Below are positions 1 through 64,000 of a DNA stretch of 64,000 nt, one piece after another (positions within the stretch are counted from its first letter, which is position 1; every line of letters starts with the position of its first letter). The notes below the pieces were generated by a model. The model was not told where the DNA came from and searched no databases. It saw only the letters and a list, made by a program, of their open reading frames with translations. Both the position numbers and the translations under genes were made by a program. The stretch lies in the NCBI GenBank assembly GCA_010405405.1, contig MU004232.1, positions 391,481 to 455,480 of the forward strand, in the 5' to 3' direction. Origin of the DNA: Microthyrium microscopicum. Lineage: Eukaryota.

Positions 1-293
1 TTAACAAGGGCTGGTGGAAGGGGAGGAGAGGGTACTTACGTATCGATGTAGTTGACGCCGATGATTTCAGCTTTGATGAGGAGTTGGCTGTCCGAAAGCT
101 TGGGCAGGGAGAGATCGGTTTTGTATTCAAGGACATCGGAGCCCCCAGTTTTGGAGAACGTCACGCCGCACATGGTGGATGGGAGGGACGCCATGTTGCG
201 GACGTATATAGGAAAGAGGCGCTTGGTGTATGGATGCGGCTTTGGAGTTGAAAATAAGGAGCGCAGAAGCGTTCTTGGAGCTTGACGAAGCAT
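1..293 (-). CDS. NADPH:quinone oxidoreductase / zeta-crystallin (MDR family), 5' part; gene continues beyond the window edge
   Basis: The N-terminus has the motif 'KTGGSDVLEY...P...QLLIKAEIIGVNYIDT', typical of Zta1/QOR. An intron donor (gtaagt) follows at about position 39. ATG 293 gives an Arg-rich presequence-like leader and a second ATG lies at 194. Confidence 0.85.
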
Positions 294-772
294 TTATCGT
301 TTGCCAGATGTATGTCTTTGCGCCGACCAGCCCTAGCTCTTATCTTGTAGCTGTGAAGCACTCTTGTATTAGTACTACTTAGCTATGTTGAGGTCGGAAT
401 CTACAATTGAGTTATGGCAACTTTACCGAGAACTTGTAGTACGTGGGCGTTGTTACTGTTAGAAATCCAATTGGTTACGCTGCGATTGTAACAAGCAGAA
501 TGCTCCAGATAGTTTCAAACCGCCAATTAAGAGTCGTCAAAACACAAAGACAGAATAATCGACTGGAGGAGAAGAGAGGGAGGGAGGTGTGATGCGAAGA
601 GCCCCGCTTGATGTGTATTCTTGAATTCGCAATTCGGGAATAATAGCTATGCCTATATCCGGCAGCACAGTAAATATCAGCCCCTGTTGATCGTCAACAA
701 ATCGCATTCTAATCTGCCCACACCAATATCCCAAATCCAGTCCGCATTGAAACCCCCGACTTGCTTCTGTTC

Positions 773-2254
773 CTAAGCAGCCAAATCAGGAACTCCCTCC
801 GGCCACCCACCAAACACCAACGCCTTCATTGGCAACCGTCCACTAATCGGACTAATAATCTTCAACCTCGACTTGCTCTCATCCACCTCGGCCACATATA
901 TATACCACAGCACACTCGAGGCCAGTATATTGTCTGTATTGTCTGTGGGATTCGCATGTGTGACTGCGAGCACGATATTTTGGAGCATAAGGGAGGGTGT
1001 TATGCGTTCTAGTTTGGCGGTTGATACTGGTGCTGGTTCGTAGTCGTCTTCGTCGTCGTCTTCGCTGTCATCCGATATCAGGTCTGTGGTGGATGGTTGT
1101 TGATCTTCGTTGATGCGAAATATAGTGATCTCATTGAATCCAACGAATTGTGTAAAGGGGCTTAGTGACATGCCGGGGTGGCCGAAGAAATATTGCCGTA
1201 TTTGGTTTTGGCGAAATTGCTTCATGTAGGCGTCTGTTCGGTCCACGCAGCCGCTGGACTTGTCGAGCTGGAGTACGTGGACTGGTTTCTCTTCAGGTAC
1301 ATTGTCTGGAAATTGTGCTTTTATATCGTTGTAAAGTGCTTCAGGCCCAATAGCAAGGACGATATCAACTAGTCAAATAGTTAGAACAATCATCGCTTTA
1401 AGGTATGGATAAAATATACCGGAGAAAACTGAAGCAACGCGCTTTATTAGTGCATGATCTCCAGCCAAAGACCCAGGAGTATCAATCAGACACCCCGAAG
1501 AACCAGCATCCCTATCCTCATCCAGCCTCGTCCCTACCGCCCAGCCTAACCGTCTAGTAAGCTGTTCATAGAGTCCAAGACTTCCACCGGCTTTCTGGCA
1601 CCCGTAGTGAAAAACCAGTGGCATCTTGACCGGCACCGCACTTGGGCCACTGATCGGACTACTACCCCAACCCTCTTCCATATCAACAACGGTAGCCATT
1701 GTTGTGGCTGTCAAGGCTCCTGGCATACTGAGCAGTCCCTGTGATGGATCTAAATTGACAACCACTGGCTGTCGGCCCATCTTTAGTGAGTATCCGGCAA
1801 GAATCTTGACCAAGCTTGTCTTGCCAGAGTTTTCGGGTCCCACAACCATGACGCGTGGTCCTTGGCCATGTCGTTGTTCCGCTGCAACGCGCAAATCTTC
1901 GAGTGCAAAGTGGATGTTTGCCGCTTGATTCATTGATGTGTCGCCTGTGCCATGCGCAGATTGTGGTGAGCCAGTGACTTCCAAAGCCGCTCCGTCCCAT
2001 GTGAATATAGCAGCTTTGGTTCCCGCAAAAGTGTAAGCTACTTGTGGCGCGAGCTCAGTACCAAATAACTCAGCGCTTCCCGATAAGAGTTTTATGGACA
2101 CGGGCGATGTGAATGACGCCTCAAAGCGATATTCTGTCTCTGGGCCTGAAGAATGTGTGCGGACAGAAAGTTCCACTGGCGACGCATCTTCGCCTTGGCC
2201 AGGATCAAATTCTGACAGACCTGGAGGACCACCTGAAAGTCCCGGGATAGACAT
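773..2254 (-). CDS. CLP1: mRNA cleavage/polyadenylation factor Clp1 (polynucleotide kinase fold), 2 exons
   Basis: Motifs: 'LLSGSAELFGTEL', P-loop 'GPENSGKTS', 'VNLDPSQG', 'IDTPG', and C-terminal 'QIRQYFFG...LSPF...ISPISGRLP'. One intron at about 1417-1370. Confidence 0.95.
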
Positions 2255-2302
2255 TCTGATCAGAGCAATTGAGGTCTCGGCCAAAGATATACTTGGTCAG
2301 GC

Positions 2303-3697
2303 CTAATACGATTGTCGTGAGATCAATCGCTGCCGTATTAGTCGTCGTGTGACTAGTCGTCGTGCGACTGGTCGTCCTGCGGCTAATCGTCGTGTGAGTG
2401 ATTGTGTGCCTAACCGTCGTGTATGTGCCTTCTTCGGACCGCACCTTCGTACAATTGCTCGATCGGCCGTTATTTCAAGACTTTCAGGCTTGGTGGCTCT
2501 GCCAACTGAGGATTGTCGTGAGATCAATCGCTGCCGTGTTAGTCGTCGTGTGACTAGTCGTTCTGCGACTGGTCGTCCTGCGGCTAATCGTCGTGTGACT
2601 ACTCGTCGTGTAGGTGCCTTCTTCGGACCGCACCTTCGTACAATTGCTCGATCGGCCGTTATTTCAAGAGTTTCAGGCTTCGTGGCTCCGCCAAGTGAGT
2701 GTCGTTCTGTTGCCACTTCCTGACTTTGAGATAAACCCTCTAAAGCGAAGTGTTGAGAAATGGGCTCTTGCTTAGGCAGAAAACCTGCTTTCAACGGAGA
2801 ACCTTCAGTTCGTGCTTTTGCTTTCAATGAGACGTTCTGAACTTTTGTGTCTACTGTTTCAGCAGCGACTCCAACCCAAGACCTCTCTTCGCGTGTAGCA
2901 TTCGTTTTGGGTACTTGTCCTGCCGATGAGAGCCTTGTTGTAAGCCTTAAAAAAGGATCCGAGTCGATTCCAGGAATGGTTTTGCGTATAGGCGACCTCT
3001 TGTTGACGAACAACGTAGATATTTTGAGAGGAAGACTTCTGTCTACTAAACGCGCTTGAAAAGAGCGCGTTGATGTAGAAAGATGCGTTAAGATCCTTAG
3101 CTCTTCCCTTACTGCGGGTACTTCAGATGCTGATAACGGTTCAACTGACAACCCACGCGAGACTATAGGCAATCCGGGAGATACAACGACTGTGCGTACT
3201 GGTGTAGCTGGACTAGAGAAATGCGGTTTGATCCGGAGTTTTTCCGGTGGCGTGGGTACTTTAAGTATTACCGGCACTTCTTCTGGGTTGGCATGGATTT
3301 GTGCAGGTTTTGCATCACCAGGTGAGAAGTTGCGGCCTTGGAGGCCGCCCTTGTCTGCCTTTGCAGAAAGCTCTTGCAATATATCTTGCGCTTTTTCAAG
3401 TGGATCTCTGTGCGGCTTCTGCGTCTTTGCGGTTATCTTACGGCCTGGCAACTGTACCTGCAGGCCGCTTTTGATTTCCTGGGCTTCTTGCAGCAGACGT
3501 TCTTCAGGCGTCAACTGATCTGGTGTATTTGTGCGACCAGTGTGTTTCTTCCGAAGAGCAGGCGAGGCGGTGGTGAAGGGTTTCGCTGGCGGTATGTGAA
3601 GGGAAAAACAGGGACGGGTCTTGTCTTGAACCAGAGGTGGTGAGGGAGGAATGTGGTTGATCCAGAGGCGGGATTTTAGCTTGCTAACATGGTGCAT
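2303..3697 (-). CDS. Orphan basic, low-complexity protein with C-terminal Arg-rich repeats; possible mitochondrial presequence
   Basis: The open frame is about 480 codons. From the first ATG (3697) it reads 'MHHVSKLKSRLW...PFTTASPALRKK'. No recognisable domain. Confidence 0.55.
   Translation of the reverse strand: MHHVSKLKSRLWINHIPPSPPLVQDKTRPCFSLHIPPAKPFTTASPALRKKHTGRTNTPDQLTPEERLLQEAQEIKSGLQVQLPGRKITAKTQKPHRDPLEKAQDILQELSAKADKGGLQGRNFSPGDAKPAQIHANPEEVPVILKVPTPPEKLRIKPHFSSPATPVRTVVVSPGLPIVSRGLSVEPLSASEVPAVREELRILTHLSTSTRSFQARLVDRSLPLKISTLFVNKRSPIRKTIPGIDSDPFLRLTTRLSSAGQVPKTNATREERSWVGVAAETVDTKVQNVSLKAKARTEGSPLKAGFLPKQEPISQHFALEGLSQSQEVATERHSLGGATKPETLEITADRAIVRRCGPKKAPTRRVVTRRLAAGRPVAERLVTRRLTRQRLISRQSSVGRATKPESLEITADRAIVRRCGPKKAHTRRLGTQSLTRRLAAGRPVARRLVTRRLIRQRLISRQSY
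2310..2700. repeat. Two ~190-200 bp direct repeats built from 15-nt subunits (encoding [TA]RRL[VAI])
   Basis: 'gattgtcgtgagatcaatcgctgccg' occurs at 2310 and 2511. 'gatcggccgttatttcaaga' occurs at 2461 and 2650. Confidence 0.9.
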
Positions 3698-4825
3698 TTG
3701 TGAGGGCGACACGGGATACCGGCATAATAGAGGGAGTTGGCTTGACACAGGAGATTGCTGTGATCCTTGAGCGGTTCTGTTCGGCTCTGAAAGTTGTTCA
3801 AAATTACTGTTTGAAGCTCACAAGCTCTTTGGGGTTGAGGTCGTCAGCACGATTGTACCTTCCGGTTCCGGTTTAGCGTGTCTTTTGCGGCTCTGCTGCT
3901 CCAACTTCATCTCATCTCTCAATCCTCCAGTTTGTTTACTGAGCTCCTTGGAAAGAGCAATTAAATAAGGATTTTTGACCCAATGGGCAGCGCTATAGAG
4001 CATCGACTACTCCTGCCGAAACTCCTTTCGCTCATGAATCGGAGATTCTGCGTTTGTCTTGCAAAGCATTTGATCAAAAGAAAAAGGAAGTCATAATAAT
4101 GAAGACTCAGTTGGAACTTTAATGAGTGGAAGAAGCTGATCTATTGTCAGTTATGCTGCTCTCAGAATCGACACAACATTTCATGATCGAGACTGACGAG
4201 CAATTAACCATGGAGCTTTACCGAATTCGAAGTATGTATCAAAATTGACCAATCGGGTTATTGAATTAGAGCATGATATATACCATTTTAGTTATGCTCT
4301 TGAGCTGTCCTGAGCTATGTAGAGATGTGAACAAAGAAAGGAAATGTGGTCGTGCCGAAAGCCACATGAAAATCACGACCCGCATGCTTGGTATTTATGC
4401 TGAAGCTACAGCAAGGAAATATGATCTAGAAGTATACTCTAACACCTCAGCTTGACTTTGGAGGCGCATTAGATTCCGGCTGATTCTTCCCTGGATCGAA
4501 AATCATGCACCTGCAATGAAGACCACTGCAACTGGATGATGAGAGAGTTGCATTTATTACAAAGATACCAATTGGATATGACAAAGGACTTTCGACACAA
4601 TATGCTTGTGTCGACCTATTGTAGCCATCGAACACGTTAATAAAATGTCCAACGCAGGGACACCAAGCGGACCACAGTGACTGCAATGAAGTTGCTCCAA
4701 ACTCCAACCTATTTAGCTTCCTCATATCGGGTCCAGATTCAGCTACATTCCTGTCATAGTACTTCCCAAGCTTCTTCTTAGATATCAAGACCTGTCATTA
4801 CAGAGCAAAGTATACCACAGAAGGC

Positions 4826-6472
4826 ATGGTTCATAGAAGTCTGACAGTCCCTGGTCCGATGCAAATCAGAATGATCAGGCCGTGGGACCGGACAGGCTGG
4901 ATCCGCTATACCCAGGGAAATGACATGATCGTGTTTACTGTCAAGAGGACACCGCCTGTGATTCCACCTGGACCCTCCGGTCCCTCTCCGCGCCGCTTTA
5001 GTGGCCCTCTGATCGTACACATCAACAGCGCTTTAACACCCAGAGCAATATCATATGCATTGGAAGTGTTTCCGGACGAATACCTTGTCATTGAGAACTT
5101 GACTCCCGCACTTCTCGCAGATGATGGCTCAGCCAGCTCGGCTCCGGCGCCAAATTTTGTGGTTGATAGAGATATCAGAAGGGCGATCAATACCACGGAC
5201 CGCCCAAATAGAGGCTTTGATCAGAACTTCGTATCAGAGAGTCGTAACCGCAATGGGCCTGAACACCACGTTTTGCAAATCACTAGTCCTAATCGAATGA
5301 ATTCTGTCACTCAGCAGACAAACTTTGTTCATGGTCAACAAAATCCGTCCACAGAACTAGGGCATGCAGAAAATAGTCGGCAGCCCATCGCGAACAATCA
5401 GCCTCAACCACAGTACCACCAGCAGCAGCCTGTAGGCCATCAACCAAGTTTCAGTTTTTCCAATGTTCCAGCACGTCCAGGTGTTATGGGACCTCCAGCT
5501 GGAGTTCCAGGACCATCATCCTATCATCAACAACGTGCAGGCCACACCCACCAATCCGTCGACACTCAGCCAAGTCCGGCTTTCCATCACCATCGGTTAC
5601 CGCGTACTGCTCCTACCGATGCAGCAGAGCACCAACCCCAAACTCGCCAGATGCCCCCTCCTGCTCCTCGACGCCTGGCTCATCCCCCTTCTCAGAGTCG
5701 TCCGCCTGCTATTGACAATGCAAGCGCCACTCCAGGCCCATCTATCTGGTATTCTAACCCTCTGATGCTACCTATGCCAGGAGATCCACTTGACCCCATC
5801 TATCCCGACCCCGAAAGGGAAAGGCAGCGCGTCAACCAGCTATTAAACCTTCCCCTTCCAAATGCTCCCGATGATGCCCAAGATTCCGTCGCCCATGCAC
5901 CAGCAGCTCTGGAAACGAACCCGGAAGACGATACCTGGGATGCGAATATGCAGCATCCCACGAGTCACGGTGAAGATAGACACTGGGATCCCGAACCGCC
6001 ACAAACCACACCAGACCAAAACGAAGCACAGGATCAATGGGACTGGGAAGCCCTGATGCCAGAACTACTTGCGGCGTGGGATCGAGAGGATCAAAATCCC
6101 GATCACCAGACACCGCCAGTAGATCCCTTGATCGAACGCTATCTTGCATTTGAGACCAGAGAGCTGGCTGCAGCGCGTGCTAGCAATCCATTTACCTGGG
6201 AAGATGAGGAAATAAGACGTAGTGACCTCGCGGCTCAGGCGAACGATGCGAATGTATCACAAGATTCCACACAGCATCATCCAACCCAGCAACATCCAAC
6301 CCAGCAAATTCCAACCCAGCAGCATTACCCTAGCGCTTCAGAAGCAAATCACTCACACGCACACAACTCCAACGCCGCCGCCGAGCGGAGTACTTTTACT
6401 CCCTACAATCCTTACAACGTCCCGAATGGTCAGGGCGATGATGAGAAGACTAGGGAGGAATCAGGGTTGTGA
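4826..6472 (+). CDS. Orphan P/Q/H-rich, largely disordered protein (548 aa)
   Basis: Long intronless ORF with an ATG start and a 15-nt tandem repeat (HPTQQ/IPTQQ) near the 3' end. Confidence 0.65.
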   Translation: MVHRSLTVPGPMQIRMIRPWDRTGWIRYTQGNDMIVFTVKRTPPVIPPGPSGPSPRRFSGPLIVHINSALTPRAISYALEVFPDEYLVIENLTPALLADDGSASSAPAPNFVVDRDIRRAINTTDRPNRGFDQNFVSESRNRNGPEHHVLQITSPNRMNSVTQQTNFVHGQQNPSTELGHAENSRQPIANNQPQPQYHQQQPVGHQPSFSFSNVPARPGVMGPPAGVPGPSSYHQQRAGHTHQSVDTQPSPAFHHHRLPRTAPTDAAEHQPQTRQMPPPAPRRLAHPPSQSRPPAIDNASATPGPSIWYSNPLMLPMPGDPLDPIYPDPERERQRVNQLLNLPLPNAPDDAQDSVAHAPAALETNPEDDTWDANMQHPTSHGEDRHWDPEPPQTTPDQNEAQDQWDWEALMPELLAAWDREDQNPDHQTPPVDPLIERYLAFETRELAAARASNPFTWEDEEIRRSDLAAQANDANVSQDSTQHHPTQQHPTQQIPTQQHYPSASEANHSHAHNSNAAAERSTFTPYNPYNVPNGQGDDEKTREESGL

Positions 6473-6859
6473 GTGGAATGGATCCACAGTGATCATCATG
6501 CTTCCTTGTACCAAGGTCTGTAGAAGGCCAGTTATGTAGCTGCCGTTTGAACCTGAGATATCTAGTATGTCAGAGTGTTGAAATCCATGATACCCAAATA
6601 TGTATGTTGCTTCAATAGAATAAAACGCATGTTCTGCAATTACTTTTTTTGTCTGCTTGCCGTGACACAAGATATGTTTTGTTAGTCACTGACGATGAAG
6701 TCATCTATTCCATACTCAATTGGATTAATGTTCGGACGCTTCCATTTCAATGCTATCAAAAATTTGCCTATCATGCAATGGGTATCAAGTCTATCTTTTC
6801 ATCACCCGCCATGCCATGCTATGCAACACCGTCTTCTTGCGTTCCTTACCACAATATCC

Positions 6860-9800
6860 CTACTCCATCTTACTCGCAGGAAACTCCTCTACCAACTTCA
6901 AACTGGTGCGAACATTCATGCTCCCCAACTCCTGAATCAACAACTTCGCCGCATATGGTAGCACCATCTTCCTAACCCCCGCCGAACTCTCACAAACCTG
7001 ACACCAACCACTGTACCCAATGAGCCCACACTCGGCACATACATCACAAGTATGCTGATCAGAGCTCAACATAAGTCTCTCTCTTAGTAGTTGACTAGCG
7101 CCATAAGCAATGAGACAATCACGCTCCATCTCGCCCAATCGTAAACCACCATCTCTTGCTCTTCCCTCAGTGGGTTGGCGGGTGAGAAGTGCAATGGGAC
7201 CAGTGGCGCGCGCATGCATCTTGTCCTGCACCATATGCTTGAGCTTCTGGTAATAAATAGGTCCAGTGAAGACATAGGACGGTATGACCTCGCCAGTGAT
7301 ACCGCAAGTAAGCATATCTTTGCCTTCATAATGGAAACCGTGCTTAATAAGCTCGCTTCCATAACCTTCTACAACGCTCTGAACGCCTGGATCTCGTGGT
7401 TTGAGGAACGCAGTACCATACTGCAACGCGCCAGTCATAACGCCACTCTTACCCGCAATAAGTTCCAGCATTTTGCCGACCGTCATTCGCGATGGAAAAC
7501 CATGCGGATTCATAATAATGTCTGGACAAACACCATTCTGGGAGAATGGCATGTCTGCTTGCTCAGCAATGAGGCCGACAACACCTTTCTGTCCGTGGCG
7601 GGACGAGAACTTGTCGCCGAGTTCGGGGCGACGGGTCTGGCGGGTGAGGATTTTGATGTTGGTTATGTCGGATTCGGAAGAGGTGAGGGCGACTTGGTCG
7701 ATGACTGCGCCGACTGGGAGTTTGTAGGAGGGATGGGCGTTTTTGTATTGGATCGTACGAGAGGCGCCCTCGGGTCGTAAGAGGGTTGATGGTGTGGTAT
7801 TTAGAGGAGTTTGCTTGAGGGCGTAGATATCACCCTTGGTGACCTTTTCACCTTTCATGATGAGGCCGTCCCAGTCTAGCTTCTTGTGCTGCTCTTTGGT
7901 CAAATCCAACAGGCCGGCGTTGATGATGTCGAGACTGCCATTGATGTTACGCGAGAGCGGGATATTGGTTTTTTTGAAGACTTGGCAACGACCAAATCCA
8001 CGATCGCAAGAAGCTTTGTTGAGAACCAGTGCATCCTCGATATCATATCCGGAATAGGACATAACAGCTACAGATGCGTTCTGGCCGGCTGGAAGCTTGT
8101 CGTATTGGATGAGTTCAATCGTGCGTGTTTTGACCAAGGGCTTCTGTGGATAAACCATCAGATATAGCAGACTATCCATACGGACTTGCTGATTGTAACC
8201 AATGGCACCTATAGCTTGCTTTCCCATGGCGCATTGATAAGTATTTCTTGGCGATTGGTTGTGATGTGGGAAGGGAATGAGACCTGCAACAGCTCCCAGA
8301 ATCGTGAATGGCTCAATTTCCAAATGCGTAGTGTGTGCTTGAATGTTAGTCTCATATAGTGCAATATTGGAATCGTTTTCTTCGTTGACGTCGAGATACT
8401 CCACAAGCCCTCGAGAGAGAAAGTCATCAAAATCCATCATGCCCTTTCTCATGGATTCTAGATGACGTTGTGTTACCCTGGACCGACATTTCTCAACGAT
8501 GATTAATGGCCGACAAACTCGACCTTCATCAGTAGCGATATGAACAGCAGCTTGATGATGGTTGATGTAAACACTAACAAACTCGGAAATGCGGCCCATC
8601 CGTCGAAACTTGCGGAAGCCGGTTAAGAATCTTTTGGGCTGCATGGTAGTCGCAATCGGAGTGCCGTTGATGAAAATGATGTACGCCCCATCGCGGTACA
8701 TTTCTACGCCAGTCGAACAGCTGATGTCCTCGGCACCGAGGATGAAAACAATCTTTCGAACAGGATCTTCATCGTCATCGGTTGTAATGTGGGTCATGAG
8801 AGCAAGATTCTTGACGAGACCACATTGTTCTCCTTCTGGTGTATCGGAAGGACACAACATTCCAAATTGTGAAGGCTGTAGTGCACGAGGTCCACTGACT
8901 TTTCGAGTCTTTTCGAACTGACTACTGATGCGAGTAAGCATACCAAGTGCGCTGACATAACTTAATCGGCTCAGGACATGGGAAATTCCAGCTCGTTCCA
9001 TCTTGAATCGCTTCACGCTCCAGCTGCCAGTTGCGATGGCACGATCCATACCGCTTGTGATATGGTTGGAATGTAATTTCAAGTGCTCATAGGCATCGAG
9101 CTCATTTGTTCTATTAGCTTTTTTCAGCACTTTGTCGACACGAGCTTTGAAGTCATTGTTGAATTTTTTGAAGAGATCCTCGAAGAGTAGAGAAAGCATC
9201 TGACCTGCAAGCTCTAGGCGCTTATTGCCTACGTAATCTCGATCGTCGACTAACTTTGGATCGTCAATCGCCATGAGAACTCGCTTAACCATGTAGGCAA
9301 TGTAAATAGCCTGGGATATTGTTAGCCTGAAGTCGCTACGTCCAATACTTTATGGAAGGAAAAAATAACCTTGGGTCGGAAATTCATGCCTTGAACAGGC
9401 ACGTGAGTAATGATGATTGAAGACAATGCTTCGATTGCTTCTTGCTGGTAGTTGCGTCCGTGGTATTGTCCAACAGGTCGGCGCATAATCTTGACGCGTG
9501 ATCCGATATACTCCAAAGCCTGCTGCTGAGTTTGAATATCGTCTTTCATGACTTCTTCAAAATTGATTAGAAATTGATCTTGGTAGACTTTGTCGGCTCC
9601 GGCAACCAGTTGTAAGATTTCTTGGTCAGACTGGATACCCATAGCTTTTAGCACGATGACAATTGGGACATCTTCTACCAGAATATTATGCTTCACAAAG
9701 ATACGATCTTTCTTGATTAGCACATAAGTCTTGGATTTTCGTTCGTGCGTAGAGCTGGAAGGCTGTTAGCATGGACATCAAGGCTCACTTGTTATATATG

Positions 9801-10616
9801 CACATACCTAGTCACAGAAGCTTGGGTAACGCCTTTGAAGGACTCGACGATGACTCGATTTTTGCTGAGCTGCTCTTGAACGAGAATGACTTTTTCTTGT
9901 CCTCGAACAATAAAATAGCCACCAGGGTCTACAGAACACTCGTTCATGCATGCTAACTCGCTTTCATTCTTGCCTTTGAGATGGCAATTGCGCGACCGAA
10001 GCATGATTGGCATTCTTCCGATCTGAATATCCTTGCGCTTAACAATTGTAGAACCTCGCCGATACTTGATATCGACCACAATGGGAGCTGCATATGTCAT
10101 ATCTCGAAGACGACATTCGTGTGGGGTGACTGTAGATCCACCATGTGGTTGAATCTCCTCATCGACTCTAGTAGGCCTCAAGACTCGAATATCAGTGTAT
10201 TCTAGCCAGAACTTTTGGTCAACATCACTGCAGACTTTCTGATTGGCTTTGACGATTTGCTTCAAATCGGTTTCGAGGAAGTAGTTGAACGAGTCAATGT
10301 GTTGCTTGATCAGGCCCTTGACTTTCAGAAATGCTGGTAGGAGATTCCATTTGTCTCGTGCGGTATCGATTTTCTCGGTAATGTGTTTTTGGTAGTAGAA
10401 GGGCTCGAGCATGGCATCGATGGCTTCGTCCCGATGACGAACCATCTTTTTAGGGATGTCAGCGAAAGAGCTTTGTTGGGCAGCGGGATCTTGCTCGTTG
10501 AGGATTATGGCAGGCGATGGGTCTACGACTTTCGTCTTGCGCGGCGCGGGCTTTTTGTGAACTTGAGGCTTCTCGACGATGCTGCTATCAGCGGGAGGTT
10601 TGGCAGGACGAGCCAT
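6860..10616 (-). CDS. RPC2: RNA polymerase III second-largest subunit, 3 exons
   Basis: Motifs: '[23 protein letters not shown]', '[12 protein letters not shown]', 'YYQKLKHMV', '[12 protein letters not shown]' and a C-terminal Zn ribbon. Introns at about 9808-9755 and 9369-9312. Confidence 0.97.
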
Positions 10617-12672
10617 GATGATTCGAGAGGAGGTCGAAAGACCAGCACAGAAGGAATGGTCAGAGTGCAAAGAACATTTGCAGCGGGATAATTTGTAAAA
10701 TGGTGGACAGGAAGAGTATCAAGGTTAGATCTGATCAAAAAATAAGAGCTCACAAGCTAGACTTTTGGCGGGGGAGCTAGGGTAGGTGAGCCATCTAATC
10801 ACCAGATAAGATTCACATCTCTGACAAGCGGTTTGACTGCATTGATGGCAGAATGGCGAGAATGGGTATCCTGTCTCTTTCAATTACCATGGACAGTATC
10901 AGCCTGTGAATTATGCTATGTTCTTGTAATCAGCCTGACAAGTACCGACATCGACACTCTGATGTCGATCGAAACAACACCTCCAAGATTAAGAACAGTC
11001 CGACCCTCCCTTAGCGCTTGCTCAGAAGGTTAATGAGGCCGCCCGTCAAATGAGATGGATACGATCAATAACTGATCAAAGCATAATAATCTTGAGAATC
11101 TTGGTTGATTTGAGACTTTGAGTGGAGTCCCCAATTTCCAGTGGCTTGTGTTGAGCGCCGTTGCGAAACACCCAAGCAGTTTTGAATCGCTGGTAGAAAT
11201 AATGAATGAAATGATAAACACTCTGCTACAGTAGACTGGAAATCTGATGCTCAAGCCTCAGCGTGGATTTTCAATGCCCCAGCAGCGCCGTCGGCTACAA
11301 ACCCTAGAACCTTCCGTATGATCAGTCAATCCTTACAACGCTTTCTAGTATTGCTTAAGAAGGACAACGGTTGCGCTGGCACACGGCATTGTTCTTGAGT
11401 TTTCAGCACCTGAGGTCCATGTTGATTTCCTGCCACACCATTTTCGTAGTGCATGGAGGCCTGCGATTCTGCGAGAGCCTTTTGACGCCCTTTGCGCTCC
11501 TTTCCTTTCTTCGCCTAGTGCTGCTTCAACCACGTCGCTTTCTGCCCGCTCCCGCTGTTCTGCTCTTGGTTCTGGCATCCAAGCATCCTGCATCTCGACT
11601 GTCTGCTGCAATTCAGACTACAGTGCAGAGTCACTGAAGCTGCTTGCAACTGGTCTAAAGTGCCGCCGCCGCACCTGTTCGCTTCCACCCGCTTGTTTGA
11701 GTATTCTCACATCTCAGATCCTTTCTTTTGCTACTACCCTCCTGCATTCGACATTCTACCATCTTGCCTTCCTCCTCCTCCGCATATACGACCTCAACTC
11801 CTATCGTATTATCGTCTCCAATTTGGGAGACACTCTCACCCTCCCTGGATCTCTACAACCTCATGCGTCTCCTCTCAGACCCTGATCCTGCTCGCTTTTA
11901 ATCAACAATCCCCACCTCCTCCCCTGTACCATACCATTCCATCCTCTTCGCATCCCGCATCTATTCTCTCTCCAATTGTGTCTTCGTCTTTTACCTCGCC
12001 GAACTGCCAGTAGCTACATCTTGCGACTTGTAGACTGTATATCAGACTCATCATATTCTTCATTTAGCATTGTCTGCTCTCGGCCAGTTGTCTTTGCCCA
12101 TACCGCTCGTTTTACCGCTGTGTTGGTTGGCGCTTCAGTTCTTCTCCACAACTTCCCGTTCCTGGTAAACTCTACCTCAGCAGCTCAGGTACCTGCATCA
12201 GCGCATTCAACCTTTGGCTACTTTATACTTTTCAAAGTTAAACTTGACGGTTTATCACTATTTCTCCGGATTGGATAGGCTAGCACTTTGCGGCGGTCTC
12301 AACTCAACCCCGTCGCTGCTTGGTTCCGTGCTTTGTGCGTCGGTGCTCGAGTTCGCCAACCCCTCTCAACGCAGCTTCGACGCACCAATCTAGCAACCTA
12401 CCAGCATCTCCCACCGCTCTTCGAATTTGGAGCACAACAACAAACGCCATCGTGTGAGCACTTGTGGTACCTTTGTTTTCTCTATCATGTGAGTATTTCC
12501 CTCTGCTTGCTCCTCTTGAATCTTGGTCCAGTCACTTCTTTACTCCACTTCCTCATCAATTTCAATTGAAACATGACGCAGCGCCTATAGGCAACGGCCT
12601 TTCATTCTTCATACAATTGTGCGAATATAGCTAATTTGAGGCATTATAGTGTAATTGTAGCTCCAGCACGCC

Positions 12673-15600
12673 ATGGCATTTTCCAATGGGCTCAAGTCCC
12701 CACGGGACGACTCGTCTTTCTCAACTTACAATACCTCGTCGCCGATGCGTACATCTAGCAGTCAATATGTACCGCAATTGAATTCCTCCTCTGTCGAACG
12801 TGCGAGTCTTCACCGTAGATTTACGACGAATACTGTCCCTACATTAAACAACCTCTCTCTACAATCTCCATTGTCGCCAATAGGACAACAGCGGCGTCAG
12901 GCAGCAGAGTCTGGCTTTGATCTTTCAAACTCAGTAAGCATACATGACTCTTTTGTGCGCCAGGTGGGGGAATGTCACGTTGTCCAAAAACCTCCGAAGA
13001 GCCTTGTTCTTAGGGTGGTTTTGGAGTCAATGGTTGTGGCTAGCCTACCGGTGAATGTGTGTGGGATATTGGCTAACAGGAGATTTTCTAGTCTGTACAA
13101 AAATCGCAAACACAATTCGTAAGTTGGCCATATTTCTCGATATTTTTCTTTCCATCAATTGTAAAGCGGATCTTGGGGCAGATTTCTTGTCAATCATCTG
13201 CCGCATGTTTTGGTTTTACTTTATTTGACTTGTAGCTTGATATTATAGGCTTGTAGATGTTTCCCTGAAAATGTGTGCGTTTTCTTTCTTGTATTCTTTT
13301 TAAGCCGCTCCGTTACGTGGTCGAGAAAGTATGCTGGGCAGCTATTGACTCGTAGTAGCAACGGGAATATGCCGAGAGGATTAAGCAGTCGAGTCTTCAC
13401 GCTAGACAAGAAGCAGAAAGACTAGAAGAGGAATACCGGAGACTGACATCGCCTGGCCATCAGTCGGAACCTACGACTCCACCAGACTTGCAAGACAGTG
13501 TGCTTACATCTAATTACGTTTCTCGCCCCAATCGAAACTCTCTGGCATCACTGACCTCACCTTTGCAACCGTCGACGAATTCGTTCCATAGGAATACACT
13601 TTCTGGCTCGCATCATACTTTGGGATTCTTTTCTAGCGCACAAACCCCCGGGCAAGGCCTCTCTATGTCGCACGGCAACTCGGATGAAGAGGAGGAGGAT
13701 ACCTACTCTGCTGATCTGCCGTCTGTCAATCGGCGAGCCAATGTGTAAGTCTAAATTCTTTTATGATGTGGAGTTGATTTCCCCACGTGGAATCGTTGGC
13801 CATGTGCGGCAACTGCCACGCATGGCACACGCTCTTTCCAACTTCGTTTTGTCGGTACCTTCTTGAGGCTCGTTCTTCCTTCATATGGCCATTCTACAGT
13901 CGCACTTTCCCAGCATCGTTAAAGCGCGTTTCGATGAGGGGCGTATTCACGTGCTGGTCTTTGCCTAACGTCCACCTTAACTCTTCTATGATTTCACAGC
14001 TTGGCTTTTAGCTCTTCAACTCCTCCGACCTATCCTATTCTGTTGTCATCGCTATACACTGTCTCTCCCTATCGCTGTTCATTTCTCCTTTCCGACCGCT
14101 GTCTAACTATTCGTCCTTTAGGCGGAATTCTATGCCAGTGACCAATTTCGATTACCGAGGAATGGGATCTTTGCCTGACGTGGCACAAGTACTTGGAATT
14201 CATACTTTACTTGACGAGGACGACTACCAACCACCGACCCATCGTCAGACAGCTTCCATCGACAGACAGACCTTGTTACATATGGAACGCGACGAAAGCG
14301 ATTTTCCAATGCTCCTACGTCGTCAGAGTCAGACTCAAACTGAGATGTCCAACTCCAATCACCCCACCATGTCTACTATCGGTCAGTTAAACTCCTCCGA
14401 AGGCAACGGTCTCCCAAGCTGGTCTGGTTACTCACGTCATCGCCAAGGCCAGAAGAGTCTTCCAATGAACACCCTACGCAACGGCGACGAAGACTCCAAC
14501 ACTGGCCATAGTCGCAATTCTTCTGCCTTTGATACTCCACCTCGCATCAAGGCCAACAATCGTCATTCCATGGACGTCAATTCTGCTGGTCAAGCACCAC
14601 ACTCCAACCGATCTAGTGTTCACCTGTCTCCGCAAACCAACACGATGCCAAATTTGCGCTCTTCTTTGTCTACCAATGACATTCCAACCATTGGCAATCT
14701 GAACCTGAACATGGGCAACATGGGCATGAGCGACACTTCAGCCAACTCAAACGGCCTTACTCACGAGCAGCGACTCCACAACCACAACGCTACCCTTGGC
14801 CGTATCCCTCCAAACGCTGTTGGTCACCGTCGCGAGAACTCTATTGGAGATCGACGTTCTTTGAACTCTAGCCATAACCTACTTCAAGCATCCACTGCTG
14901 CATATCTGTCAAACGTAGCTGCTACTGCACCTTCATCGTATACTAATACGTCTTCTATGCCGTCGTCAACACCTTCTGTCGCGTCACCAGGTCATACTAT
15001 GACACCAGGCTCAGGTTCAAGACCATCAACTGCTGGATCCGCCGCCCAAGTTCCTCCACACATGTACGGTATGCCTTCTAATATGATGGCTGGTGGTCCA
15101 CAAACCTACTGGACTCCTAACGGCAATCCCTATGGTGGCGTTGCTGGTGGTTATGGCCAACCATACTATAATCAACCGTCCGGTTACAACCCTCGCCCAG
15201 TTGTGCGTGATAGTCAACAATTGGTAATGCTGCAGCGCCGTGGTCAGAAAGATGGTTTGTTTTCTTTTCCCACTAATTTAATTCCGTTAATTTCTAAATA
15301 GAGCAAGCGCGCACAGAGAACCGTTTCACGAATACGGCCATTGAAGAGCACATTGGCAAAATCTTTGAAGTCTCCAAAGATCAAAATGGATGCCGTTACC
15401 TCCAAAAGAAGATTGAGGAAGACAAGGCCAAACATCTGCCAATCATCTTCGGCGAGACCAAAGACCACATCGTCGACCTGATGAAAGATCCATTCGGTAA
15501 TTATCTCTGCCAGAAGCTGCTAGAGAACTGCGACGCGGAACAACGTACTACACTCATCTACAATGCGGCCCCTGCCATGGTTGATATCGCTATCAACCAA

Positions 15601-16865
15601 CACGGTACTCGTGCCCTTCAGAAGATGATTGAGTTTGTTGAGACTGCGGATCAAGTTTCAGTCATTGTCCAAGCTTTGCGTCAAGAGGTTGTCTCTCTCA
15701 TTCAAGATCTTAATGGCAATCACGTCATTCAAAAATGCCTAAACCATTTGCAGTGCGACGACGCACAGTTCATTTTTGATGCAGTGGGTGCACATGCATT
15801 GGAAGTTGGGACTCATCGTCATGGCTGCTGTGTTCTCCAGCGTTGCATTGATCATGCTACTGGTGCTCAGAAAGCCAAGCTTATCGGCGAAATAACAGAG
15901 AAGGCATTCGATTTGATGCAAGACTCTTTTGGCAATTATGTCATCCAATACATCCGTAAGTTGTCAAGCCGTACCGTCGTTGTATCATATTAATCATGCT
16001 ATACAGTTGACCAGAATAACACCCAGTTCACGGGTCCTTTGGTTGCTTGCTTTGCCAACAACGTGGTGGAGTTGTCTCACCAAAAATTCAGCTCCAACGT
16101 CATTGAAAAGGTTTGTCCCGCTTTACCAATATTTCGAATACGCTAACAATAATGCAGAGTATTCGCATGGCCGACGCATTCTGGCAACGCAAGATTCTGG
16201 AGGAATTGTGTGTTGATGGTGCCGCAATGGAAGCACTCCTTCGAGACAATTTTGCCAACTATGTCGTCCAGACTGCCGTAAGTAACGCTATGGGTCTCAA
16301 GATACAAGTATACTAACCCTTTCTTTAGCTGGAACATGGACCGCAAGATTTGCAAGATCGTCTGTGGGATATTATCAAACCGATTTTGCAAAACATGCGC
16401 AATACTCCATGTGGTCGTCGTCTGATCGGTAAGCTCGCTCAGCGAGAAGGCACCGCTAGTGGTCAAACCTCTGGAAATCTGACTCCAAATGATGGAGCTC
16501 AAACTCCAGTCGCTACATCAACTGCGCATTCAGTTGCATCTCCAAACGGATTCAGCATCATGTCGCGGGAACTGCCTAATTCCGCCGTCGCCGGGGCCCA
16601 GGCTTTCAACGCTGCTCATCTTAATGGTGGAGCCATGCCTCACTATCCTCAGATGCATCAGACGCTTCCGCATCACCCTCAGCGCTCTCAGCACCAATCT
16701 CATCCCCGCGGTCGTAATGGCCACTTTCCACACAACAACGGCCACGGATACGCACCAAATGGCAATGGACAATCTGCGCCCAATAACAATGGCCCGTATT
16801 ATACACCCAACGCGCCTAATGGATTTGCTCAATACTCCAATAACACCAATGGCGGCTTCTTCTAA
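12673..16865 (+). CDS. Pumilio-family RNA-binding protein (Puf4-like), multi-exon
   Basis: Eight PUF repeats: DQNGCRYLQK, DPFGNYLCQK, NQHGTRALQK, DLNGNHVIQK, HRHGCCVLQR, DSFGNYVIQY, QKFSSNVIEK, DNFANYVVQT. N-terminal motifs 'LHRRFTTN' and 'GHQSEPTTPP'. About 7 coding introns plus a probable 5'UTR intron (about 12489-12650). Confidence 0.92.
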
Positions 16866-18034
16866 ACGGAGTTTTTGAACGGAGTTACTTGAGAGACGTG
16901 ACCCATGAACGATATGAACGACCTCGACGACAGAACTAGACGTGTTGGAACTGTTGAACGCCTTGATGACCTTCTCCTTTCTGGTCCATCATGCATTCAG
17001 CACCTTTCCATTCTACTTTTTGACAGTCATTGGTCGGACACTACCATCCACCAACCACCATCCATTACCATTCATTAAGCTTTTGAATCCCTCGATTCCT
17101 CGTCGCCAAAAGCTTGTTATTATTCACTGTGTAGTTCTTGCATTATTTTGCCCCATGGCCGGGTCAAAAGCCACACCATTATTCTGCATTCATCCCTCTT
17201 GTCTGTTGCATCTGTACAACAACACACCCAAAATCCTATTCTCGGTTATCAACACTACCAACATCAAGACAACCCCACACTGTTTTCAAAGGACCCCCAT
17301 AGCATTCATCACACCACCGGAGTATCATTAACCACATTCCCACTGTTTCAAAAACCCCAATCACGTGTTCGACGGCCTATTATCATTCATCACCATCACA
17401 AAATCAACCACCGTGTATTCTTTACCTTTCCGTTTCTTAACAACTGTACTTTCAACAAAAAGCCGATCATCGATGCCTTTGAGATCCATCTTTCACTCAC
17501 GATCATCAACGTGGACATGACTATTGGGCCAGAGGGTTGGACTATGGATCGGCAAATGTTTGAGGACGATTGAAGTGAAGGCCGTGTCTGTACTTTTTTA
17601 TGTATGTATGTAGGAAAAGAATAAAAGTAGTATTTTAAAAAATCCCTTGCATTTGCTCTGATGATGCTTCTACTAACCATAAGGCTGACTCCAAGATATC
17701 TGCGTAAAAGGACCAATCATCCGTTGTCATTGATAAATCTATACAACTTCGCCTTCTTCTTAGAATTGCTCGCGTGCCACCTATGCCAATTAGCAATCAT
17801 TGGACAGTATAAAGTTAATATCATAGCGCAATATACAGAAAATGCCACTTTCAATATCGCCAAATGGCCTTTCTCTAATATATGCCACGAGCTAGGGCAG
17901 TGAATATGTTCTGGAAGATACTGGACGATCGCAATTACTGGCATTTTTTGTATTTTGGCCGTGAAAGTGTAAGTGGAGGCGAGTGATGGTGTTTGGAGGA
18001 CAAAGGGTGGCAAATCGAATTCGGACATGCAATA

Positions 18035-18252
18035 CCGTAGCTTTCGCATCAAATGCAGGATTAATTAACCGCTTTTGGCAATCCAAATTTGGGCTTACTA
18101 CTCAGTAATTTCAGGAGACCCTACCGAGCGCTAACTTTTGTTCACACGTGAAATTAATCCTCTACTTATTATTGGTGAAAGATATTGGTCATCCCAAATT
18201 TGGGATTGCCAAAAGCGGTTAATTAATCCTGCATTTGATGCGAAAGCTACGG
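18035..18252. mobile_element. MITE, Tc1/mariner-pogo-like, 218 bp, ~59-bp TIRs, TA target-site duplication
   Basis: Left end: TA|ccgtagctttcgcatcaaatgcaggattaattaaccgcttttggcaatccaaatttggg. Right end: cccaaatttgggattgccaaaagcggttaattaatcctgcatttgatgcgaaagctacgg|TA. The arms differ by a single indel. Confidence 0.88.
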
Positions 18253-19998
18253 TATGCAGGTTGGCACGGATGCGGCTGTTGGAACTGGCAGGGTTTGGGT
18301 GTTGGACCCTGAAATCGATGGTGAACAGACTTGATGGATGGGCTTATGGATAGAGCGAGTATTTTGAGGACTTAAGTACGGTAATGAGTGCTTGTAAGAT
18401 ACCGTTCATATATACCTAAGGAAAGCGAAATGCTATTGTTGTGTGTGTAAGAAGCTCTGTTCTGATGGTTCTCAAGTCCTCGGCAGGAACAGGCAAGACA
18501 GGGTCCCGATCTAGGAACGCTTTCTTGACCTGCAGGACGATGCGATAGCGGGTTGTCTCGAGTCTTCAAATACTACTCCGTATATGAAATGATAGATTGG
18601 GTAAAATCTTTAGATTCAAAGTTCACGATGATCGAACAGATAATGTTGTATTTTTGCCCCGCGCTTACAGCCAGCCATCTCAAGGCAATTTTTCTTTGTT
18701 TTAGCAGCTGCTGGAGCGGTGAACGCAAGCTTGGTGTTGAGGCTGCATTAGTGTTGGTGGGAAAATGCAGGTTGCTTGCAGAAGCGAGGTTCCGCTGACC
18801 TTGGTGAACACTGATCATCGAAGTCTACGAAAGATGGGTTTGATCAGATAACGATGATTTTGGGCGTGAAGCTGATATCAGATGTGAAGCTCGGGAATGC
18901 CGTTGGGCACTTGGATGGGGTAGGAGATATTGCCATGTGGTAGATGAATAAGGGCAAAGGCCAGAATGAAGTGAATGAACGAACGTTAGAGGTTGAAGAG
19001 GGATAGAAAGGTTTCATATAAGCTATTGTTCTAGAAGGATATGGGTTCCTGGTCGTAGATTATGGGGTTATTATCCAGGCAAATGTTATATGCCGTGGGG
19101 TTTGGTCTTAATTTGTATGATAATGAGCACAGAATGAGGAGAGAGTGGGTGAATAGTTTGATACATTCGCCTTCGCAGGAACAATATCTCGGGATAATTG
19201 AATGGTTCAAGGACAAAATAAATGTGATAATTGTAGATTTACATGTGTAGAGATCTACATGTTGTGTTTGAAGGGATCCAAGGATGCAAGAAGGGATAAT
19301 CCTGCTTGTCTTCTGGTGTCCGGTTCAGCCCGCGTCCGTTGCGCATTATTGTCGTTTGGTTGGATGCTGTCGATGCAATCTGAAGAGTTCTGGACTTTGC
19401 TTCTCGCGCACTCTAGGCCTGCCCTCTCTCGACTTTTTTGCCATTGGCGTCCAATTTCTGAGACGACCTCTTGTTTTTCTGTGCCATCTGCTGGGAACCT
19501 TGACCAAAATCAAGACCCTGAGCCACGGCAAGAACCACCACCAACGGCTGTTGTCTGTGCCTCTACTTCCTTACTTATCCCCTGACTGCCCTTGGCCAGC
19601 TGTTATCTTCTGACAATCATCTGAAATCCAACTTCTTGCGCCAGATCATACATCAGAGAGCACAAGAGACCGCCATAAAAGTCCAATTGATCGACAATTG
19701 GCTTGATTGACCTGTTGCTGTCACCGCCCTCTCAATCCCCATCGGACACTAACCGCCTTGGTACCGCCTCTCCCGCAACCTTACAAGACACTTTTTTTTC
19801 AAGAGCAATCCTTATATTGCCCTCCAACTAAGCTTTCAATTTAAGCTCGTCCGTATTTTTACCCGGCCTCTCCTCAACCCTTTCCTCTCTTTCTCCTCCA
19901 TTTTTCCTTCCTCAATCCTCCTCCAGATTGCTTGAAGACTCTTCATTGAGCCAATTCTCATCTTCAACGCCTTGGATCCACACACCCAAGCCACCAAA

Positions 19999-21482
19999 AT
20001 GACGCCAGCTCTTCGACAACGACCAGCTGCTCAGCGAGTCCCTTCAATGGTCGACTCGTCTGCTACTTCAGCAGGAGCTTCTCCATTCGATTCTCCAGCT
20101 GGCAGTGCCTCAACCACATCCCTCTCATCTCTTTCCGAGGGAGACGAGAAAATCCAGCAAAAGTCAACAAATAAGGAGACCGGTGTCCTTCTTAACACAT
20201 ACGGCGAGGAATTCGAAATTCCAGATTATACCATCAAGCAGATCCGCGATGCCATTCCAGCTCACTGTTTTCGTCGATCAGGTCTACGAGGCCTCGGCTA
20301 TGTCGCTCGGGACATGGTCTGCCTAGCCACTACCTTCACCCTCTTTTACAACTTTGTCACTCCAGAGTACATTGAGTCCAAGGCTTTCCGTACTGCGCTA
20401 TGGGCCTTCTACACATTCGCCCAGGGTCTCTTCGGAACCGGCCTGTGGGTTTTGGCACATGAGTGTGGCCATCAATCGTTCTCTCCTTCAAAAATCCTCA
20501 ACGACACAGTCGGTTGGGTTCTTCACTCCGCCCTCCTCGTGCCCTACTTCTCCTGGAAAATCTCCCATGGCAAGCATCACAAAGCCACCGGCCATCTTGA
20601 CCGCGACATGGTCTTCGTTCCCCGCACCCGTGACGAATATGCCTCCCACATTGGCAAGTTGTCCCACGAGCTTTCCGAGCTGATGGAAGAGACACCAATC
20701 TGGACATTGGCCCACACGATCGGTCAACAACTCATCGGCTGGCCATTGTACATCATGAACAACACCACCGGCCATAACAAGCACGCCAAGCAAGCTGAAG
20801 GCAAAGGCAAGGGCAAGAAGAACGGCTGGGGCGGTGGAGTCAACCACTTCTACCCATCAAGCCCATTGTACGACCGCAAGGACGAGCAACTCATTCTTCT
20901 CAGCGATCTAGGCATCGGCATCACCGTCTTCACCCTCTACACCTTGTGCCAGAAGTTCGGCTTCAACAACATGCTCGTCTGGTACTTCGTCCCATACCTC
21001 TGGGTAAACCACTGGCTCGGTAAGTTTCCAACCATCCCCCTTGCCACCCTTTCCCAACTAACTCGTTTTTAGTCGCAATAACCTACCTCCAACACACCGA
21101 CCCCACCCTCCCCCACTATGACGCCGAAACCTGGACCTACGCCCGCGGCGCCGCCGCTACAATCGACCGCGAATTCGGCTTCATCGGCCGCCATCTCCTC
21201 CACGGCATCATTGAGACGCACGTCCTACATCACTACGTTTCCACGATCCCTTTCTACAATGCTGATGAGGCCACGGAGGCGATCAAGCCAGTCATGGGCA
21301 AACATTATCGCGAGAACCGCGAAGGTGGACCAATTGGTTTCCTCAAGGCGATGTGGAGCAGTGCGCGATGGTGTCAGTGGGTTGAGCCATCGAAGGATGC
21401 GGCGGGTGAGGGCAAGGGAGTCATGTTCTTCAGAAATCGGAATGGGCTTGGTGTGCCGCCTGTTAAGATCCAGGCAAACTAA
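19999..21482 (+). CDS. FAD2: Delta-12 (oleate) fatty acid desaturase, 2 exons
   Basis: His boxes HECGH, HGKHH and HVLHH, plus 'IRDAIPAHCF'. Intron at about 21020-21072. Confidence 0.95.
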
Positions 21483-22134
21483 GTTGATGCTGAGCATTGT
21501 GTCGTTCGTCGAGAATCTGAGTGGTGGCTGGGCGGTGGTTGAGAATAGTGAGCGACATTATTGGATGAGTATCTTGTGTCGATAAAACAACTGGTGTCAT
21601 GGTCTTTTAGACGGCGTTATTGAGCATGCCTGTCGGCGTGACATTTTGGGCAAGCTTTCTGCTCTGGTATGTTTGTCAGTTTCGAGCCTGTTCTGTTTAG
21701 AGAGTTAGCACTCATATTCTATCCAAAATATCAAAAGAATACGACCAAAAGAATGTAGAAAGATGTTTTGGAGATGTGAAGATGAAGATAGAAGTTGCCA
21801 CGAGAGGGGTTCGTGATGTATTTCAATGAGATCGATGATGTAAGTCTCGTGCCTCATGTTTGTCCTGTCTGTTTCCGCAGACAACCGCTTTTTTACTAAG
21901 CCATTGGATATCTGCACATATGAGAGAAATATATCAGAAAACACTGTCCAGTGCAGCTGTTGCGTATAAGATGAACTTGATTGTCAGATAAAAAAGGCTT
22001 TTAATTTCGCTATGAATGACCAACCCAACGAACGCACTGTAAACAATCAATATCGTGAAAGACTTCCCAAAAAATATGAACCACCCATCCTATCATCAAA
22101 ATACCGACTGTACTCCCTCCCTTCTTCCTTATAT

Positions 22135-22512
22135 TCAGGGCCTTGATATCTTGTTCCGCCAATGATTTTGCATTTCCTGCTTCTTCCTCTCCTCCTCCTT
22201 CTTCGCCATCTTCTGCTCCTCCTTCTTCGCCATCTTCTGCTCTTCCTTCTTCTTCAGATAACCATCCCACTTAACCTTGGCCTCCGCCGCCTTCTTCTGC
22301 TCGCTCTTCCTCTTCAGATAACCATCCCACTTAACCTTAGCCTCCGCCGCCTTCTTCTGCTCCCGCTGAACTGCCTCATTTTTCATCCGCTCTATCTTCT
22401 CAAAAACCTCATCCCACCCAAGTTTTCTCCCAAATTCCATCTCCATCTCCCTCTTCGTATTCCGCAAATGCGGTCCTGGCCTATACGGTTTTGGCCTATC
22501 CTTTTTGGGCTT
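22135..22512 (-). other. Stop-free in-frame extension (125 codons) directly after the PAT1 TAG; charged, helical and repetitive
   Basis: Reads GCT TAG AAG CCC AAA AAG GAT AGG... and stays open to TGA at 22135. Contains 60-nt and 24-nt tandem repeats. Confidence 0.6.
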
Positions 22513-25180
22513 CTAAGCCAACAACTCAACATCCAATCCCAACGCTCTCATAAACAGATTAACCTCGCCCAACCGTCGTTCCTGCTCACCAGCTGGTAGT
22601 GTGCGTGCGGCGCCCACACTGCTCATGACGCGGTCTTTGACGCCCAGTACGAGTCGTTGTTGCTGTTCGGCGGACGCGGTGGCGCCCATGGCGGCGAGGA
22701 ATTGCCACACGTATACATCTTCGGACGCGAGCGGTGAGGCTTCGCGGCCAGAGGCATCGCGGGGCCAGATCTGCATAAGGAGTGGTTCCAGCGCGTTGAA
22801 GAAGTCGTTGTAGACGGATGTGTATTGTGCGAATTCATTTGGTCCGGAACCAGGTTCGCCGGTGCCGTTGACTGCGGCTTCGCGGAGGAGTTCGGCGCGG
22901 GCGACGAGCATGGTTAGTAGTTGGAGACCGATCTTTGTGCGCGTGACGGCTTTGATATCGCAGCGGCTCACGATGAGGCCTAGCAGGCCGGAGGTGATTA
23001 CGAGAGGAGAGTCGTTTAGATGGCTGAAGAGGGGTGGGATGACGGCGTTGACGAAAAGTTCAATGTCTTCTTTGACTTTTGCGGGGATTGGTGAAGAGAG
23101 CGCGTTGTGGACTACGTCGAGGGTGTCGAGATGCACGAGGATTACTGTTAGAACTACGGTGCGTTGTTCGTTGGAGAGGTGGCGGAAGACGCGAGGGATA
23201 GCTTTTTTGCCTTTGGCGTGGGAGAGGATTGCTATGAATGGGTGGAGGGTTGCGTGGCTAGAAATGTTATTAGTACAGTAGAGTAAGATCCTGGGCATTC
23301 GCTTACTTTTCGACAATCGGCTCGTAGGCTTTCAGAGATGCCCAGAGTTTGTCGTTGAGTTGTTGTGTTTTTGCAGCCCAGAGGTCGAACATTTCGCTTT
23401 CTTCTAGAGGCCGGAGACGGGCGTGGTCTTCAGTTTCCATGAGAGCACCATAAACTTTTTCAATGTTCTTTAGAGCGGAGCGTCGTTCTTCGGTAGGGTC
23501 ATGATGGCGGCTTGGCCGTCTAACATGAACTGACTGGTCACTATCAAGTCGCTTGATGTTTAAAAGCGGCTTTGGCGTCTTTGCATTACTGAAGGAGATC
23601 TTTCCAAGACTGCCCTCAATGACCAGCTGCTTGTTCTTTGGCTTTGCTTTGGCCGCTTCAACCGCGCGTTGGACTTGTTGTTCCATTCGTTGCATATGAT
23701 TTTCACCGCCACGAGGATGTCGTCGGTTTTGACCATAGCGACCTCCGGTTTGGAAAAGGTAGGTTTGCGCAAACTGGTTGGCGGGTTGATGTGGGTTCTG
23801 GCGAGGAGCACCTCGTATTTGAGAATATACTTGATAGTAAAAGTCCTCACTAAGTAATCCCTCCGGGCCTTCGGAGTCGACACTGCCGGTGGCCGTGACA
23901 AGCTGCTGAAGCTGAATTCGAGTTATGAAGTTCTTGTCTTGCGGAGTCATAAGTCCATTATGTTTTGACAATAAATGGATTTTATGGTTTCGCTTTGCTC
24001 GTCGTGCTTCTTCCTGAAGATATGCTGCACGATCTTCATCCGAGAGTTGCAAGATCTGACTTGGATGAGAGATAATCGGACCGGAAGGTCCTCGTCCATG
24101 GCCTGGTTGGAACTGTTGATGAGAAATTGGCTGTCCAGGCCCAGACAGTCGGTTTGGATTTTGCAAAATCTGTCGAGGAGCTTGTTGGTGCGCAGACTGT
24201 TGCTGCTGTTGCTGCCGACCATGATGCTTGGGTCCAGTCGGAATCTGCTGTTGCTGCTGAGGACTAGACTCTGGCTGACGCTGGCGCTGCAAGATCTGAG
24301 GAGGCCGGTTTTGCCCCGTGGGTTGAGAAGGCTGGGGCGGTTGCTGCTGCTGCTGTTGTTGCTGCTGCGGCTGGCCCGGCGGTCGCTGCAGGATCTGAGG
24401 ATGAGCTGGCCACTGCTGTTGTTGCTGATGTTGACTTTGATGCTGCTGGTGATGTCCCTGATGCTGATGATGCTGTCCCTGATGCTGCATGAATGGCTGC
24501 TGCTGATACTCTTGCGGGTTTGTCGGAATAGGATATGACCCCTGCTGCATGGAAGGTTCGCCATATTGTTGCTGAGCAGCCTGTTGAGGAGCCTTGGGCT
24601 TGCTCTGCGCTTGCATCATAGCCTCAACTTCTTCCAACGTCATGGCTTTGCGCGCAGCTGCAGGAGGAGGTTGTGCGGCTGGTTCTGGCTCTTTCTTTGC
24701 AATACCCCAGAGATCCGCATCCACTTCGAGCTCTTGTATAGGACGATAGCCGTGGCGCGGCGCCGCAGCCTTCTTGACAGGACTAACTCGACTCGGGGCG
24801 TGTTGAGCAGCCCATCGCATGCGCTCTTCCTCAAAAGCCTGAGCAACGTTTCCAGTCTGTCCAGAGAAATCAAAGTCCCGCCCAACGTTCTTTTGAGTGA
24901 CTGGCCCTTCGTCGCCAAATGTATCATCGTTCAGATCGTCAGCCGCATCGTCGAGTCGTCCGCCTAGTCCTTCGTACGTGTCGTCAAAGTTGAGACTATA
25001 TACCGTGTTAGTATGGGTCGTTGAACGAAGCTGGCGGAGGGGGGTCTACATTTCGTCATTGTCTGCTGCTCGAGCGGACTGAAGTCCATCAAAAGCATCT
25101 TGAGTAGCGCCAAAGCCGGGCGCAGAGGTCTGATGGCCTCTATCTCTCGGCAGCCGAGAATCAAACCCGAAAAATGACAT
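22513..25180 (-). CDS. PAT1: Decapping activator / topoisomerase II-associated protein Pat1, 3 exons
   Basis: N-terminus 'MSFFGFDS' and 'LNDDTFG', a Q-rich middle, and motifs 'GLMTPQDKNFITRIQLQQL', 'EDFYYQVY', 'EGSLGKISFS', 'WQFLAAMG' and terminal 'LGLDVELLA'. Introns at about 25049-24997 and 23306-23258. Confidence 0.95.
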
Positions 25181-25769
25181 GGTTATAGGAAAATGTGTTG
25201 GTATAAAGTGAGCTTCTGGCAATGAAGGTTGACTTGATGGAGTGCGTGGTGGGATAAGCGCGCGTATAAACGAAGCTTGCTCCTTCTGGCGTTAGTGTAG
25301 ATTCAAGCGCCCTGCAGGCCACTAGGGGTAGTGGCCAATCAGTACGACTTTTGACGGGTTATTCCTTTTGCAAGGCTGAGCCTTGCAAGTTTCCTGAACT
25401 TTACCTTAAGATAAATCTCTGAGCGATTGAGCTGCCAGTTACTAGATTCTCTGGCCTTCCCCGGTTGAAAAGCCTCTTGTCTTCTCCGGGCTCCCCTCTC
25501 CATTAAACATTAATCCAACACTACTCGACATAAAAGCATAATTTTCCCCGTCACGAGCCAGAGCAAGGAAATCCAGCTCATCAAGTCCAGGTGTTGGTGG
25601 GCAATCGGCAACGCCCCACATTTCGCTCTCACCTTAGCCGGCTCACAATATTTCAACTGTAAGTCAATTAAAGATGGCCTTTCTTTTGTGCAAGTATACT
25701 GTCTCTTGAGGTCTAACTGCTAGCAGCTCTCAGTTCATCTGCGCTCTCCAGTCCCGAAATCCATCCATC

Positions 25770-26468
25770 ATGACTTCAATTAGCAGTCCCAAAGTCGAGG
25801 ATGAACTCGAGAAGCAAAAGAAGTTCTCGCCATCCACTTCTAAGAAAGCCTGCTTTCTCGGAATTCCAACCGAACTACGATGCGAGATCTACAAGAAGTA
25901 TTTCGAGAAAATCGCAAGTCAAGAACGCTACACGAGTCAAGTTCCACAGGTCTTCGATGAAGCCAACGCTCTCTTTTTGGTCAGCAAACAAGTCTACAAT
26001 GAGTCTCGAGATTTGTTTCGCAGCCATATTCTCCGCCCGCCCATGAAGGCATTCGATCTCTTTGCCGACAGCTGGCCAGACTTCAAGAAGACATTTCGAA
26101 GGATCCCCCGCCCTTTGTGGTCACAACCGAACTGCGAATTCAATGTGCAGCTGTGTATACTGAACAGTCCAAAGAGTGGCAACAACTACCCAATCGCCAA
26201 AATTCTCAATGTCATCGCCTGCGATTTGGGCTTTGAGAGCCATGTCGAACTGGCACGGGTCTCACCGCTGTATACGGATATCTATTCGCAACTGAGAGTC
26301 CACCAAAAACGGATCTACGAAATGGATGGTGGCGAAGGCTGTACACTGGATTTCAAGGTCGAGACGCACAGCGAACTCTGCGATTGGGAGTACGTCCATA
26401 TTCAGGGTGAACTGAAGGACATTCTCAAAATTCGCTGTCTCGAGCAGATCCTTGAGATTGAAGACTGA
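25770..26468 (+). CDS. Hypothetical protein with an F-box-like N-terminal motif
   Basis: 'CFLGIPTELRCEIYKKYF' and 'LFLVSKQVYNES' resemble fungal F-box-like proteins. Confidence 0.65.
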   Translation: MTSISSPKVEDELEKQKKFSPSTSKKACFLGIPTELRCEIYKKYFEKIASQERYTSQVPQVFDEANALFLVSKQVYNESRDLFRSHILRPPMKAFDLFADSWPDFKKTFRRIPRPLWSQPNCEFNVQLCILNSPKSGNNYPIAKILNVIACDLGFESHVELARVSPLYTDIYSQLRVHQKRIYEMDGGEGCTLDFKVETHSELCDWEYVHIQGELKDILKIRCLEQILEIED

Positions 26469-27197
26469 TGCGTGAGTTCATATCAGCATGACACTTGAGC
26501 CAAGGGCTCAGATATCTGTCAGCCTGTCACTATGCTTGGTAGCCAGGAACTTCATAGTTCGAATTGATTTGTTATAATCCTTGTCCGGTGTTTCTGTTCA
26601 GTGCTATCGCCTTTTCCACACGATAAAAAACTAAACGATAGAGCTTATGTTTCTTTAAGGGCACAGTATCATGCAATACACATACAGTCGAGGAAATCTC
26701 TTTATTTTCAATAGATCACTTCTGGATTGCAAGGGACTTAACAACGACTGGCCAGTGGTCACGGAGTGTAGATTACAACAAGTTGTACAAGCAACATCAC
26801 ATCAAAGATGCTAATCTTCTTATGAGGCCTGCCACTGATTAATGGCTAAAATAGGTAATTCACAAGGTCAAACAAAGTGGGTATTCAAAGTGTATTAGAC
26901 TCTAAGAGTTCTATCTATAACAGGGAAGTTAACTATACGGGGTATCTTGGGTATCTTGTCGTAGCCACTGTGTAATTCGTTTGCTGGGCAACAGGTATTC
27001 ATGATTACCTCGAAACCCTATATCGGCCGATCTCCTCACACTGCTCGAAAGAGTAGTAGCACAAATGCTTATGGGAGGAGTGGATGAAAGGATTCGAGGT
27101 TGTAAACATTCAAAGACAAAGGCACTGCGGGTTTTAGTGAGTCGAGGACGGATTTGAGCTGTAGAGTACTTACCGCCTGAAGAAGCGCCGGGTGGGA

Positions 27198-27350
27198 ACA
27201 AGAGTAAACATGTCGAACTTGTGTGCGACTTCGTTAGGAAGGCATAAGTATGTTGTGTCCTGGCGGGGAGGGGATTGGGATTTTGTTAGGTATACAAGAG
27301 TAGACGTGTCGAACTTGTGTGCGACTTATGGGCAAGGCTTAAGTATGTTG
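27198..27350. repeat. Two imperfect ~57-bp direct repeats, 96 bp apart
   Basis: 'acaagagta[a/g]ac[a/g]tgtcgaacttgtgtgcgactt...aagtatgttg' occurs at 27198 and 27294. Confidence 0.8.
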
Positions 27351-27549
27351 GATTATCGTCGCAAAGGGAAGGGTAAGGGGAACGTGTACGCATGATAGTT
27401 CCTTGTAAGAGTCATTGTAGCCAACACAAATCCAGGCTGGTCGAGAAGGGCGGAGGAAGCACTGTAGGGAGGAGGAACGAGTCGAGGATCAAGCCGCCTG
27501 GGAACGAGATGTTAGTAATATCTCAGTAAGGGGAAGTATGGTCCTCACC

Positions 27550-28450
27550 TCAACGCTTCAGAGCCCACAGTGTATAAGCATGGCGGCGACGGCGAGTTTC
27601 AACGTCTTCCGCCTGGTCAACCTGGAGAACTTCTAATACCATAGCCTCCAACTCTTTGTAGAGCTTCGTGATTTCCCTATCTTTGCGGTCCTTTGGCTGT
27701 TTGGGTCGAAGCAGCTGGACGATTTGAGAAACAACTGGGCCGAAATCGTTTGGCGCGGTTCGATCCTCAAGAAGTGCTTTCAAGACGGTACTATCCGTGA
27801 ACTTGATGTCTGCAATTCGATGCTGGTAGCGGATCTTCGAATCGAAGTCTTGAAGTATCTCGCTGTTTTGCGGAGACGGCGTTGCCGCTTCAACTCGTTC
27901 GAGATACTTGGAAGGCGTGCCAACGCAAAAGCTCTTACGCTTCGCCTGTGCCTTGGACGCCTTTCTCTCGCGCTTTGAGCCCAAAAGGTCTGAAGGATTA
28001 GGGAAGTAGCTGCTTCTACGACGGGGCGTGGGAGGTGTGACCTCGAAGTCTCCAGTCGTCTTTTCAATGAGAAAGAGTTTGTCCGCAACATCCTTTAATC
28101 GCTGTTGTCGCATCTCGTAAGATTGGTTGCAGGACTTGCATTTTTCGTGATTACCTGATGTAGCAGTGGTTAGCCCACTACCTAGATATCAACCCATGTT
28201 GGACAATTCATGCTTACCATCGCGAAGGGGAGTGCCATGAAACTTCTTGCACATCACCATGTGCTCGACGGCGCCAAGGCAATTGGTCATCTCTCTACGG
28301 CACCAGCAATGGTGTTCTGAAGAAACGTAAGCGTAAGAAACGATACAAGACGACTGGTGGTGGTGAGTACTTACCATAAATACCCAAATCCTTAGCCGAC
28401 GCTGGATTTTTGTTCCACTCAGCGTAAAACTCGGAGCCTTTAGAAGCCAT
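27550..28450 (-). CDS. Orphan paralog A with an N-terminal Cys/His cluster, 3 coding exons
   Basis: Spliced product: MASKGSEFYAEWNKNPASAKDLGIY|EHHCWCRREMTNCLGAVEHMVMCKKFHGTPLRD|GNHEKCKSCNQSYEMRQQRLKD...LLEDRTAP...ETRRRRHAYTLW. Canonical gtaagt/gtaagc donors. Confidence 0.75.
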
Positions 28451-31265
28451 AGCTTTGGGTATAGACTGGAGTTGGTGGTAGTCAAGGAGGAATTGAGGCT
28501 TGAGAGGATTTACGGATATTGGCCGTAGGGTGGACGATGATATCAGGGTTGCGGAAAGTCGAGTGGGTTCGTGGTGGGTGGGAGTTAAGGAAATTGGAGA
28601 AGGAAAACACCAGGAGAGCTGCTATGTCGCCGAGGAATATACCACCGAACGCTCCCGAAGTGACTGAAGACCGAGATGCCCTCGATGGACGCAACGCGTT
28701 GTGTGTACATATCAACCATCGTGGAAGTCACTGAGCAACCTAAGCTTCACCTCAAAACCTCCGCAAAATACGCCCCTCGCGGAAGCCTCTCGTGGCTGAT
28801 AGTGCTTGGAGAAAGCGGTAGTCGCGATCTCATGAGAGCATCCATTCGCCTTGCTGCCCGTTCATATAAAAAGCGAACGATGTCTTCGACCAATCCTCAG
28901 AACCGCCATCATGTAGAGCTGCTAGGTGTTGACTGGCGACGGCATTGCCTTCAGATACTACTCCTCCAACCTCAGAACCCGCGCAGAGAGCATTAGATCT
29001 GGCGGTAGCTACTTTTGTAAGTTATGTCTTCATGACAGGCGGAGGCTTCAATCACGTTTGTTCATTCTCGCAAACCCTCGTAGCCCCTATCGCGTATAAA
29101 GCTTGCAATGATATATACCACGGGCTCTAAACTTTGACCAACTGCGCCCTGCACCTCTCTCACACGGCTGGTTTCCCGTGTCACTTCAGAGTTCTTCTCC
29201 AGTTTATCTCGGTTCAGTCTTCTCTCCTTGGGAAAGAACACCTAAGAATAGAGTCTGTATTTGAGGAGCTCAGGATGAATATTATCATGGCGGTTGAAGT
29301 TAAACGAAGTCACATAAGACGGCCAGTCAATGAAGTGATATCAAAGCGCAAAGGGACCATCAAAGATCATGTTCGATATTCGATTGCGATTCCATCGCCT
29401 GAGAGGCCCGTCATCTCTGGCCACTGGCAGATATCGAGGACTTCGACGAATTGCCTCTTCATAGTCCTGATTGAGAGTGCCGCTTGAAGCTCATGCCCGT
29501 ACGTCCCACCAACGCAGTGAGCATGGAATTTTGGAATGGCCGAGTAGCGGTGTCTGAATCGCTCGCCATCTCAAAAGAACCCTTGGCTGGAGTAGGCGTC
29601 ACAATCGATTTCCTGCCATTTTAGGTTCTTGCTGTAGCATTCGCGTGAGCTGATGAGTTACTGTGCTTACACTTCGGAAGAAGAACTGCTTTGTTCTCGT
29701 GGCTCCTCTTCGTACCCTCGACATATTTTTGTCTATGGGCTTCAGACAATGGAAGAAAGCGCAGGACATCAAATGATCGTTCTATTCAACGCATGTTCCC
29801 CAGCTCACCAGGCCAGGGCTCTTCAGCTAACAATTCTGAGCATCAGATCTGGAAAATGACTCGGTAGTGACGAATGTACATGAGTAGCAAGCATGTCTGT
29901 TTCGACGATTAAGCAACGAGCCGTTGGTCTCCTCGAGGATTGATGATACAGTCTAATAGCTTTCTTTGTTCCACTAAAGTCCAGAAAAGATAAAGGTCGG
30001 GCGGCTTTGGTAATGTCCTCCATGTTGTGCATGGTACATTAAATCTGTCGACCTCCAGTCTTCATGTGGTCTCATAGTCTAATCCAACGCTTGTCGAGCC
30101 TGACCAGGGGGTCGTAATGCTGTAGGCTTTTGTGGCAGCCCGGGCCCGTCCATCTCTAATTGGTAGCCATTATACTCTAGATCCAATGGACAATGGATGG
30201 TATTTCAAAACTTGTTTGCTTTTCTGGAGCAGTACATGCATTTTTTGTAGAAAGCTCTCTTGATATTCAAATAAATAAATGATATCGAGTGAGCGTAGTT
30301 ACTTAGTTCGATCTTATCATTCGAAAGTCCTGCACAGACAGTGAGCGTGGCTGAAAATAGTAGCAAGCATTGCTCGAGTTGAAGTAGATCAGAAGGTTTT
30401 AGATCACTAGACATGCTCCAAAAGGGTGAGAGCTTCAAGAGATATCTTATGAGTAGCTAGAATATCTTGATAGCCTATAAATGCGGTTTTTTGGGTGTAT
30501 GGATCTTCAAAGTAACAAGATATTGGTCAGTGACTGACCTCAGGGTATGTAATGGAATGTTTGGCATTCAATCAGTCCGCCGGGCTGGACCAGTGTTGCT
30601 GGCCGTTACGGTGGCCGCCATTTAATTTGCTGAAGGTAAATTCTTTAGCCCCTATCGAGTGTATGTGACTCCTAGATTATCGGATGTGGTAGGAAATAGA
30701 GCCGTGTGGTTTCCAGAAGGCATTTTATCGCAGATGACGAAGTTGCTGGCAGCAGCACTCAAATCATTGGCTGATTCGACACCAAAGAGTCAAGAATAGC
30801 TTCTAGCGAGAAAGAGAAATCCATGGGACTGCTCATAGCCTTCTATACTTACAAAGGTAAGACTAGCTCCAGCGGGGAGATAGTTTTAGAGTATGAAATT
30901 TCTAACAAGATTGGAGGACAGCTAATATCACAACGTCTTTTAGAATAAGTCACGAAATTCAAAGTGAGCAGCATGGTTTTAATTTAAATGTTTGAAGAGA
31001 AGTTCAATCATAGAACAAAGGCCAGCAAAAGGACAATAAATCCAAAAAAGACCAGCACAGAGAACGTCTCGTACCTCAACGTCGTTGCAAATGCTGTCCA
31101 CAAAACCGCTCGGGGTATAGTGCAAGGGAAGACTAAATATGAGGCCTTCGCGTGTATGGAAGCCAATCGCGTAAAGCAATTAAGAAATGCTGGGGGTATA
31201 GTTCATGCAGAAGAAGTGTAAACAAGGTGTAAGCCAAACAGGAAAGGTACTCGAGCGTACAGAAG

Positions 31266-32291
31266 CTAGTTCATGCTGACGTCTAGAGTGCGAGAGTTAG
31301 TTGGCTGACTTTAGCTTTGATTCACAGTCAGCAAAAACTTACTTCCTCTTTGTGTCCAAAGGGCATAAGAGATCCTCCTCTTCCTCGTCTCGATCTCCTC
31401 GCCTCTATCTGCCTCAAAAAGCGAGAGAATCAGTCGTGTAAGCTCAGAATAGAGCTTCCTGACTTCCGACGAATCAACCCTTTTCTGAGGCCTGAGAAGC
31501 TCGATCGCGTTCTCCACCGCCTTGCTGTCGACTGGGGCCGTAGGGTCCTCCAAGAGTGCTTCCATCATTTCGTCAGTCAAGATAGCTGTCGACATCGATG
31601 ATTTGTACCTCATTACAGCATCAAGATCTTGTAGAAGCTGGTTCCTCTCTGGTTCGGGGAGGATGGTCTCGACCTTCTGTATCAGCCAGGCTGGAGTGAC
31701 CAACCCACCTTTCTTTGCCTTTTCGGCAGACTTCATCGCTTTTTCCAGCGCCTTTGCCGCCCTCTTTTCTTTTGCCGAGGATGCCTTGCCATTTGGAGTG
31801 CTAACGCCGCTAGTTTGGGCAATTCCGGGTGTATCCACGGGTTCATCTACGGGAACTGGCGGCCCGGAGGGGAGCACCGCGCCGGCTGGCTCAGCGAATA
31901 TTCCTTTTCCGGCCTGGCTTTCACCAGTGAGGTCTCCAATTTTGGAGAGTTGCTTGGCGATTTCCTTGAGGCGAGCCTGTCGTGTCGTGTAGCCTCTATT
32001 ACAATGCTCGCACTTTCCATCTTCATTATCTACGAAATCGGTTAGATACGTCTTGCCAGATTAGATAACGTGGAATCTTACTGTCTCTAAAAGCCGTGCC
32101 ATGATATCTTTCGCAGCAGACTTCGTGGCCACCCAGACAATGCTTGATTGCCCTCCCACAATGGCAATGGTGCTCTGATATGGTTAGTGGAGTCTCGAGT
32201 AATGAATATGGTCATGCGACTTACTTAGAACTCCCAAAGCAATGATGCTCTTAGGGTTTTTGTACCATGTTGATCGGAAGGCATTGGTCAT
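31266..32291 (-). CDS. Orphan paralog B with an N-terminal Cys/His cluster, 4 exons
   Basis: Spliced product: MTNAFRSTWYKNPKSIIALGVL|KHHCHCGRAIKHCLGGHEVCCERYHGTAFRD|NNEDGKCEHCNRGYTTRQARLKE...LLEDPTAP...ETRKRRISYALW. Its first two introns sit at the same positions as in paralog A. Confidence 0.75.
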
Positions 32292-33654
32292 TTTTGCGAT
32301 GTAAATTGTATGTGGTATTCGGGGAGGCGTCGATGGGTGTTGGGCCGGGAAGAGGCAGAGATTGACCGTGGAAGAAGAAGACGCGTCCGCGATATATGGC
32401 AAGGGAAGGTAAGGTAATTCGTTATGCGCGCCAAAGAGAGCGATAACTCGGGATGATAGAAAGAATTATAATATGGCCGCGATATCCAAGTTCTGATAAT
32501 CAGTAGCTGATAAGTGGAGCTGAGTTAGGCCAGTTCACAACCAAAGATGGAGGGTGGAAGGGTAAGTTGGGGAAAGAAAAGATTGGGCAGTGAAAAGAAG
32601 TCTGAAGGGCACCGAAAACCACTGAGGTTCGAGGGAGTGTTGCTGTAGTGAAGAAGTGCGCCTTCAGGAGTCTCCCTAGTTGGGAGCAACGAGGGTGAGG
32701 AAGTGACAGACTGGAGTCACTTTGGCGAACACCTCCAACCTGGAAAATTCCATAGCTTCTGCCAGGTGACCGAAATGCGAGGTGAAGCATCGTTCAAAAA
32801 GCACCTCCCGGCGATAATCAAAGGATGCTAATGGCCCACATAGCGCGGGGAACTTGAATAGCCAGAAGTTCGAAAGCATTGATCTCGAACTATGTTATAT
32901 AGAATTACAATTGTAATGACAGCACTGATATCAGCGGCCCCTCCCAGCATTACCCTTACATCGAGACATGTAGCTTGACTTCGACACTCAAGAAACCATG
33001 AACGTCTGGCGAGAATATTGGAGCGGGATCCAATCTGGCACGCTCTATCATTGGGCTTTGAAATACCCAATAAGTCCGTAAACAGCCGCGTAGACACTGA
33101 ATGCGCTTGTAAGCAGACCATATGCGCCACATTTCACGTACTGGATGCTCTTGAAAATTGTAATACATCTGGAATATCTGGGAGATCTGGGATGGGTTGG
33201 CTGAATCAACGTCCTGCAGAACGTTTCATATTTTAAAACCTTAGAATCATATATTCAATATGGCATCAGCAATCTTAAGTTTTTATTTGTTTGTGGACCT
33301 ATCAAATGATGAGATGAAGTTAGAGCTCAGCCTGATGGGCGCAAACAGTTGTCATTGGCCAGCAGACCATCGCGACCAGCAACAAGCCAGAAATCTAGCG
33401 GCAGTATTGTAGTGCATGTCAAGTATTTGATCTTGACAAGTGCTTTTATTCATATTGATAGATTACTACTTGTTACCGAAATATGCAAAAGATAGTCAAT
33501 TTAGGTGGGCCTCCTGAAGTCCCACTGTTACGATGATTTTCCAAGTTTGTCAGACCCATGATCCGTCATATCAATTTAGTTCAGTCAGCTGTTGTTCTGG
33601 CTGCTCAAGCAAACAAAGAGATGCAAGCCAAATGAGCGAGTACGAGGTTATTGT

Positions 33655-36558
33655 TCAGAGATCGCGGACGAGTCTGGCACCAGCCCAAACAAAGGGATAG
33701 TTTCTTTGATACCAGTTGACACTATTGAAGTCAGTCTTCACTCGCTCGAGTCCCTCTAGCTTTGCAGGAACTTACAATGACTTGCGGCCTGCGATTCTGG
33801 GATGCGTAGCCCAAGAGCCGCCAAGCACAATATTATGTTTGCCGTCAAAGAAATCGGCTAGAATCAATCAATTAGTGTCTGGACATTGGTTGCTGCGTAT
33901 GGGTAGTAGACTCACCAGTATATCCAGGATAAAGCTTCATAGGCTCAAACCCTTCATGCTTCTCCAGCACAGAGCTAGTCCATTCCCACGCACCGCCCAG
34001 TTCAGACTGGCCTGCCAGCTTATGTTCGCCAGTCACTGGCACAGGATGCCAGGACTTGAGGCCAACATTGGCAGATTGCAAGTCAATGAACAAGGACGAT
34101 GGGTCGAGAGATGGCGCTGCTCCATTGCTGGAGAAGTGGTGCTTGTCACCGTTGAATGGTGGCGTCTCTTCCACACCATCGTTGACAAGGTGTGAGTTGA
34201 CAGCAGGGGTCAAATCTGTCCGGTTTGAGACGTCTTTGTTTTTCATCTCTTCGACAAATTCGTAGATGCTCTTGGCTTCTTCGAGGGAAGGGATGCGGCC
34301 TCCCATCCAGCGAGCGCAGCCGGCAATTTCATCGTATGAGGCCATCACGGGCCAGTCAAGCGCAAACTTCAGTGGAACTTTGCCAAACACGGTTCGAACA
34401 GCTTTGTTGGAAACGAAAGTGGCAATGGATTGTCCATTGGTATGCCCATTGGTGTGTCCATTGGAAGTTACATTGATTGCGGTTGATGACAAGAAGGTCC
34501 AAGAAGCCGGAATCTTGTCACTTCCATGAGCTTCAAGATATTTCGCAAAGTCTCCATTGGTGATGGCCCTCTCCTTAGCTTCAAAGGCGCCGACCTGCGC
34601 AGATCTCGTGGGCTTTTCATTATCCCATCCGAAATATCTCGGTGCTTCCAAGTCCTGGTCGGGGTCATCCAGCCCAAGAGAAATGGTCCTAGCAGGTACC
34701 TTGACCCAGTAATTTCCGACAGCATTTGCCTTGGTCGCGCTCGCCAGAGCTTCGAAGTCCGGTACAACGACACCGACGGGAGGCACAGTTCGCTCGCTTT
34801 GAACTAACATATACAACAGAGTCTCCAGATGCATTGTCTCGTGCTCAAATCCCAGCCAGATGGCTTTACGAAGGGCACCGTTGCTCTTTAGCTCATCAGA
34901 CTTCAAGAGGTCCTTTACCCGCGTGCGCACGCTTTCCTGGTAGGCCAAGATCTGCTCCGCTGGCGGCCAAGTTTCCGGGACTTCGCTGTGATCATGGCAA
35001 AGCTCCGGATTGTCTACATCCGGATCAATTCCACGTTCAAAATGTTTCTGGTAATATTCCAGTTCCTTAGGGTTCGGAGATTTGCCAGTAGCTTTGGTAA
35101 GGTGGATATCCAAGAAAGTGGGAATATGACCCAGATAAAAGATACAAGCGTTGCGCAGCTTAATGGGTTTGGCAGTCAACTCTTCATGCGGAATCATTTT
35201 CTGTGTAATGATATCCCAAGCCGTCCAAAGGCTTTCCCAGTCCTGCAGTGATGGAACTGGGCCGGCGGCATACTCAGCGGGTTGCGACGGGAACATGACT
35301 GTAGGCTTGTATGCCATGTGTAATCCTGAAAGTTGTCAGTTTCGTTTGTCAAGCAGACGTCGATTACCAAATTATTTATTGATCGATAGTTTGGAATCAA
35401 TATCATCACAAGATATGGGAGAGAAGTATTAATCATAACATACCATAAGAGGAATCCTCATTCGCCCACCAGGAACCCTGGACTAAGCCTGCATCTCGGA
35501 ACAGCTGATTGGCCTCTTCCGCAGAGAACTTGTTGCTTTCCTCAATTTGGACCCGCTCGTCCTTGTGGATAGTTACACCGTCTACAACGACGTCTCGAAT
35601 TGGCGAAACGCAGGCTACGTGCCGTCCGCCATGTTCGTCATATCGATATTCGCCGATAACTCTCCAGTCCTCAATGTTGAATTGGTGGGATCCGAGGAGT
35701 TCGTTGGCATGCTCCAGACCGTTTAGGATGAACTTGTGAGTCGTACCTTGATTGTCATTGTAGGCGTGGAAGACTTGGCTTGGATCTTTACAGGCGTCGA
35801 TTCCAAGGAGCAAGCAATCTTGTGGCTGAAGAGTGCTGGCAAAGCTCCTCAGGAAACCGGCAGCTTCAGATTTAGTAAAGTTGCCAATACTTGAACCAAC
35901 ACTTAGAACTGCTTTTGGTTTATCCTTGATTCCTTCGGATTTCAGCCATTCCAGACCGTCGTCGTAGGTTGCATGCAGGCCGTAGCATCGAACGTGTTTG
36001 AATTGTCCAGTCTTGATGGCTCCAAGTGTTCGTTGCAATTCCTCGAGCGAGACATCCAGGGCATAATAATCAACCTTCTTTTCGGCCTTCTCCAGAGCAT
36101 TCAATAGGATCTCAATCTTCCTCAAGTTGCTAAAAAGTGTTAGTTCACGTCATCGTCCTCCGAATATCCAGTGATCAGAGGCCTCACCCTGATCCCAACT
36201 CCAAAATGATGCTGTTGTTTGCAATTCGCTCCGCAATACTGTCCGCATATCTCTCCAAAACTGAAATTTCTTTCGAGGTCAAATAGTACTCCGACAAGTA
36301 GGTGATCTTTTCGAAAAGGCGAAGACCAGATACATTGTATAGCAGCAGTGTTGGTAGTGTCTTGCCATGTCCACCTTCTGGTCGCAAGCCTTGCTTGATG
36401 TCCTCGAGCATGGAATATTCGACTCTTGCTTTTCTGATATCAATGATTGAGACGTCATTTTTTGGTACCGCTGGCTTTTCAACCCCAACGGGAGGCTGAA
36501 TGTCCGACGGATCCCTCACGGGAGCTCCGCGCATCGCGACTGGGCTTTCAACAGCCAT
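33655..36558 (-). CDS. egt1: Ergothioneine biosynthesis protein Egt1 (histidine methyltransferase + DinB_2 + FGE-sulfatase sulfoxide synthase), 5 exons
   Basis: Motifs: 'KTLPTLLLY..GLRLFEKITYL.EYYLT', 'ELGSG', 'LRNACIFYLGHIPTF', Fe-binding 'FEHETMHLETL', 'FGWDNE', 'DFFDGKHN.VLGGSWATHPRIAGR', 'NWYQRNYP'. Confidence 0.95.
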
Positions 36559-37999
36559 GATCACAACAAGCAAAAAACCAAGACTTCTAGAACTTGGGTT
36601 TTCGAGAGAATATGGATGAAGTTAAAGACAATTGTAGACAACAAATCGATTACAAGGTGATTGTATAGGAGATTTAATAGAACGAATCAGGGTCGGACCT
36701 TGACGTACGTGTGGAGATCACAGTTCAGGATCTCAGATCAAAGTATACAAAGCATCTGAAAACCAGCTTAACTTCGTCTTACGTTATGTTCTTATACAGG
36801 GATAATTTGATATGTCCATGGACTTTAAAATTTGCTGTACATGTTGTAGAGCCTTCCTTGTAGACAGACAGTATTACACAGCAAACGACATGCAAAGCAC
36901 TGAGCATAAACCGCGCAGCTGATTAAACATACGGACTTGATGACCGTTCATTGCTTGCATAACGGCACTCTTACCGTATTTGCGTGCTATTGGCGCTCAG
37001 CTGAAAGCCTTCAAAATAAAGCAGTCTAATCAAACGACGCATAGCATCCAAAACCTTCCTAAAAAGGTAAACAAGCATGCATCAGTAAGTACGGCCGCCC
37101 CACAGAATTCCATCTGCAGCTATCCAAGTACTACCTGCAGTAACCAAGCCTAGGCATGTGGAAGATTCATCCCTGACGGGATCCAATCCGAAGCCAAAAT
37201 GGCCACAGCTGCGTATAATTACATCCCCTTCTAGGCTTCCTTTGCTCGATTCGCCTGCGGTACCGGCGGTACAAGGTCCATAGCCGCGTCTTGCACGACC
37301 TCACTTCCCAATCCGCCAGGCTGGGGGAGTCTATGACGTGAAGTGGACTCTCACCCACAGGCTTTGCTAGTCCTCAAGAGGGAAGGTAAAGTCGCCACAG
37401 ACGTACAACTATAAAGAGTACACATGCGTAGCTAGGCGTATACGTGCCTAATTGAGCAGAAACGTGTGGTCTGGACCATTGGGCAATGGATGATGACGGA
37501 TCTTCGTGTCGTCGAAAAACACCATGTTCTATGCGAAGCTCGGGGCCAGGGGTAAACCGAATGATTGACCAGAGTGATGCTTGCTTGCAGGTCTACCTGT
37601 ACGGACCTTGGGGTTCCCCTCGAATGATCTGCCGCAGAGGAAAAAAGACTCTAGGTTGCCTTGTTGCATGGTTAGTTTGATATTAATATGCGCGGATGTC
37701 ACCGGCGTAGCGGGGTGCTTGGATGGCCCCGCGGAAGCTGTTGACAAATCCAGTTGAATGGTACAAGAACATGTCAGTAGAATAGCCATGATATGTTAAT
37801 CAAGGTCAGACTAAGAATGGCTGTGGTTAGATTCGATCATGTTTGCTCAAAATAGCAACAAACAGAGCGACTTTCAGCACTCAGCAATATCATAAGCAGA
37901 TACAGCCGTAGGCTCTGTGGACTTAATTCCGAAATGAAGCTCCATGACAGTCATGCATTTACTATTACTACAGAAAATCCCTAGAGGACATTAGTCTAA

Positions 38000-40900
38000 C
38001 TAGTGTAGCCGTCTCAAGTGATCTACAATATCTCTGACATCAGTAACCGTCACACTCTGTCCTCCACGGTTCAATGCATCGACGCATTGCTGCTGAACTT
38101 CAGGCGGACTATCCAAGAACCGCTCAATCAACTCGCCGTCCACAAACCGGCGAGGTTCCTCCTCCATTCTGACGTCGTTTCTGAAGGCTCGATAGCCTTT
38201 GAAGTCGATATCTCCAAGACTCTTGACACTTTCCGCCAGTATATCTTGGAGATTCATGAGCAGATCTCGCTTGTTGTCGGCGATGAGACCAAATAGATAC
38301 AGTGATCCCTCTCTCTATGACGGGTTAGTCAGTAATTAGTCTGTGGAAAGAGGACGGAAATACGCACAGTTGCGAGCAGCGCCTTTGGAACGACTGGCGA
38401 ATCTGCTGATGTTTCCACATCAATACTCTGCATGCGATTGACAAGTTCTCCTATGCAAAATTCCGAATCGACTTGCAGTCTTCGTAAATCGTCTGCGGTT
38501 GCACCCTCAAGATTCCGTGAGAGAACAAGCAAATTCCCTTCGGCATCGCTCTCTAGCCAGCTATGAGGGCCAACTTGACATACGGCAGTTCCCCAAAGCG
38601 TCTGGTAATGTCGAGCTATTTCAGTCAAAGAGTGTTTGCCAACAGTAGATTTATCCTGAGATTTGTATTGCAGTATCGACACTGACTTCATCAAATCCGC
38701 TACTGCAATCGTGTCACCTGTGATGCACATGCTTATTGGCATAGTGGAGGTTCGATATGTAGCCAGTTTGGTGAGCCCTGGCGTTCGTCCAGAAGAAAAG
38801 TCATAGGAGAATATAGCAACTGTTTTGTTCATCGCTGCCACAATTTTCCCATCGACCATGCCAAGGCAACGGCAGGCGCCCTTGATACTATGTTGGAGAA
38901 TTGGGCGTAGAGTTTGATCTGCGGTGAGCTCGAAGATGATGATTCGACCTCGAAATTCGTCTACGGTGTCGTCCTCTACAAAAGAGGTTCCCACGATGAA
39001 ACGTTCTTCCATTGAGCCATAACCATCATCGAGCTCAGTTCGAAGGACGGACTCAATAAGTTCGTCATTTTTAAGCTCATAGCTGGCGACTTCTTTGAAC
39101 ATTACTTCTTCAACGACCTTGAAACTGCTTCTTGATATTTCAGCACCATCCTGTATACTCCGCGCAATCGTTCCTATTCCGAAGACTTTGAGTGCTCGAG
39201 AGTAGACAAGGCGTCTTGCTGTTTCGCCAATCTGTAGTGGTTGGACATGAGTAGTTCGTTCGTAGTCGATTTGTGCGATTTTAATGTCATCGGATGTTGC
39301 AAAAATAACTGAATTTGGGAATGCTTCAGAGTCAAATGGACAGACGCAGTTGACTTGTTCAGTATCGACGGCTGAGAATGTCAACCGACCCTGCTCTTCG
39401 TAAATCAAGCTAGAATGCTCGCTTGCAACGAAGATGCTCTTCAGCTGTCCATCAGGGTACGTCAGTTCCGTAAGCTCTGCTTGTCTCGTACCTAGAACAG
39501 TTTTCATGGCGAGTTTGAGATTTCCATTTTCACCAATCTCATAAGTAGCCACATGCCCATCAGCCAGAGCAGCAAAAAGGATCGGACTATCGTTAACCTT
39601 GGAAACCGTGGAGATGAGTATGGATCGGGGTAGAGCACGTTCTTCTCCACTTTCGGTCGAGCGTATAGGCTTCCATTCTCCAGTGCTCAATCTTATCACT
39701 CCAATCTCACTCTCCTCCTCGACGCCAGAGTTCCAGAATCCAACAAACAGCATCTCTGAAAGTGAAGGTATTGACGACAGAGCGATGCAGGAGATTTGAT
39801 AATTTGGAGGTGCCAGGTGACGTTGAGGTTTGATGCCGTCCTGGAAGTTGAAAACTTGAAGGACATTGCCACCTAAGCAAATCACAAGTCGCTCATCGTT
39901 CGCAGTTGCCGCTATGATGTCGACCCCGTTGTCTGCGTTCCAAACTACTGGATTTGAGTTAGATACGAGACTTCGTATTATGACACTCTTTTGAGTGACC
40001 TGAAGGAGTTGTAGCTGTGAGCTTTGATGAATATTGCGTGCTAGGAGAGTCTGAGAATCCAGAGCCATGCCAGCGTCCAATTCCTCAACGGCGCCAGATG
40101 AGTCGAATTGTAGTAATCTGCTCTCGTCGGTGAAACTTAATAGAATAGCGTTGACTTTTGGTTGCGATGGATCCAACCGAAGACTGAATATTGCAGTCGT
40201 ATTCTCCAAATCAGGGAGTAGACCAAGCTCTTTGACACCCACTCCACTGCGGACACTTCTAATGCTACCATCTTGCCATGCGCCGCTACCAGTGACAATT
40301 CTGGCTTGTCCAGTAGAAAATTCGTTGGCTGGTCCATCACCTGAGCGATTACCCATATCCATGACGGTAAAATCCAGAATAGGGGACAGACTGGCAATCG
40401 TCTGGATAATCTCAATAGTCCCATCCGTAATCCTGACAACTTGAGAGTCTCCGTGGTGCGAACCAACGAAAAGCAGATCGTCAGAGAGATAAACCAGACA
40501 TGCTGCTTGAGACGTAGTTCCAAGCTCTTCCACCTCCATTTCATCCACCAAGCCTTCGCGGTCGAGATGTAGATTCAGGCTGTAAAGTTTACCAAATTCA
40601 TCTGCCAGAACATATCTAAGATTATCGATTCGTGCCCATGACGTCCAGATTGTGGCATGAGGTAACGCTTCAATGTGATCCTTTGCCGTTGGGCCATCAT
40701 CAAACCAGGAAACCTTTGTTTCCGCGAGAACAATTATGCCGTAAGGACGATTCGGAACCGGGATTAAATGGCTTGCGCCAACATCAAGGTCTGCAGTGTC
40801 TCGCTGATTCTCGGAATCTCGATATTCAACAGCAACATCCGTATCCTTGGCGCGCGATTGATAATGGATCTCTCGAAATCTCATGCGAGCATTGCCCTCG

Positions 40901-41559
40901 TAGTCTTCCCAGAGAAGCGCCACTTCGGGCTTTGCCCCACGACCTCTGGGACGCTGACTGAATGCTGCTGACTTGACGTTGAACTCTGGAATTCTAGACC
41001 AGGCGACTTCGTCAAGCACACTTCTTTTGGTTTGGATGCCCTTTTCGACACCTTTGAGGCCCCATTGAACCAGAGGAATTGTTGTTAGAATGCCTTCATA
41101 AATCTCCAACAGCATAAATTCATTTAATGGATCAACGAGGCTCCGTTCTCCTGATTGTACTTCTCTTGCGGTCCTATCTGCAAGATCCTGAAGTTTGAAG
41201 ACTGTGTCCAGCTGTTGAGTGTTTGAATTCCATGATGCTGTGAAGAAGTGTCCGGTGTCTGTTCCAACGAAGATATGATCAACAAGTGAATCGGCCGGTC
41301 GGAACTTGTTGAGTACGACAATGCGACCGTAGACCAAATGTGAGCCAACAAGGTTTAGTATTGCTCCTGAGCCGCCAATCTGATAGGTCTCTATGCGGTT
41401 GAACTTTCTGATCAAGCACCCAAGTTAGCATAGCCACATACACTCCACAAATAGACGTACGTACGCTACTACTAAAGATTCGGAATCCGGGTCTATTAAG
41501 TTGAGCTTGAGGGCCAACCGGATCCCGCTTGGTCGATGAATTGGAGTAATGTAAGCCAT
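38000..41559 (-). CDS. DDB1: DNA damage-binding protein 1 (CUL4 adaptor), 3 exons
   Basis: Motifs: 'MAYITPIHRPS', 'LFVGSHHGDSQ', 'SPILDFTVMD', 'GSGAWQDGSIRSVRSGVG', 'IAVADLMKSV' and C-terminal 'RFVDGELIERFLD'. Confidence 0.93.
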
Positions 41560-42013
41560 GCTAGGGGCTGGAGGTCATATACCAGCACTGAAGCTGTATC
41601 ATCTGTCTGCAAGAATATCTATCACGGCCTCTCGTAATTCAGAAGGGGTCCCTCTAGAAAATCTTTTGCAACAAAAGAATATCGGAATAGAAGTGGGATG
41701 GTTAACAAAGTGAGGTCTTGTTCAAATCATGATGCACAGTGCAGTTGATGATTAAATGCCCGGACATAAGATTAGATTTCGAGCTTCTTATTTCCGCACT
41801 AGTAACTTTTTGGTGACTCTCGAATTTAAAGCATCGAGTTCTGCACAACTTCTGCACAATTTCCTTCCACCACCAAACCTCATCACAGAAAGCGAAACAG
41901 TTAAGTCAGCAAAAACGCAGATTCAAGCGATCCCGGAAAGTCTTGAAGTCCTAGCGCACATTGATATCTCTGGATGATCATTATCCTCAGCTCATAGCGT
42001 CGGCTGATTCGCC

Positions 42014-43232
42014 ATGTCTCGTGCGTCCATCAAAAGCTCAAATATCAAGGAAAATTACGCTAACATTTTTAGACGAAGCCACCATGGACGGCGATGAGGA
42101 GGACTATGTTGTTGCAGAATATGACGTTCTCATAACACCAGAAACCGCCCAACAAATTTATCTCATGCAATATCCAACTCGGGACCGCAAAGCACCATAT
42201 AACGAAGCCAACAACAGCCAACCTCTGGAAATGCGCATCAAACCCCATGCTGGCTTCATGGAACTCGACATTGGTTTCAATACAGGCGAGCACTTCGACA
42301 AGCGCAAGGGAGTTTTGTGGGGTGAATCCTTGCGGGCGACTGAAAAGCTGGGCGCAAACTCCTTTGGTGTTGCTAGTGGCTTCGGAAAAGGGAACAAGTC
42401 CAACGAATCGATGGTCGCGGATAGTAGCCGTGCGGCTGATGAGGAAAAGCTTCGGGATATGCTGCAAGATTTCGATCATTCGGTTGGTGAAGGCAAAGTG
42501 TTGATGAAGCAAACCCTTGGTGGACAGATCATTCGCCCTCAACCTGGCCGTCCTATGTACATGCTCGGCGCTTTTCGAGGCAGTAAGTATACTACGAATA
42601 CCGGCTTGCCGGAAACCGTTGCTAACGGTCTTTAGCTGAATTACATCTATCCATGGTCACTGGAATCGTTCAGATGCGACCTCAGTTCCACCACATTGAT
42701 GCTAAAGGACAATTGGCCAAAGTCAAGCAAGTCCGAGAGCGAGCAGCAGCAGAAGCGGCCAAAGGATCTGAATCTCGTCTAATCACCCAGCGTGCCCATA
42801 CTGCCGATGATGAAGAACTCAATATCGAGCGTACCGACAAGTTCTTGGAACGTGCAGCTATGGAAAAGTGGTCCAGACTCCAGTTCAGAGACGAAGACGT
42901 AAGTTCTTCCGTTCACATACATATCCGAACCTAATGACGTGCAGTCGGACGAAGCTTTCTCTGCTTATCGAGAATCTCTATTCCTCCAAGACACTCATGG
43001 TGCAAAGAAGCTCGAGTCGCCATGGGATAACGAAGAGTTTCTAGACGCCATCAGCATACCCCGTGGCAAACCAGGAGCTCATATGAAGCGCAAGGCGCCC
43101 ATGACACGAAAACAAATTCTGGTTCTACACCGTGAAGCAGAGGAGGATGCTGCTATCGAAGCAGCGGAAAAGGCTCAGAAAGAGGCAGAAGCTGGGAACC
43201 ACAAGGATACTGAGGCTATGGATATGGACTAG
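42014..43232 (+). CDS. RPC5: RNA polymerase III subunit Rpc5/Rpc37 (Sin_N family), about 4 exons
   Basis: Motifs: 'DYVVAEYDV', 'LMQYP', 'MRIKP..G.MELD', 'QTLGGQ', 'YMLGAF', 'GIVQMRPQFHHID'. Introns at about 42021-42072, 42583-42635 and 42899-42945. The start is ATG 42014 or 42084. Confidence 0.88.
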
Positions 43233-43841
43233 CAGTCGAATAATCCAGCAGCACCGGTGGACCGCATGGTTTCATTACGTCTTTCAACCAAACCAGAGTC
43301 TCAGGACGATATACGCCGCCACTCGACTGACACGCGTACCTTGACACCACAACCTATGGAGTTGCGTACTTCCGCGAAAGCAAATTTTCGAGACCACATA
43401 CGCCGCCCACTCGTCACAGATCCTCATCACTTGATGAACCGGTCTTTGGAGATACGTCTTTCGACCGAACCTGATTCCCAGAATGACATAAGCCGCCAGA
43501 CCATTGATCCTCGTGTCTTGACAATCGATTCTCATGTCCTGACAACAGAGTCTATGGAACTCGATGTCGATGCCACTTTGGATTCATTGATCTCCGAATC
43601 ACCCGAGGATCTACGCTCTACAAAATCTGGCAAACTCACAGACGAAGAAGTTGAAGACGAAGCACTTGTGCCACCGCCTCTTCAGACGCGGAAGAAGAAG
43701 GCGGCGGCAAAGAGTTTGTCCAAAGCTACTGGCAAAAAGGTCAAGGCCACCGCAAAGGCAAGCGAACCAACAGATGATCTAATGCCCGAACCACTTGCTC
43801 TGCCTGCTGGCCGATCATTAAGGAACCGGACTAAGAAATGA
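43233..43841 (+). other. Stop-free in-frame extension (202 codons) directly after the RPC5 TAG; internal repeat and basic NLS-like tail
   Basis: Reads GAC TAG CAG TCG AAT AAT CCA... and stays open to TGA at 43841. A repeat with 177-nt spacing has diverged mostly at third codon positions. Confidence 0.65.
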
Positions 43842-43896
43842 TGCACGAAATTAGCGAATTAGATACCCACTTATACCAGGCATTGGAATGTAGATA

Positions 43897-44372
43897 CAGT
43901 GCTGCAAGAGCTGAGTCCTCCCCCCCCCTAGATTATGAAATGGCGCTTCAGGCCGTGATTGGAGGGCGAGAAGATCTAAAGAGTGCGTTAGTATGCAAAT
44001 TTAGCGGCGTAGCCCCTTAGATCAATCTTACCAACTCCATCCTCTTCCCAAATTATAATATTATCGATCCTAAAGCCTAATCTTTGTCAAATATATTGAT
44101 TTTTAGTGTTTTGATGCATCTTCAGGTCAGTAGTGAGTGTTTATTTAATATCAGAATTTGATTTCTACGTTATTAATATGGCTTCAAAAGCGACCCAAGA
44201 TGTGGTATTTAGGAAGGATGGTTTTCAAGGGGCTGCTAATGGGCCGCGACCGGGCGGCGCCCTACAAATTTGCACTGTAACGCCCATCCTACCCCGAAGA
44301 TCCACCCAATTACGGCATGATCCGCTAATTTACGATTTTAGGGGGGGGGAGGACTCAACTCTTGCAGCACTG
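43897..44372. mobile_element. MITE, Tc1/impala-like, 476 bp, ~35-bp TIRs starting CAGT, TA target-site duplication
   Basis: Left end: TA|cagtgctgcaagagctgagtcctcccccccccta. Right end: tagggggggggaggactcaactcttgcagcactg|TA. There are extra subterminal inverted blocks (tgcaaattt/aaatttgca and agcccctt/aaggggct) and an AT-rich core. Confidence 0.85.
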
Positions 44373-44651
44373 TAGAATGTAATACTGACTATTACAATCA
44401 AGCAGCTCAACTTCCCTTTGCTTGCATGTGACCGAAAAGCTGCACTCTAGCATTCGAGTATATCCCATCATGCGGAGTTGCTTCCGCGACATTCAATGGA
44501 TTTCTGAGGCTCAAAATCCCCCCGCCAACTCCAACATCTCACCACCAAGTCCGCGAATACCCGCTCAACATCAATGAATCATAGCTCTCTCAAACCCCTT
44601 CGACAGCTTCCAAACCACAATATCCAAGTTGCTCGAACAACAAACCATTAG

Positions 44652-45404
44652 ATGCTCCGCACCCTCCTCCGCCCACTCACCATTCCCATCCCAAAAATGG
44701 CCCTCAACCCTCAACCCACCGCCTCAAAATCCACATCCTCAACCACATCCAGCGCACCAACCGTCTCCCTCCCCGGCGCACCGCAAGCCGCCCAATTCTC
44801 CAAAGGTTCCCTCGACCGCTCCGCCCTCGCCTCCGACCCAACAACGCAGTTCACAAGCTGGTTCGCCGAAGCCTCCTCCGTCCCACAACACGAAGCATGC
44901 ACACTAGCCACCGCCGAGCTACCATCCGGCCGCGTATCAGCACGCATGGTATACATGAAATCCCTAGACCACGGATTCGTGGTTTATAGCAACTGGGGCA
45001 CTAGTAGGAAAGCCGCTGACATCGCCTCAAATCCGAATGCCAGCTTAGTATTCTGGTGGCGTGAATTGGAGAGACAAGTGAGGGTGGAGGGACGCATTGA
45101 GAGGGTGAGCACGGCAGAGAGTCAGAAGTATTTCGATACGCGGATAAGAGGGAGTCGGGTCGGTGCGTGGGCGAGTCAGCAGAGTAGCGTGTTGAGCGGA
45201 CGAGAAGAGTTGGAGGGGCAGGTGAAGGATGTAGAGAGGAAGTTTGAGGGTGTGGATGAGATTCCTGTGCCGGAGTTTTGGGGAGGCGCGAGGGTTGTGC
45301 CGGAGAGGGTGGAGTTTTGGCAGGGGAGGGAGAGTCGGTTGCATGATCGGTTTAGTTATGTGAGGGATGGAGAGGGGTGGAGGATTGAGAGACTTAGTCC
45401 ATGA
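44652..45404 (+). CDS. PDX3: Pyridoxamine 5'-phosphate oxidase
   Basis: Motifs: 'DPTTQFTSWF', 'SARMVYMK', 'SRKAADI..NP.ASLVFWW.ELERQVRVEG', 'GAWASQQS', 'EFWQGRESRLHDRF'. Confidence 0.96.
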   Translation: MLRTLLRPLTIPIPKMALNPQPTASKSTSSTTSSAPTVSLPGAPQAAQFSKGSLDRSALASDPTTQFTSWFAEASSVPQHEACTLATAELPSGRVSARMVYMKSLDHGFVVYSNWGTSRKAADIASNPNASLVFWWRELERQVRVEGRIERVSTAESQKYFDTRIRGSRVGAWASQQSSVLSGREELEGQVKDVERKFEGVDEIPVPEFWGGARVVPERVEFWQGRESRLHDRFSYVRDGEGWRIERLSP

Positions 45405-45583
45405 TCATCGATATGAGACGAGAATGAGGACTGGAAATAGCATATTCGAGAGAGCGCCATATTCATGTTCTTGTTTGACGGCACTCCTTCTCATTTTGAT
45501 ACCTCGATACTACATAGTGGCCCCCTTAACATGTATATCAACCTTTTCATGAAGTAGACGCTGGCAGATATCAGCTTTTTTGA

Positions 45584-48500
45584 CTACACCGCAGTCCCAA
45601 TATCAATTTTCTGAGCATCGCCTTGTGTCGAACCATCACTATCAACTACCTCTTCCACACAATCACACCCAAACATCGCCCTAAATTCCGGTCGGAACAT
45701 GCCCTCCAACAGTTCCAACGCCTTCTTGCTAGCCGCGACCTTTGCATATCCACTACTCTCTCTGACAGCCGAACCAGCAACCTTGTCATGAATCATGACA
45801 CCACTTACAATCTTCGACACGGCAAGCGGATTAAGCTGCGGCAACTCCTGAGCCATGAGCTTGAAATCTCTACAACCCAATTCGATGGCGAGCAGATGAT
45901 GGAGTTTTGTGGTGGGGTGGTTGTTCGCAAAGGTGTCATAAATCTTCATATCGACGAAGAACGGCTGTATGTGGCGGTCGAAGAAATCCCTCACAGGCGT
46001 GAAGTCGAACTTGGCATCGACGAAAAGAGCGCCGATGAAGGATTCTACGATATCCGGAAGACATTTGGGAGGTGCAGTGAGGGTAGTCCAGTAATCGACA
46101 GCGCCGTTCGCAACGCGCTCTGCTTCCTCCGCCTCAATGACGAAATCGCCAATTTGGCCTTGTAGCGCATCGTGGTGGTGGCGTAGATGGCGATGGAAGC
46201 CGATCTTGACGCAGAGGGCTCCGAGGAATTTGTTGGATACCATTGCCATTTTGTGCTCCGTCAGCCATTGGGGATCTTTCATTGGGTAGTTGTAGAAGAG
46301 GTAGGAGACACAGACCATATCTAGCAGTGAATCGCCCAGGAATTCTAGTCGCTGGTAAGATGGGACTTTGTCGTGTGATGCTAGGGATGGGTGGTTGAAG
46401 GCATTGCGGATATGGCGAGGGTGGTTGAACTTGTATGGGTGTTCGAGGTATACTTTCTCGGCTAAATCTGTTTCTGTGTATCTTAATGGGAACGTCATGA
46501 ATTCGGGCTCTTTGTATGCCTCGAAGTAATCGTCCCACTTCATCATTTGATGGTTCTCATTTCGGACTAGAAGAGTGACAGCTTTGACTGCGGCGTCCCA
46601 GTCTGCAGGTGCCCAGGCATCTAGCCGGTTGAATTGCACGAATGCAGCGCCAATTATGGCTTCGCAGACGTCGGCGACTGATTTGTCCCCTAGATGGTGT
46701 TCTCGCGGAGGTTCGACTTTTCCTGCACCTTTACCTACGAGAAGGCGGATGCAGGGAGGATACCAAGTTCGGCGACTAAATTCCTGGGAACGAACGAATC
46801 GATACAGTTTCAGGTCTTTAGCTGCTTCGAACAAGTTGTTATTGCAAATCATCAACATTCGATTGACGTGGCAGAAGAATTCCGTGTCGGAAGGGGTTTG
46901 AGTATGCAGTGAGATTGAAGTTGCCGTCTTCAGGAACGTATCGCCTATAAATTCCAGACGTTCGTAATTGTTGCCCATGCCAGCTCGGAAGTTGATCTTC
47001 TCTTCCTGATGATCGCCACTGTTATCAGAATCCTTGGTCATAGCCTCTAGAGCAAGGTTTGTATCAACTCTGAGTCCGAGCAAATCGAAGGCCTCCAAAG
47101 AGATGAGATACTCTTCGATGCGATGGATAGCAGCGGGAAAGACGTAACCCATTGTAGCAATCTTAGTAGAGATTACAGAGATCTTCAGCGGTTGTGGACA
47201 CACATATACCCGCTGGAGCCCTTGCAATTGCTTGATTTCATCTCTCTGGGGCTTCCCAAGGAGATTGCGGCGAGTTTGTGGCTGCTCGCATTCCAACACT
47301 GGCTGCTTCTTATCCCAGACCTTGGCCCAGAGTTCTCGCTGCTTCTTCCACAAGGAGATGGAATACTCCAGAATGCTGTCCATATATTTAGTTGGAGGCG
47401 CACCTTCTGGAACGGGATCCCCTGAACACTTGGTCGGATCAACTTTGATGGAGAAGAAACGTCGACCACCTTGCCATATGTCGATTATGTACTTGTCAGC
47501 AATAGCTTCATCTGGCGTATCCCGTTGCCAGCCGTACTCGTGCTCGGCTGATCTGGGTTCTGCTTTCTTCGTGGCTATGAGGTCCAAGGTTGCACTATCG
47601 ACTTGATAATCTGGGGCAAAGGTGACTGGAACAAGCCAGTAAGGCATTTTGGCCACATCTTCTTCGTAATCTTTGTTGAAGATGTCTTTCAATAGTACCA
47701 GGGAAAACTTTGTCGCCTTCGACAGAAAGCTTGGTGAACAGGGTATGGCTGTTTGGACACTTTTGCATGCTACGAAAGGAACGTTACCCTGCGTCAGGAA
47801 CAGTGGGAACTTTGGAAAGTTTGGCAGTGGCTGACGAGTAAGAATGCCCAGTGGTTGATGAGGTCGTTCCAAAGAGCCTTCAATGTCAATGACGGTGAGA
47901 TATGCCTCGGTCGGTAAGATGCCGCTCCCTTCTGTCCAAGCAGTGGGCTTCATGAGTGCCTCGTACGTGTTTCCCTTCTTACTTGGGAGAGCAAGCTTGG
48001 CATTTCGCATCATGGGTAGAATCTTCTGATAGCACGATACAAAGTTTTCGTCAATGAGACTTTCTTCTCGCAATTTCTTGCACATCTGGAATGCAGCTGA
48101 TCGTTTAGCCAAGGACTTTCTTTTCTTTGGTTCGCCAAAGCAGCGCTCAATAGGAGAACCTTGAGGTAGAATGACCTCGTAGACGAATTTATCTCCATCT
48201 CGTCGATAGTCATACCTCGGATTCTGGATCACGAAGGTATCGGATTTCGGGAGACTAGCAACGAAATGGGCCAAGACAGCAAGCGCAATGTGGGATGTGA
48301 GAGTTGCTTTGGTAGATGGTTCCATGTGTCTGTCCTCAAAGTCTTTGGGCAGGTCCTCATCGCCATTCGTGACGATACGATCTCCTGGCATATCTCCACA
48401 AAGAGCATGCATTCGGCGCGCGTCTGTTAAGACGCCTTGAACTAGACGTTCTTGCTGTATGTTGCCAGTTTCCATCATATGGTAGAATTTAGAGTTGCGA

Positions 48501-50104
48501 TGTCGAGCGCGGCCCTTGGACTGTACATATCGTATCATTGAATCGTATAGATCGAAACGAATGACGAGATTGCATGCAGGAATGTCTAGACCTTCTTCGG
48601 CCACAGAAGTTGCGAACAGACAGTTCGTTTCACCTTTCCGGAAGCTGAGCAGGGTTTGAACTTGCTTTCGAAATGTTACTGAATCATCTCCTTCTTGCGC
48701 AGAGTTGGAACCAGTTAATGCGGCAACTTTCAGATATTGACCGCCTATCCGACTGAAGATCTCAGTGAGGAGTCGAGTCGCCATTCTGGTTTGAACAAAG
48801 ACAATACACCGGCCTTGAGTGGGCGAGTTGAAGTGATCATGGAGCAAATGATATAGCTCAAGAACCTTTGGGGTCAAGTGTTCTGGTTTGGGCTCGAGGG
48901 TCTCAAATTCGTAGGTTGATATATACTCTGTCGCAGTTTCCAGAAGTGCCAACTGATCGTCCGTGAACTGAACAGCGGCTTTGTCGTTTTGGTTGCGCTT
49001 TTCCAATCGACCTTCAATCTTTTTAGCTGCCGCTTCGGCAAGGAAGAGTGTCCAGGAGAAATCCGAGGGCCATGAGCCCAGTGTTGAGGTCAGTGCCTTG
49101 GTATGGTTGAACAATTTCTTCAGCTCGTGCATTTCACCATATTTCTCAAACATGCTGAGCCAGAGCGGAGTCTCGAAGGGTAGTGGACCGCGATCATAGT
49201 AGCAGATATGCTCTTTGGCTTTGTTTCGATGCTCCTCTGACAAAGTGACTGTAGCAATTCGGGAGTCTAGCAATTGCTCTAATTCCCGCGCAGCGCCTGC
49301 AAGATCATCAACCTTTGCACTTACAGGAGAAGCTGTCATGCCAAAGACTCGAGGTCGTTTCGCTTTTTCTTCGTGAGCATAAAAGTCTCGAATAATTCGT
49401 GCATACACATGTCCTTGCTTGGCGTGATGTGCTTCATCAAATATCAAAAGATTAATTTGCTCAATCGTCAGGTATGAATGTACAAGGCACTGATGGAGAA
49501 CCTCTGCTGTACATACGATGACCATAGCCTTTTTGAGTAGTTTCTCCCAAGTATCTTTCGTCCATAGAGCGGCTCCCATGGAGCCGCAAACTCGCTCAAT
49601 CTTGTGGTCAAGATTGCACTTCAAGACTGAGTGTTGTTGGAAGACCAAAGTTGTTTGATTGACTAAGAAAAAGGCATATCTTCGAGCCTTTCCAGTCGCA
49701 CGGTCCTCAATCTCTTGGTCCAGAACATGTCTCAGGAGAAGCACAGCAATGAGTGTCTTTCCGGCGCCAGTATCCAGGACTGCTATGGTGTTTTCTTTCT
49801 TGGCACGCTCGAAGAGCTCCAGTTGATAGTCTCGTGGGTCCGTGATTTTGACATTGTCCTGTCGGGAGAGGAGGGCTTCTATGGATTGCAAGTCTTCCGT
49901 CTGTCCTTTGACTCTTTCTTTTGAGAGCGTTTCAATCTCGCTTGCGATCCAATCTGAGAAGACTGCTGTTCTGGCAGCGGATTTGGCTGGTGGTTCGGGA
50001 GGAAGCAAGTTGGCATCCAGGTCACTGTCTTCATCGTCACTAGAATCACTGGAGTCAGTTTGATCGAAGACATCTTCATACTCATCATCATCATGGAACT
50101 CCAT
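45584..50104 (-). CDS. dcl1: Dicer-like protein 1 (DExH helicase, dimerisation domain, PAZ-like region, two RNase III domains, dsRBD)
   Basis: Motifs: 'PRDYQLELF', 'DTGAGKT', 'DEAHH', 'ATSVAEEGLDIP', 'NYERLEFIGD', 'SYQRLEFLGD', 'PKCLPDIVES'. The ORF is 1506 aa and uninterrupted. A short upstream exon (about 50270-50197) is possible. Confidence 0.95.
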   Translation of the reverse strand: MEFHDDDEYEDVFDQTDSSDSSDDEDSDLDANLLPPEPPAKSAARTAVFSDWIASEIETLSKERVKGQTEDLQSIEALLSRQDNVKITDPRDYQLELFERAKKENTIAVLDTGAGKTLIAVLLLRHVLDQEIEDRATGKARRYAFFLVNQTTLVFQQHSVLKCNLDHKIERVCGSMGAALWTKDTWEKLLKKAMVIVCTAEVLHQCLVHSYLTIEQINLLIFDEAHHAKQGHVYARIIRDFYAHEEKAKRPRVFGMTASPVSAKVDDLAGAARELEQLLDSRIATVTLSEEHRNKAKEHICYYDRGPLPFETPLWLSMFEKYGEMHELKKLFNHTKALTSTLGSWPSDFSWTLFLAEAAAKKIEGRLEKRNQNDKAAVQFTDDQLALLETATEYISTYEFETLEPKPEHLTPKVLELYHLLHDHFNSPTQGRCIVFVQTRMATRLLTEIFSRIGGQYLKVAALTGSNSAQEGDDSVTFRKQVQTLLSFRKGETNCLFATSVAEEGLDIPACNLVIRFDLYDSMIRYVQSKGRARHRNSKFYHMMETGNIQQERLVQGVLTDARRMHALCGDMPGDRIVTNGDEDLPKDFEDRHMEPSTKATLTSHIALAVLAHFVASLPKSDTFVIQNPRYDYRRDGDKFVYEVILPQGSPIERCFGEPKKRKSLAKRSAAFQMCKKLREESLIDENFVSCYQKILPMMRNAKLALPSKKGNTYEALMKPTAWTEGSGILPTEAYLTVIDIEGSLERPHQPLGILTRQPLPNFPKFPLFLTQGNVPFVACKSVQTAIPCSPSFLSKATKFSLVLLKDIFNKDYEEDVAKMPYWLVPVTFAPDYQVDSATLDLIATKKAEPRSAEHEYGWQRDTPDEAIADKYIIDIWQGGRRFFSIKVDPTKCSGDPVPEGAPPTKYMDSILEYSISLWKKQRELWAKVWDKKQPVLECEQPQTRRNLLGKPQRDEIKQLQGLQRVYVCPQPLKISVISTKIATMGYVFPAAIHRIEEYLISLEAFDLLGLRVDTNLALEAMTKDSDNSGDHQEEKINFRAGMGNNYERLEFIGDTFLKTATSISLHTQTPSDTEFFCHVNRMLMICNNNLFEAAKDLKLYRFVRSQEFSRRTWYPPCIRLLVGKGAGKVEPPREHHLGDKSVADVCEAIIGAAFVQFNRLDAWAPADWDAAVKAVTLLVRNENHQMMKWDDYFEAYKEPEFMTFPLRYTETDLAEKVYLEHPYKFNHPRHIRNAFNHPSLASHDKVPSYQRLEFLGDSLLDMVCVSYLFYNYPMKDPQWLTEHKMAMVSNKFLGALCVKIGFHRHLRHHHDALQGQIGDFVIEAEEAERVANGAVDYWTTLTAPPKCLPDIVESFIGALFVDAKFDFTPVRDFFDRHIQPFFVDMKIYDTFANNHPTTKLHHLLAIELGCRDFKLMAQELPQLNPLAVSKIVSGVMIHDKVAGSAVRESSGYAKVAASKKALELLEGMFRPEFRAMFGCDCVEEVVDSDGSTQGDAQKIDIGTAV

Positions 50105-51460
50105 GCTGTATTTGTTGAATACTGATCGTCAAGAGGAAGTAGTTTTGGAAATGTGGAAGGGTGGAAATAGCAAATATCGCAAATACACGAACGTACCTAT
50201 ACCACCCAACTCCGGAATCTTGCAGCCTACTAGGCTCTGTCTCAGCAGGCATGAGGCTTGTCTTTTCCATATTTGTCTGCCGCCTGTCAAGGGACTCGTG
50301 TAACTCAGCTCCGGCTAACTGCCTCAAGATGTTCCGATGGCTGGGTCTTGGAAGCGTCTGAAGCCGAATTTGGTGTCGACTCAATGAAGCAAGATAATAA
50401 ATGTGAGATTGATTTAATCTTTCAGACAAGAAGTACGTGAATCATGTTCTGCGAGCATATCTTCAGTCAAAAGGGTTTTTCCATTGGGGGACAGTGATCG
50501 TGCGAATGCTGGGCTTCAATTGACTCCAGAAGCGCAAGTCTTAAGCAGGGCGAAGCGACCAGCTTTTATGCTGTCAACTGGGGATGTTTGATCTCCAGGA
50601 TATTAAGCGCTACAGTGAATGCCCTCGGCAAGACTCAATGAGACAAAAATTGGAGTTGAGAAGGTTGAGACGCGCTGAGGTCAAACGAGAAACGCGATAT
50701 CAGCGCGCAGCCACGTGGATGGCCGATTGCTATCCCCAGAAGTGGAAGTTGCAATCCGGTCGTGGCCATCACGACGCATCACCCAAGGTCTGAGATTTTG
50801 AGCACGACTTGCACCTGATATCATGAGCTATTGGATTCCTGACCAACTGGTGCGCATTTCAGGAAGCAATTGAGGACAGAAGTTGCAAGAAGTGAGGAGT
50901 CAAGAATTGGATTCTCCTTTTCGGAAGTTGATGAGGATCTGCCAGCCTTATTTTTGTGGAGATTGGAGCTCGGACTGTTGGAAACGATTTCCTCAATTGT
51001 TTTCCAAAGTGAACCCAAACACCATCACTCTCCGCAATATATTTCACGCGTTTGGTCGTTTTGGCATTGGCGGTCATTGACCTGCTGGCTCAGTCTTTCC
51101 ATAACGATGTGCTCTGATCTACACTTATCGATATTTGATAGACGAGATTTTACTCAAGTCTGACTAATGGCCACTGGAACGCAATCTTGAAAACAATGCT
51201 GTTTCGACAGCTATGAAGCTACGAAAGACAATGTTAATCCCGAGAATCCAACAACGCTGCCCGCAATAGAAGGTGATCAACGAGATGGACAAGCTGAAAA
51301 CAAAACACAAGGGCTAAGACAACTGATCGACGATGCTGCATCCTTGGTATAAAGGCGAATACTGACCTCCTAGAACTGATTGTCGACGCCAAAGCATCGC
51401 TCAAATTCAATCATTCATTCAAACTACAGTCATTCATTTTCCCAGTCGTCTCTACTCATA

Positions 51461-52421
51461 ATGTATAAACCACTAATCTTCAGCCTCGCGACCATCGCGG
51501 CAGCAGCACCTTTCCCAGGAAGCCCAGCCAGCTTGCCATTCTCAGGCCTAGGCTTACCATCCCCATCAAACTCCCCACCAAGATCCCCGTCACCATCGCC
51601 ATCAGCAAGTAGCACCAGCCAGACGCCTCCCTTCTATCACAACAACGGCGTTCTATACGACCCCGCCAGCTTCGACGACCTCATTCCCATTGCTGGCGCA
51701 GTCGCAGTCCAAGAAATCGGCCCATACGATGGCCTTGACTACATCGGAATCGACCTCGTTTCTCCAGGGCTAGCAGGTGTGGTTGCCGCAGGAGTTGTAC
51801 CAAATACCTCCCCAAACGTAGGAGTCTACGGCGAAGCAACGTCAGATGTCCTGGAAGACGGTCCATTCATCACAACAAACTACACTGGAAGTGTGTCGTT
51901 GGCGTTTGACTTTGAGGAGTTTTATTTCGGCTGTGAAGAGGGGACGCTAGAGGCTGTACGTACAATCCCTTGAACCACTTTGAGAAAGAAAGGCTGACAT
52001 GGTGGTATAGGTTGCATCCACGCTCGCCGCCTGCAACGTCACCGTCAGCGCCTATCGTGGCTCCCACTTCATCGCGAACCAAACGTTCTACTATACGGCT
52101 GATCTGCTTACCGATGGCCTCACATCCGCGATGGTGAAAGCTGAGCTTGATCCTCGCATCTTCAAGGGGATCACAAAAGCTACCTTCTCATCTGATATTG
52201 TCGATATTGATGTTGCTACTGTTACGCTCATTGATAGCCTGAAATACGTTGTGTATTACCAGGAGGGCAAGGGCCCACAAGATCCCACGTGGAAGAGCAC
52301 TGGGACTGTTCTTGATACATCTGCATTGACGAAGCCTGTGACGGCCGTTACCTCCAAGGTAGACTTCAATGGCATTGCCAATACGCTGGGTCTCGGAGAG
52401 CTCACGAGCAGGTCGGAATGA
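51461..52421 (+). CDS. Putative secreted protein, 2 exons
   Basis: Signal peptide 'MYKPLIFSLATIAAAAP', a Ser/Pro-rich linker and 'FDFEEFYFGC'. Intron at about 51956-52010. Confidence 0.7.
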
Positions 52422-52850
52422 GTCAAAACGAGATTTCTAAGGATGGGAGTTCTTGAGGAAAGGGGTTATCGAAGTCGATGTAATAAGATCCGAGCAGGAG
52501 CTAGAGCGAATCCGTAACAGCTCACTAGGTGGTGTCCATCAGCTGGGCGTATTTTCGAAATGTTAACACTGATCTATCCCACTGATCTATCCCGCACTTC
52601 AAAGTTCAGTCTTTCAGGTCTCGTATGTTGACTAGAAGTTGAATGCATAGGTTGATGTCCAGACAGAAATTACACTCGGCTCGGCTACCGTAAGCTCTCA
52701 AGCCCAATCGGCAAGCCGAACCCCACTACACTCAGAATGCATGCGACAGCATCTTCACAAACTTATTGAATCTCCAAGATTTACGATCATTCCAAACTTC
52801 TTACACATTTTGCACGAAGATGAGACTGGCTTCGACCTGGTCCACGGATA

Positions 52851-55202
52851 ATGGCTGAAAACTCTTCGTCACTCTCGTCAGTACGATGGGAGACACTACC
52901 AGCAGGTAAGCGATACCATTCATTTAACTTTCGAATATTTCGAATCGAATGATTTTGAGCTGACAGTAATACAGAGGTCTTGCAAATATGGCATCAATAC
53001 CGGACCCCCATAATCGTTTCCCTTACCGTAATCCTTGTTGCTCTCCGTACTCTCCACATCCTTCGAAACCGCAACAAACAGGAACTGGACCGCAAGCTAC
53101 CACTACTATCCTCGGCGGGGCCAAAGAGCGTGGACACCAATAGAACATCTAGCGAAAGGGTTGGAGAGAATGGAAACACAGAAAAGCCCCAGAGTGGACC
53201 AAAAAGAATCGTGGGCAAGAAGTTGGCACGGGCAAGCATGATTTCAGCAGGGTTCAGTCCAGCTACGGACAAGATCCAGCCTCTAGTTTTCTTCTCTTCA
53301 CTTGGTGGAATGACCGAAGCATTAGCGACCAAGCTGTCTCAAGAATTGGATGTCTGGTCTGAAACCCTAGAAGATCCGTCTACGATACTCAAGTCTTCGC
53401 TACTGGATCTTTCCTACATCGAGCAAGATGACTATTTCGTCTCCCCACCAAAAGGTGAACCAAACACCTCATACTTCTATCTTCTCCTGGTACCCACCTA
53501 CAACATCGACACGACGCTAAACAACTTCCTCGAAAATCTCAAAGAGACTCATCATGACTTTCGCATAGACACGGCTCCATTAGCCAGACTATTAGGCTTT
53601 TCAGTCTTTGGGTTCGGAGACAAGGAAGGATGGCCAACCGAAGATGAAGGATTCTGTTCGCAGGCTGCGGAGGTTGACAAGTGGATGGCAAAGCTGACGG
53701 CCAGAAAACGAGCGTTTCCGCTTGGAATGGGAGATATAAAGAGCGACTGGAAAACGAGACTAGCAGAATGGCAAGACGGTTTACAAAATGTTCTACTGGA
53801 AATACAAAAGGGCAATGGTCTAGGCGAGGGTGTACCAGGAAGTGGAGATGCTGAAGAAAGTGACGTTGAGGAAGAAGAGGAAGAACTCGATTCCAAGAAG
53901 GTTCCAAAGAAGAAGGCGGGAAAGTCAACTCTGGATGATGTTGAAGATCTTGGTGGTTCATATCGGGGTTCGGGTGAATCCACTGGGCCATTGGCTATCG
54001 ACTTTACGACTTACGGCTCGAAAGCAAAGACTGTTGAGAACACTTCGAGAGAAATGGTTCCAAAGACCTCACCAACGTATGCATCTCTAACTAAGCAAGG
54101 CTACACTATTGTAGGATCACATTCCGGCGTCAAGATATGTCGATGGACTAAATCAGCCCTTCGAGGACGAGGATCATGCTACAAGTATTCCTTCTATGGC
54201 ATCAAGTCCCATTTATGTATGGAAACCACGCCATCACTATCATGCAGCAATAAGTGCGTCTTCTGCTGGCGTCACGGCACAAATCCTGTCGGAACCACCT
54301 GGCGCTGGAAAGTCGATCCCCCAGACCTAATATTCAACGGTGTCAAAGAAGGCCACTACAAGAAAATCAAAATGCTCAAAGGCGTCCCTGGCGTCCGCGC
54401 CGAACGATTCGCCGAAGCAATGCAAATCCGCCACTGCGCACTCTCACTAGTCGGCGAACCAATCTTCTACCCGCACATCAACGAATTCCTCGCTATGCTT
54501 CACAAAGAACGCATTTCCTCCTTCCTAGTCTGCAACGCACAACATCCAGATGAACTAGCTGCATTAGATCACGTTACTCAACTCTACGTCTCCATCGACG
54601 CGTCCAACAAAGACAGTCTAAAGAAGATCGACCGCCCCCTCCACCGTGACTTCTGGGAGCGATTCCTACGATGTCTAGATATCCTGCGCGAAAAGCGCTT
54701 TCAGCAACGTACCGTGTTCCGCCTGACCCTAGTCAAAGGCTTCAATATCGAAGATGAAGCTGAAGGATATGCTGAGCTCGTCGCCCGTGGCCTGCCCTGC
54801 TTCATTGAAGTCAAAGGCGTCACGTTTTGCGGTACTTCCACGTCCGCAGGTGCAGGTCTGACGATGCAAAACGTTCCGTTCTACGAAGAAGTTTGCGAAT
54901 TCGTACATGCGCTTGTCGCTGCATTGGAACGACGCGGTCTGGAGTATGGCATTGCGGCGGAACATGCGCACAGTTGTTGTGTGTTGCTCGGGAGCACACG
55001 GTTTAAGATTGAGGGAAAGTGGCATACTCTGATTGGGTATGAGAAGTTCTTTGAATGCTTGGAAAGTGGTGAGGAGTTTGGACCGGAAGATTACGTTGGT
55101 GAACCAACTCCTGAGTGGGCGCTTTGGGGAAATGGAGGTTTTGATCCTCGCGATGAGAGATTCTATCGTAAGGGGAAGAAGGCTGTCACTTGTGATGGTT
55201 GA
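52851..55202 (+). CDS. TYW1: tRNA wybutosine-synthesizing protein 1 (flavodoxin-like + radical SAM), 2 exons
   Basis: Motifs: 'HSGVKICRWTKSALRGRGSCYK', CxxxCxxC 'CSNKCVFCWRH', 'HCALSLVGEP', 'EVKGVTFCG'. Intron at about 52906-52974. Confidence 0.96.
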
Positions 55203-55673
55203 GTGAGCGGATATGTATACGATACTGGGGTTGTATTCTTCGCAGCCAAATAAGAAACCTTCTGGACACTCACTCTCACTTATCTCGTCATCCCAAATCA
55301 AACTTACCAGGTTTAGAATTCGCGAAACATCTCACGCAAGATGGAATGCTAACTGCTCGAAACGATTTACCATTCTCTGCTTTGCTTGGGCTCGGGATTT
55401 TCTGGTTGACCTCCATCAGGCTGAGCTAATGGCTACGCAAGTATCAAACTGAGGTTCAACAAAGATCAAAGAAGAGCAATCGCAGTACACAAAATAACAT
55501 CTTAGCAAAACACTACCTTTTCTTTGTCTACCTATTGCTATAACACGATATATCTTCTTTGGATCTACTTAGAGCGCCCGTTCCTGACATAAAACGAACC
55601 ATTCCACCAAATCCACCAGCCGGTATAGCACCTCCTCACAACTCTCGCGCGTCTAATAGTCTACAAAAGTTCA

Positions 55674-58600
55674 ATGGGCAGTTCCTACAGTCAGCAGGCA
55701 AGGCAGGACTACTCCTTGTGGAATGACAGCCCATGGAATCGCCACATATACGGAGACTCCACGCCGTGTGGGTGGAAACGCGATCCTGAGTCTGGGAAGT
55801 GGTGTCAGCCTCCGACCATCTGGCGATTTGACGGCTCTTACTGGATGTTTATGCCGGAATGCAAATCCTTTCTCAGTGATGGTTGCAAAGATGGCTCCAA
55901 CTGCAGAAAGATTCATGCAAAAACGGACAGTGTCGGGGATGCACTGGGCAATGAGCCATCAAATAGCCAGGAGGCTGATGGTGCTGATCGGGGGGGAGAA
56001 GAAGACGTGCCATACTCCGACCCTTTTGAAACTATGGAAGATGAGCTGATAGAAGTGCTGCAGGGAGACGGACAGTCTGAAAACGATCAGATTGGGAGTG
56101 ACAACGTGTCCTACATCGACCCCTTCGGGGCATTGGAGGACAATTTGGTAGAGACTCTGCAAAACGGTCACAGTTACGAAAAGGAACGACAGATCAATGC
56201 CCAGATCGATGCGTTGACTAGTACCGAGCAGTGCATAGACGCCTTAAAATCGCTCAAAGGATTTTCAAAGCTAGCAGAACACTTGACCGCCATCGAGAAG
56301 CAAACACCAATTCTGGGAGCTCAGCGTCGAAGTTTGCAGTATGCCTGCAATCGAATGAATCTAGTCCTGACTACCGAAGAAGAACTCGACATCGACTACG
56401 CGACCAGGGTTTATAATCAATATTGCAAACTCGCTGGCTATCTACCCAAACACGGCAAGTTCTCTGCTAGCAGCGACTGCTGTGGAGAACTTGATTTGCG
56501 TCAAATCAAGTCCGGCACCATTCTTTTCACTGAAGTGGAGACATTTTGCCCTACTGGCATCGACGGCATCTCATCGATGCTCGCAAAAATTCCAGGTCTT
56601 GTTGTTATCGTTGTCTTTGAAGCATCGGAAGTGCCAGAGTCGTTCAAGGAGATGATGCCCGACTCCCTGTCCCATTTACATCTTGAAAATGTCATCACCA
56701 TCACCGATGAGAAGGTCTTGGAGTTAATTACTCGTTCGGTGAATAAGACATTCAAGAAAAGTCCTATGAAGATCGAAGAGGGCTTCAAAGGTCCCTACAT
56801 ACAAGCCTGTGCTCGCCGAATCCTAAAGAAATGTAGCAATGATTACGAAAACTTGCATAGAACTGTCCGCAGCGAGATGCAGAAAGTATACGACAGACAG
56901 CTAAAACGCCTAGCAACGAGCGATGATAGTACAGACAAATTGCTTCTCACAGCAGACGACCTTCTTGGGCCGCTCCCGGACGCATCGCAGTTCAAAATGG
57001 AAGAGTGGGTAGAATTGCAAAGCATGATAGGACTCGAAAAAGTGAAACAGTCGATTCAAGCGCTGATGGATGGACTTCTGATTGATTACTACCGCGAGCT
57101 GAATGGACAGAAGCCACTAACAGTCAAGTTATCCAGATTGTTCTTGGGACCTCCTGGCACAGGTATATCACCCCATTCTTCCAATATCCACTGCACCACT
57201 AACGTCTATTCCCACAGGCAAAACTACAGTAGCCAAATTATATGGCGCGATCCTAGCAAAGCTCAACCTCCTCTCAAACGGCGAGTTAGTATGCATAAAC
57301 GCAAACGATCTAATCGGCTCATACATTGGAGAATCACTAGCTACAACAAAAGCCATCATCGAAAACTGTCAAGGCAAAGTCCTCCTCATCGACGAAGCCT
57401 ACATGCTCCATGCCAAACGCAATAACGATTGCCCATTCCGACAAGAAGTCACAGACACGATCGTGGGGCAGATACAGAATACCCCTGGCGAGGACATATG
57501 CGTAATTATGTGTGGCTATAAGAAGGAAATGGAGGACTACATCAGAGACGCCAATCCTGGACTGCAAAGACGGTTTCCTTTAGATGAGGCCTTTATCTTC
57601 GAAGACTTTGACGACAAGGCGCTGGGGGAGATTCTAGATCTCAAGGTCAAGAAGCAAGATCTGAAGATGACGGATGACGGTCGGAGGGCGGCGATGGCGG
57701 TGTTGAAGCTCGCCAAACAACGTCTCAATTTTGGAAATGGTGGTGCTGTTGATAACGTCTTGGGCGAGGCGGTTATCAACTACCGTAAACGCTTTTCCAA
57801 ATCACCAGTCGATCAGCGAGCAAGCTACTTGAAGGAAGGGTTGTTGTTAGACGTCGACTTTGATCCAGACTGCAAAAGAGCATTGGAAGCTGAAAGTGAA
57901 ATTGATCGCCTTTTTGAAGACATGATCGGATTAGAATCCCAAGTCGACGTGTTCAGAGGATTATCTCGTCGAGTCAAAAATATGACTGGACGGAATGTTG
58001 ATCCAAAGCTATATGTGCCTTTCAGTTTTGTCTTCAAGGGCCCACCAGGCTGCGGAAAGACAACTGTTGCCAGAAAGATTGGACAATTGTACTGGTCAAT
58101 GGGTATTCTGGCCACAAATGAAGTCGTTGAAGTTTCCGTTCAAGACCTGATTGCTGCATATGTAGGTCAAACCATCACCAAGACCCGAACACTGCTGGAA
58201 AGTGCTCTTGGCAAAGTTCTTTTCATTGATGAAGCGTATCGCCTGGCCGGAGAGACGACTTCAGATAACTCCCAGAGTTTTGCAGCCGAAGCAAGAGACG
58301 AGCTGGTAGACGCCATGACAAAGCCTCAGTTCGACGGCAAACTCGTGATAATTCTGGCCGGATACACTGCTCCCATGGAAGTCACGCTCAGTCAAAACCC
58401 TGGGCTAGCTAGTCGATTCCCTACGCATCTTCAATTCCAGAACTTGTCGCCGGAAGCATGTGTGCTCCTTTTGAAACAACGTATTGAGGCGCTTGGTGTA
58501 ACGACAACACTTGATGGAAAAGAACCCGATCTACAAGACAAATTCAAGTCATTGAGTGCCAATGAAGACTGGGGAAATGGGCGCGATATCGAATCGATCG

Positions 58601-58707
58601 CGAAAGAAGTCGTTGGCCAGAGATTTGAAACACTCAAGGACGAGGACAAGGAGGAAGTTACTCTTGACTTTGTAAGAGGCATTCTCGAGAAGTGGCCGTT
58701 CGGATGA
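55674..58707 (+). CDS. CbbX/SpoVK-family tandem AAA+ ATPase with an N-terminal CCCH zinc finger, 2 exons
   Basis: 'CKSFLSDGCKDGSNCRKIH'. AAA1: 'GPPGT|GKT' across intron 57163-57217, 'VLLIDEAY', 'NPGLQRRFP', 'FGNGGAV'. AAA2: 'GPPGCGKTT', 'VLFIDEAY', 'NPGLASRFP', 'WGNGRDI'. Confidence 0.88.
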
Positions 58708-58934
58708 TATTGTACCAGCCATTATTGGAGTATGTTTATACATTCAAACTACTGATAAAGACCAAGAGATTGTCCCCAGAAAACCCATTATACACGTAAA
58801 TCTTCTCGTCATGGAGTCGTAGAGTATGCTCCATTATCCAGTCCAGATCATCCAATCCAAATCCCAAATCCCATATGACCAGTTCAACACCACTCAAAAT
58901 GCCCAAGCTCCATAAACTTTACCCATTACCTGCT

Positions 58935-60859
58935 TTACTTCATCATATTATGCTTCTTGATAAACGAAACAATCGTACTGTATCCCTTCCTCTTCGCAAC
59001 TTCCTCCGCGCTGCCACTGAGGCCATCCCAATCCGTCGTGATTACACGCACATCCGCACCATGCCGTATCAGTGTCTTGACACAGCCAATATGCCCCTTT
59101 GACGCCGCACATATTAGTGGTGTCGCCAACGTATCGGATTTTGGATCGATTTCGCAGCCCTTCTCCAGCAGGAGTTTAAGCACGTCTTCATTGCCCTTGT
59201 ATGCTGCCCAGTGGAGCGGCGTGAGGCGATTTTCCTGACGAACATTGATATCCGCGTGCTCCGCGATCAAAACGCGGGCAGTACGAAGATCTCCTACGGT
59301 CGCAGCGTAATGCAGCGGTGTATTGCCCTCACTATCCACCGGATCTATATTGGCGCCAGATTCAAGGAGGAGAGCACATGTAGCGGATTGTGATGTTATA
59401 GCTGCTTGATGCAGGGGTGTCATATCCGCCGGACTTCTCAAATTCACGCGTGCTCCAGATTTCAGCAAGAGGCGGACAACGTCGATATGCCGTCCTATGA
59501 TGGCGCAAAAGATTGGCGCGTTGCCGTCTCGTCCGGATAGACGGTCTACGTCGGCATCGCAGGAGAGGAGGACGCGGGCGACTTCGACGTTGCCTTCCCA
59601 GCATGCTAGATGCAAGGGCGCATCGCCTTTGCCGTCTTCGGTGTCGACGAGGGCGCCGTTTTTTAGAAGCATTTTTGCGCTCTCTGGGTGGTTTCGGCGG
59701 GCTGCTTCGTGCATTGGTGTGCGGCGGAGACGGCCGTGGATTGCGTTTGGGTCCATTTCGGTCAATATGGCCTCCAAAGCGTCGACGTCGTCGGCAGTAA
59801 CGGCGGCCATCATTTTGGCGGTTGTTGCGGAGGAAGGGGATCCGGCGCGTGTGGTGGGCATGGAAATGGGTTGCGAGTCGATTTCAACAGGGGCGGGGAG
59901 AGAAGGTTTATTATCAGGGATATCGATGCCGGAGCCGTCGGCTGGGGGTGTGTATCGTGGAAGATCATCGACTGTGGGCGATTGTTGGATGAACTGTTTT
60001 AGATCGTCGCGGAGGGTTGCTTGGGAGTCCGCTATGTCTTCTTTCAATATGGGTTGGACGGGTAGGGATGATTCGTTATGCGATACGTTCTCGGCATGTC
60101 TGGATGTGAATCAGTATATGTTATTTGAAAGTTTGGAGAGGCATACTTTTGTATAGAATCAACGATGAACATCAGGGACTCTCTTTGATCTTTCAATTGT
60201 TTTGTGATATTCTCAATCTCGCACATTGCCTTTGCTGAAGGCGGCGTGTCCGTCGAGCACGCCGATCTTCCAACAACTTCGAGTTCACTATCCAACGTCG
60301 ATATAACGAGCGCCAGTCCCGTCAAGATTTTCTCGAAACATGTGCGCATTCCCTCCTGAGAGCTCAATGTGCTATAGTATAGTGACAACAGCTGTTGGAT
60401 CTGGCACAGCGCACTTATCGTGTGCGGCAACTCCGCAGCTAATCCAGGCATGGCTGTTCCTTCTGGTGTCCCAATTTCTCGAACTCTTTGCACTTGTCTT
60501 CCAGTCGCAGCTACGAGTGTTGCAATACGCGTAATCAGTCCTTCTCTTGCGCCGGATATGTCTCCCTCAACTAACAATCTCGAGTTCTTCCTACTCCTTC
60601 CTCCAGGTGTGGTAGAGACTCTATATGCTGTCACCAGTGCAAGGGCAGTAAAGCTGACGCACGCGACGGTAAAAACAATAGCCGGTTGATTGAACTTGGA
60701 TAAAAAGCTTGCGGACAACTGTGCCATAACATTCCAGCGCGATAGTTGTTCAGGAATCGGATCGGGTGCAGGCGGTGGTGGTGGTGGTAGTGGACTCCAT
60801 TTGTTAACGAGAGCGTGAACCCAAAACCTCAGCGTATCCTGCCCGGATGCCAGGGGCAT
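58935..60859 (-). CDS. Ankyrin-repeat protein with a hydrophobic segment and a helical, STAND-associated-like N-terminal domain, 2 exons
   Basis: About 7 ankyrin repeats (TPMHEAA, APLHLAC, TPLHQAA, TPLHYAA, TPLHWAA, TPLICAA). An intron at about 60145-60100 joins ORFs 60044-61066 and 58935-60047. The start codon is uncertain. Confidence 0.8.
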
Positions 60860-61492
60860 TTGATCAGTTCCAAGGTTACTCTCAAGTCGATGTGACGACA
60901 GGGAGTAAAGCGAAAATGACGGTGGTTTTAATTTGTGTAATAAACAATCTAACGCGTCCAGGCGACGGAGCCGTGAAACATACAAGCGAGGGACCCCTGT
61001 TGCTGAGGCGTAAGCCAGTTTTTGCTTCTTCTTTTCCCCATACAGTTCGCCCGTTGGTCCAAGCAATGGAGGAATTATTAATGGCGCCAGGGATTAAGGG
61101 TACAGCCTTATGGTCAGCCTTGTAACATTGACAAACGCGTCACGGATGGATGTATGGAGTGCAGTGGTAGAAGATGAAGGAAGAATGGTTAGGATCATGA
61201 AGATCAAGATGTGGGGTTGGACGACGAGTTCGTGATCGCGATCCAACGACTTCAGAAAGCCTATCAGAACGTCGATTTGGTCGTCTCCCTGCCATAGAGT
61301 ATGACTGCCATGTGGTGCAATCACTGCTATCACGAGTTTTACGTCATTTCGCGTTTCTGTTGCTTTCGATGTTGACGCCCATATATATAACAATGGCTCT
61401 GGTCTCTGGAGGCGAGGGAAGACTTACAAATCAATAGTGAATCAACATTTTATCCTTAGAGCTACCCAAGGCTTGAAGATATCTCCAATAAA

Positions 61493-62136
61493 ATGACTTC
61501 AACCTCAACTTCCACGATTGTAACTGGTGGATGTGCCTGCGAAAAAGTTCGATACTCCATAGTCTTTCCCGCCGAAACTCAATGGCCATTAGAAAATGTA
61601 TATGACCATCTTGAATATCTGTCAACTGGCTTCTACTAAAGATACCATAGAACGGAACATGCCAATGCACAACATGCAGAAAATGGACAGGCGCCCTGCT
61701 CCCCCAATCCATCTCCGTCCCAACAGCCAGCATCGATCCTCCTTTCTCCACACAGCCATCGTACACCCAATGGGCAAGCTCAAATTCCGCCAAACGCGGT
61801 TTCTGCTCAACATGTGGAAGTAGTCTTACCTTCACCTACGATGCCGATCCAGATTCAACCGAGATCCACGTGGGCAGCATCGACGAACACATCCTTCTTG
61901 GAGCAAAGAATGGCGAAGAGTATCACGGAGAACATGGGACTAAGGCTACTAGAAAGGACGGCGGGATTGGCAAGTTATTGACAAGGACAGATAGGAGTAG
62001 CAATATATGGTGGGAGAATGCGATTGAGGGTGTTACAGATGATAGACCAGGGCTGAAGTTTTGGCGGGAGAGGAGTGATGGGACTGGATTTGAGACTTTG
62101 GAGGAATTGAATTTGACGCGGTCGAGGTCTAAGTAG
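61493..62136 (+). CDS. GFA/CENP-V (Mss4-like) zinc protein, 2 exons; mostly missed by the ORF track
   Basis: Spliced product: MTSTSTSTIVTGGCACEKVRY...|NGTCQCTTCRKWTG...RGFCSTCGSSL...IHVGSIDE...IWWENAIEGVTD. Intron at about 61598-61650. Confidence 0.85.
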
Positions 62137-62560
62137 GAGATGTGTTTGTTGACATGTGGTTTAAACGGAGGCAACTGTAGCTGAGATGTCGGTGTTCTTA
62201 CAAAGTGTGTTTACAGAGGTCCGAAGGAGGTGAATTGGACGTAATAGCGATCGAGTTTGTGATGAGACAACGATGGCAGCGAGGTTTTGCAATCCATAGC
62301 CTTCGTAAAATGGCATGATTTTAGTACGAAATGAGAGATACGTTACGATTCATCTGATGCCGAAGATGGCAGTTGATTTGCCATCACTTGTTACTCACTC
62401 CACGCTCTAGCGATTGGTCTGAAGCTGTCGGGCCCTGTCGTAATCTCTTTAATTGATAACTAATTGCTGCTATTTGCTATCTTACTCGTCAACTTGTTTG
62501 GGTATAACAGTTGTCGAACTCTTGTCGCCCCGATACAAGAGCTTCAACAATGAGAGCCCT

Positions 62561-63136
62561 CTACTTCTTACTATCGTCTTAATTTCGCGAATTAGTGACT
62601 TCGTCTTGGTCAATAGAGACATTGGAGATTCCTTACCGATAGGGTCCAGATTGTAGTTGCTAAGATTCAAACTACAACTCTCCGCCATTTTTGGTGGATT
62701 GATTTTCCATTCTCGATTACGTTCCTCGATCATCAGCTTATGCTTTCGTATTTGCTCCTCTGTAGGTCCCTTAGGCTTAATATGCGGCGGCGGATCAAAT
62801 AGGTCCTTTTCAGGAACACCACGTCCATCCACGCCGCGGAACCTGTCCTCTCTTGCTTGATCGAATCGGCCCTTGTCCAGGAATTGCTTGATGTGTGCTG
62901 GTGACAAGCGTGCGGCATCAATGACTTGCCAGGCTTTGGGATTGTAGGGTGAATAGAACACTCGTAGGACACCATCGTTGCCAAGATGGAAGATGTCATC
63001 TTTGTTAGGCTCGCGTTTGAATCCTCTGGTTATCTGCCCCAGAGTTCGGGTCTCAGCCTGATGGAAAGTGTAAGTCAAGTTCAGTGAAGTATTGCTAGTG
63101 ATAATGTAGTCATACTTGCTCCTGGTCTTCTGACAT
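62561..63136 (-). CDS. Hypothetical protein, probably 3 exons
   Basis: ATG 63136 (MSEDQEQ) joins via a gtatga...cag intron to 'AETRTLGQ...FHLGNDGVLR...IDAARLSP'. A probable last intron (gtaagg) starts near 62636. Confidence 0.55.
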
Positions 63137-64000
63137 GCTTCTTAAGTCTCGAACTTTGATGCTATTTGGAGTAGTAATGGAATCAACTGGATTGATAGAA
63201 AAGAGGACTTGGTAGCAGAAAGAGCAAGGTCGCAAGCAGAACGGTTGATAAGAAACACCTCTTATAAGAGATATGTGGCAACCCACTAGATTGCATTGTC
63301 CCTTACAAGACGGGACGTGACGGCCAGTCTACCCAATTGCAATGAAATCCTTCTGCCTACAGATACGACCCCGACTAATGACGCAGTACCTGTAGCCTTC
63401 ATGACTATCACCTCCCATTGGCGCACAAAACTATCACCTGATACCTCAAGAATGAGATAGGGATAGTTCAGATGAGACACTTACCAACGTAAGGAAAAGT
63501 CAGAAAGGAGTATAAGGTATGAATTGACCGATCGTACAGGAACTGATATGTTGACCTAAACGACAACGAGACCGAAGATAGCCCAGAACATAAATGGTAC
63601 GGTCGGTACCTAGGGATCATGTCACAACTTGAATCACCTTGTCAGTCAGTCATTGTAAGTCATAGACGTTATGTGGTATGTGTTTATTGCCCAAAAAAAT
63701 AAATCTTTACACTCCAGTGCCGTAAGTACTACTTTGTCACCTCTGATCGCAGAGACTATCATCTCCAAGAGACCATCAGAGAACTGATCTGGTGCTGCCT
63801 ATGGCTCATCGGGCGAACAAACTCCTGGGAGGCTTGCATCCCCATCGTAAACACATTGTGGGCAATAAAGACCCTCAGAGTTGGTTGTGCACTCCATCAA
63901 AGTCCAGCATACAATGTCAGCACATTGATCTGCCCTCTTCACATTCTCCCTCTCGAAGATTGTTGGCTTGGAGATACCAGGTCGAGCGTTTCGCTATTTG

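Follow-up and report, generated by a model that had tools for sequence, protein, structure and literature searches.

The window, by which we mean the whole stretch of 64,000 nucleotides analysed here, comes from Microthyrium microscopicum, a fungus belonging to the Dothideomycetes, and its PAT1 protein matches a database entry under that species name at 100% identity. In three of its genes, PAT1, RPC5 and PDX3, an open segment is separated from the main coding sequence by a single in-frame TAG, and the three TAGs lie exactly where the initial annotation had located them. The names of the window genes are backed by Pfam. The relevant features, with the evidence for each, are the following.

22516–23331, minus strand: C-terminal ORF of PAT1, its last coding part, ending ...GLDVELLA (Pfam PAT1)
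22513–22515, minus strand: TAG that forms the conserved, canonical stop of PAT1, in the context GCU UAG AAG (homologue C-termini)
22138–22512, minus strand: PAT1 tail, 125 open codons up to the TGA at 22135–22137 (in-frame scan)
22182–22362, minus strand: tandem repeats in the PAT1 tail (Tandem Repeats Finder)
42014–42020, 42073–42582, 42636–42898 and 42945–43229, plus strand: exons of the RPC5 coding region (GT..AG joints in transcript contigs)
43230–43232, plus strand: TAG of RPC5, at the ancestral position of the stop, in the context GAC UAG CAG UCG (orthologues, RNA contig)
43208–43259, plus strand: predicted hairpin whose apical loop of 3 nt holds the A and the G of the RPC5 TAG (MFE -18.1 kcal/mol)
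43233–43838, plus strand: RPC5 tail, 202 open in-frame codons closed by the TGA at 43839–43841 (frame openness, codon score)
43276–43346 and 43453–43523, plus strand: two diverged copies of a segment duplicated within the RPC5 tail (blastn E = 1.35e-9)
42945–44132, plus strand: transcript-covered stretch in one contig (Record 4, 2084 nt; no joint, gap or other letter)
44133–44190, plus strand: intron GTGAGT...AG in the RPC5 3′UTR or the PDX3 5′UTR (joint 44132 to 44191, one contig, depth 98)
44508–44648, plus strand: PDX3 leader, 47 codons of 5′UTR (shuffles, codon score)
44649–44651, plus strand: TAG directly before the first in-frame PDX3 ATG at 44652 (sequence)
44652–45401, plus strand: PDX3 ORF of 250 codons (Pfam PNPOx_N, PNP_phzG_C)

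TAG is not globally reassigned, as had been noted from the outset: TAG serves as the stop of eight genes, which in PAT1 and RPC5 falls at the normal C-terminus of their families, and neither TAGs inside conserved coding regions nor genes running past a TAG were found in the window. CLP1, RPC2, DDB1, dcl1 and GFA likewise end in TAG, and a further stop in their frame follows 31, 22, 2, 30 and 15 codons later, respectively, and the six TAG gene ends other than PAT1 and RPC5 have extensions of 1–31 codons. Among the 19 gene ends in the window, which are ORF-defined and backed by RNA or homology in part only, TAG is the commonest stop (8/19), and the post-stop extension measures 1–31 codons at 17, that is, at all but PAT1 and RPC5. 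A specificity of long extensions for TAG is not shown: the lengths behind TAG and non-TAG stops at these 19 ends do not differ significantly (Mann-Whitney p = 0.063, and p = 0.22 when the two outliers are left out). Nine times in the window, a single stop separates two neighbouring ORFs that each reach 100 codons or more; the separating codon is TGA in five of these pairs, TAG in three and TAA in one. One of the TAG-separated pairs, at 20324, sits in a non-coding frame.

The PDX3 leader is an ordinary 5′UTR, and the TAG stands beside the first ATG by happenstance. Nearly half of the dinucleotide shuffles (46,809/100,000) are equally open in frame 0, the codon score of -0.435 carries no coding signature, and comparison with the N-terminal ends of homologues brought out no real similarity. 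The annotated PDX3 protein (P0149, 235 aa, matching the 298-aa query at 100% identity across 79% of its length) begins even further down, at the second ATG, at 44697, 15 codons into the ORF.

The PAT1 stop is well anchored in its family. Residues 20–269 of 272 in the C-terminal ORF match positions 624–862 of 862 in the Pfam PAT1 profile, and the annotated protein P0003 (854 aa, 100% identical) ends at the TAG. Homologues cover 65–66% of the read-through query, which corresponds to a stop at the TAG (120/120 among the matches listed), all 30 aligned PAT1 sequences end in GLDVELL plus 1–2 residues, and of 80 metagenome PAT1 loci whose C-terminus is recognisable, 53 stop there too. The tail beyond is best read as a purine-rich minisatellite in the 3′UTR, a low-complexity repeat with 0.36 A, 0.38 G and 0.14 T and a K/E-rich translation. 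It contains a 24-nt unit present 2.7–2.9 times (22182–22255) and a 60-nt unit present 2.2 times (22228–22362), and because such duplicated stop-free units form much of the tail, its openness (equalled by 177/100,000 shuffles) is accounted for. Its codon score (-0.39, rank 125 of 133 ORFs) lacks a coding signature, one of its antisense frames has just 1 stop, and the base after the TAG is A (hexamer AAGCCC) rather than the C of a leaky context. Neither a Pfam family nor a homologue among proteins of 68–219 aa was found for the tail. In a PAT1 orthologue (L029/L031) a random-looking ORF of 112 codons follows a TGA stop, an example of a long extension arising by chance.

At RPC5 the situation is different. 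The spliced translation is identical to the annotated protein P0123 (355 aa), a Pfam RPC5 match supports the name, and orthologues terminate with ...AMDVD(T) no more than about 5 residues away from the TAG point. One transcript contig spans the unchanged TAG and the entire tail, unspliced, and also carries all three RPC5 introns; no splice joint over the TAG was found in 42945–44132, as against 12 joints elsewhere in 20 kb. The letter at position 43231 is A in the RNA, as judged from the consensus contigs of one run, in which minor variants are dropped, and a single C>A is the only other-letter difference between RNA contigs and DNA over 20 kb. The contigs containing RPC5 neither place the 3′ end of the RPC5 mRNA nor separate the tail from an overlapping transcript.

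The tail is acidic and S/T-rich, with a K/A-rich end. Frame 0 contains no stop, the other sense frames contain 9 and 8 and the antisense frames 9, 5 and 8, and past the closing TGA the sequence is abruptly stop-dense, with 9–16 stops per frame over the next 202 codons. Only 24/100,000 dinucleotide shuffles are equally open. The codon score of +0.044 (rank 28 of 133 ORFs) is within the coding range, with a maximum of +0.023 among 416 non-coding windows; a few antisense non-coding ORFs score +0.03 to +0.095 and overlap with it. The two copies of the internal duplication are spaced 177 nt (59 codons) apart and share 75% identity, and their differences are distributed 8:3:11 over the codon positions, a bias that is not significant (p = 0.11). 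The tail was absent from the closest RPC5 relatives, those compared being distant, and all 26 phmmer hits among 1.84 billion representatives match only query residues 8–109, so that no protein resembling the tail emerged as evolutionary proof of translation.

The view of all three segments as protein-like holds for the RPC5 tail and fails for the PAT1 tail and the PDX3 leader. A recurrent, selective system of UAG-gated segments, as proposed in the initial annotation, is not what the window contains, since the PDX3 leader is plain 5′UTR, the PAT1 tail is a minisatellite and no stop is used more often here than TAG. UAG recoding does not operate as a system across the window, and each of the three cases is of a different nature.

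The RPC5 tail is a genuine anomaly, and most likely represents a lineage-specific stretch whose evolution was that of a coding sequence read in the frame of RPC5. Because it has frame 0 as its only open frame, is coding-like, lies on the same unspliced contig as RPC5 and follows a UAG-C in a predicted hairpin, it may be regarded as a credible candidate for stop-codon bypass. RPC5 has the sole one of the eight TAG stops in the window that is followed by C, and the hexamer behind it, CAGUCG, matches 5 of the 6 positions of CARYYA, the last being G instead of A, so that the full motif is not present. The portion of the review PMC7026636 that treats this subject describes the effects of the CARYYA motif and of a C at +4 on readthrough. 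We tentatively favor, at clearly less than even confidence, that the tail is reached by leaky readthrough of UAG-C. A minority of ribosomes would pass the stop (UAG CAG UCG), with a near-cognate tRNA inserting an amino acid at the UAG, and this would yield, as a minor isoform, RPC5 extended by 203 residues that are probably disordered and finish in a basic K/A-rich patch. The tail would then presumably be translated, and the stop presumably bypassed at the ribosome rather than via RNA editing.

This arrangement resembles programmed or leaky readthrough of UAG or UGA followed by C, of the TMV type (stop-CARYYA), in that one mRNA carries a canonical stop and a further ORF in frame behind it, with C after the stop and five of six motif positions shared, but differs from it in the imperfect hexamer. 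A readthrough extension of more than 200 residues would be unusual in length, and unlike known readthrough isoforms the RPC5 tail is not conserved in the distant relatives compared. Stiebler et al. reportedly described fungal readthrough isoforms of metabolic enzymes in 2014. In fungi, extensions that target proteins to peroxisomes by readthrough are far shorter than the RPC5 tail, which furthermore ends in ...RNRTKK and has no peroxisomal signal. Being long, of low complexity and probably disordered, the extension is similar to readthrough isoforms covered in reviews, as far as the relevant part of PMC7026636 describes them.

A less probable, yet serious, possibility is that all three segments, the RPC5 tail included, are non-functional UTR open by chance, and that duplication of a stop-free unit lengthened the RPC5 tail. 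It is in keeping with this that the window was picked from a very large scan, in which a rare long ORF may turn up by chance, that protein and Pfam searches and exact look-ups gave no homologue of either the RPC5 or the PAT1 tail, and that the annotation and all orthologues end at the PAT1 and RPC5 TAGs. The 112-codon extension behind the TGA of the other PAT1 orthologue, the use of all three stop codons by the nine single-stop ORF pairs (the TAG pair at 20324 included) and the antisense ORFs with overlapping codon scores agree with it as well. On the other hand, the shuffle result corresponds to about 0.005 after correction for 19 gene ends, the openness is specific to one frame (0 stops against 5–9), the codon score tops 416/416 non-coding windows, and stop density rises sharply just past the TGA of the tail. 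More doubtful is an unannotated independent ORF of 191 aa starting at the ATG at 43266, carried by a separate transcript that overlaps RPC5 or forming a second cistron, for which the match with the RPC5 frame and the openness back to the TAG would be accidental. This first ATG comes just 11 codons after the TAG, so we estimate that being in frame and open costs about 1 in 5; the frame-0 coding signature fits equally well, the region is covered by RNA contigs, and an annotation pipeline would probably hide a small ORF within the UTR of the RPC5 model. However, all five in-frame ATGs of the tail have C or T at -3, a start 34 nt past the RPC5 stop would place the promoter or transcription start inside RPC5, exact look-ups and phmmer gave no record of such a protein, and the leaky stop context and the hairpin would be left as coincidences.

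Stage-specific A-to-I editing by a Tad2/Tad3-type deaminase, which would turn UAG into UIG, read as UGG, and remove the stop of RPC5 and perhaps that of PAT1, appears improbable to us. Folding of a ±30-nt window around each stop, a method taken from the part of PMC9600606 that describes it, placed the stop A in a predicted hairpin loop both at RPC5 (-18.1 kcal/mol, z = -2.60, with 3/200 shuffles folding as well) and at PAT1 (-14.1 kcal/mol, z -1.0), and U at -1 and G at +1 also suit editing, although both hold for any TAG. Of 150 control TAGs, 50 have their A in a hairpin loop, 16 of them at -14.1 or lower and 5 at -18.1 or lower; the stop A of CLP1 is also in a predicted loop, and those of RPC2, DDB1 and dcl1 are paired. 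A stop A in the loop of a predicted stable hairpin recalls stop-loss editing in Sordariomycetes (FgTad2-FgTad3-Ame1, as in FgDBF2, UAG to UGG), and so does a compositionally biased and poorly conserved extension (cf. the pertinent sections of PMC13123824 and PMC9600606). Stop-loss-edited genes of F. graminearum have longer, disordered extensions according to the corresponding section of PMC13123824. Yet known extensions are short, as in FgDbf2 with 24 aa against 202 codons at RPC5, the PAT1 tail is non-coding-like, and no A>G was seen over 20 kb in the contigs of one transcriptome, 43231 included, which counts weakly since consensus contigs drop minor variants. The sections of PMC11156358 devoted to its distribution record fungal mRNA editing for Sordariomycetes and Pyronema and state that none was detected in Aspergillus nidulans or Botrytis cinerea, and the Ame1-Tad3 interaction arose in Sordariomycetes according to the matching section of PMC11087585. 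As a Dothideomycete, the host thus falls outside the classes named there, and our literature searches found no report of mRNA editing in Dothideomycetes. It is still more speculative that this fungus uses the UAGs of RPC5, PAT1 and perhaps CLP1, each with its A in a stable hairpin loop, as substrates of stage-specific A-to-I stop-loss editing, switching on extensions of more than 100 residues during fruiting-body formation. If true, core RNA-metabolism proteins would carry extensions of that size, fungal mRNA editing would extend to a third ascomycete class, and it would have a further independent origin or one much older than the Sordariomycete Ame1-Tad3 account suggests. That the TAGs lie within in-frame introns or reflect assembly errors, and that the tails are ordinary exons, is hardly credible, since the PAT1 and RPC5 proteins already end where their orthologues end; for the RPC5 TAG it is ruled out by the jointless contig over 42945–44132 with letters equal to the genome. 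RPC5 shares with retained or short in-frame introns the appearance of two coding-looking ORFs with one in-frame stop in between, but differs in having no splice joint at its TAG. A trivial case of this kind does exist in the window, namely CLP1, whose two halves are split by an in-frame intron of 51 nt (GTATAT...CTAAC...TAG) with one TGA inside it.

The window is of fungal origin. The gene names in the initial annotation agree with the Pfam families, which confirmed CLP1, RPC2, PAT1, DDB1, RPC5, the pyridoxamine-phosphate oxidase PDX3, Dicer and GFA, and the C-terminus of PAT1 matches, at 100% identity, an annotated protein of 854 aa from the Dothideomycete Microthyrium microscopicum, the runner-up relative among the matches listed having 56–57% identity. 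Three genes had been proposed to carry protein-like sequence separated from the main coding sequence by one in-frame TAG, and all three TAGs are present:

22513–22515, minus strand: TAG at the end of PAT1 (...GLDVELLA), followed by 125 open in-frame codons (22138–22512) and then TGA
43230–43232, plus strand: TAG at the end of RPC5 (...TEAMDMD), followed by 202 open in-frame codons (43233–43838) and then TGA
44649–44651, plus strand: TAG abutting the ATG at 44652 of PDX3, the frame 5′ of it being open for 47 codons only (44508–44648)

The PAT1 and RPC5 tails, whose TAGs lie 20.7 kb apart, exceed the length expected by chance at a single gene, but a coding look is found in the RPC5 tail only, and this is the one segment of the three that stands. 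The recurrent "UAG-gated" recoding system envisaged on the basis of these segments is therefore unsupported, as two of the three (the PDX3 leader and the PAT1 tail) dissolve on inspection.

Of 100,000 dinucleotide-preserving shuffles per segment, 24 left frame 0 open for the RPC5 tail and 177 for the PAT1 tail, while the length of the PDX3 leader is not unusual (46,809 of 100,000). Apart from PAT1 and RPC5, extensions behind the stop are 1–31 codons long (17 of the 19 gene ends in the window, which are ORF-defined and in several cases without RNA or homology support). The short distances to the next in-frame stop reported for other TAG-ending genes were reproduced, with 31 codons for CLP1, 22 for RPC2, 2 for DDB1, 30 for dcl1 and 15 for GFA. 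TAG is the commonest stop over the 19 ends (TAG 8, TGA 6, TAA 5), and extension length at TAG versus non-TAG ends gives p = 0.063, or p = 0.22 without the two outliers, so that a TAG-specificity of long extensions is not established in the window. Nine pairs of ORFs (each of at least 100 codons) are separated by a single stop, which is TAG in three, TGA in five and TAA in one; one of the TAG pairs sits in a non-coding frame of the desaturase gene. One of the TGA pairs is formed by the two halves of CLP1 on the minus strand (ORFs 1376–2296 and 776–1372), which share a frame with one TGA between them. This TGA falls in a 51-nt intron-like in-frame segment (1369–1419, minus strand; GTATAT...CTAAC...TAG), and the CLP1 "gate" is simply an in-frame intron, a trivial look-alike of the gated pattern.

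A codon score with a global background made both tails look coding-like, yet open frames profit from absent stops in such a score, and we therefore replaced it with a stop-free score normalised to local composition, together with controls. By this measure the PDX3 leader (−0.435) is non-coding. Annotated PDX3 has 235 aa, i.e., it begins at the second ATG (44697). The leader was rejected as a homologous N-terminus, since longer homologues share almost no identities with it (alignments entering the leader reach up to 94% coverage, with almost zero identities there), and it is an ordinary 5′UTR. The in-frame ATG at 44652, upstream of the annotated start, would prepend MLRTLLRPLTIPIPK (44652–44696), which looks like a mitochondrial presequence, and the two ATGs at 44652 and 44697 could direct the protein to two locations.

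The TAG of PAT1 is at the conserved stop of the family. All 120 listed homologues end at its position, the 30 sequences of the alignment all finish GLDVELL plus one or two residues, and the Pfam PAT1 profile stops three residues short of it. In environmental loci the PAT1 C-terminus was located in 53 of 80, the other 27 being missed by the search motif. TGA dominates among these 53, unlike the TAG of the window (TGA 35, TAA 9, TAG 9), and the extensions behind the stop have medians of 8–19 codons, the longest being 112. This longest one is an in-frame ORF behind TGA in the PAT1 orthologue of the metagenome loci L029 and L031, which is random-looking, contains C and W and has an even base composition, and which shows that long post-stop ORFs arise behind non-TAG stops too. 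Given the mixed stops, the short median extensions and the random-looking maximum, neither the TAG nor the tail is conserved in PAT1. The tail itself is 74% purine, T-poor and repetitive (a 24-nt unit 2.7–2.9 times and a 60-nt unit 2.2 times). Its three sense frames contain 0, 4 and 8 stops, the antisense ones just 1, 4 and 3. With a codon score of −0.39 it comes 125th among the 133 ORFs that reach 100 codons. A word-indexed search among proteins of 68–219 aa returned no homologues, and Pfam, at E up to 1, returned just two matches far below the cut-off. We read the PAT1 tail as a 3′UTR minisatellite kept open by low complexity.

For RPC5, the TAG is the ancestral stop. The annotated protein (355 aa) terminates there, the C-termini of orthologues, ...AMDVD(T), lie no more than about five residues away, and in a phmmer search of 1.84 billion representatives all 26 matches were confined to the part before the TAG. 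The openness of the tail is frame-specific: frame 0 is free of stops, whereas the two remaining frames of that strand contain 9 and 8 and the three of the opposite strand 9, 5 and 8, and the 202 codons beyond it hold 9–16 stops in each frame. Its codon usage is coding-like: at +0.044 the tail scores within the span seen for real exons, comes 28th among the 133 ORFs and lies above every one of 416 overlapping non-coding windows of equal length, whose highest value is +0.023. The score is imperfect, as values from +0.03 to +0.095 also occur in a few antisense ORFs and the coding sequence of PDX3 has −0.135. The tail contains an internal duplication with copies 59 codons apart and 75% identical, where the differences fall 8:3:11 on codon positions 1:2:3, a direction as in coding sequence that is not significant (p = 0.11). 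No homologue of the tail was found by phmmer among the same representatives, in Pfam at E up to 1 or in the protein Atlas, and an exact look-up of six candidate ORFs for the tails gave no record. An origin of the tail as a copy of the coding 3′-end of RPC5, with which it shares ...ATGGA motifs, was rejected (best blastn match 14 nt, E = 0.97), and a search for an opposite-strand gene beneath it yielded nothing convincing.

How the RPC5 tail came to be open can be read in several ways. The RNA sample, one run of contigs compared with 20 kb of the window, consists of spliced transcripts (12 GT..AG or CT..AC joints in the 20 kb). One contig with the three RPC5 introns covers 42945–44132 with no joints, gaps or other letters, and splicing the window at the contig joints returns exactly the annotated RPC5 protein; an intron over the TAG or an assembly error is rejected on these grounds, and we give it almost no credence. 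That the tail is a chance, non-functional ORF would be in keeping with its lack of homologues and with the antisense ORFs of similar score, and has to be set beside the 24 open frames in 100,000 shuffles; we hold this to be somewhat unlikely. An independent downstream ORF starting at the ATG at 43266, 11 codons past the TAG, would account equally well for the coding-like usage, but this ATG is in a poor context and we regard this reading as unlikely. Tentatively, and with less than even confidence, we favor that the tail is an extension reached by ribosomal readthrough.

The context of the RPC5 stop is GAC UAG CAG UCG, with a C after the stop that is found at RPC5 alone among the eight TAG stops in the window. 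A C in this position and the hexamer CARYYA are described as promoters of readthrough (PMC7026636), and the RPC5 hexamer fits at five of six positions. Folding of ±30 nt, as used on Fusarium editing sites (PMC9600606), predicts a hairpin of −18.1 kcal/mol with the A of the TAG in a 3-nt apical loop (z = −2.6; equally stable folds in 3 of 200 shuffles). As a baseline, among 150 control TAGs in exons of the window the A is within a predicted hairpin loop in 50, and in five of these 150 at −18.1 or lower. The TAGs of PAT1 (−14.1 kcal/mol, z = −1.0) and CLP1 are also in predicted loops, while those of RPC2, DDB1 and dcl1 are paired. Context and hairpin fit ribosomal readthrough and ADAT-type editing alike. 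A-to-I stop-loss editing, as initially put forward for these genes alongside readthrough, is in our view quite improbable for RPC5. The contig carries an unedited TAG at this stop, which weighs little against editing because the contigs are consensus sequences from an unspecified growth stage that drop minor edited forms (and are silent on transcript ends and strand). One review describes mRNA editing in Sordariomycetes and Pyronema, reports none from Aspergillus nidulans and Botrytis cinerea, and treats other classes of Pezizomycotina as an open question (PMC11156358); the Ame1-Tad3 interaction is placed at an origin in Sordariomycetes (PMC11087585), pseudothecial fungi are described as unexamined for editing as of PMC7306014, and our literature search for mRNA editing in Dothideomycetes found no report. 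In F. graminearum, stop-loss sites are reported in 403 genes, with longer, disordered extensions, that of FgDbf2 being 24 aa (PMC13123824).

Translation of the RPC5 tail would give this fungus two forms of a core subunit of RNA polymerase III, which differ by a disordered, basic-ended tail of 203 residues and between which the stop codon decides; for a housekeeping gene in a filamentous fungus, such a stop-codon bypass would be unusually long, and it would be testable. Should A-to-I editing prove to be the cause of the bypass, the case would speak to the question raised in PMC11156358, namely which Pezizomycotina classes edit mRNA. An untranslated tail would still serve as a useful caution, with two of three "gated" segments dissolving and the CLP1 look-alike being an in-frame intron.

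The whole spacer between RPC5 and PDX3 is under RNA contigs (43509–44842) and contains a GT..AG intron (44133–44190, plus strand) between the RPC5 tail and PDX3, which suggests that RPC5 transcription reads through into PDX3 or that PDX3 has a long spliced 5′UTR. A 65-codon ORF from the ATG at 44177 starts within this intron. A transcript contig of 15,268 nt spans PDX3 (44345–45499 and beyond) and continues into opposite-strand neighbour genes; as overlapping transcripts are merged in it, contigs cannot delimit mRNAs. The single mismatch between contigs and genome in the 20 kb compared is at 44255, where the DNA has C and one contig A (depth 54; the contig ends 65 letters away). Elsewhere in the window, two ORFs that have no Pfam family and scant or zero RNA contig cover (27553–28188 and 31314–32060, both minus strand and 3 kb apart) are paralogous, aligning along 234 residues at 32% identity (E = 1e-36).

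Follow-up and report, generated by a model that had tools for sequence, protein, structure and literature searches.

The RPC5 locus and its stop codon

On the forward strand of the window, a stretch of 64,000 nt from Microthyrium microscopicum, lies the gene for the RNA polymerase III protein RPC5 (Rpc37). It is followed by a long open stretch in the same frame and by a MITE-like element (Table 1). The two main exons match the Pfam family PF04801 with 54.8 and 33.2 bits against a curated cut-off of 23.1, so that the gene identity proposed in the earlier note stands. The public annotation closes the gene at the TAG and gives a protein of 355 aa (P0002) with the N-terminus MSHEAT. The exon structure was taken from sequencing run X5, which was regarded as RNA because its contig lacks the three GT..AG introns that the DNA run X4 keeps.

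Table 1. Features of the RPC5 locus, in positions of the window
Feature	Position	Strand	Basis
First RPC5 exon (5' UTR, ATG 42014, first codons MS..)	41899..42020	+	X5 RNA contig, from 41899 on, with a joint between 42020 and 42073
Intron 1, 52 nt, GTGCGT...CTAAC...TAG	42021..42072	+	GT..AG joint in X5 contig, depth 523; joint absent from DNA run X4
RPC5 exon 2, N-terminal RPC5 domain	42073..42582	+	Pfam PF04801, E 1.2e-14 on 42084-42581; RNA contig coverage
Intron 2, 53 nt	42583..42635	+	GT..AG joint, X5 contig
RPC5 exon 3	42636..42898	+	Pfam PF04801, E 4.6e-8; RNA contig coverage
Intron 3, 46 nt	42899..42944	+	GT..AG joint, X5 contig
Last RPC5 coding stretch, 95 aa, ending ...TEAMDMD	42945..43229	+	Aligns with homologue C-termini; 24 library proteins match residues 1-95
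RPC5 stop TAG, then CAG TCG	43230..43232	+	0 differences in DNA and RNA contigs; homologues' ends align here
In-frame open tail, 202 codons (protein P0001)	43233..43838	+	Closed by TGA 43839-43841
First ATG in the frame of the tail; a separate ORF of 191 aa might start here	43266..43268	+	Context gaccgcATGg, no purine at -3
Proximal repeats in tandem, three degenerate units (29, 30 and 36 codons)	43275..43559	+	Families D1 and D2, 21-nt tandem repeat
Repeat units	43275-43361, 43362-43451, 43452-43559	+	Alignment
Distal half of the tail: acidic block, then Lys-rich block and RSLRNRTKK	43560..43838	+	Strongest coding signal
MITE-like element, 480 bp, 47-nt terminal inverted repeats	43895..44374		Begins 54 nt beyond the TGA of the tail

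The TAG, which directly follows ...ATG GAC, is a genuine stop. The earlier note had named a check in genomic reads, and the TAG is carried with 0 differences both by a DNA contig (X4 record 1, 41700-43633) and by the spliced RNA contig (X5 record 9, 2084 nt). An assembly or sequencing error at the TAG is ruled out, since the DNA and RNA contigs match the window letter for letter.

The place of the stop is shared with relatives. All 23 aligned homologous proteins end 0-40 residues from the RPC5 stop of the window, and 27 of 28 RPC5 loci from metagenomes stop at the same place, the 28th running off its contig; TAG is the stop codon used in only 5 of these 27. The C-terminal motif reads ...AMDVDT in the homologue P0019 and ...AMDMD here. 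As judged from these alignments, the position of the RPC5 stop is ancestral. That RPC5 was once longer and was cut short by a recent nonsense mutation was considered and rejected as unlikely, because RPC5 of the relatives ends at the same motif.

The protein is thus a clear PF04801 member that stops where its fungal homologues end, and it differs from them in what lies behind the stop: a comparable tail, fused or read through, is present in none of the 23 proteins and none of the 27 loci. Animal RPC5 carries a long C-terminal extension. In two of the relatives (P0012 and L008) the C-terminus is lengthened by a hard-wired addition of about 40 aa that closes with a basic cluster, so a basic end on RPC5 is not unprecedented; BLASTP found no similarity between these extensions and the tail (E 5 or worse).

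The open tail and its coding-like statistics

As stated in the earlier note, the frame is open for 202 codons beyond the TAG, with TGA at 43839-43841 as the first stop. The next ATG lies 33 nt past the stop, at 43266, and the tail ends in a lysine/arginine-rich, NLS-like stretch. The other five frames of the same stretch contain 5-9 stops each. The chance of 202 open codons had been put at about 1e-4, and 1.35e-4 was computed at the local base composition. This is small for a single gene but not for a scan of very many, so openness alone is no proof of coding. Elsewhere in the window a similar arrangement, TGA-CTAG at 1373-1375 on the minus strand with 199 open codons after it, was rejected as an ordinary intron (GTATAT...CTAAC...TAG).

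Codon usage was compared with that of other pieces of sequence. In frame the tail scores 0.117 bits/codon, the best value of the six frames; real coding pieces average 0.098, and the tail exceeds 59% of 68 of them. Its score was reached by none of 228 noncoding 606-nt pieces, by one of 340 wrong-frame pieces and by one of 2000 Markov simulations conditioned on being open. The 3-base periodicity (chi-square 26.8) was reached in three of 2000 simulations and in none of 38 noncoding pieces. For the distal codons 110-202 the codon score rises to 0.21, which no simulation out of 2000 reached, with a periodicity fraction of 0.003; for the proximal codons 1-109 it is only 0.037 (fraction 0.078), with a periodicity fraction of 0.18. 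In the frame of RPC5 the tail is coding-like by these measures, strongly so in its distal part and weakly in its proximal part. Sliding windows place most of the coding signal beyond 43485, on the distal side.

The duplicated block described earlier at 43276 and 43453, 59 codons apart, is found again as repeat family D1, which covers 71 nt at 43276-43346 and 43453-43523 with 75% identity and a spacing of 177 nt. Our recount of the 14-codon stretch quoted from it agrees with the earlier one: the copies differ by 9 substitutions, of which 6 fall on third codon positions, and 4 of the codon changes are synonymous. Each of the repeat spacings (177 nt for D1, 87 and 21 nt for D2) is divisible by three. 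For units a and c, dN/dS is 0.35, a value reached in 40 of 1543 simulations of random mutation. The middle unit is weaker, as it rests on the peptide reading and on the short D2 family. Codon usage, periodicity and the dN/dS of the repeat copies bear out the earlier description of the tail as evolving like coding sequence.

No homologue of the tail was found in word-indexed searches at near or longer protein lengths. When the last exon, a W and the tail were searched as one sequence against 1.8 billion representatives, all 24 matches were confined to residues 1-95. The tail belongs to no Pfam family, tblastn against the 28 related loci gave nothing below E 0.8, and the ESM Atlas returned no usable match (the recognition score of 970 is uninformative either way according to the tool). 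Rfam found nothing up to E = 1 on 41500-44700. Behind the RPC5 stop, the loci of 27 distant relatives are open in frame for 0-79 codons (median 6), so the feature is unconserved at the distances compared. The neighbouring DDB1 is 100% identical to a protein assigned to Microthyrium microscopicum; in the next relative it is 57% identical and in the nearest named ones 46%. Neither PNPO nor Dicer, searched for as downstream synteny, is present in the related loci. The tail is predicted to be disordered, with two short helices and a mean pLDDT of 48.4, by AlphaFold2 from the single sequence, a prediction too weak for use.

The RNA contig (X5 record 9) is unspliced and unbroken from 42945 to 44132; it covers the last exon of RPC5 and the entire tail and ends inside the MITE-like element. 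It reaches at least 900 nt past the TAG and at least 291 nt past the TGA of the tail; the usual length of a fungal 3' UTR is closer to 291 nt than to 900 nt. Such a contig cannot prove that one transcript covers RPC5 and tail, and it gives neither strand nor ends nor level. No 5' splice site of the form GTRNGT occurs in 42945-43841, and thus an ordinary intron cannot remove the TAG; together with the unspliced RNA contig this rules out a stop-removing intron. Runs X6 and X7 contain only a small share, in a few contigs of low depth that are identical to 43522-43981, and no conclusion is based on them. In the DNA run X4 the MITE-like element has a summed depth of about 10,000-44,000 compared with about 1,018 in flanking single-copy DNA.

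Proposed readthrough and its alternatives

Our preferred explanation, held tentatively, is that ribosomes read through a leaky UAG-CAG at a low level and thereby extend RPC5 by a disordered tail specific to this lineage. The tail would be protein-coding sequence on the RPC5 mRNA, reached by ribosomes that bypass the RPC5 stop, and the likeliest route of bypass would be decoding of the UAG by a near-cognate tRNA at a low level. Most ribosomes would halt at the ancestral UAG and yield the normal 355-aa subunit, and a minority would continue and yield an isoform of 558 aa. The additional 202 residues would be lineage-specific and disordered, with three degenerate repeats followed by an acidic block and closing in a basic, NLS-like stretch. 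We infer translation of the tail, entry through the stop rather than at a start of its own, and a function of the longer isoform.

The leaky UAG-CAR context that had been noticed at the RPC5 stop is indeed present as UAG CAG. In the longer motif UAG-CAR-YYA, as given in the available text of PMC3542737, UAG-CAG-UCG matches five of the six positions after the UAG; the last base is G, not A. The locus thus shares with type I readthrough of the tobamovirus kind the UAG, the CAG, the two pyrimidines and an in-frame ORF with coding signature on the same RNA. It differs from it in the G at the sixth position, in the very long extension of 202 aa and in the filamentous-fungus host, and no conservation of the extension was found in the relatives compared. 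No stable structure was found 3' of the RPC5 stop (z 0.16). To our knowledge, the only readthrough extensions in filamentous fungi are short peroxisomal-targeting ones at UGA-CUA, and we know of none of 200 residues in fungi. It has been argued that stop bypass is generally non-adaptive (PMC13684035).

A somewhat unlikely alternative is that the tail is untranslated today, either as a 3' UTR that is open by chance or as a coding relic without expression. An event of 1.35e-4 is expected by chance when very many genes are scanned, the proximal half is not separable from noncoding sequence by codon usage, and the annotators did not call the tail. The missing homologues, the lack of conservation in distant relatives and the low confidence of the predicted fold (pLDDT 48) point the same way. 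However, codon score, periodicity, in-phase repeats and dN/dS are separate from openness, and all agree on coding. Moreover, stops and frameshifts should build up in a relic, and the 606 nt contain neither; its origin by a recent nonsense mutation is unlikely for the reason given above.

It is also possible, though unlikely, that the ATG at 43266 starts an independent orphan gene, 191 aa long and missing from the annotation, which would be translated either from an overlapping transcript of its own or as a downstream cistron; the shared frame with RPC5 would then be a coincidence. By our estimate (1/3 times 0.957^11), such a coincidence has a probability of about 1 in 5: tail and RPC5 share one frame, and the 11 codons that precede the first ATG of the tail contain no stop. 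Of the in-frame ATGs in the tail, the four that were checked (43266, 43356, 43434, 43554) all lack a purine at -3 (C, C, T, T); at the two ATGs of RPC5 this position is G and A. The coding statistics are explained equally well by a separate ORF. The ATG close behind the stop, the distance of the strongest coding signal from it and the common end of RPC5 in every relative also fit such an ORF, and a contig spanning two genes is no proof of a single transcript.

On the other hand, a separate gene needs a promoter inside the RPC5 coding exon and polyadenylation of RPC5 inside the ORF. From the TAG to 44400 there is no AATAAA or ATTAAA; among the hexamers searched only AATAAT (43239) and AATATA (44090) occur. 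The missing canonical hexamer is weak evidence because fungal polyadenylation signals are degenerate. In the collection searched no standalone homologue of 111-354 aa was found, and no gene call for this ORF was among the matches. Fungal downstream ORFs and polycistronic transcripts likewise have a second ORF directly behind a gene on apparently one RNA, whereas here this ORF is in frame, open from the stop onward and poor in its ATG contexts. Polycistronic fungal transcripts are known mainly from basidiomycetes.

Very unlikely, in our view, is sexual-stage A-to-I editing, by which UAG would become UIG, be read as Trp and give an extended RPC5 in fruiting bodies only. The earlier note had found that the site fits the editing motif. 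This fit is trivial since, in the available text of PMC4817773, the preferred neighbours are U at -1 and G at +1, which every UAG has. There are purines at +3 and +4, but the minor preferences in the portion of the literature at hand (U at -2, G at -3, G at +2) are unmet. The minimum-energy fold forms a small GACU/AGUC hairpin with a stem of 4 bp and a loop of 3 nt, of which the A of the UAG is the first base (z -2.1; 6 of 200 shuffles fold as well). Stop-loss editing as such is a known phenomenon, with 323-403 genes in Fusarium graminearum according to the accessible parts of PMC4817773 and PMC13123824.

M.microscopicum, however, is a Dothideomycete (Microthyriales). As far as the available text of PMC11156358 goes, the only fungi with reported A-to-I mRNA editing are Sordariomycetes and Pyronema confluens, and it has not been detected in Aspergillus nidulans or Botrytis cinerea; in the accessible text of the literature found that names the Dothideomycetes, none is reported for that class. 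This leaves the editing reading without support. The RPC5 site shares with Sordariomycete stop-loss editing of UAG (FgDBF2, FgMOB1, FgCDC14), as the available excerpts describe it, the UAG in a small hairpin, here a predicted one, and the in-frame C-terminal extension with predicted disorder. It differs in the host class, in the length of the extension (202 aa here, 11-27 aa in the known edited cases in the accessible part of PMC13123824) and in the RNA contig, which has A at 43231 and no A>G. The A is weak counter-evidence because contigs drop rare variants and the stage of the RNA is unspecified.

Least credible is a minor alternative splice by which RPC5 would be fused to the distal tail without the stop. 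Candidate sites for it are the weak GTGAAG at 43132 and a CAG ending at 43548: they are phase-compatible and in frame, a branch-like CTGAC at 43539 lies just before a CAG and most of the coding signal is found distally, beyond 43485, but the RNA contigs contain no such joint, GTGAAG lacks the +5 G found in all three confirmed introns, the intron would measure 417 nt compared with 46-53 nt for the confirmed ones, and the in-phase repeats with their dN/dS are left unexplained.

What a recoded RPC5 would mean

The most far-reaching version of a bypassed stop is that a Dothideomycete edits, or reads through in a programmed manner, the RPC5 UAG at a particular life stage and thereby makes a 558-aa isoform with a young tail that is built from repeats and ends in an NLS. 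We consider this highly improbable. If such stage-specific recoding were true, fungal stop-loss recoding would extend outside the Sordariomycetes and Pezizomycetes, and RPC5 would become the first case of recoding among the subunits of nuclear RNA polymerases. If instead the tail is a separate orphan gene, the locus would be a compact gene overlap overlooked by annotation.

If, as we tentatively prefer, the tail is translated through the stop, a core enzyme of transcription would carry a recoded extension of unusual length, an example of recoding in a class of fungi from which no cases of this kind have been described. It would also mean that a new in-frame protein segment of tandem repeats can arise behind a leaky stop.

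The RPC5 gene, its transcript and its stop codon

RPC5 has four exons on the forward strand, both main exons match the Pfam family RPC5 (PF04801), and the product is identical to a 355-residue protein of the public collection (P0002). The RNA evidence stems from a single run, X5, in the form of contigs, which are without strand, ends, levels or rare variants. The X5 contig starts at 41899 and shows no differences from the window. It skips exactly the three introns, including the 52-nt one directly after the second RPC5 codon, which confirms the four-exon model. The DNA run X4 retains the three stretches that are absent from the X5 contig; thus X5 holds spliced RNA.

The coding sequence closes with ...ATG GAC TAG (stop at 43230-43232). 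Past the stop, the same frame stays open for 202 codons (the tail, 43233-43838) and is closed by a TGA at 43839-43841. The X5 contig is continuous from 42945 to 44132, across the RPC5 stop and the whole tail; a contig spanning two genes is not proof of one transcript. The earlier note had asked for the TAG to be checked in genomic sequence. The X4 DNA contig carries it and the X5 RNA contig agrees, both with no differences, which rules out an assembly error. An intron removing the TAG is ruled out by the unspliced contig over 42945-44132 and by the last exon and tail being free of GTRNGT 5' splice sites, the form found in all three confirmed introns.

When the last exon was extended across the stop into the tail and compared with 1.8 billion representative proteins, all 24 matches were confined to the 95 residues before the stop. 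In the alignment, 23 of 23 homologues terminate at most about 40 residues from the RPC5 stop of the window, several of them at a similar motif (e.g. ...AMDVDT versus ...AMDMD in the window). In 27 of 28 related metagenome loci the RPC5 frame has its stop at this position, the remaining one running off its contig; the open in-frame stretch past the stop in these 27 is 0-79 codons long (median 6), and TAG is the stop in only five. The eleven loci that keep the divergent DDB1-RPC5 pair are, by this arrangement, true orthologous regions. The relatives compared are distant. DDB1, encoded next to RPC5, shares 100% identity with a protein attributed to Microthyrium microscopicum; its next relatives share 57%, and the nearest with an organism name 46%. 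Since homologues and related loci terminate at the same place, the RPC5 stop is, as judged from these comparisons, ancestral, and a long tail is no general feature of RPC5.

Features in and around RPC5, in coordinates of the window
Feature	Position	Strand	Remarks
Egt1-like protein	33875-36149	-	FGE-sulfatase/DinB and histidine methyltransferase
DDB1 / RPC5 divergent pair	38332-41424 / 41899-43232	- / +	arrangement also in 11/28 metagenome loci
RPC5 introns	42021-42072, 42583-42635, 42899-42944	+	skipped exactly in X5 contig; all GT..AG
MITE-like element	43895-44374	n/a	480 bp, 54 nt past the tail's TGA; 47-nt terminal inverted repeats, 87% complementary
Pyridoxamine-phosphate oxidase (PNPO)	44652-45404	+	neighbouring gene
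Dicer-like protein	45587-50128	-	helicase, Dicer dimerisation, two RNase III domains

Coding-like character of the tail

At the local base composition the probability of 202 open codons is 1.35e-4. As a scan of very many genes meets such a value by accident, evidence independent of openness was sought. A codon-usage score was trained on the window alone, using 16 long ORFs taken from it. Read in the RPC5 frame, the tail scored 0.117 bits per codon, the highest of its six frames and above 59% of 68 real coding pieces. This score was attained by one of 340 wrong-frame pieces, by no noncoding pieces (0/378 of 100 codons, 0/228 of 606 nt) and by one of 2000 Markov sequences made without in-frame stops. 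The three-base periodicity (chi-square 26.8) was attained by 3/2000 Markov sequences and by none of 38 noncoding pieces. Codons 110-202 scored 0.21, attained in 0/2000 simulations; codons 1-109 scored 0.037 (fraction 0.078), with periodicity not significant. This proximal half consists of degenerate units in tandem, and their spacings in the DNA (177, 87 and 21 nt) are each divisible by three. Its two best copies differ 7, 2 and 10 times at codon positions 1, 2 and 3, and their dN of 0.24 and dS of 0.68 give a ratio that 40 of 1543 random placements of an equal number of changes attained.

The earlier note had described a block duplicated 177 nt apart, nine substitutions between its copies (six at third positions, four synonymous codon changes), a basic end of the tail and 33 nt from the stop to the next ATG. 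Repeat search, alignment, translation and the sequence itself bore this out. Its claim that the tail is coding-like agrees with codon score, periodicity, in-phase repeats and a dN/dS of 0.35, and the observation is confirmed and strengthened. From these statistics we conclude that the tail appears to be, or very recently to have been, read in the RPC5 frame. Pure chance is an unlikely origin of the signal, and that the tail is no longer translated, or never was, seems somewhat doubtful to us.

The tail is single-copy in X4. Searches with it returned no Pfam family, no Rfam family, no Atlas neighbour, no match in the 28 related loci, no homologue of near or longer length and none among 1.8 billion representatives. 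Its predicted fold is of low confidence and mostly disordered. Two RPC5 relatives, the homologous protein P0012 (381 aa) and L008:1797-2132 from a related metagenome locus, carry an S/T/P-rich extension of roughly 40 aa, hard-wired at the C-terminus and with a basic cluster at its end; no similarity of these additions to the tail could be aligned, the likeness being in composition only. In the DNA runs X6 and X7, labelled as another organism, a few low-depth contigs are identical to 43522-43981.

Surroundings of the tail

The MITE-like element is highly repeated, its summed X4 depth being about 10-40 times that of flanking single-copy DNA. Variant copies are also present in the RNA run, the differences between copies being mostly G>A and C>T. 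One X5 contig joins 44132 to 44191 within the element (58 nt skipped, GT..AG, depth 98); this joint could stem from a read-on transcript that is spliced, or from another copy of the element. PNPO and Dicer are not kept downstream of RPC5 in the related metagenome loci. A second readthrough candidate (TGA, CTAG and 199 open codons; 1373-1375, reverse strand) was rejected, lying inside an ordinary intron (GTATAT...CTAAC...TAG).

Proposed readthrough at the RPC5 stop and its alternatives

Readthrough at the RPC5 stop is plausible but unproven. Some ribosomes would pass the leaky UAG-CAG-UCG and continue in the RPC5 frame into the tail, by which a minority of RPC5 molecules would acquire it and most would lack the extension. 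No stop lies in this frame between the TAG and the first ATG of the tail, and a purine at -3 is lacking from all four in-frame ATGs examined (43266, 43356, 43434, 43554) but present at both RPC5 ATGs. The X5 RNA extends at least 900 nt beyond the TAG and at least about 290 nt beyond the TGA of the tail, a reach that would better suit an mRNA whose coding sequence ends at 43841 than at 43232. The UAG context fits five of six positions of UAG-CAR-YYA, a leaky stop context according to passages of PMC3542737. A stable RNA structure 3' of the RPC5 stop was not found. Because a coding-like tail lies in frame on the same RNA contig, and because of the poor ATG contexts, the leaky UAG and the RNA reach, we tentatively favour low-level readthrough, in which a lineage-specific tail would extend only a minority of RPC5 molecules. 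Readthrough extensions of 200 residues are not known from fungi, and assumptions on how common long ones are enter into this judgement.

A separate orphan ORF from the ATG at 43266 would account equally well for the coding statistics, but it demands that the ORF share the RPC5 frame by coincidence (about one in five) and that its promoter lie within RPC5; we consider it unlikely. A-to-I editing of the UAG, the other route suggested in the earlier note, is highly improbable. Stop-loss editing is well documented, with 323 to 403 affected genes given for Fusarium graminearum (PMC4817773; PMC13123824), and the A of the UAG lies in a small hairpin loop whose fold is only modestly better than those of shuffled sequences (z -2.1, 6/200). 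However, the fit to the motif is trivial, as U at -1 and G at +1 are inherent in any UAG, and the X5 RNA contig reads A, a weak counterargument. Moreover, the host is a Dothideomycete (order Microthyriales), and passages naming this class in two papers report no A-to-I mRNA editing in it; according to passages of a review, such editing is confined to Sordariomycetes and Pyronema confluens as far as listed there, and none was identified in Aspergillus nidulans or Botrytis cinerea (PMC11156358). A minor splice joining RPC5 to the distal half is conceivable, unsupported and the least probable of all.

As regards readthrough, a letter makes the case that bypass of stop codons is in general non-adaptive (PMC13684035), and an assumed function of the tail is therefore to be held cautiously. 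If true, this would be a case of programmed stop bypass in which a Pol III subunit gains a young extension of unusual length.
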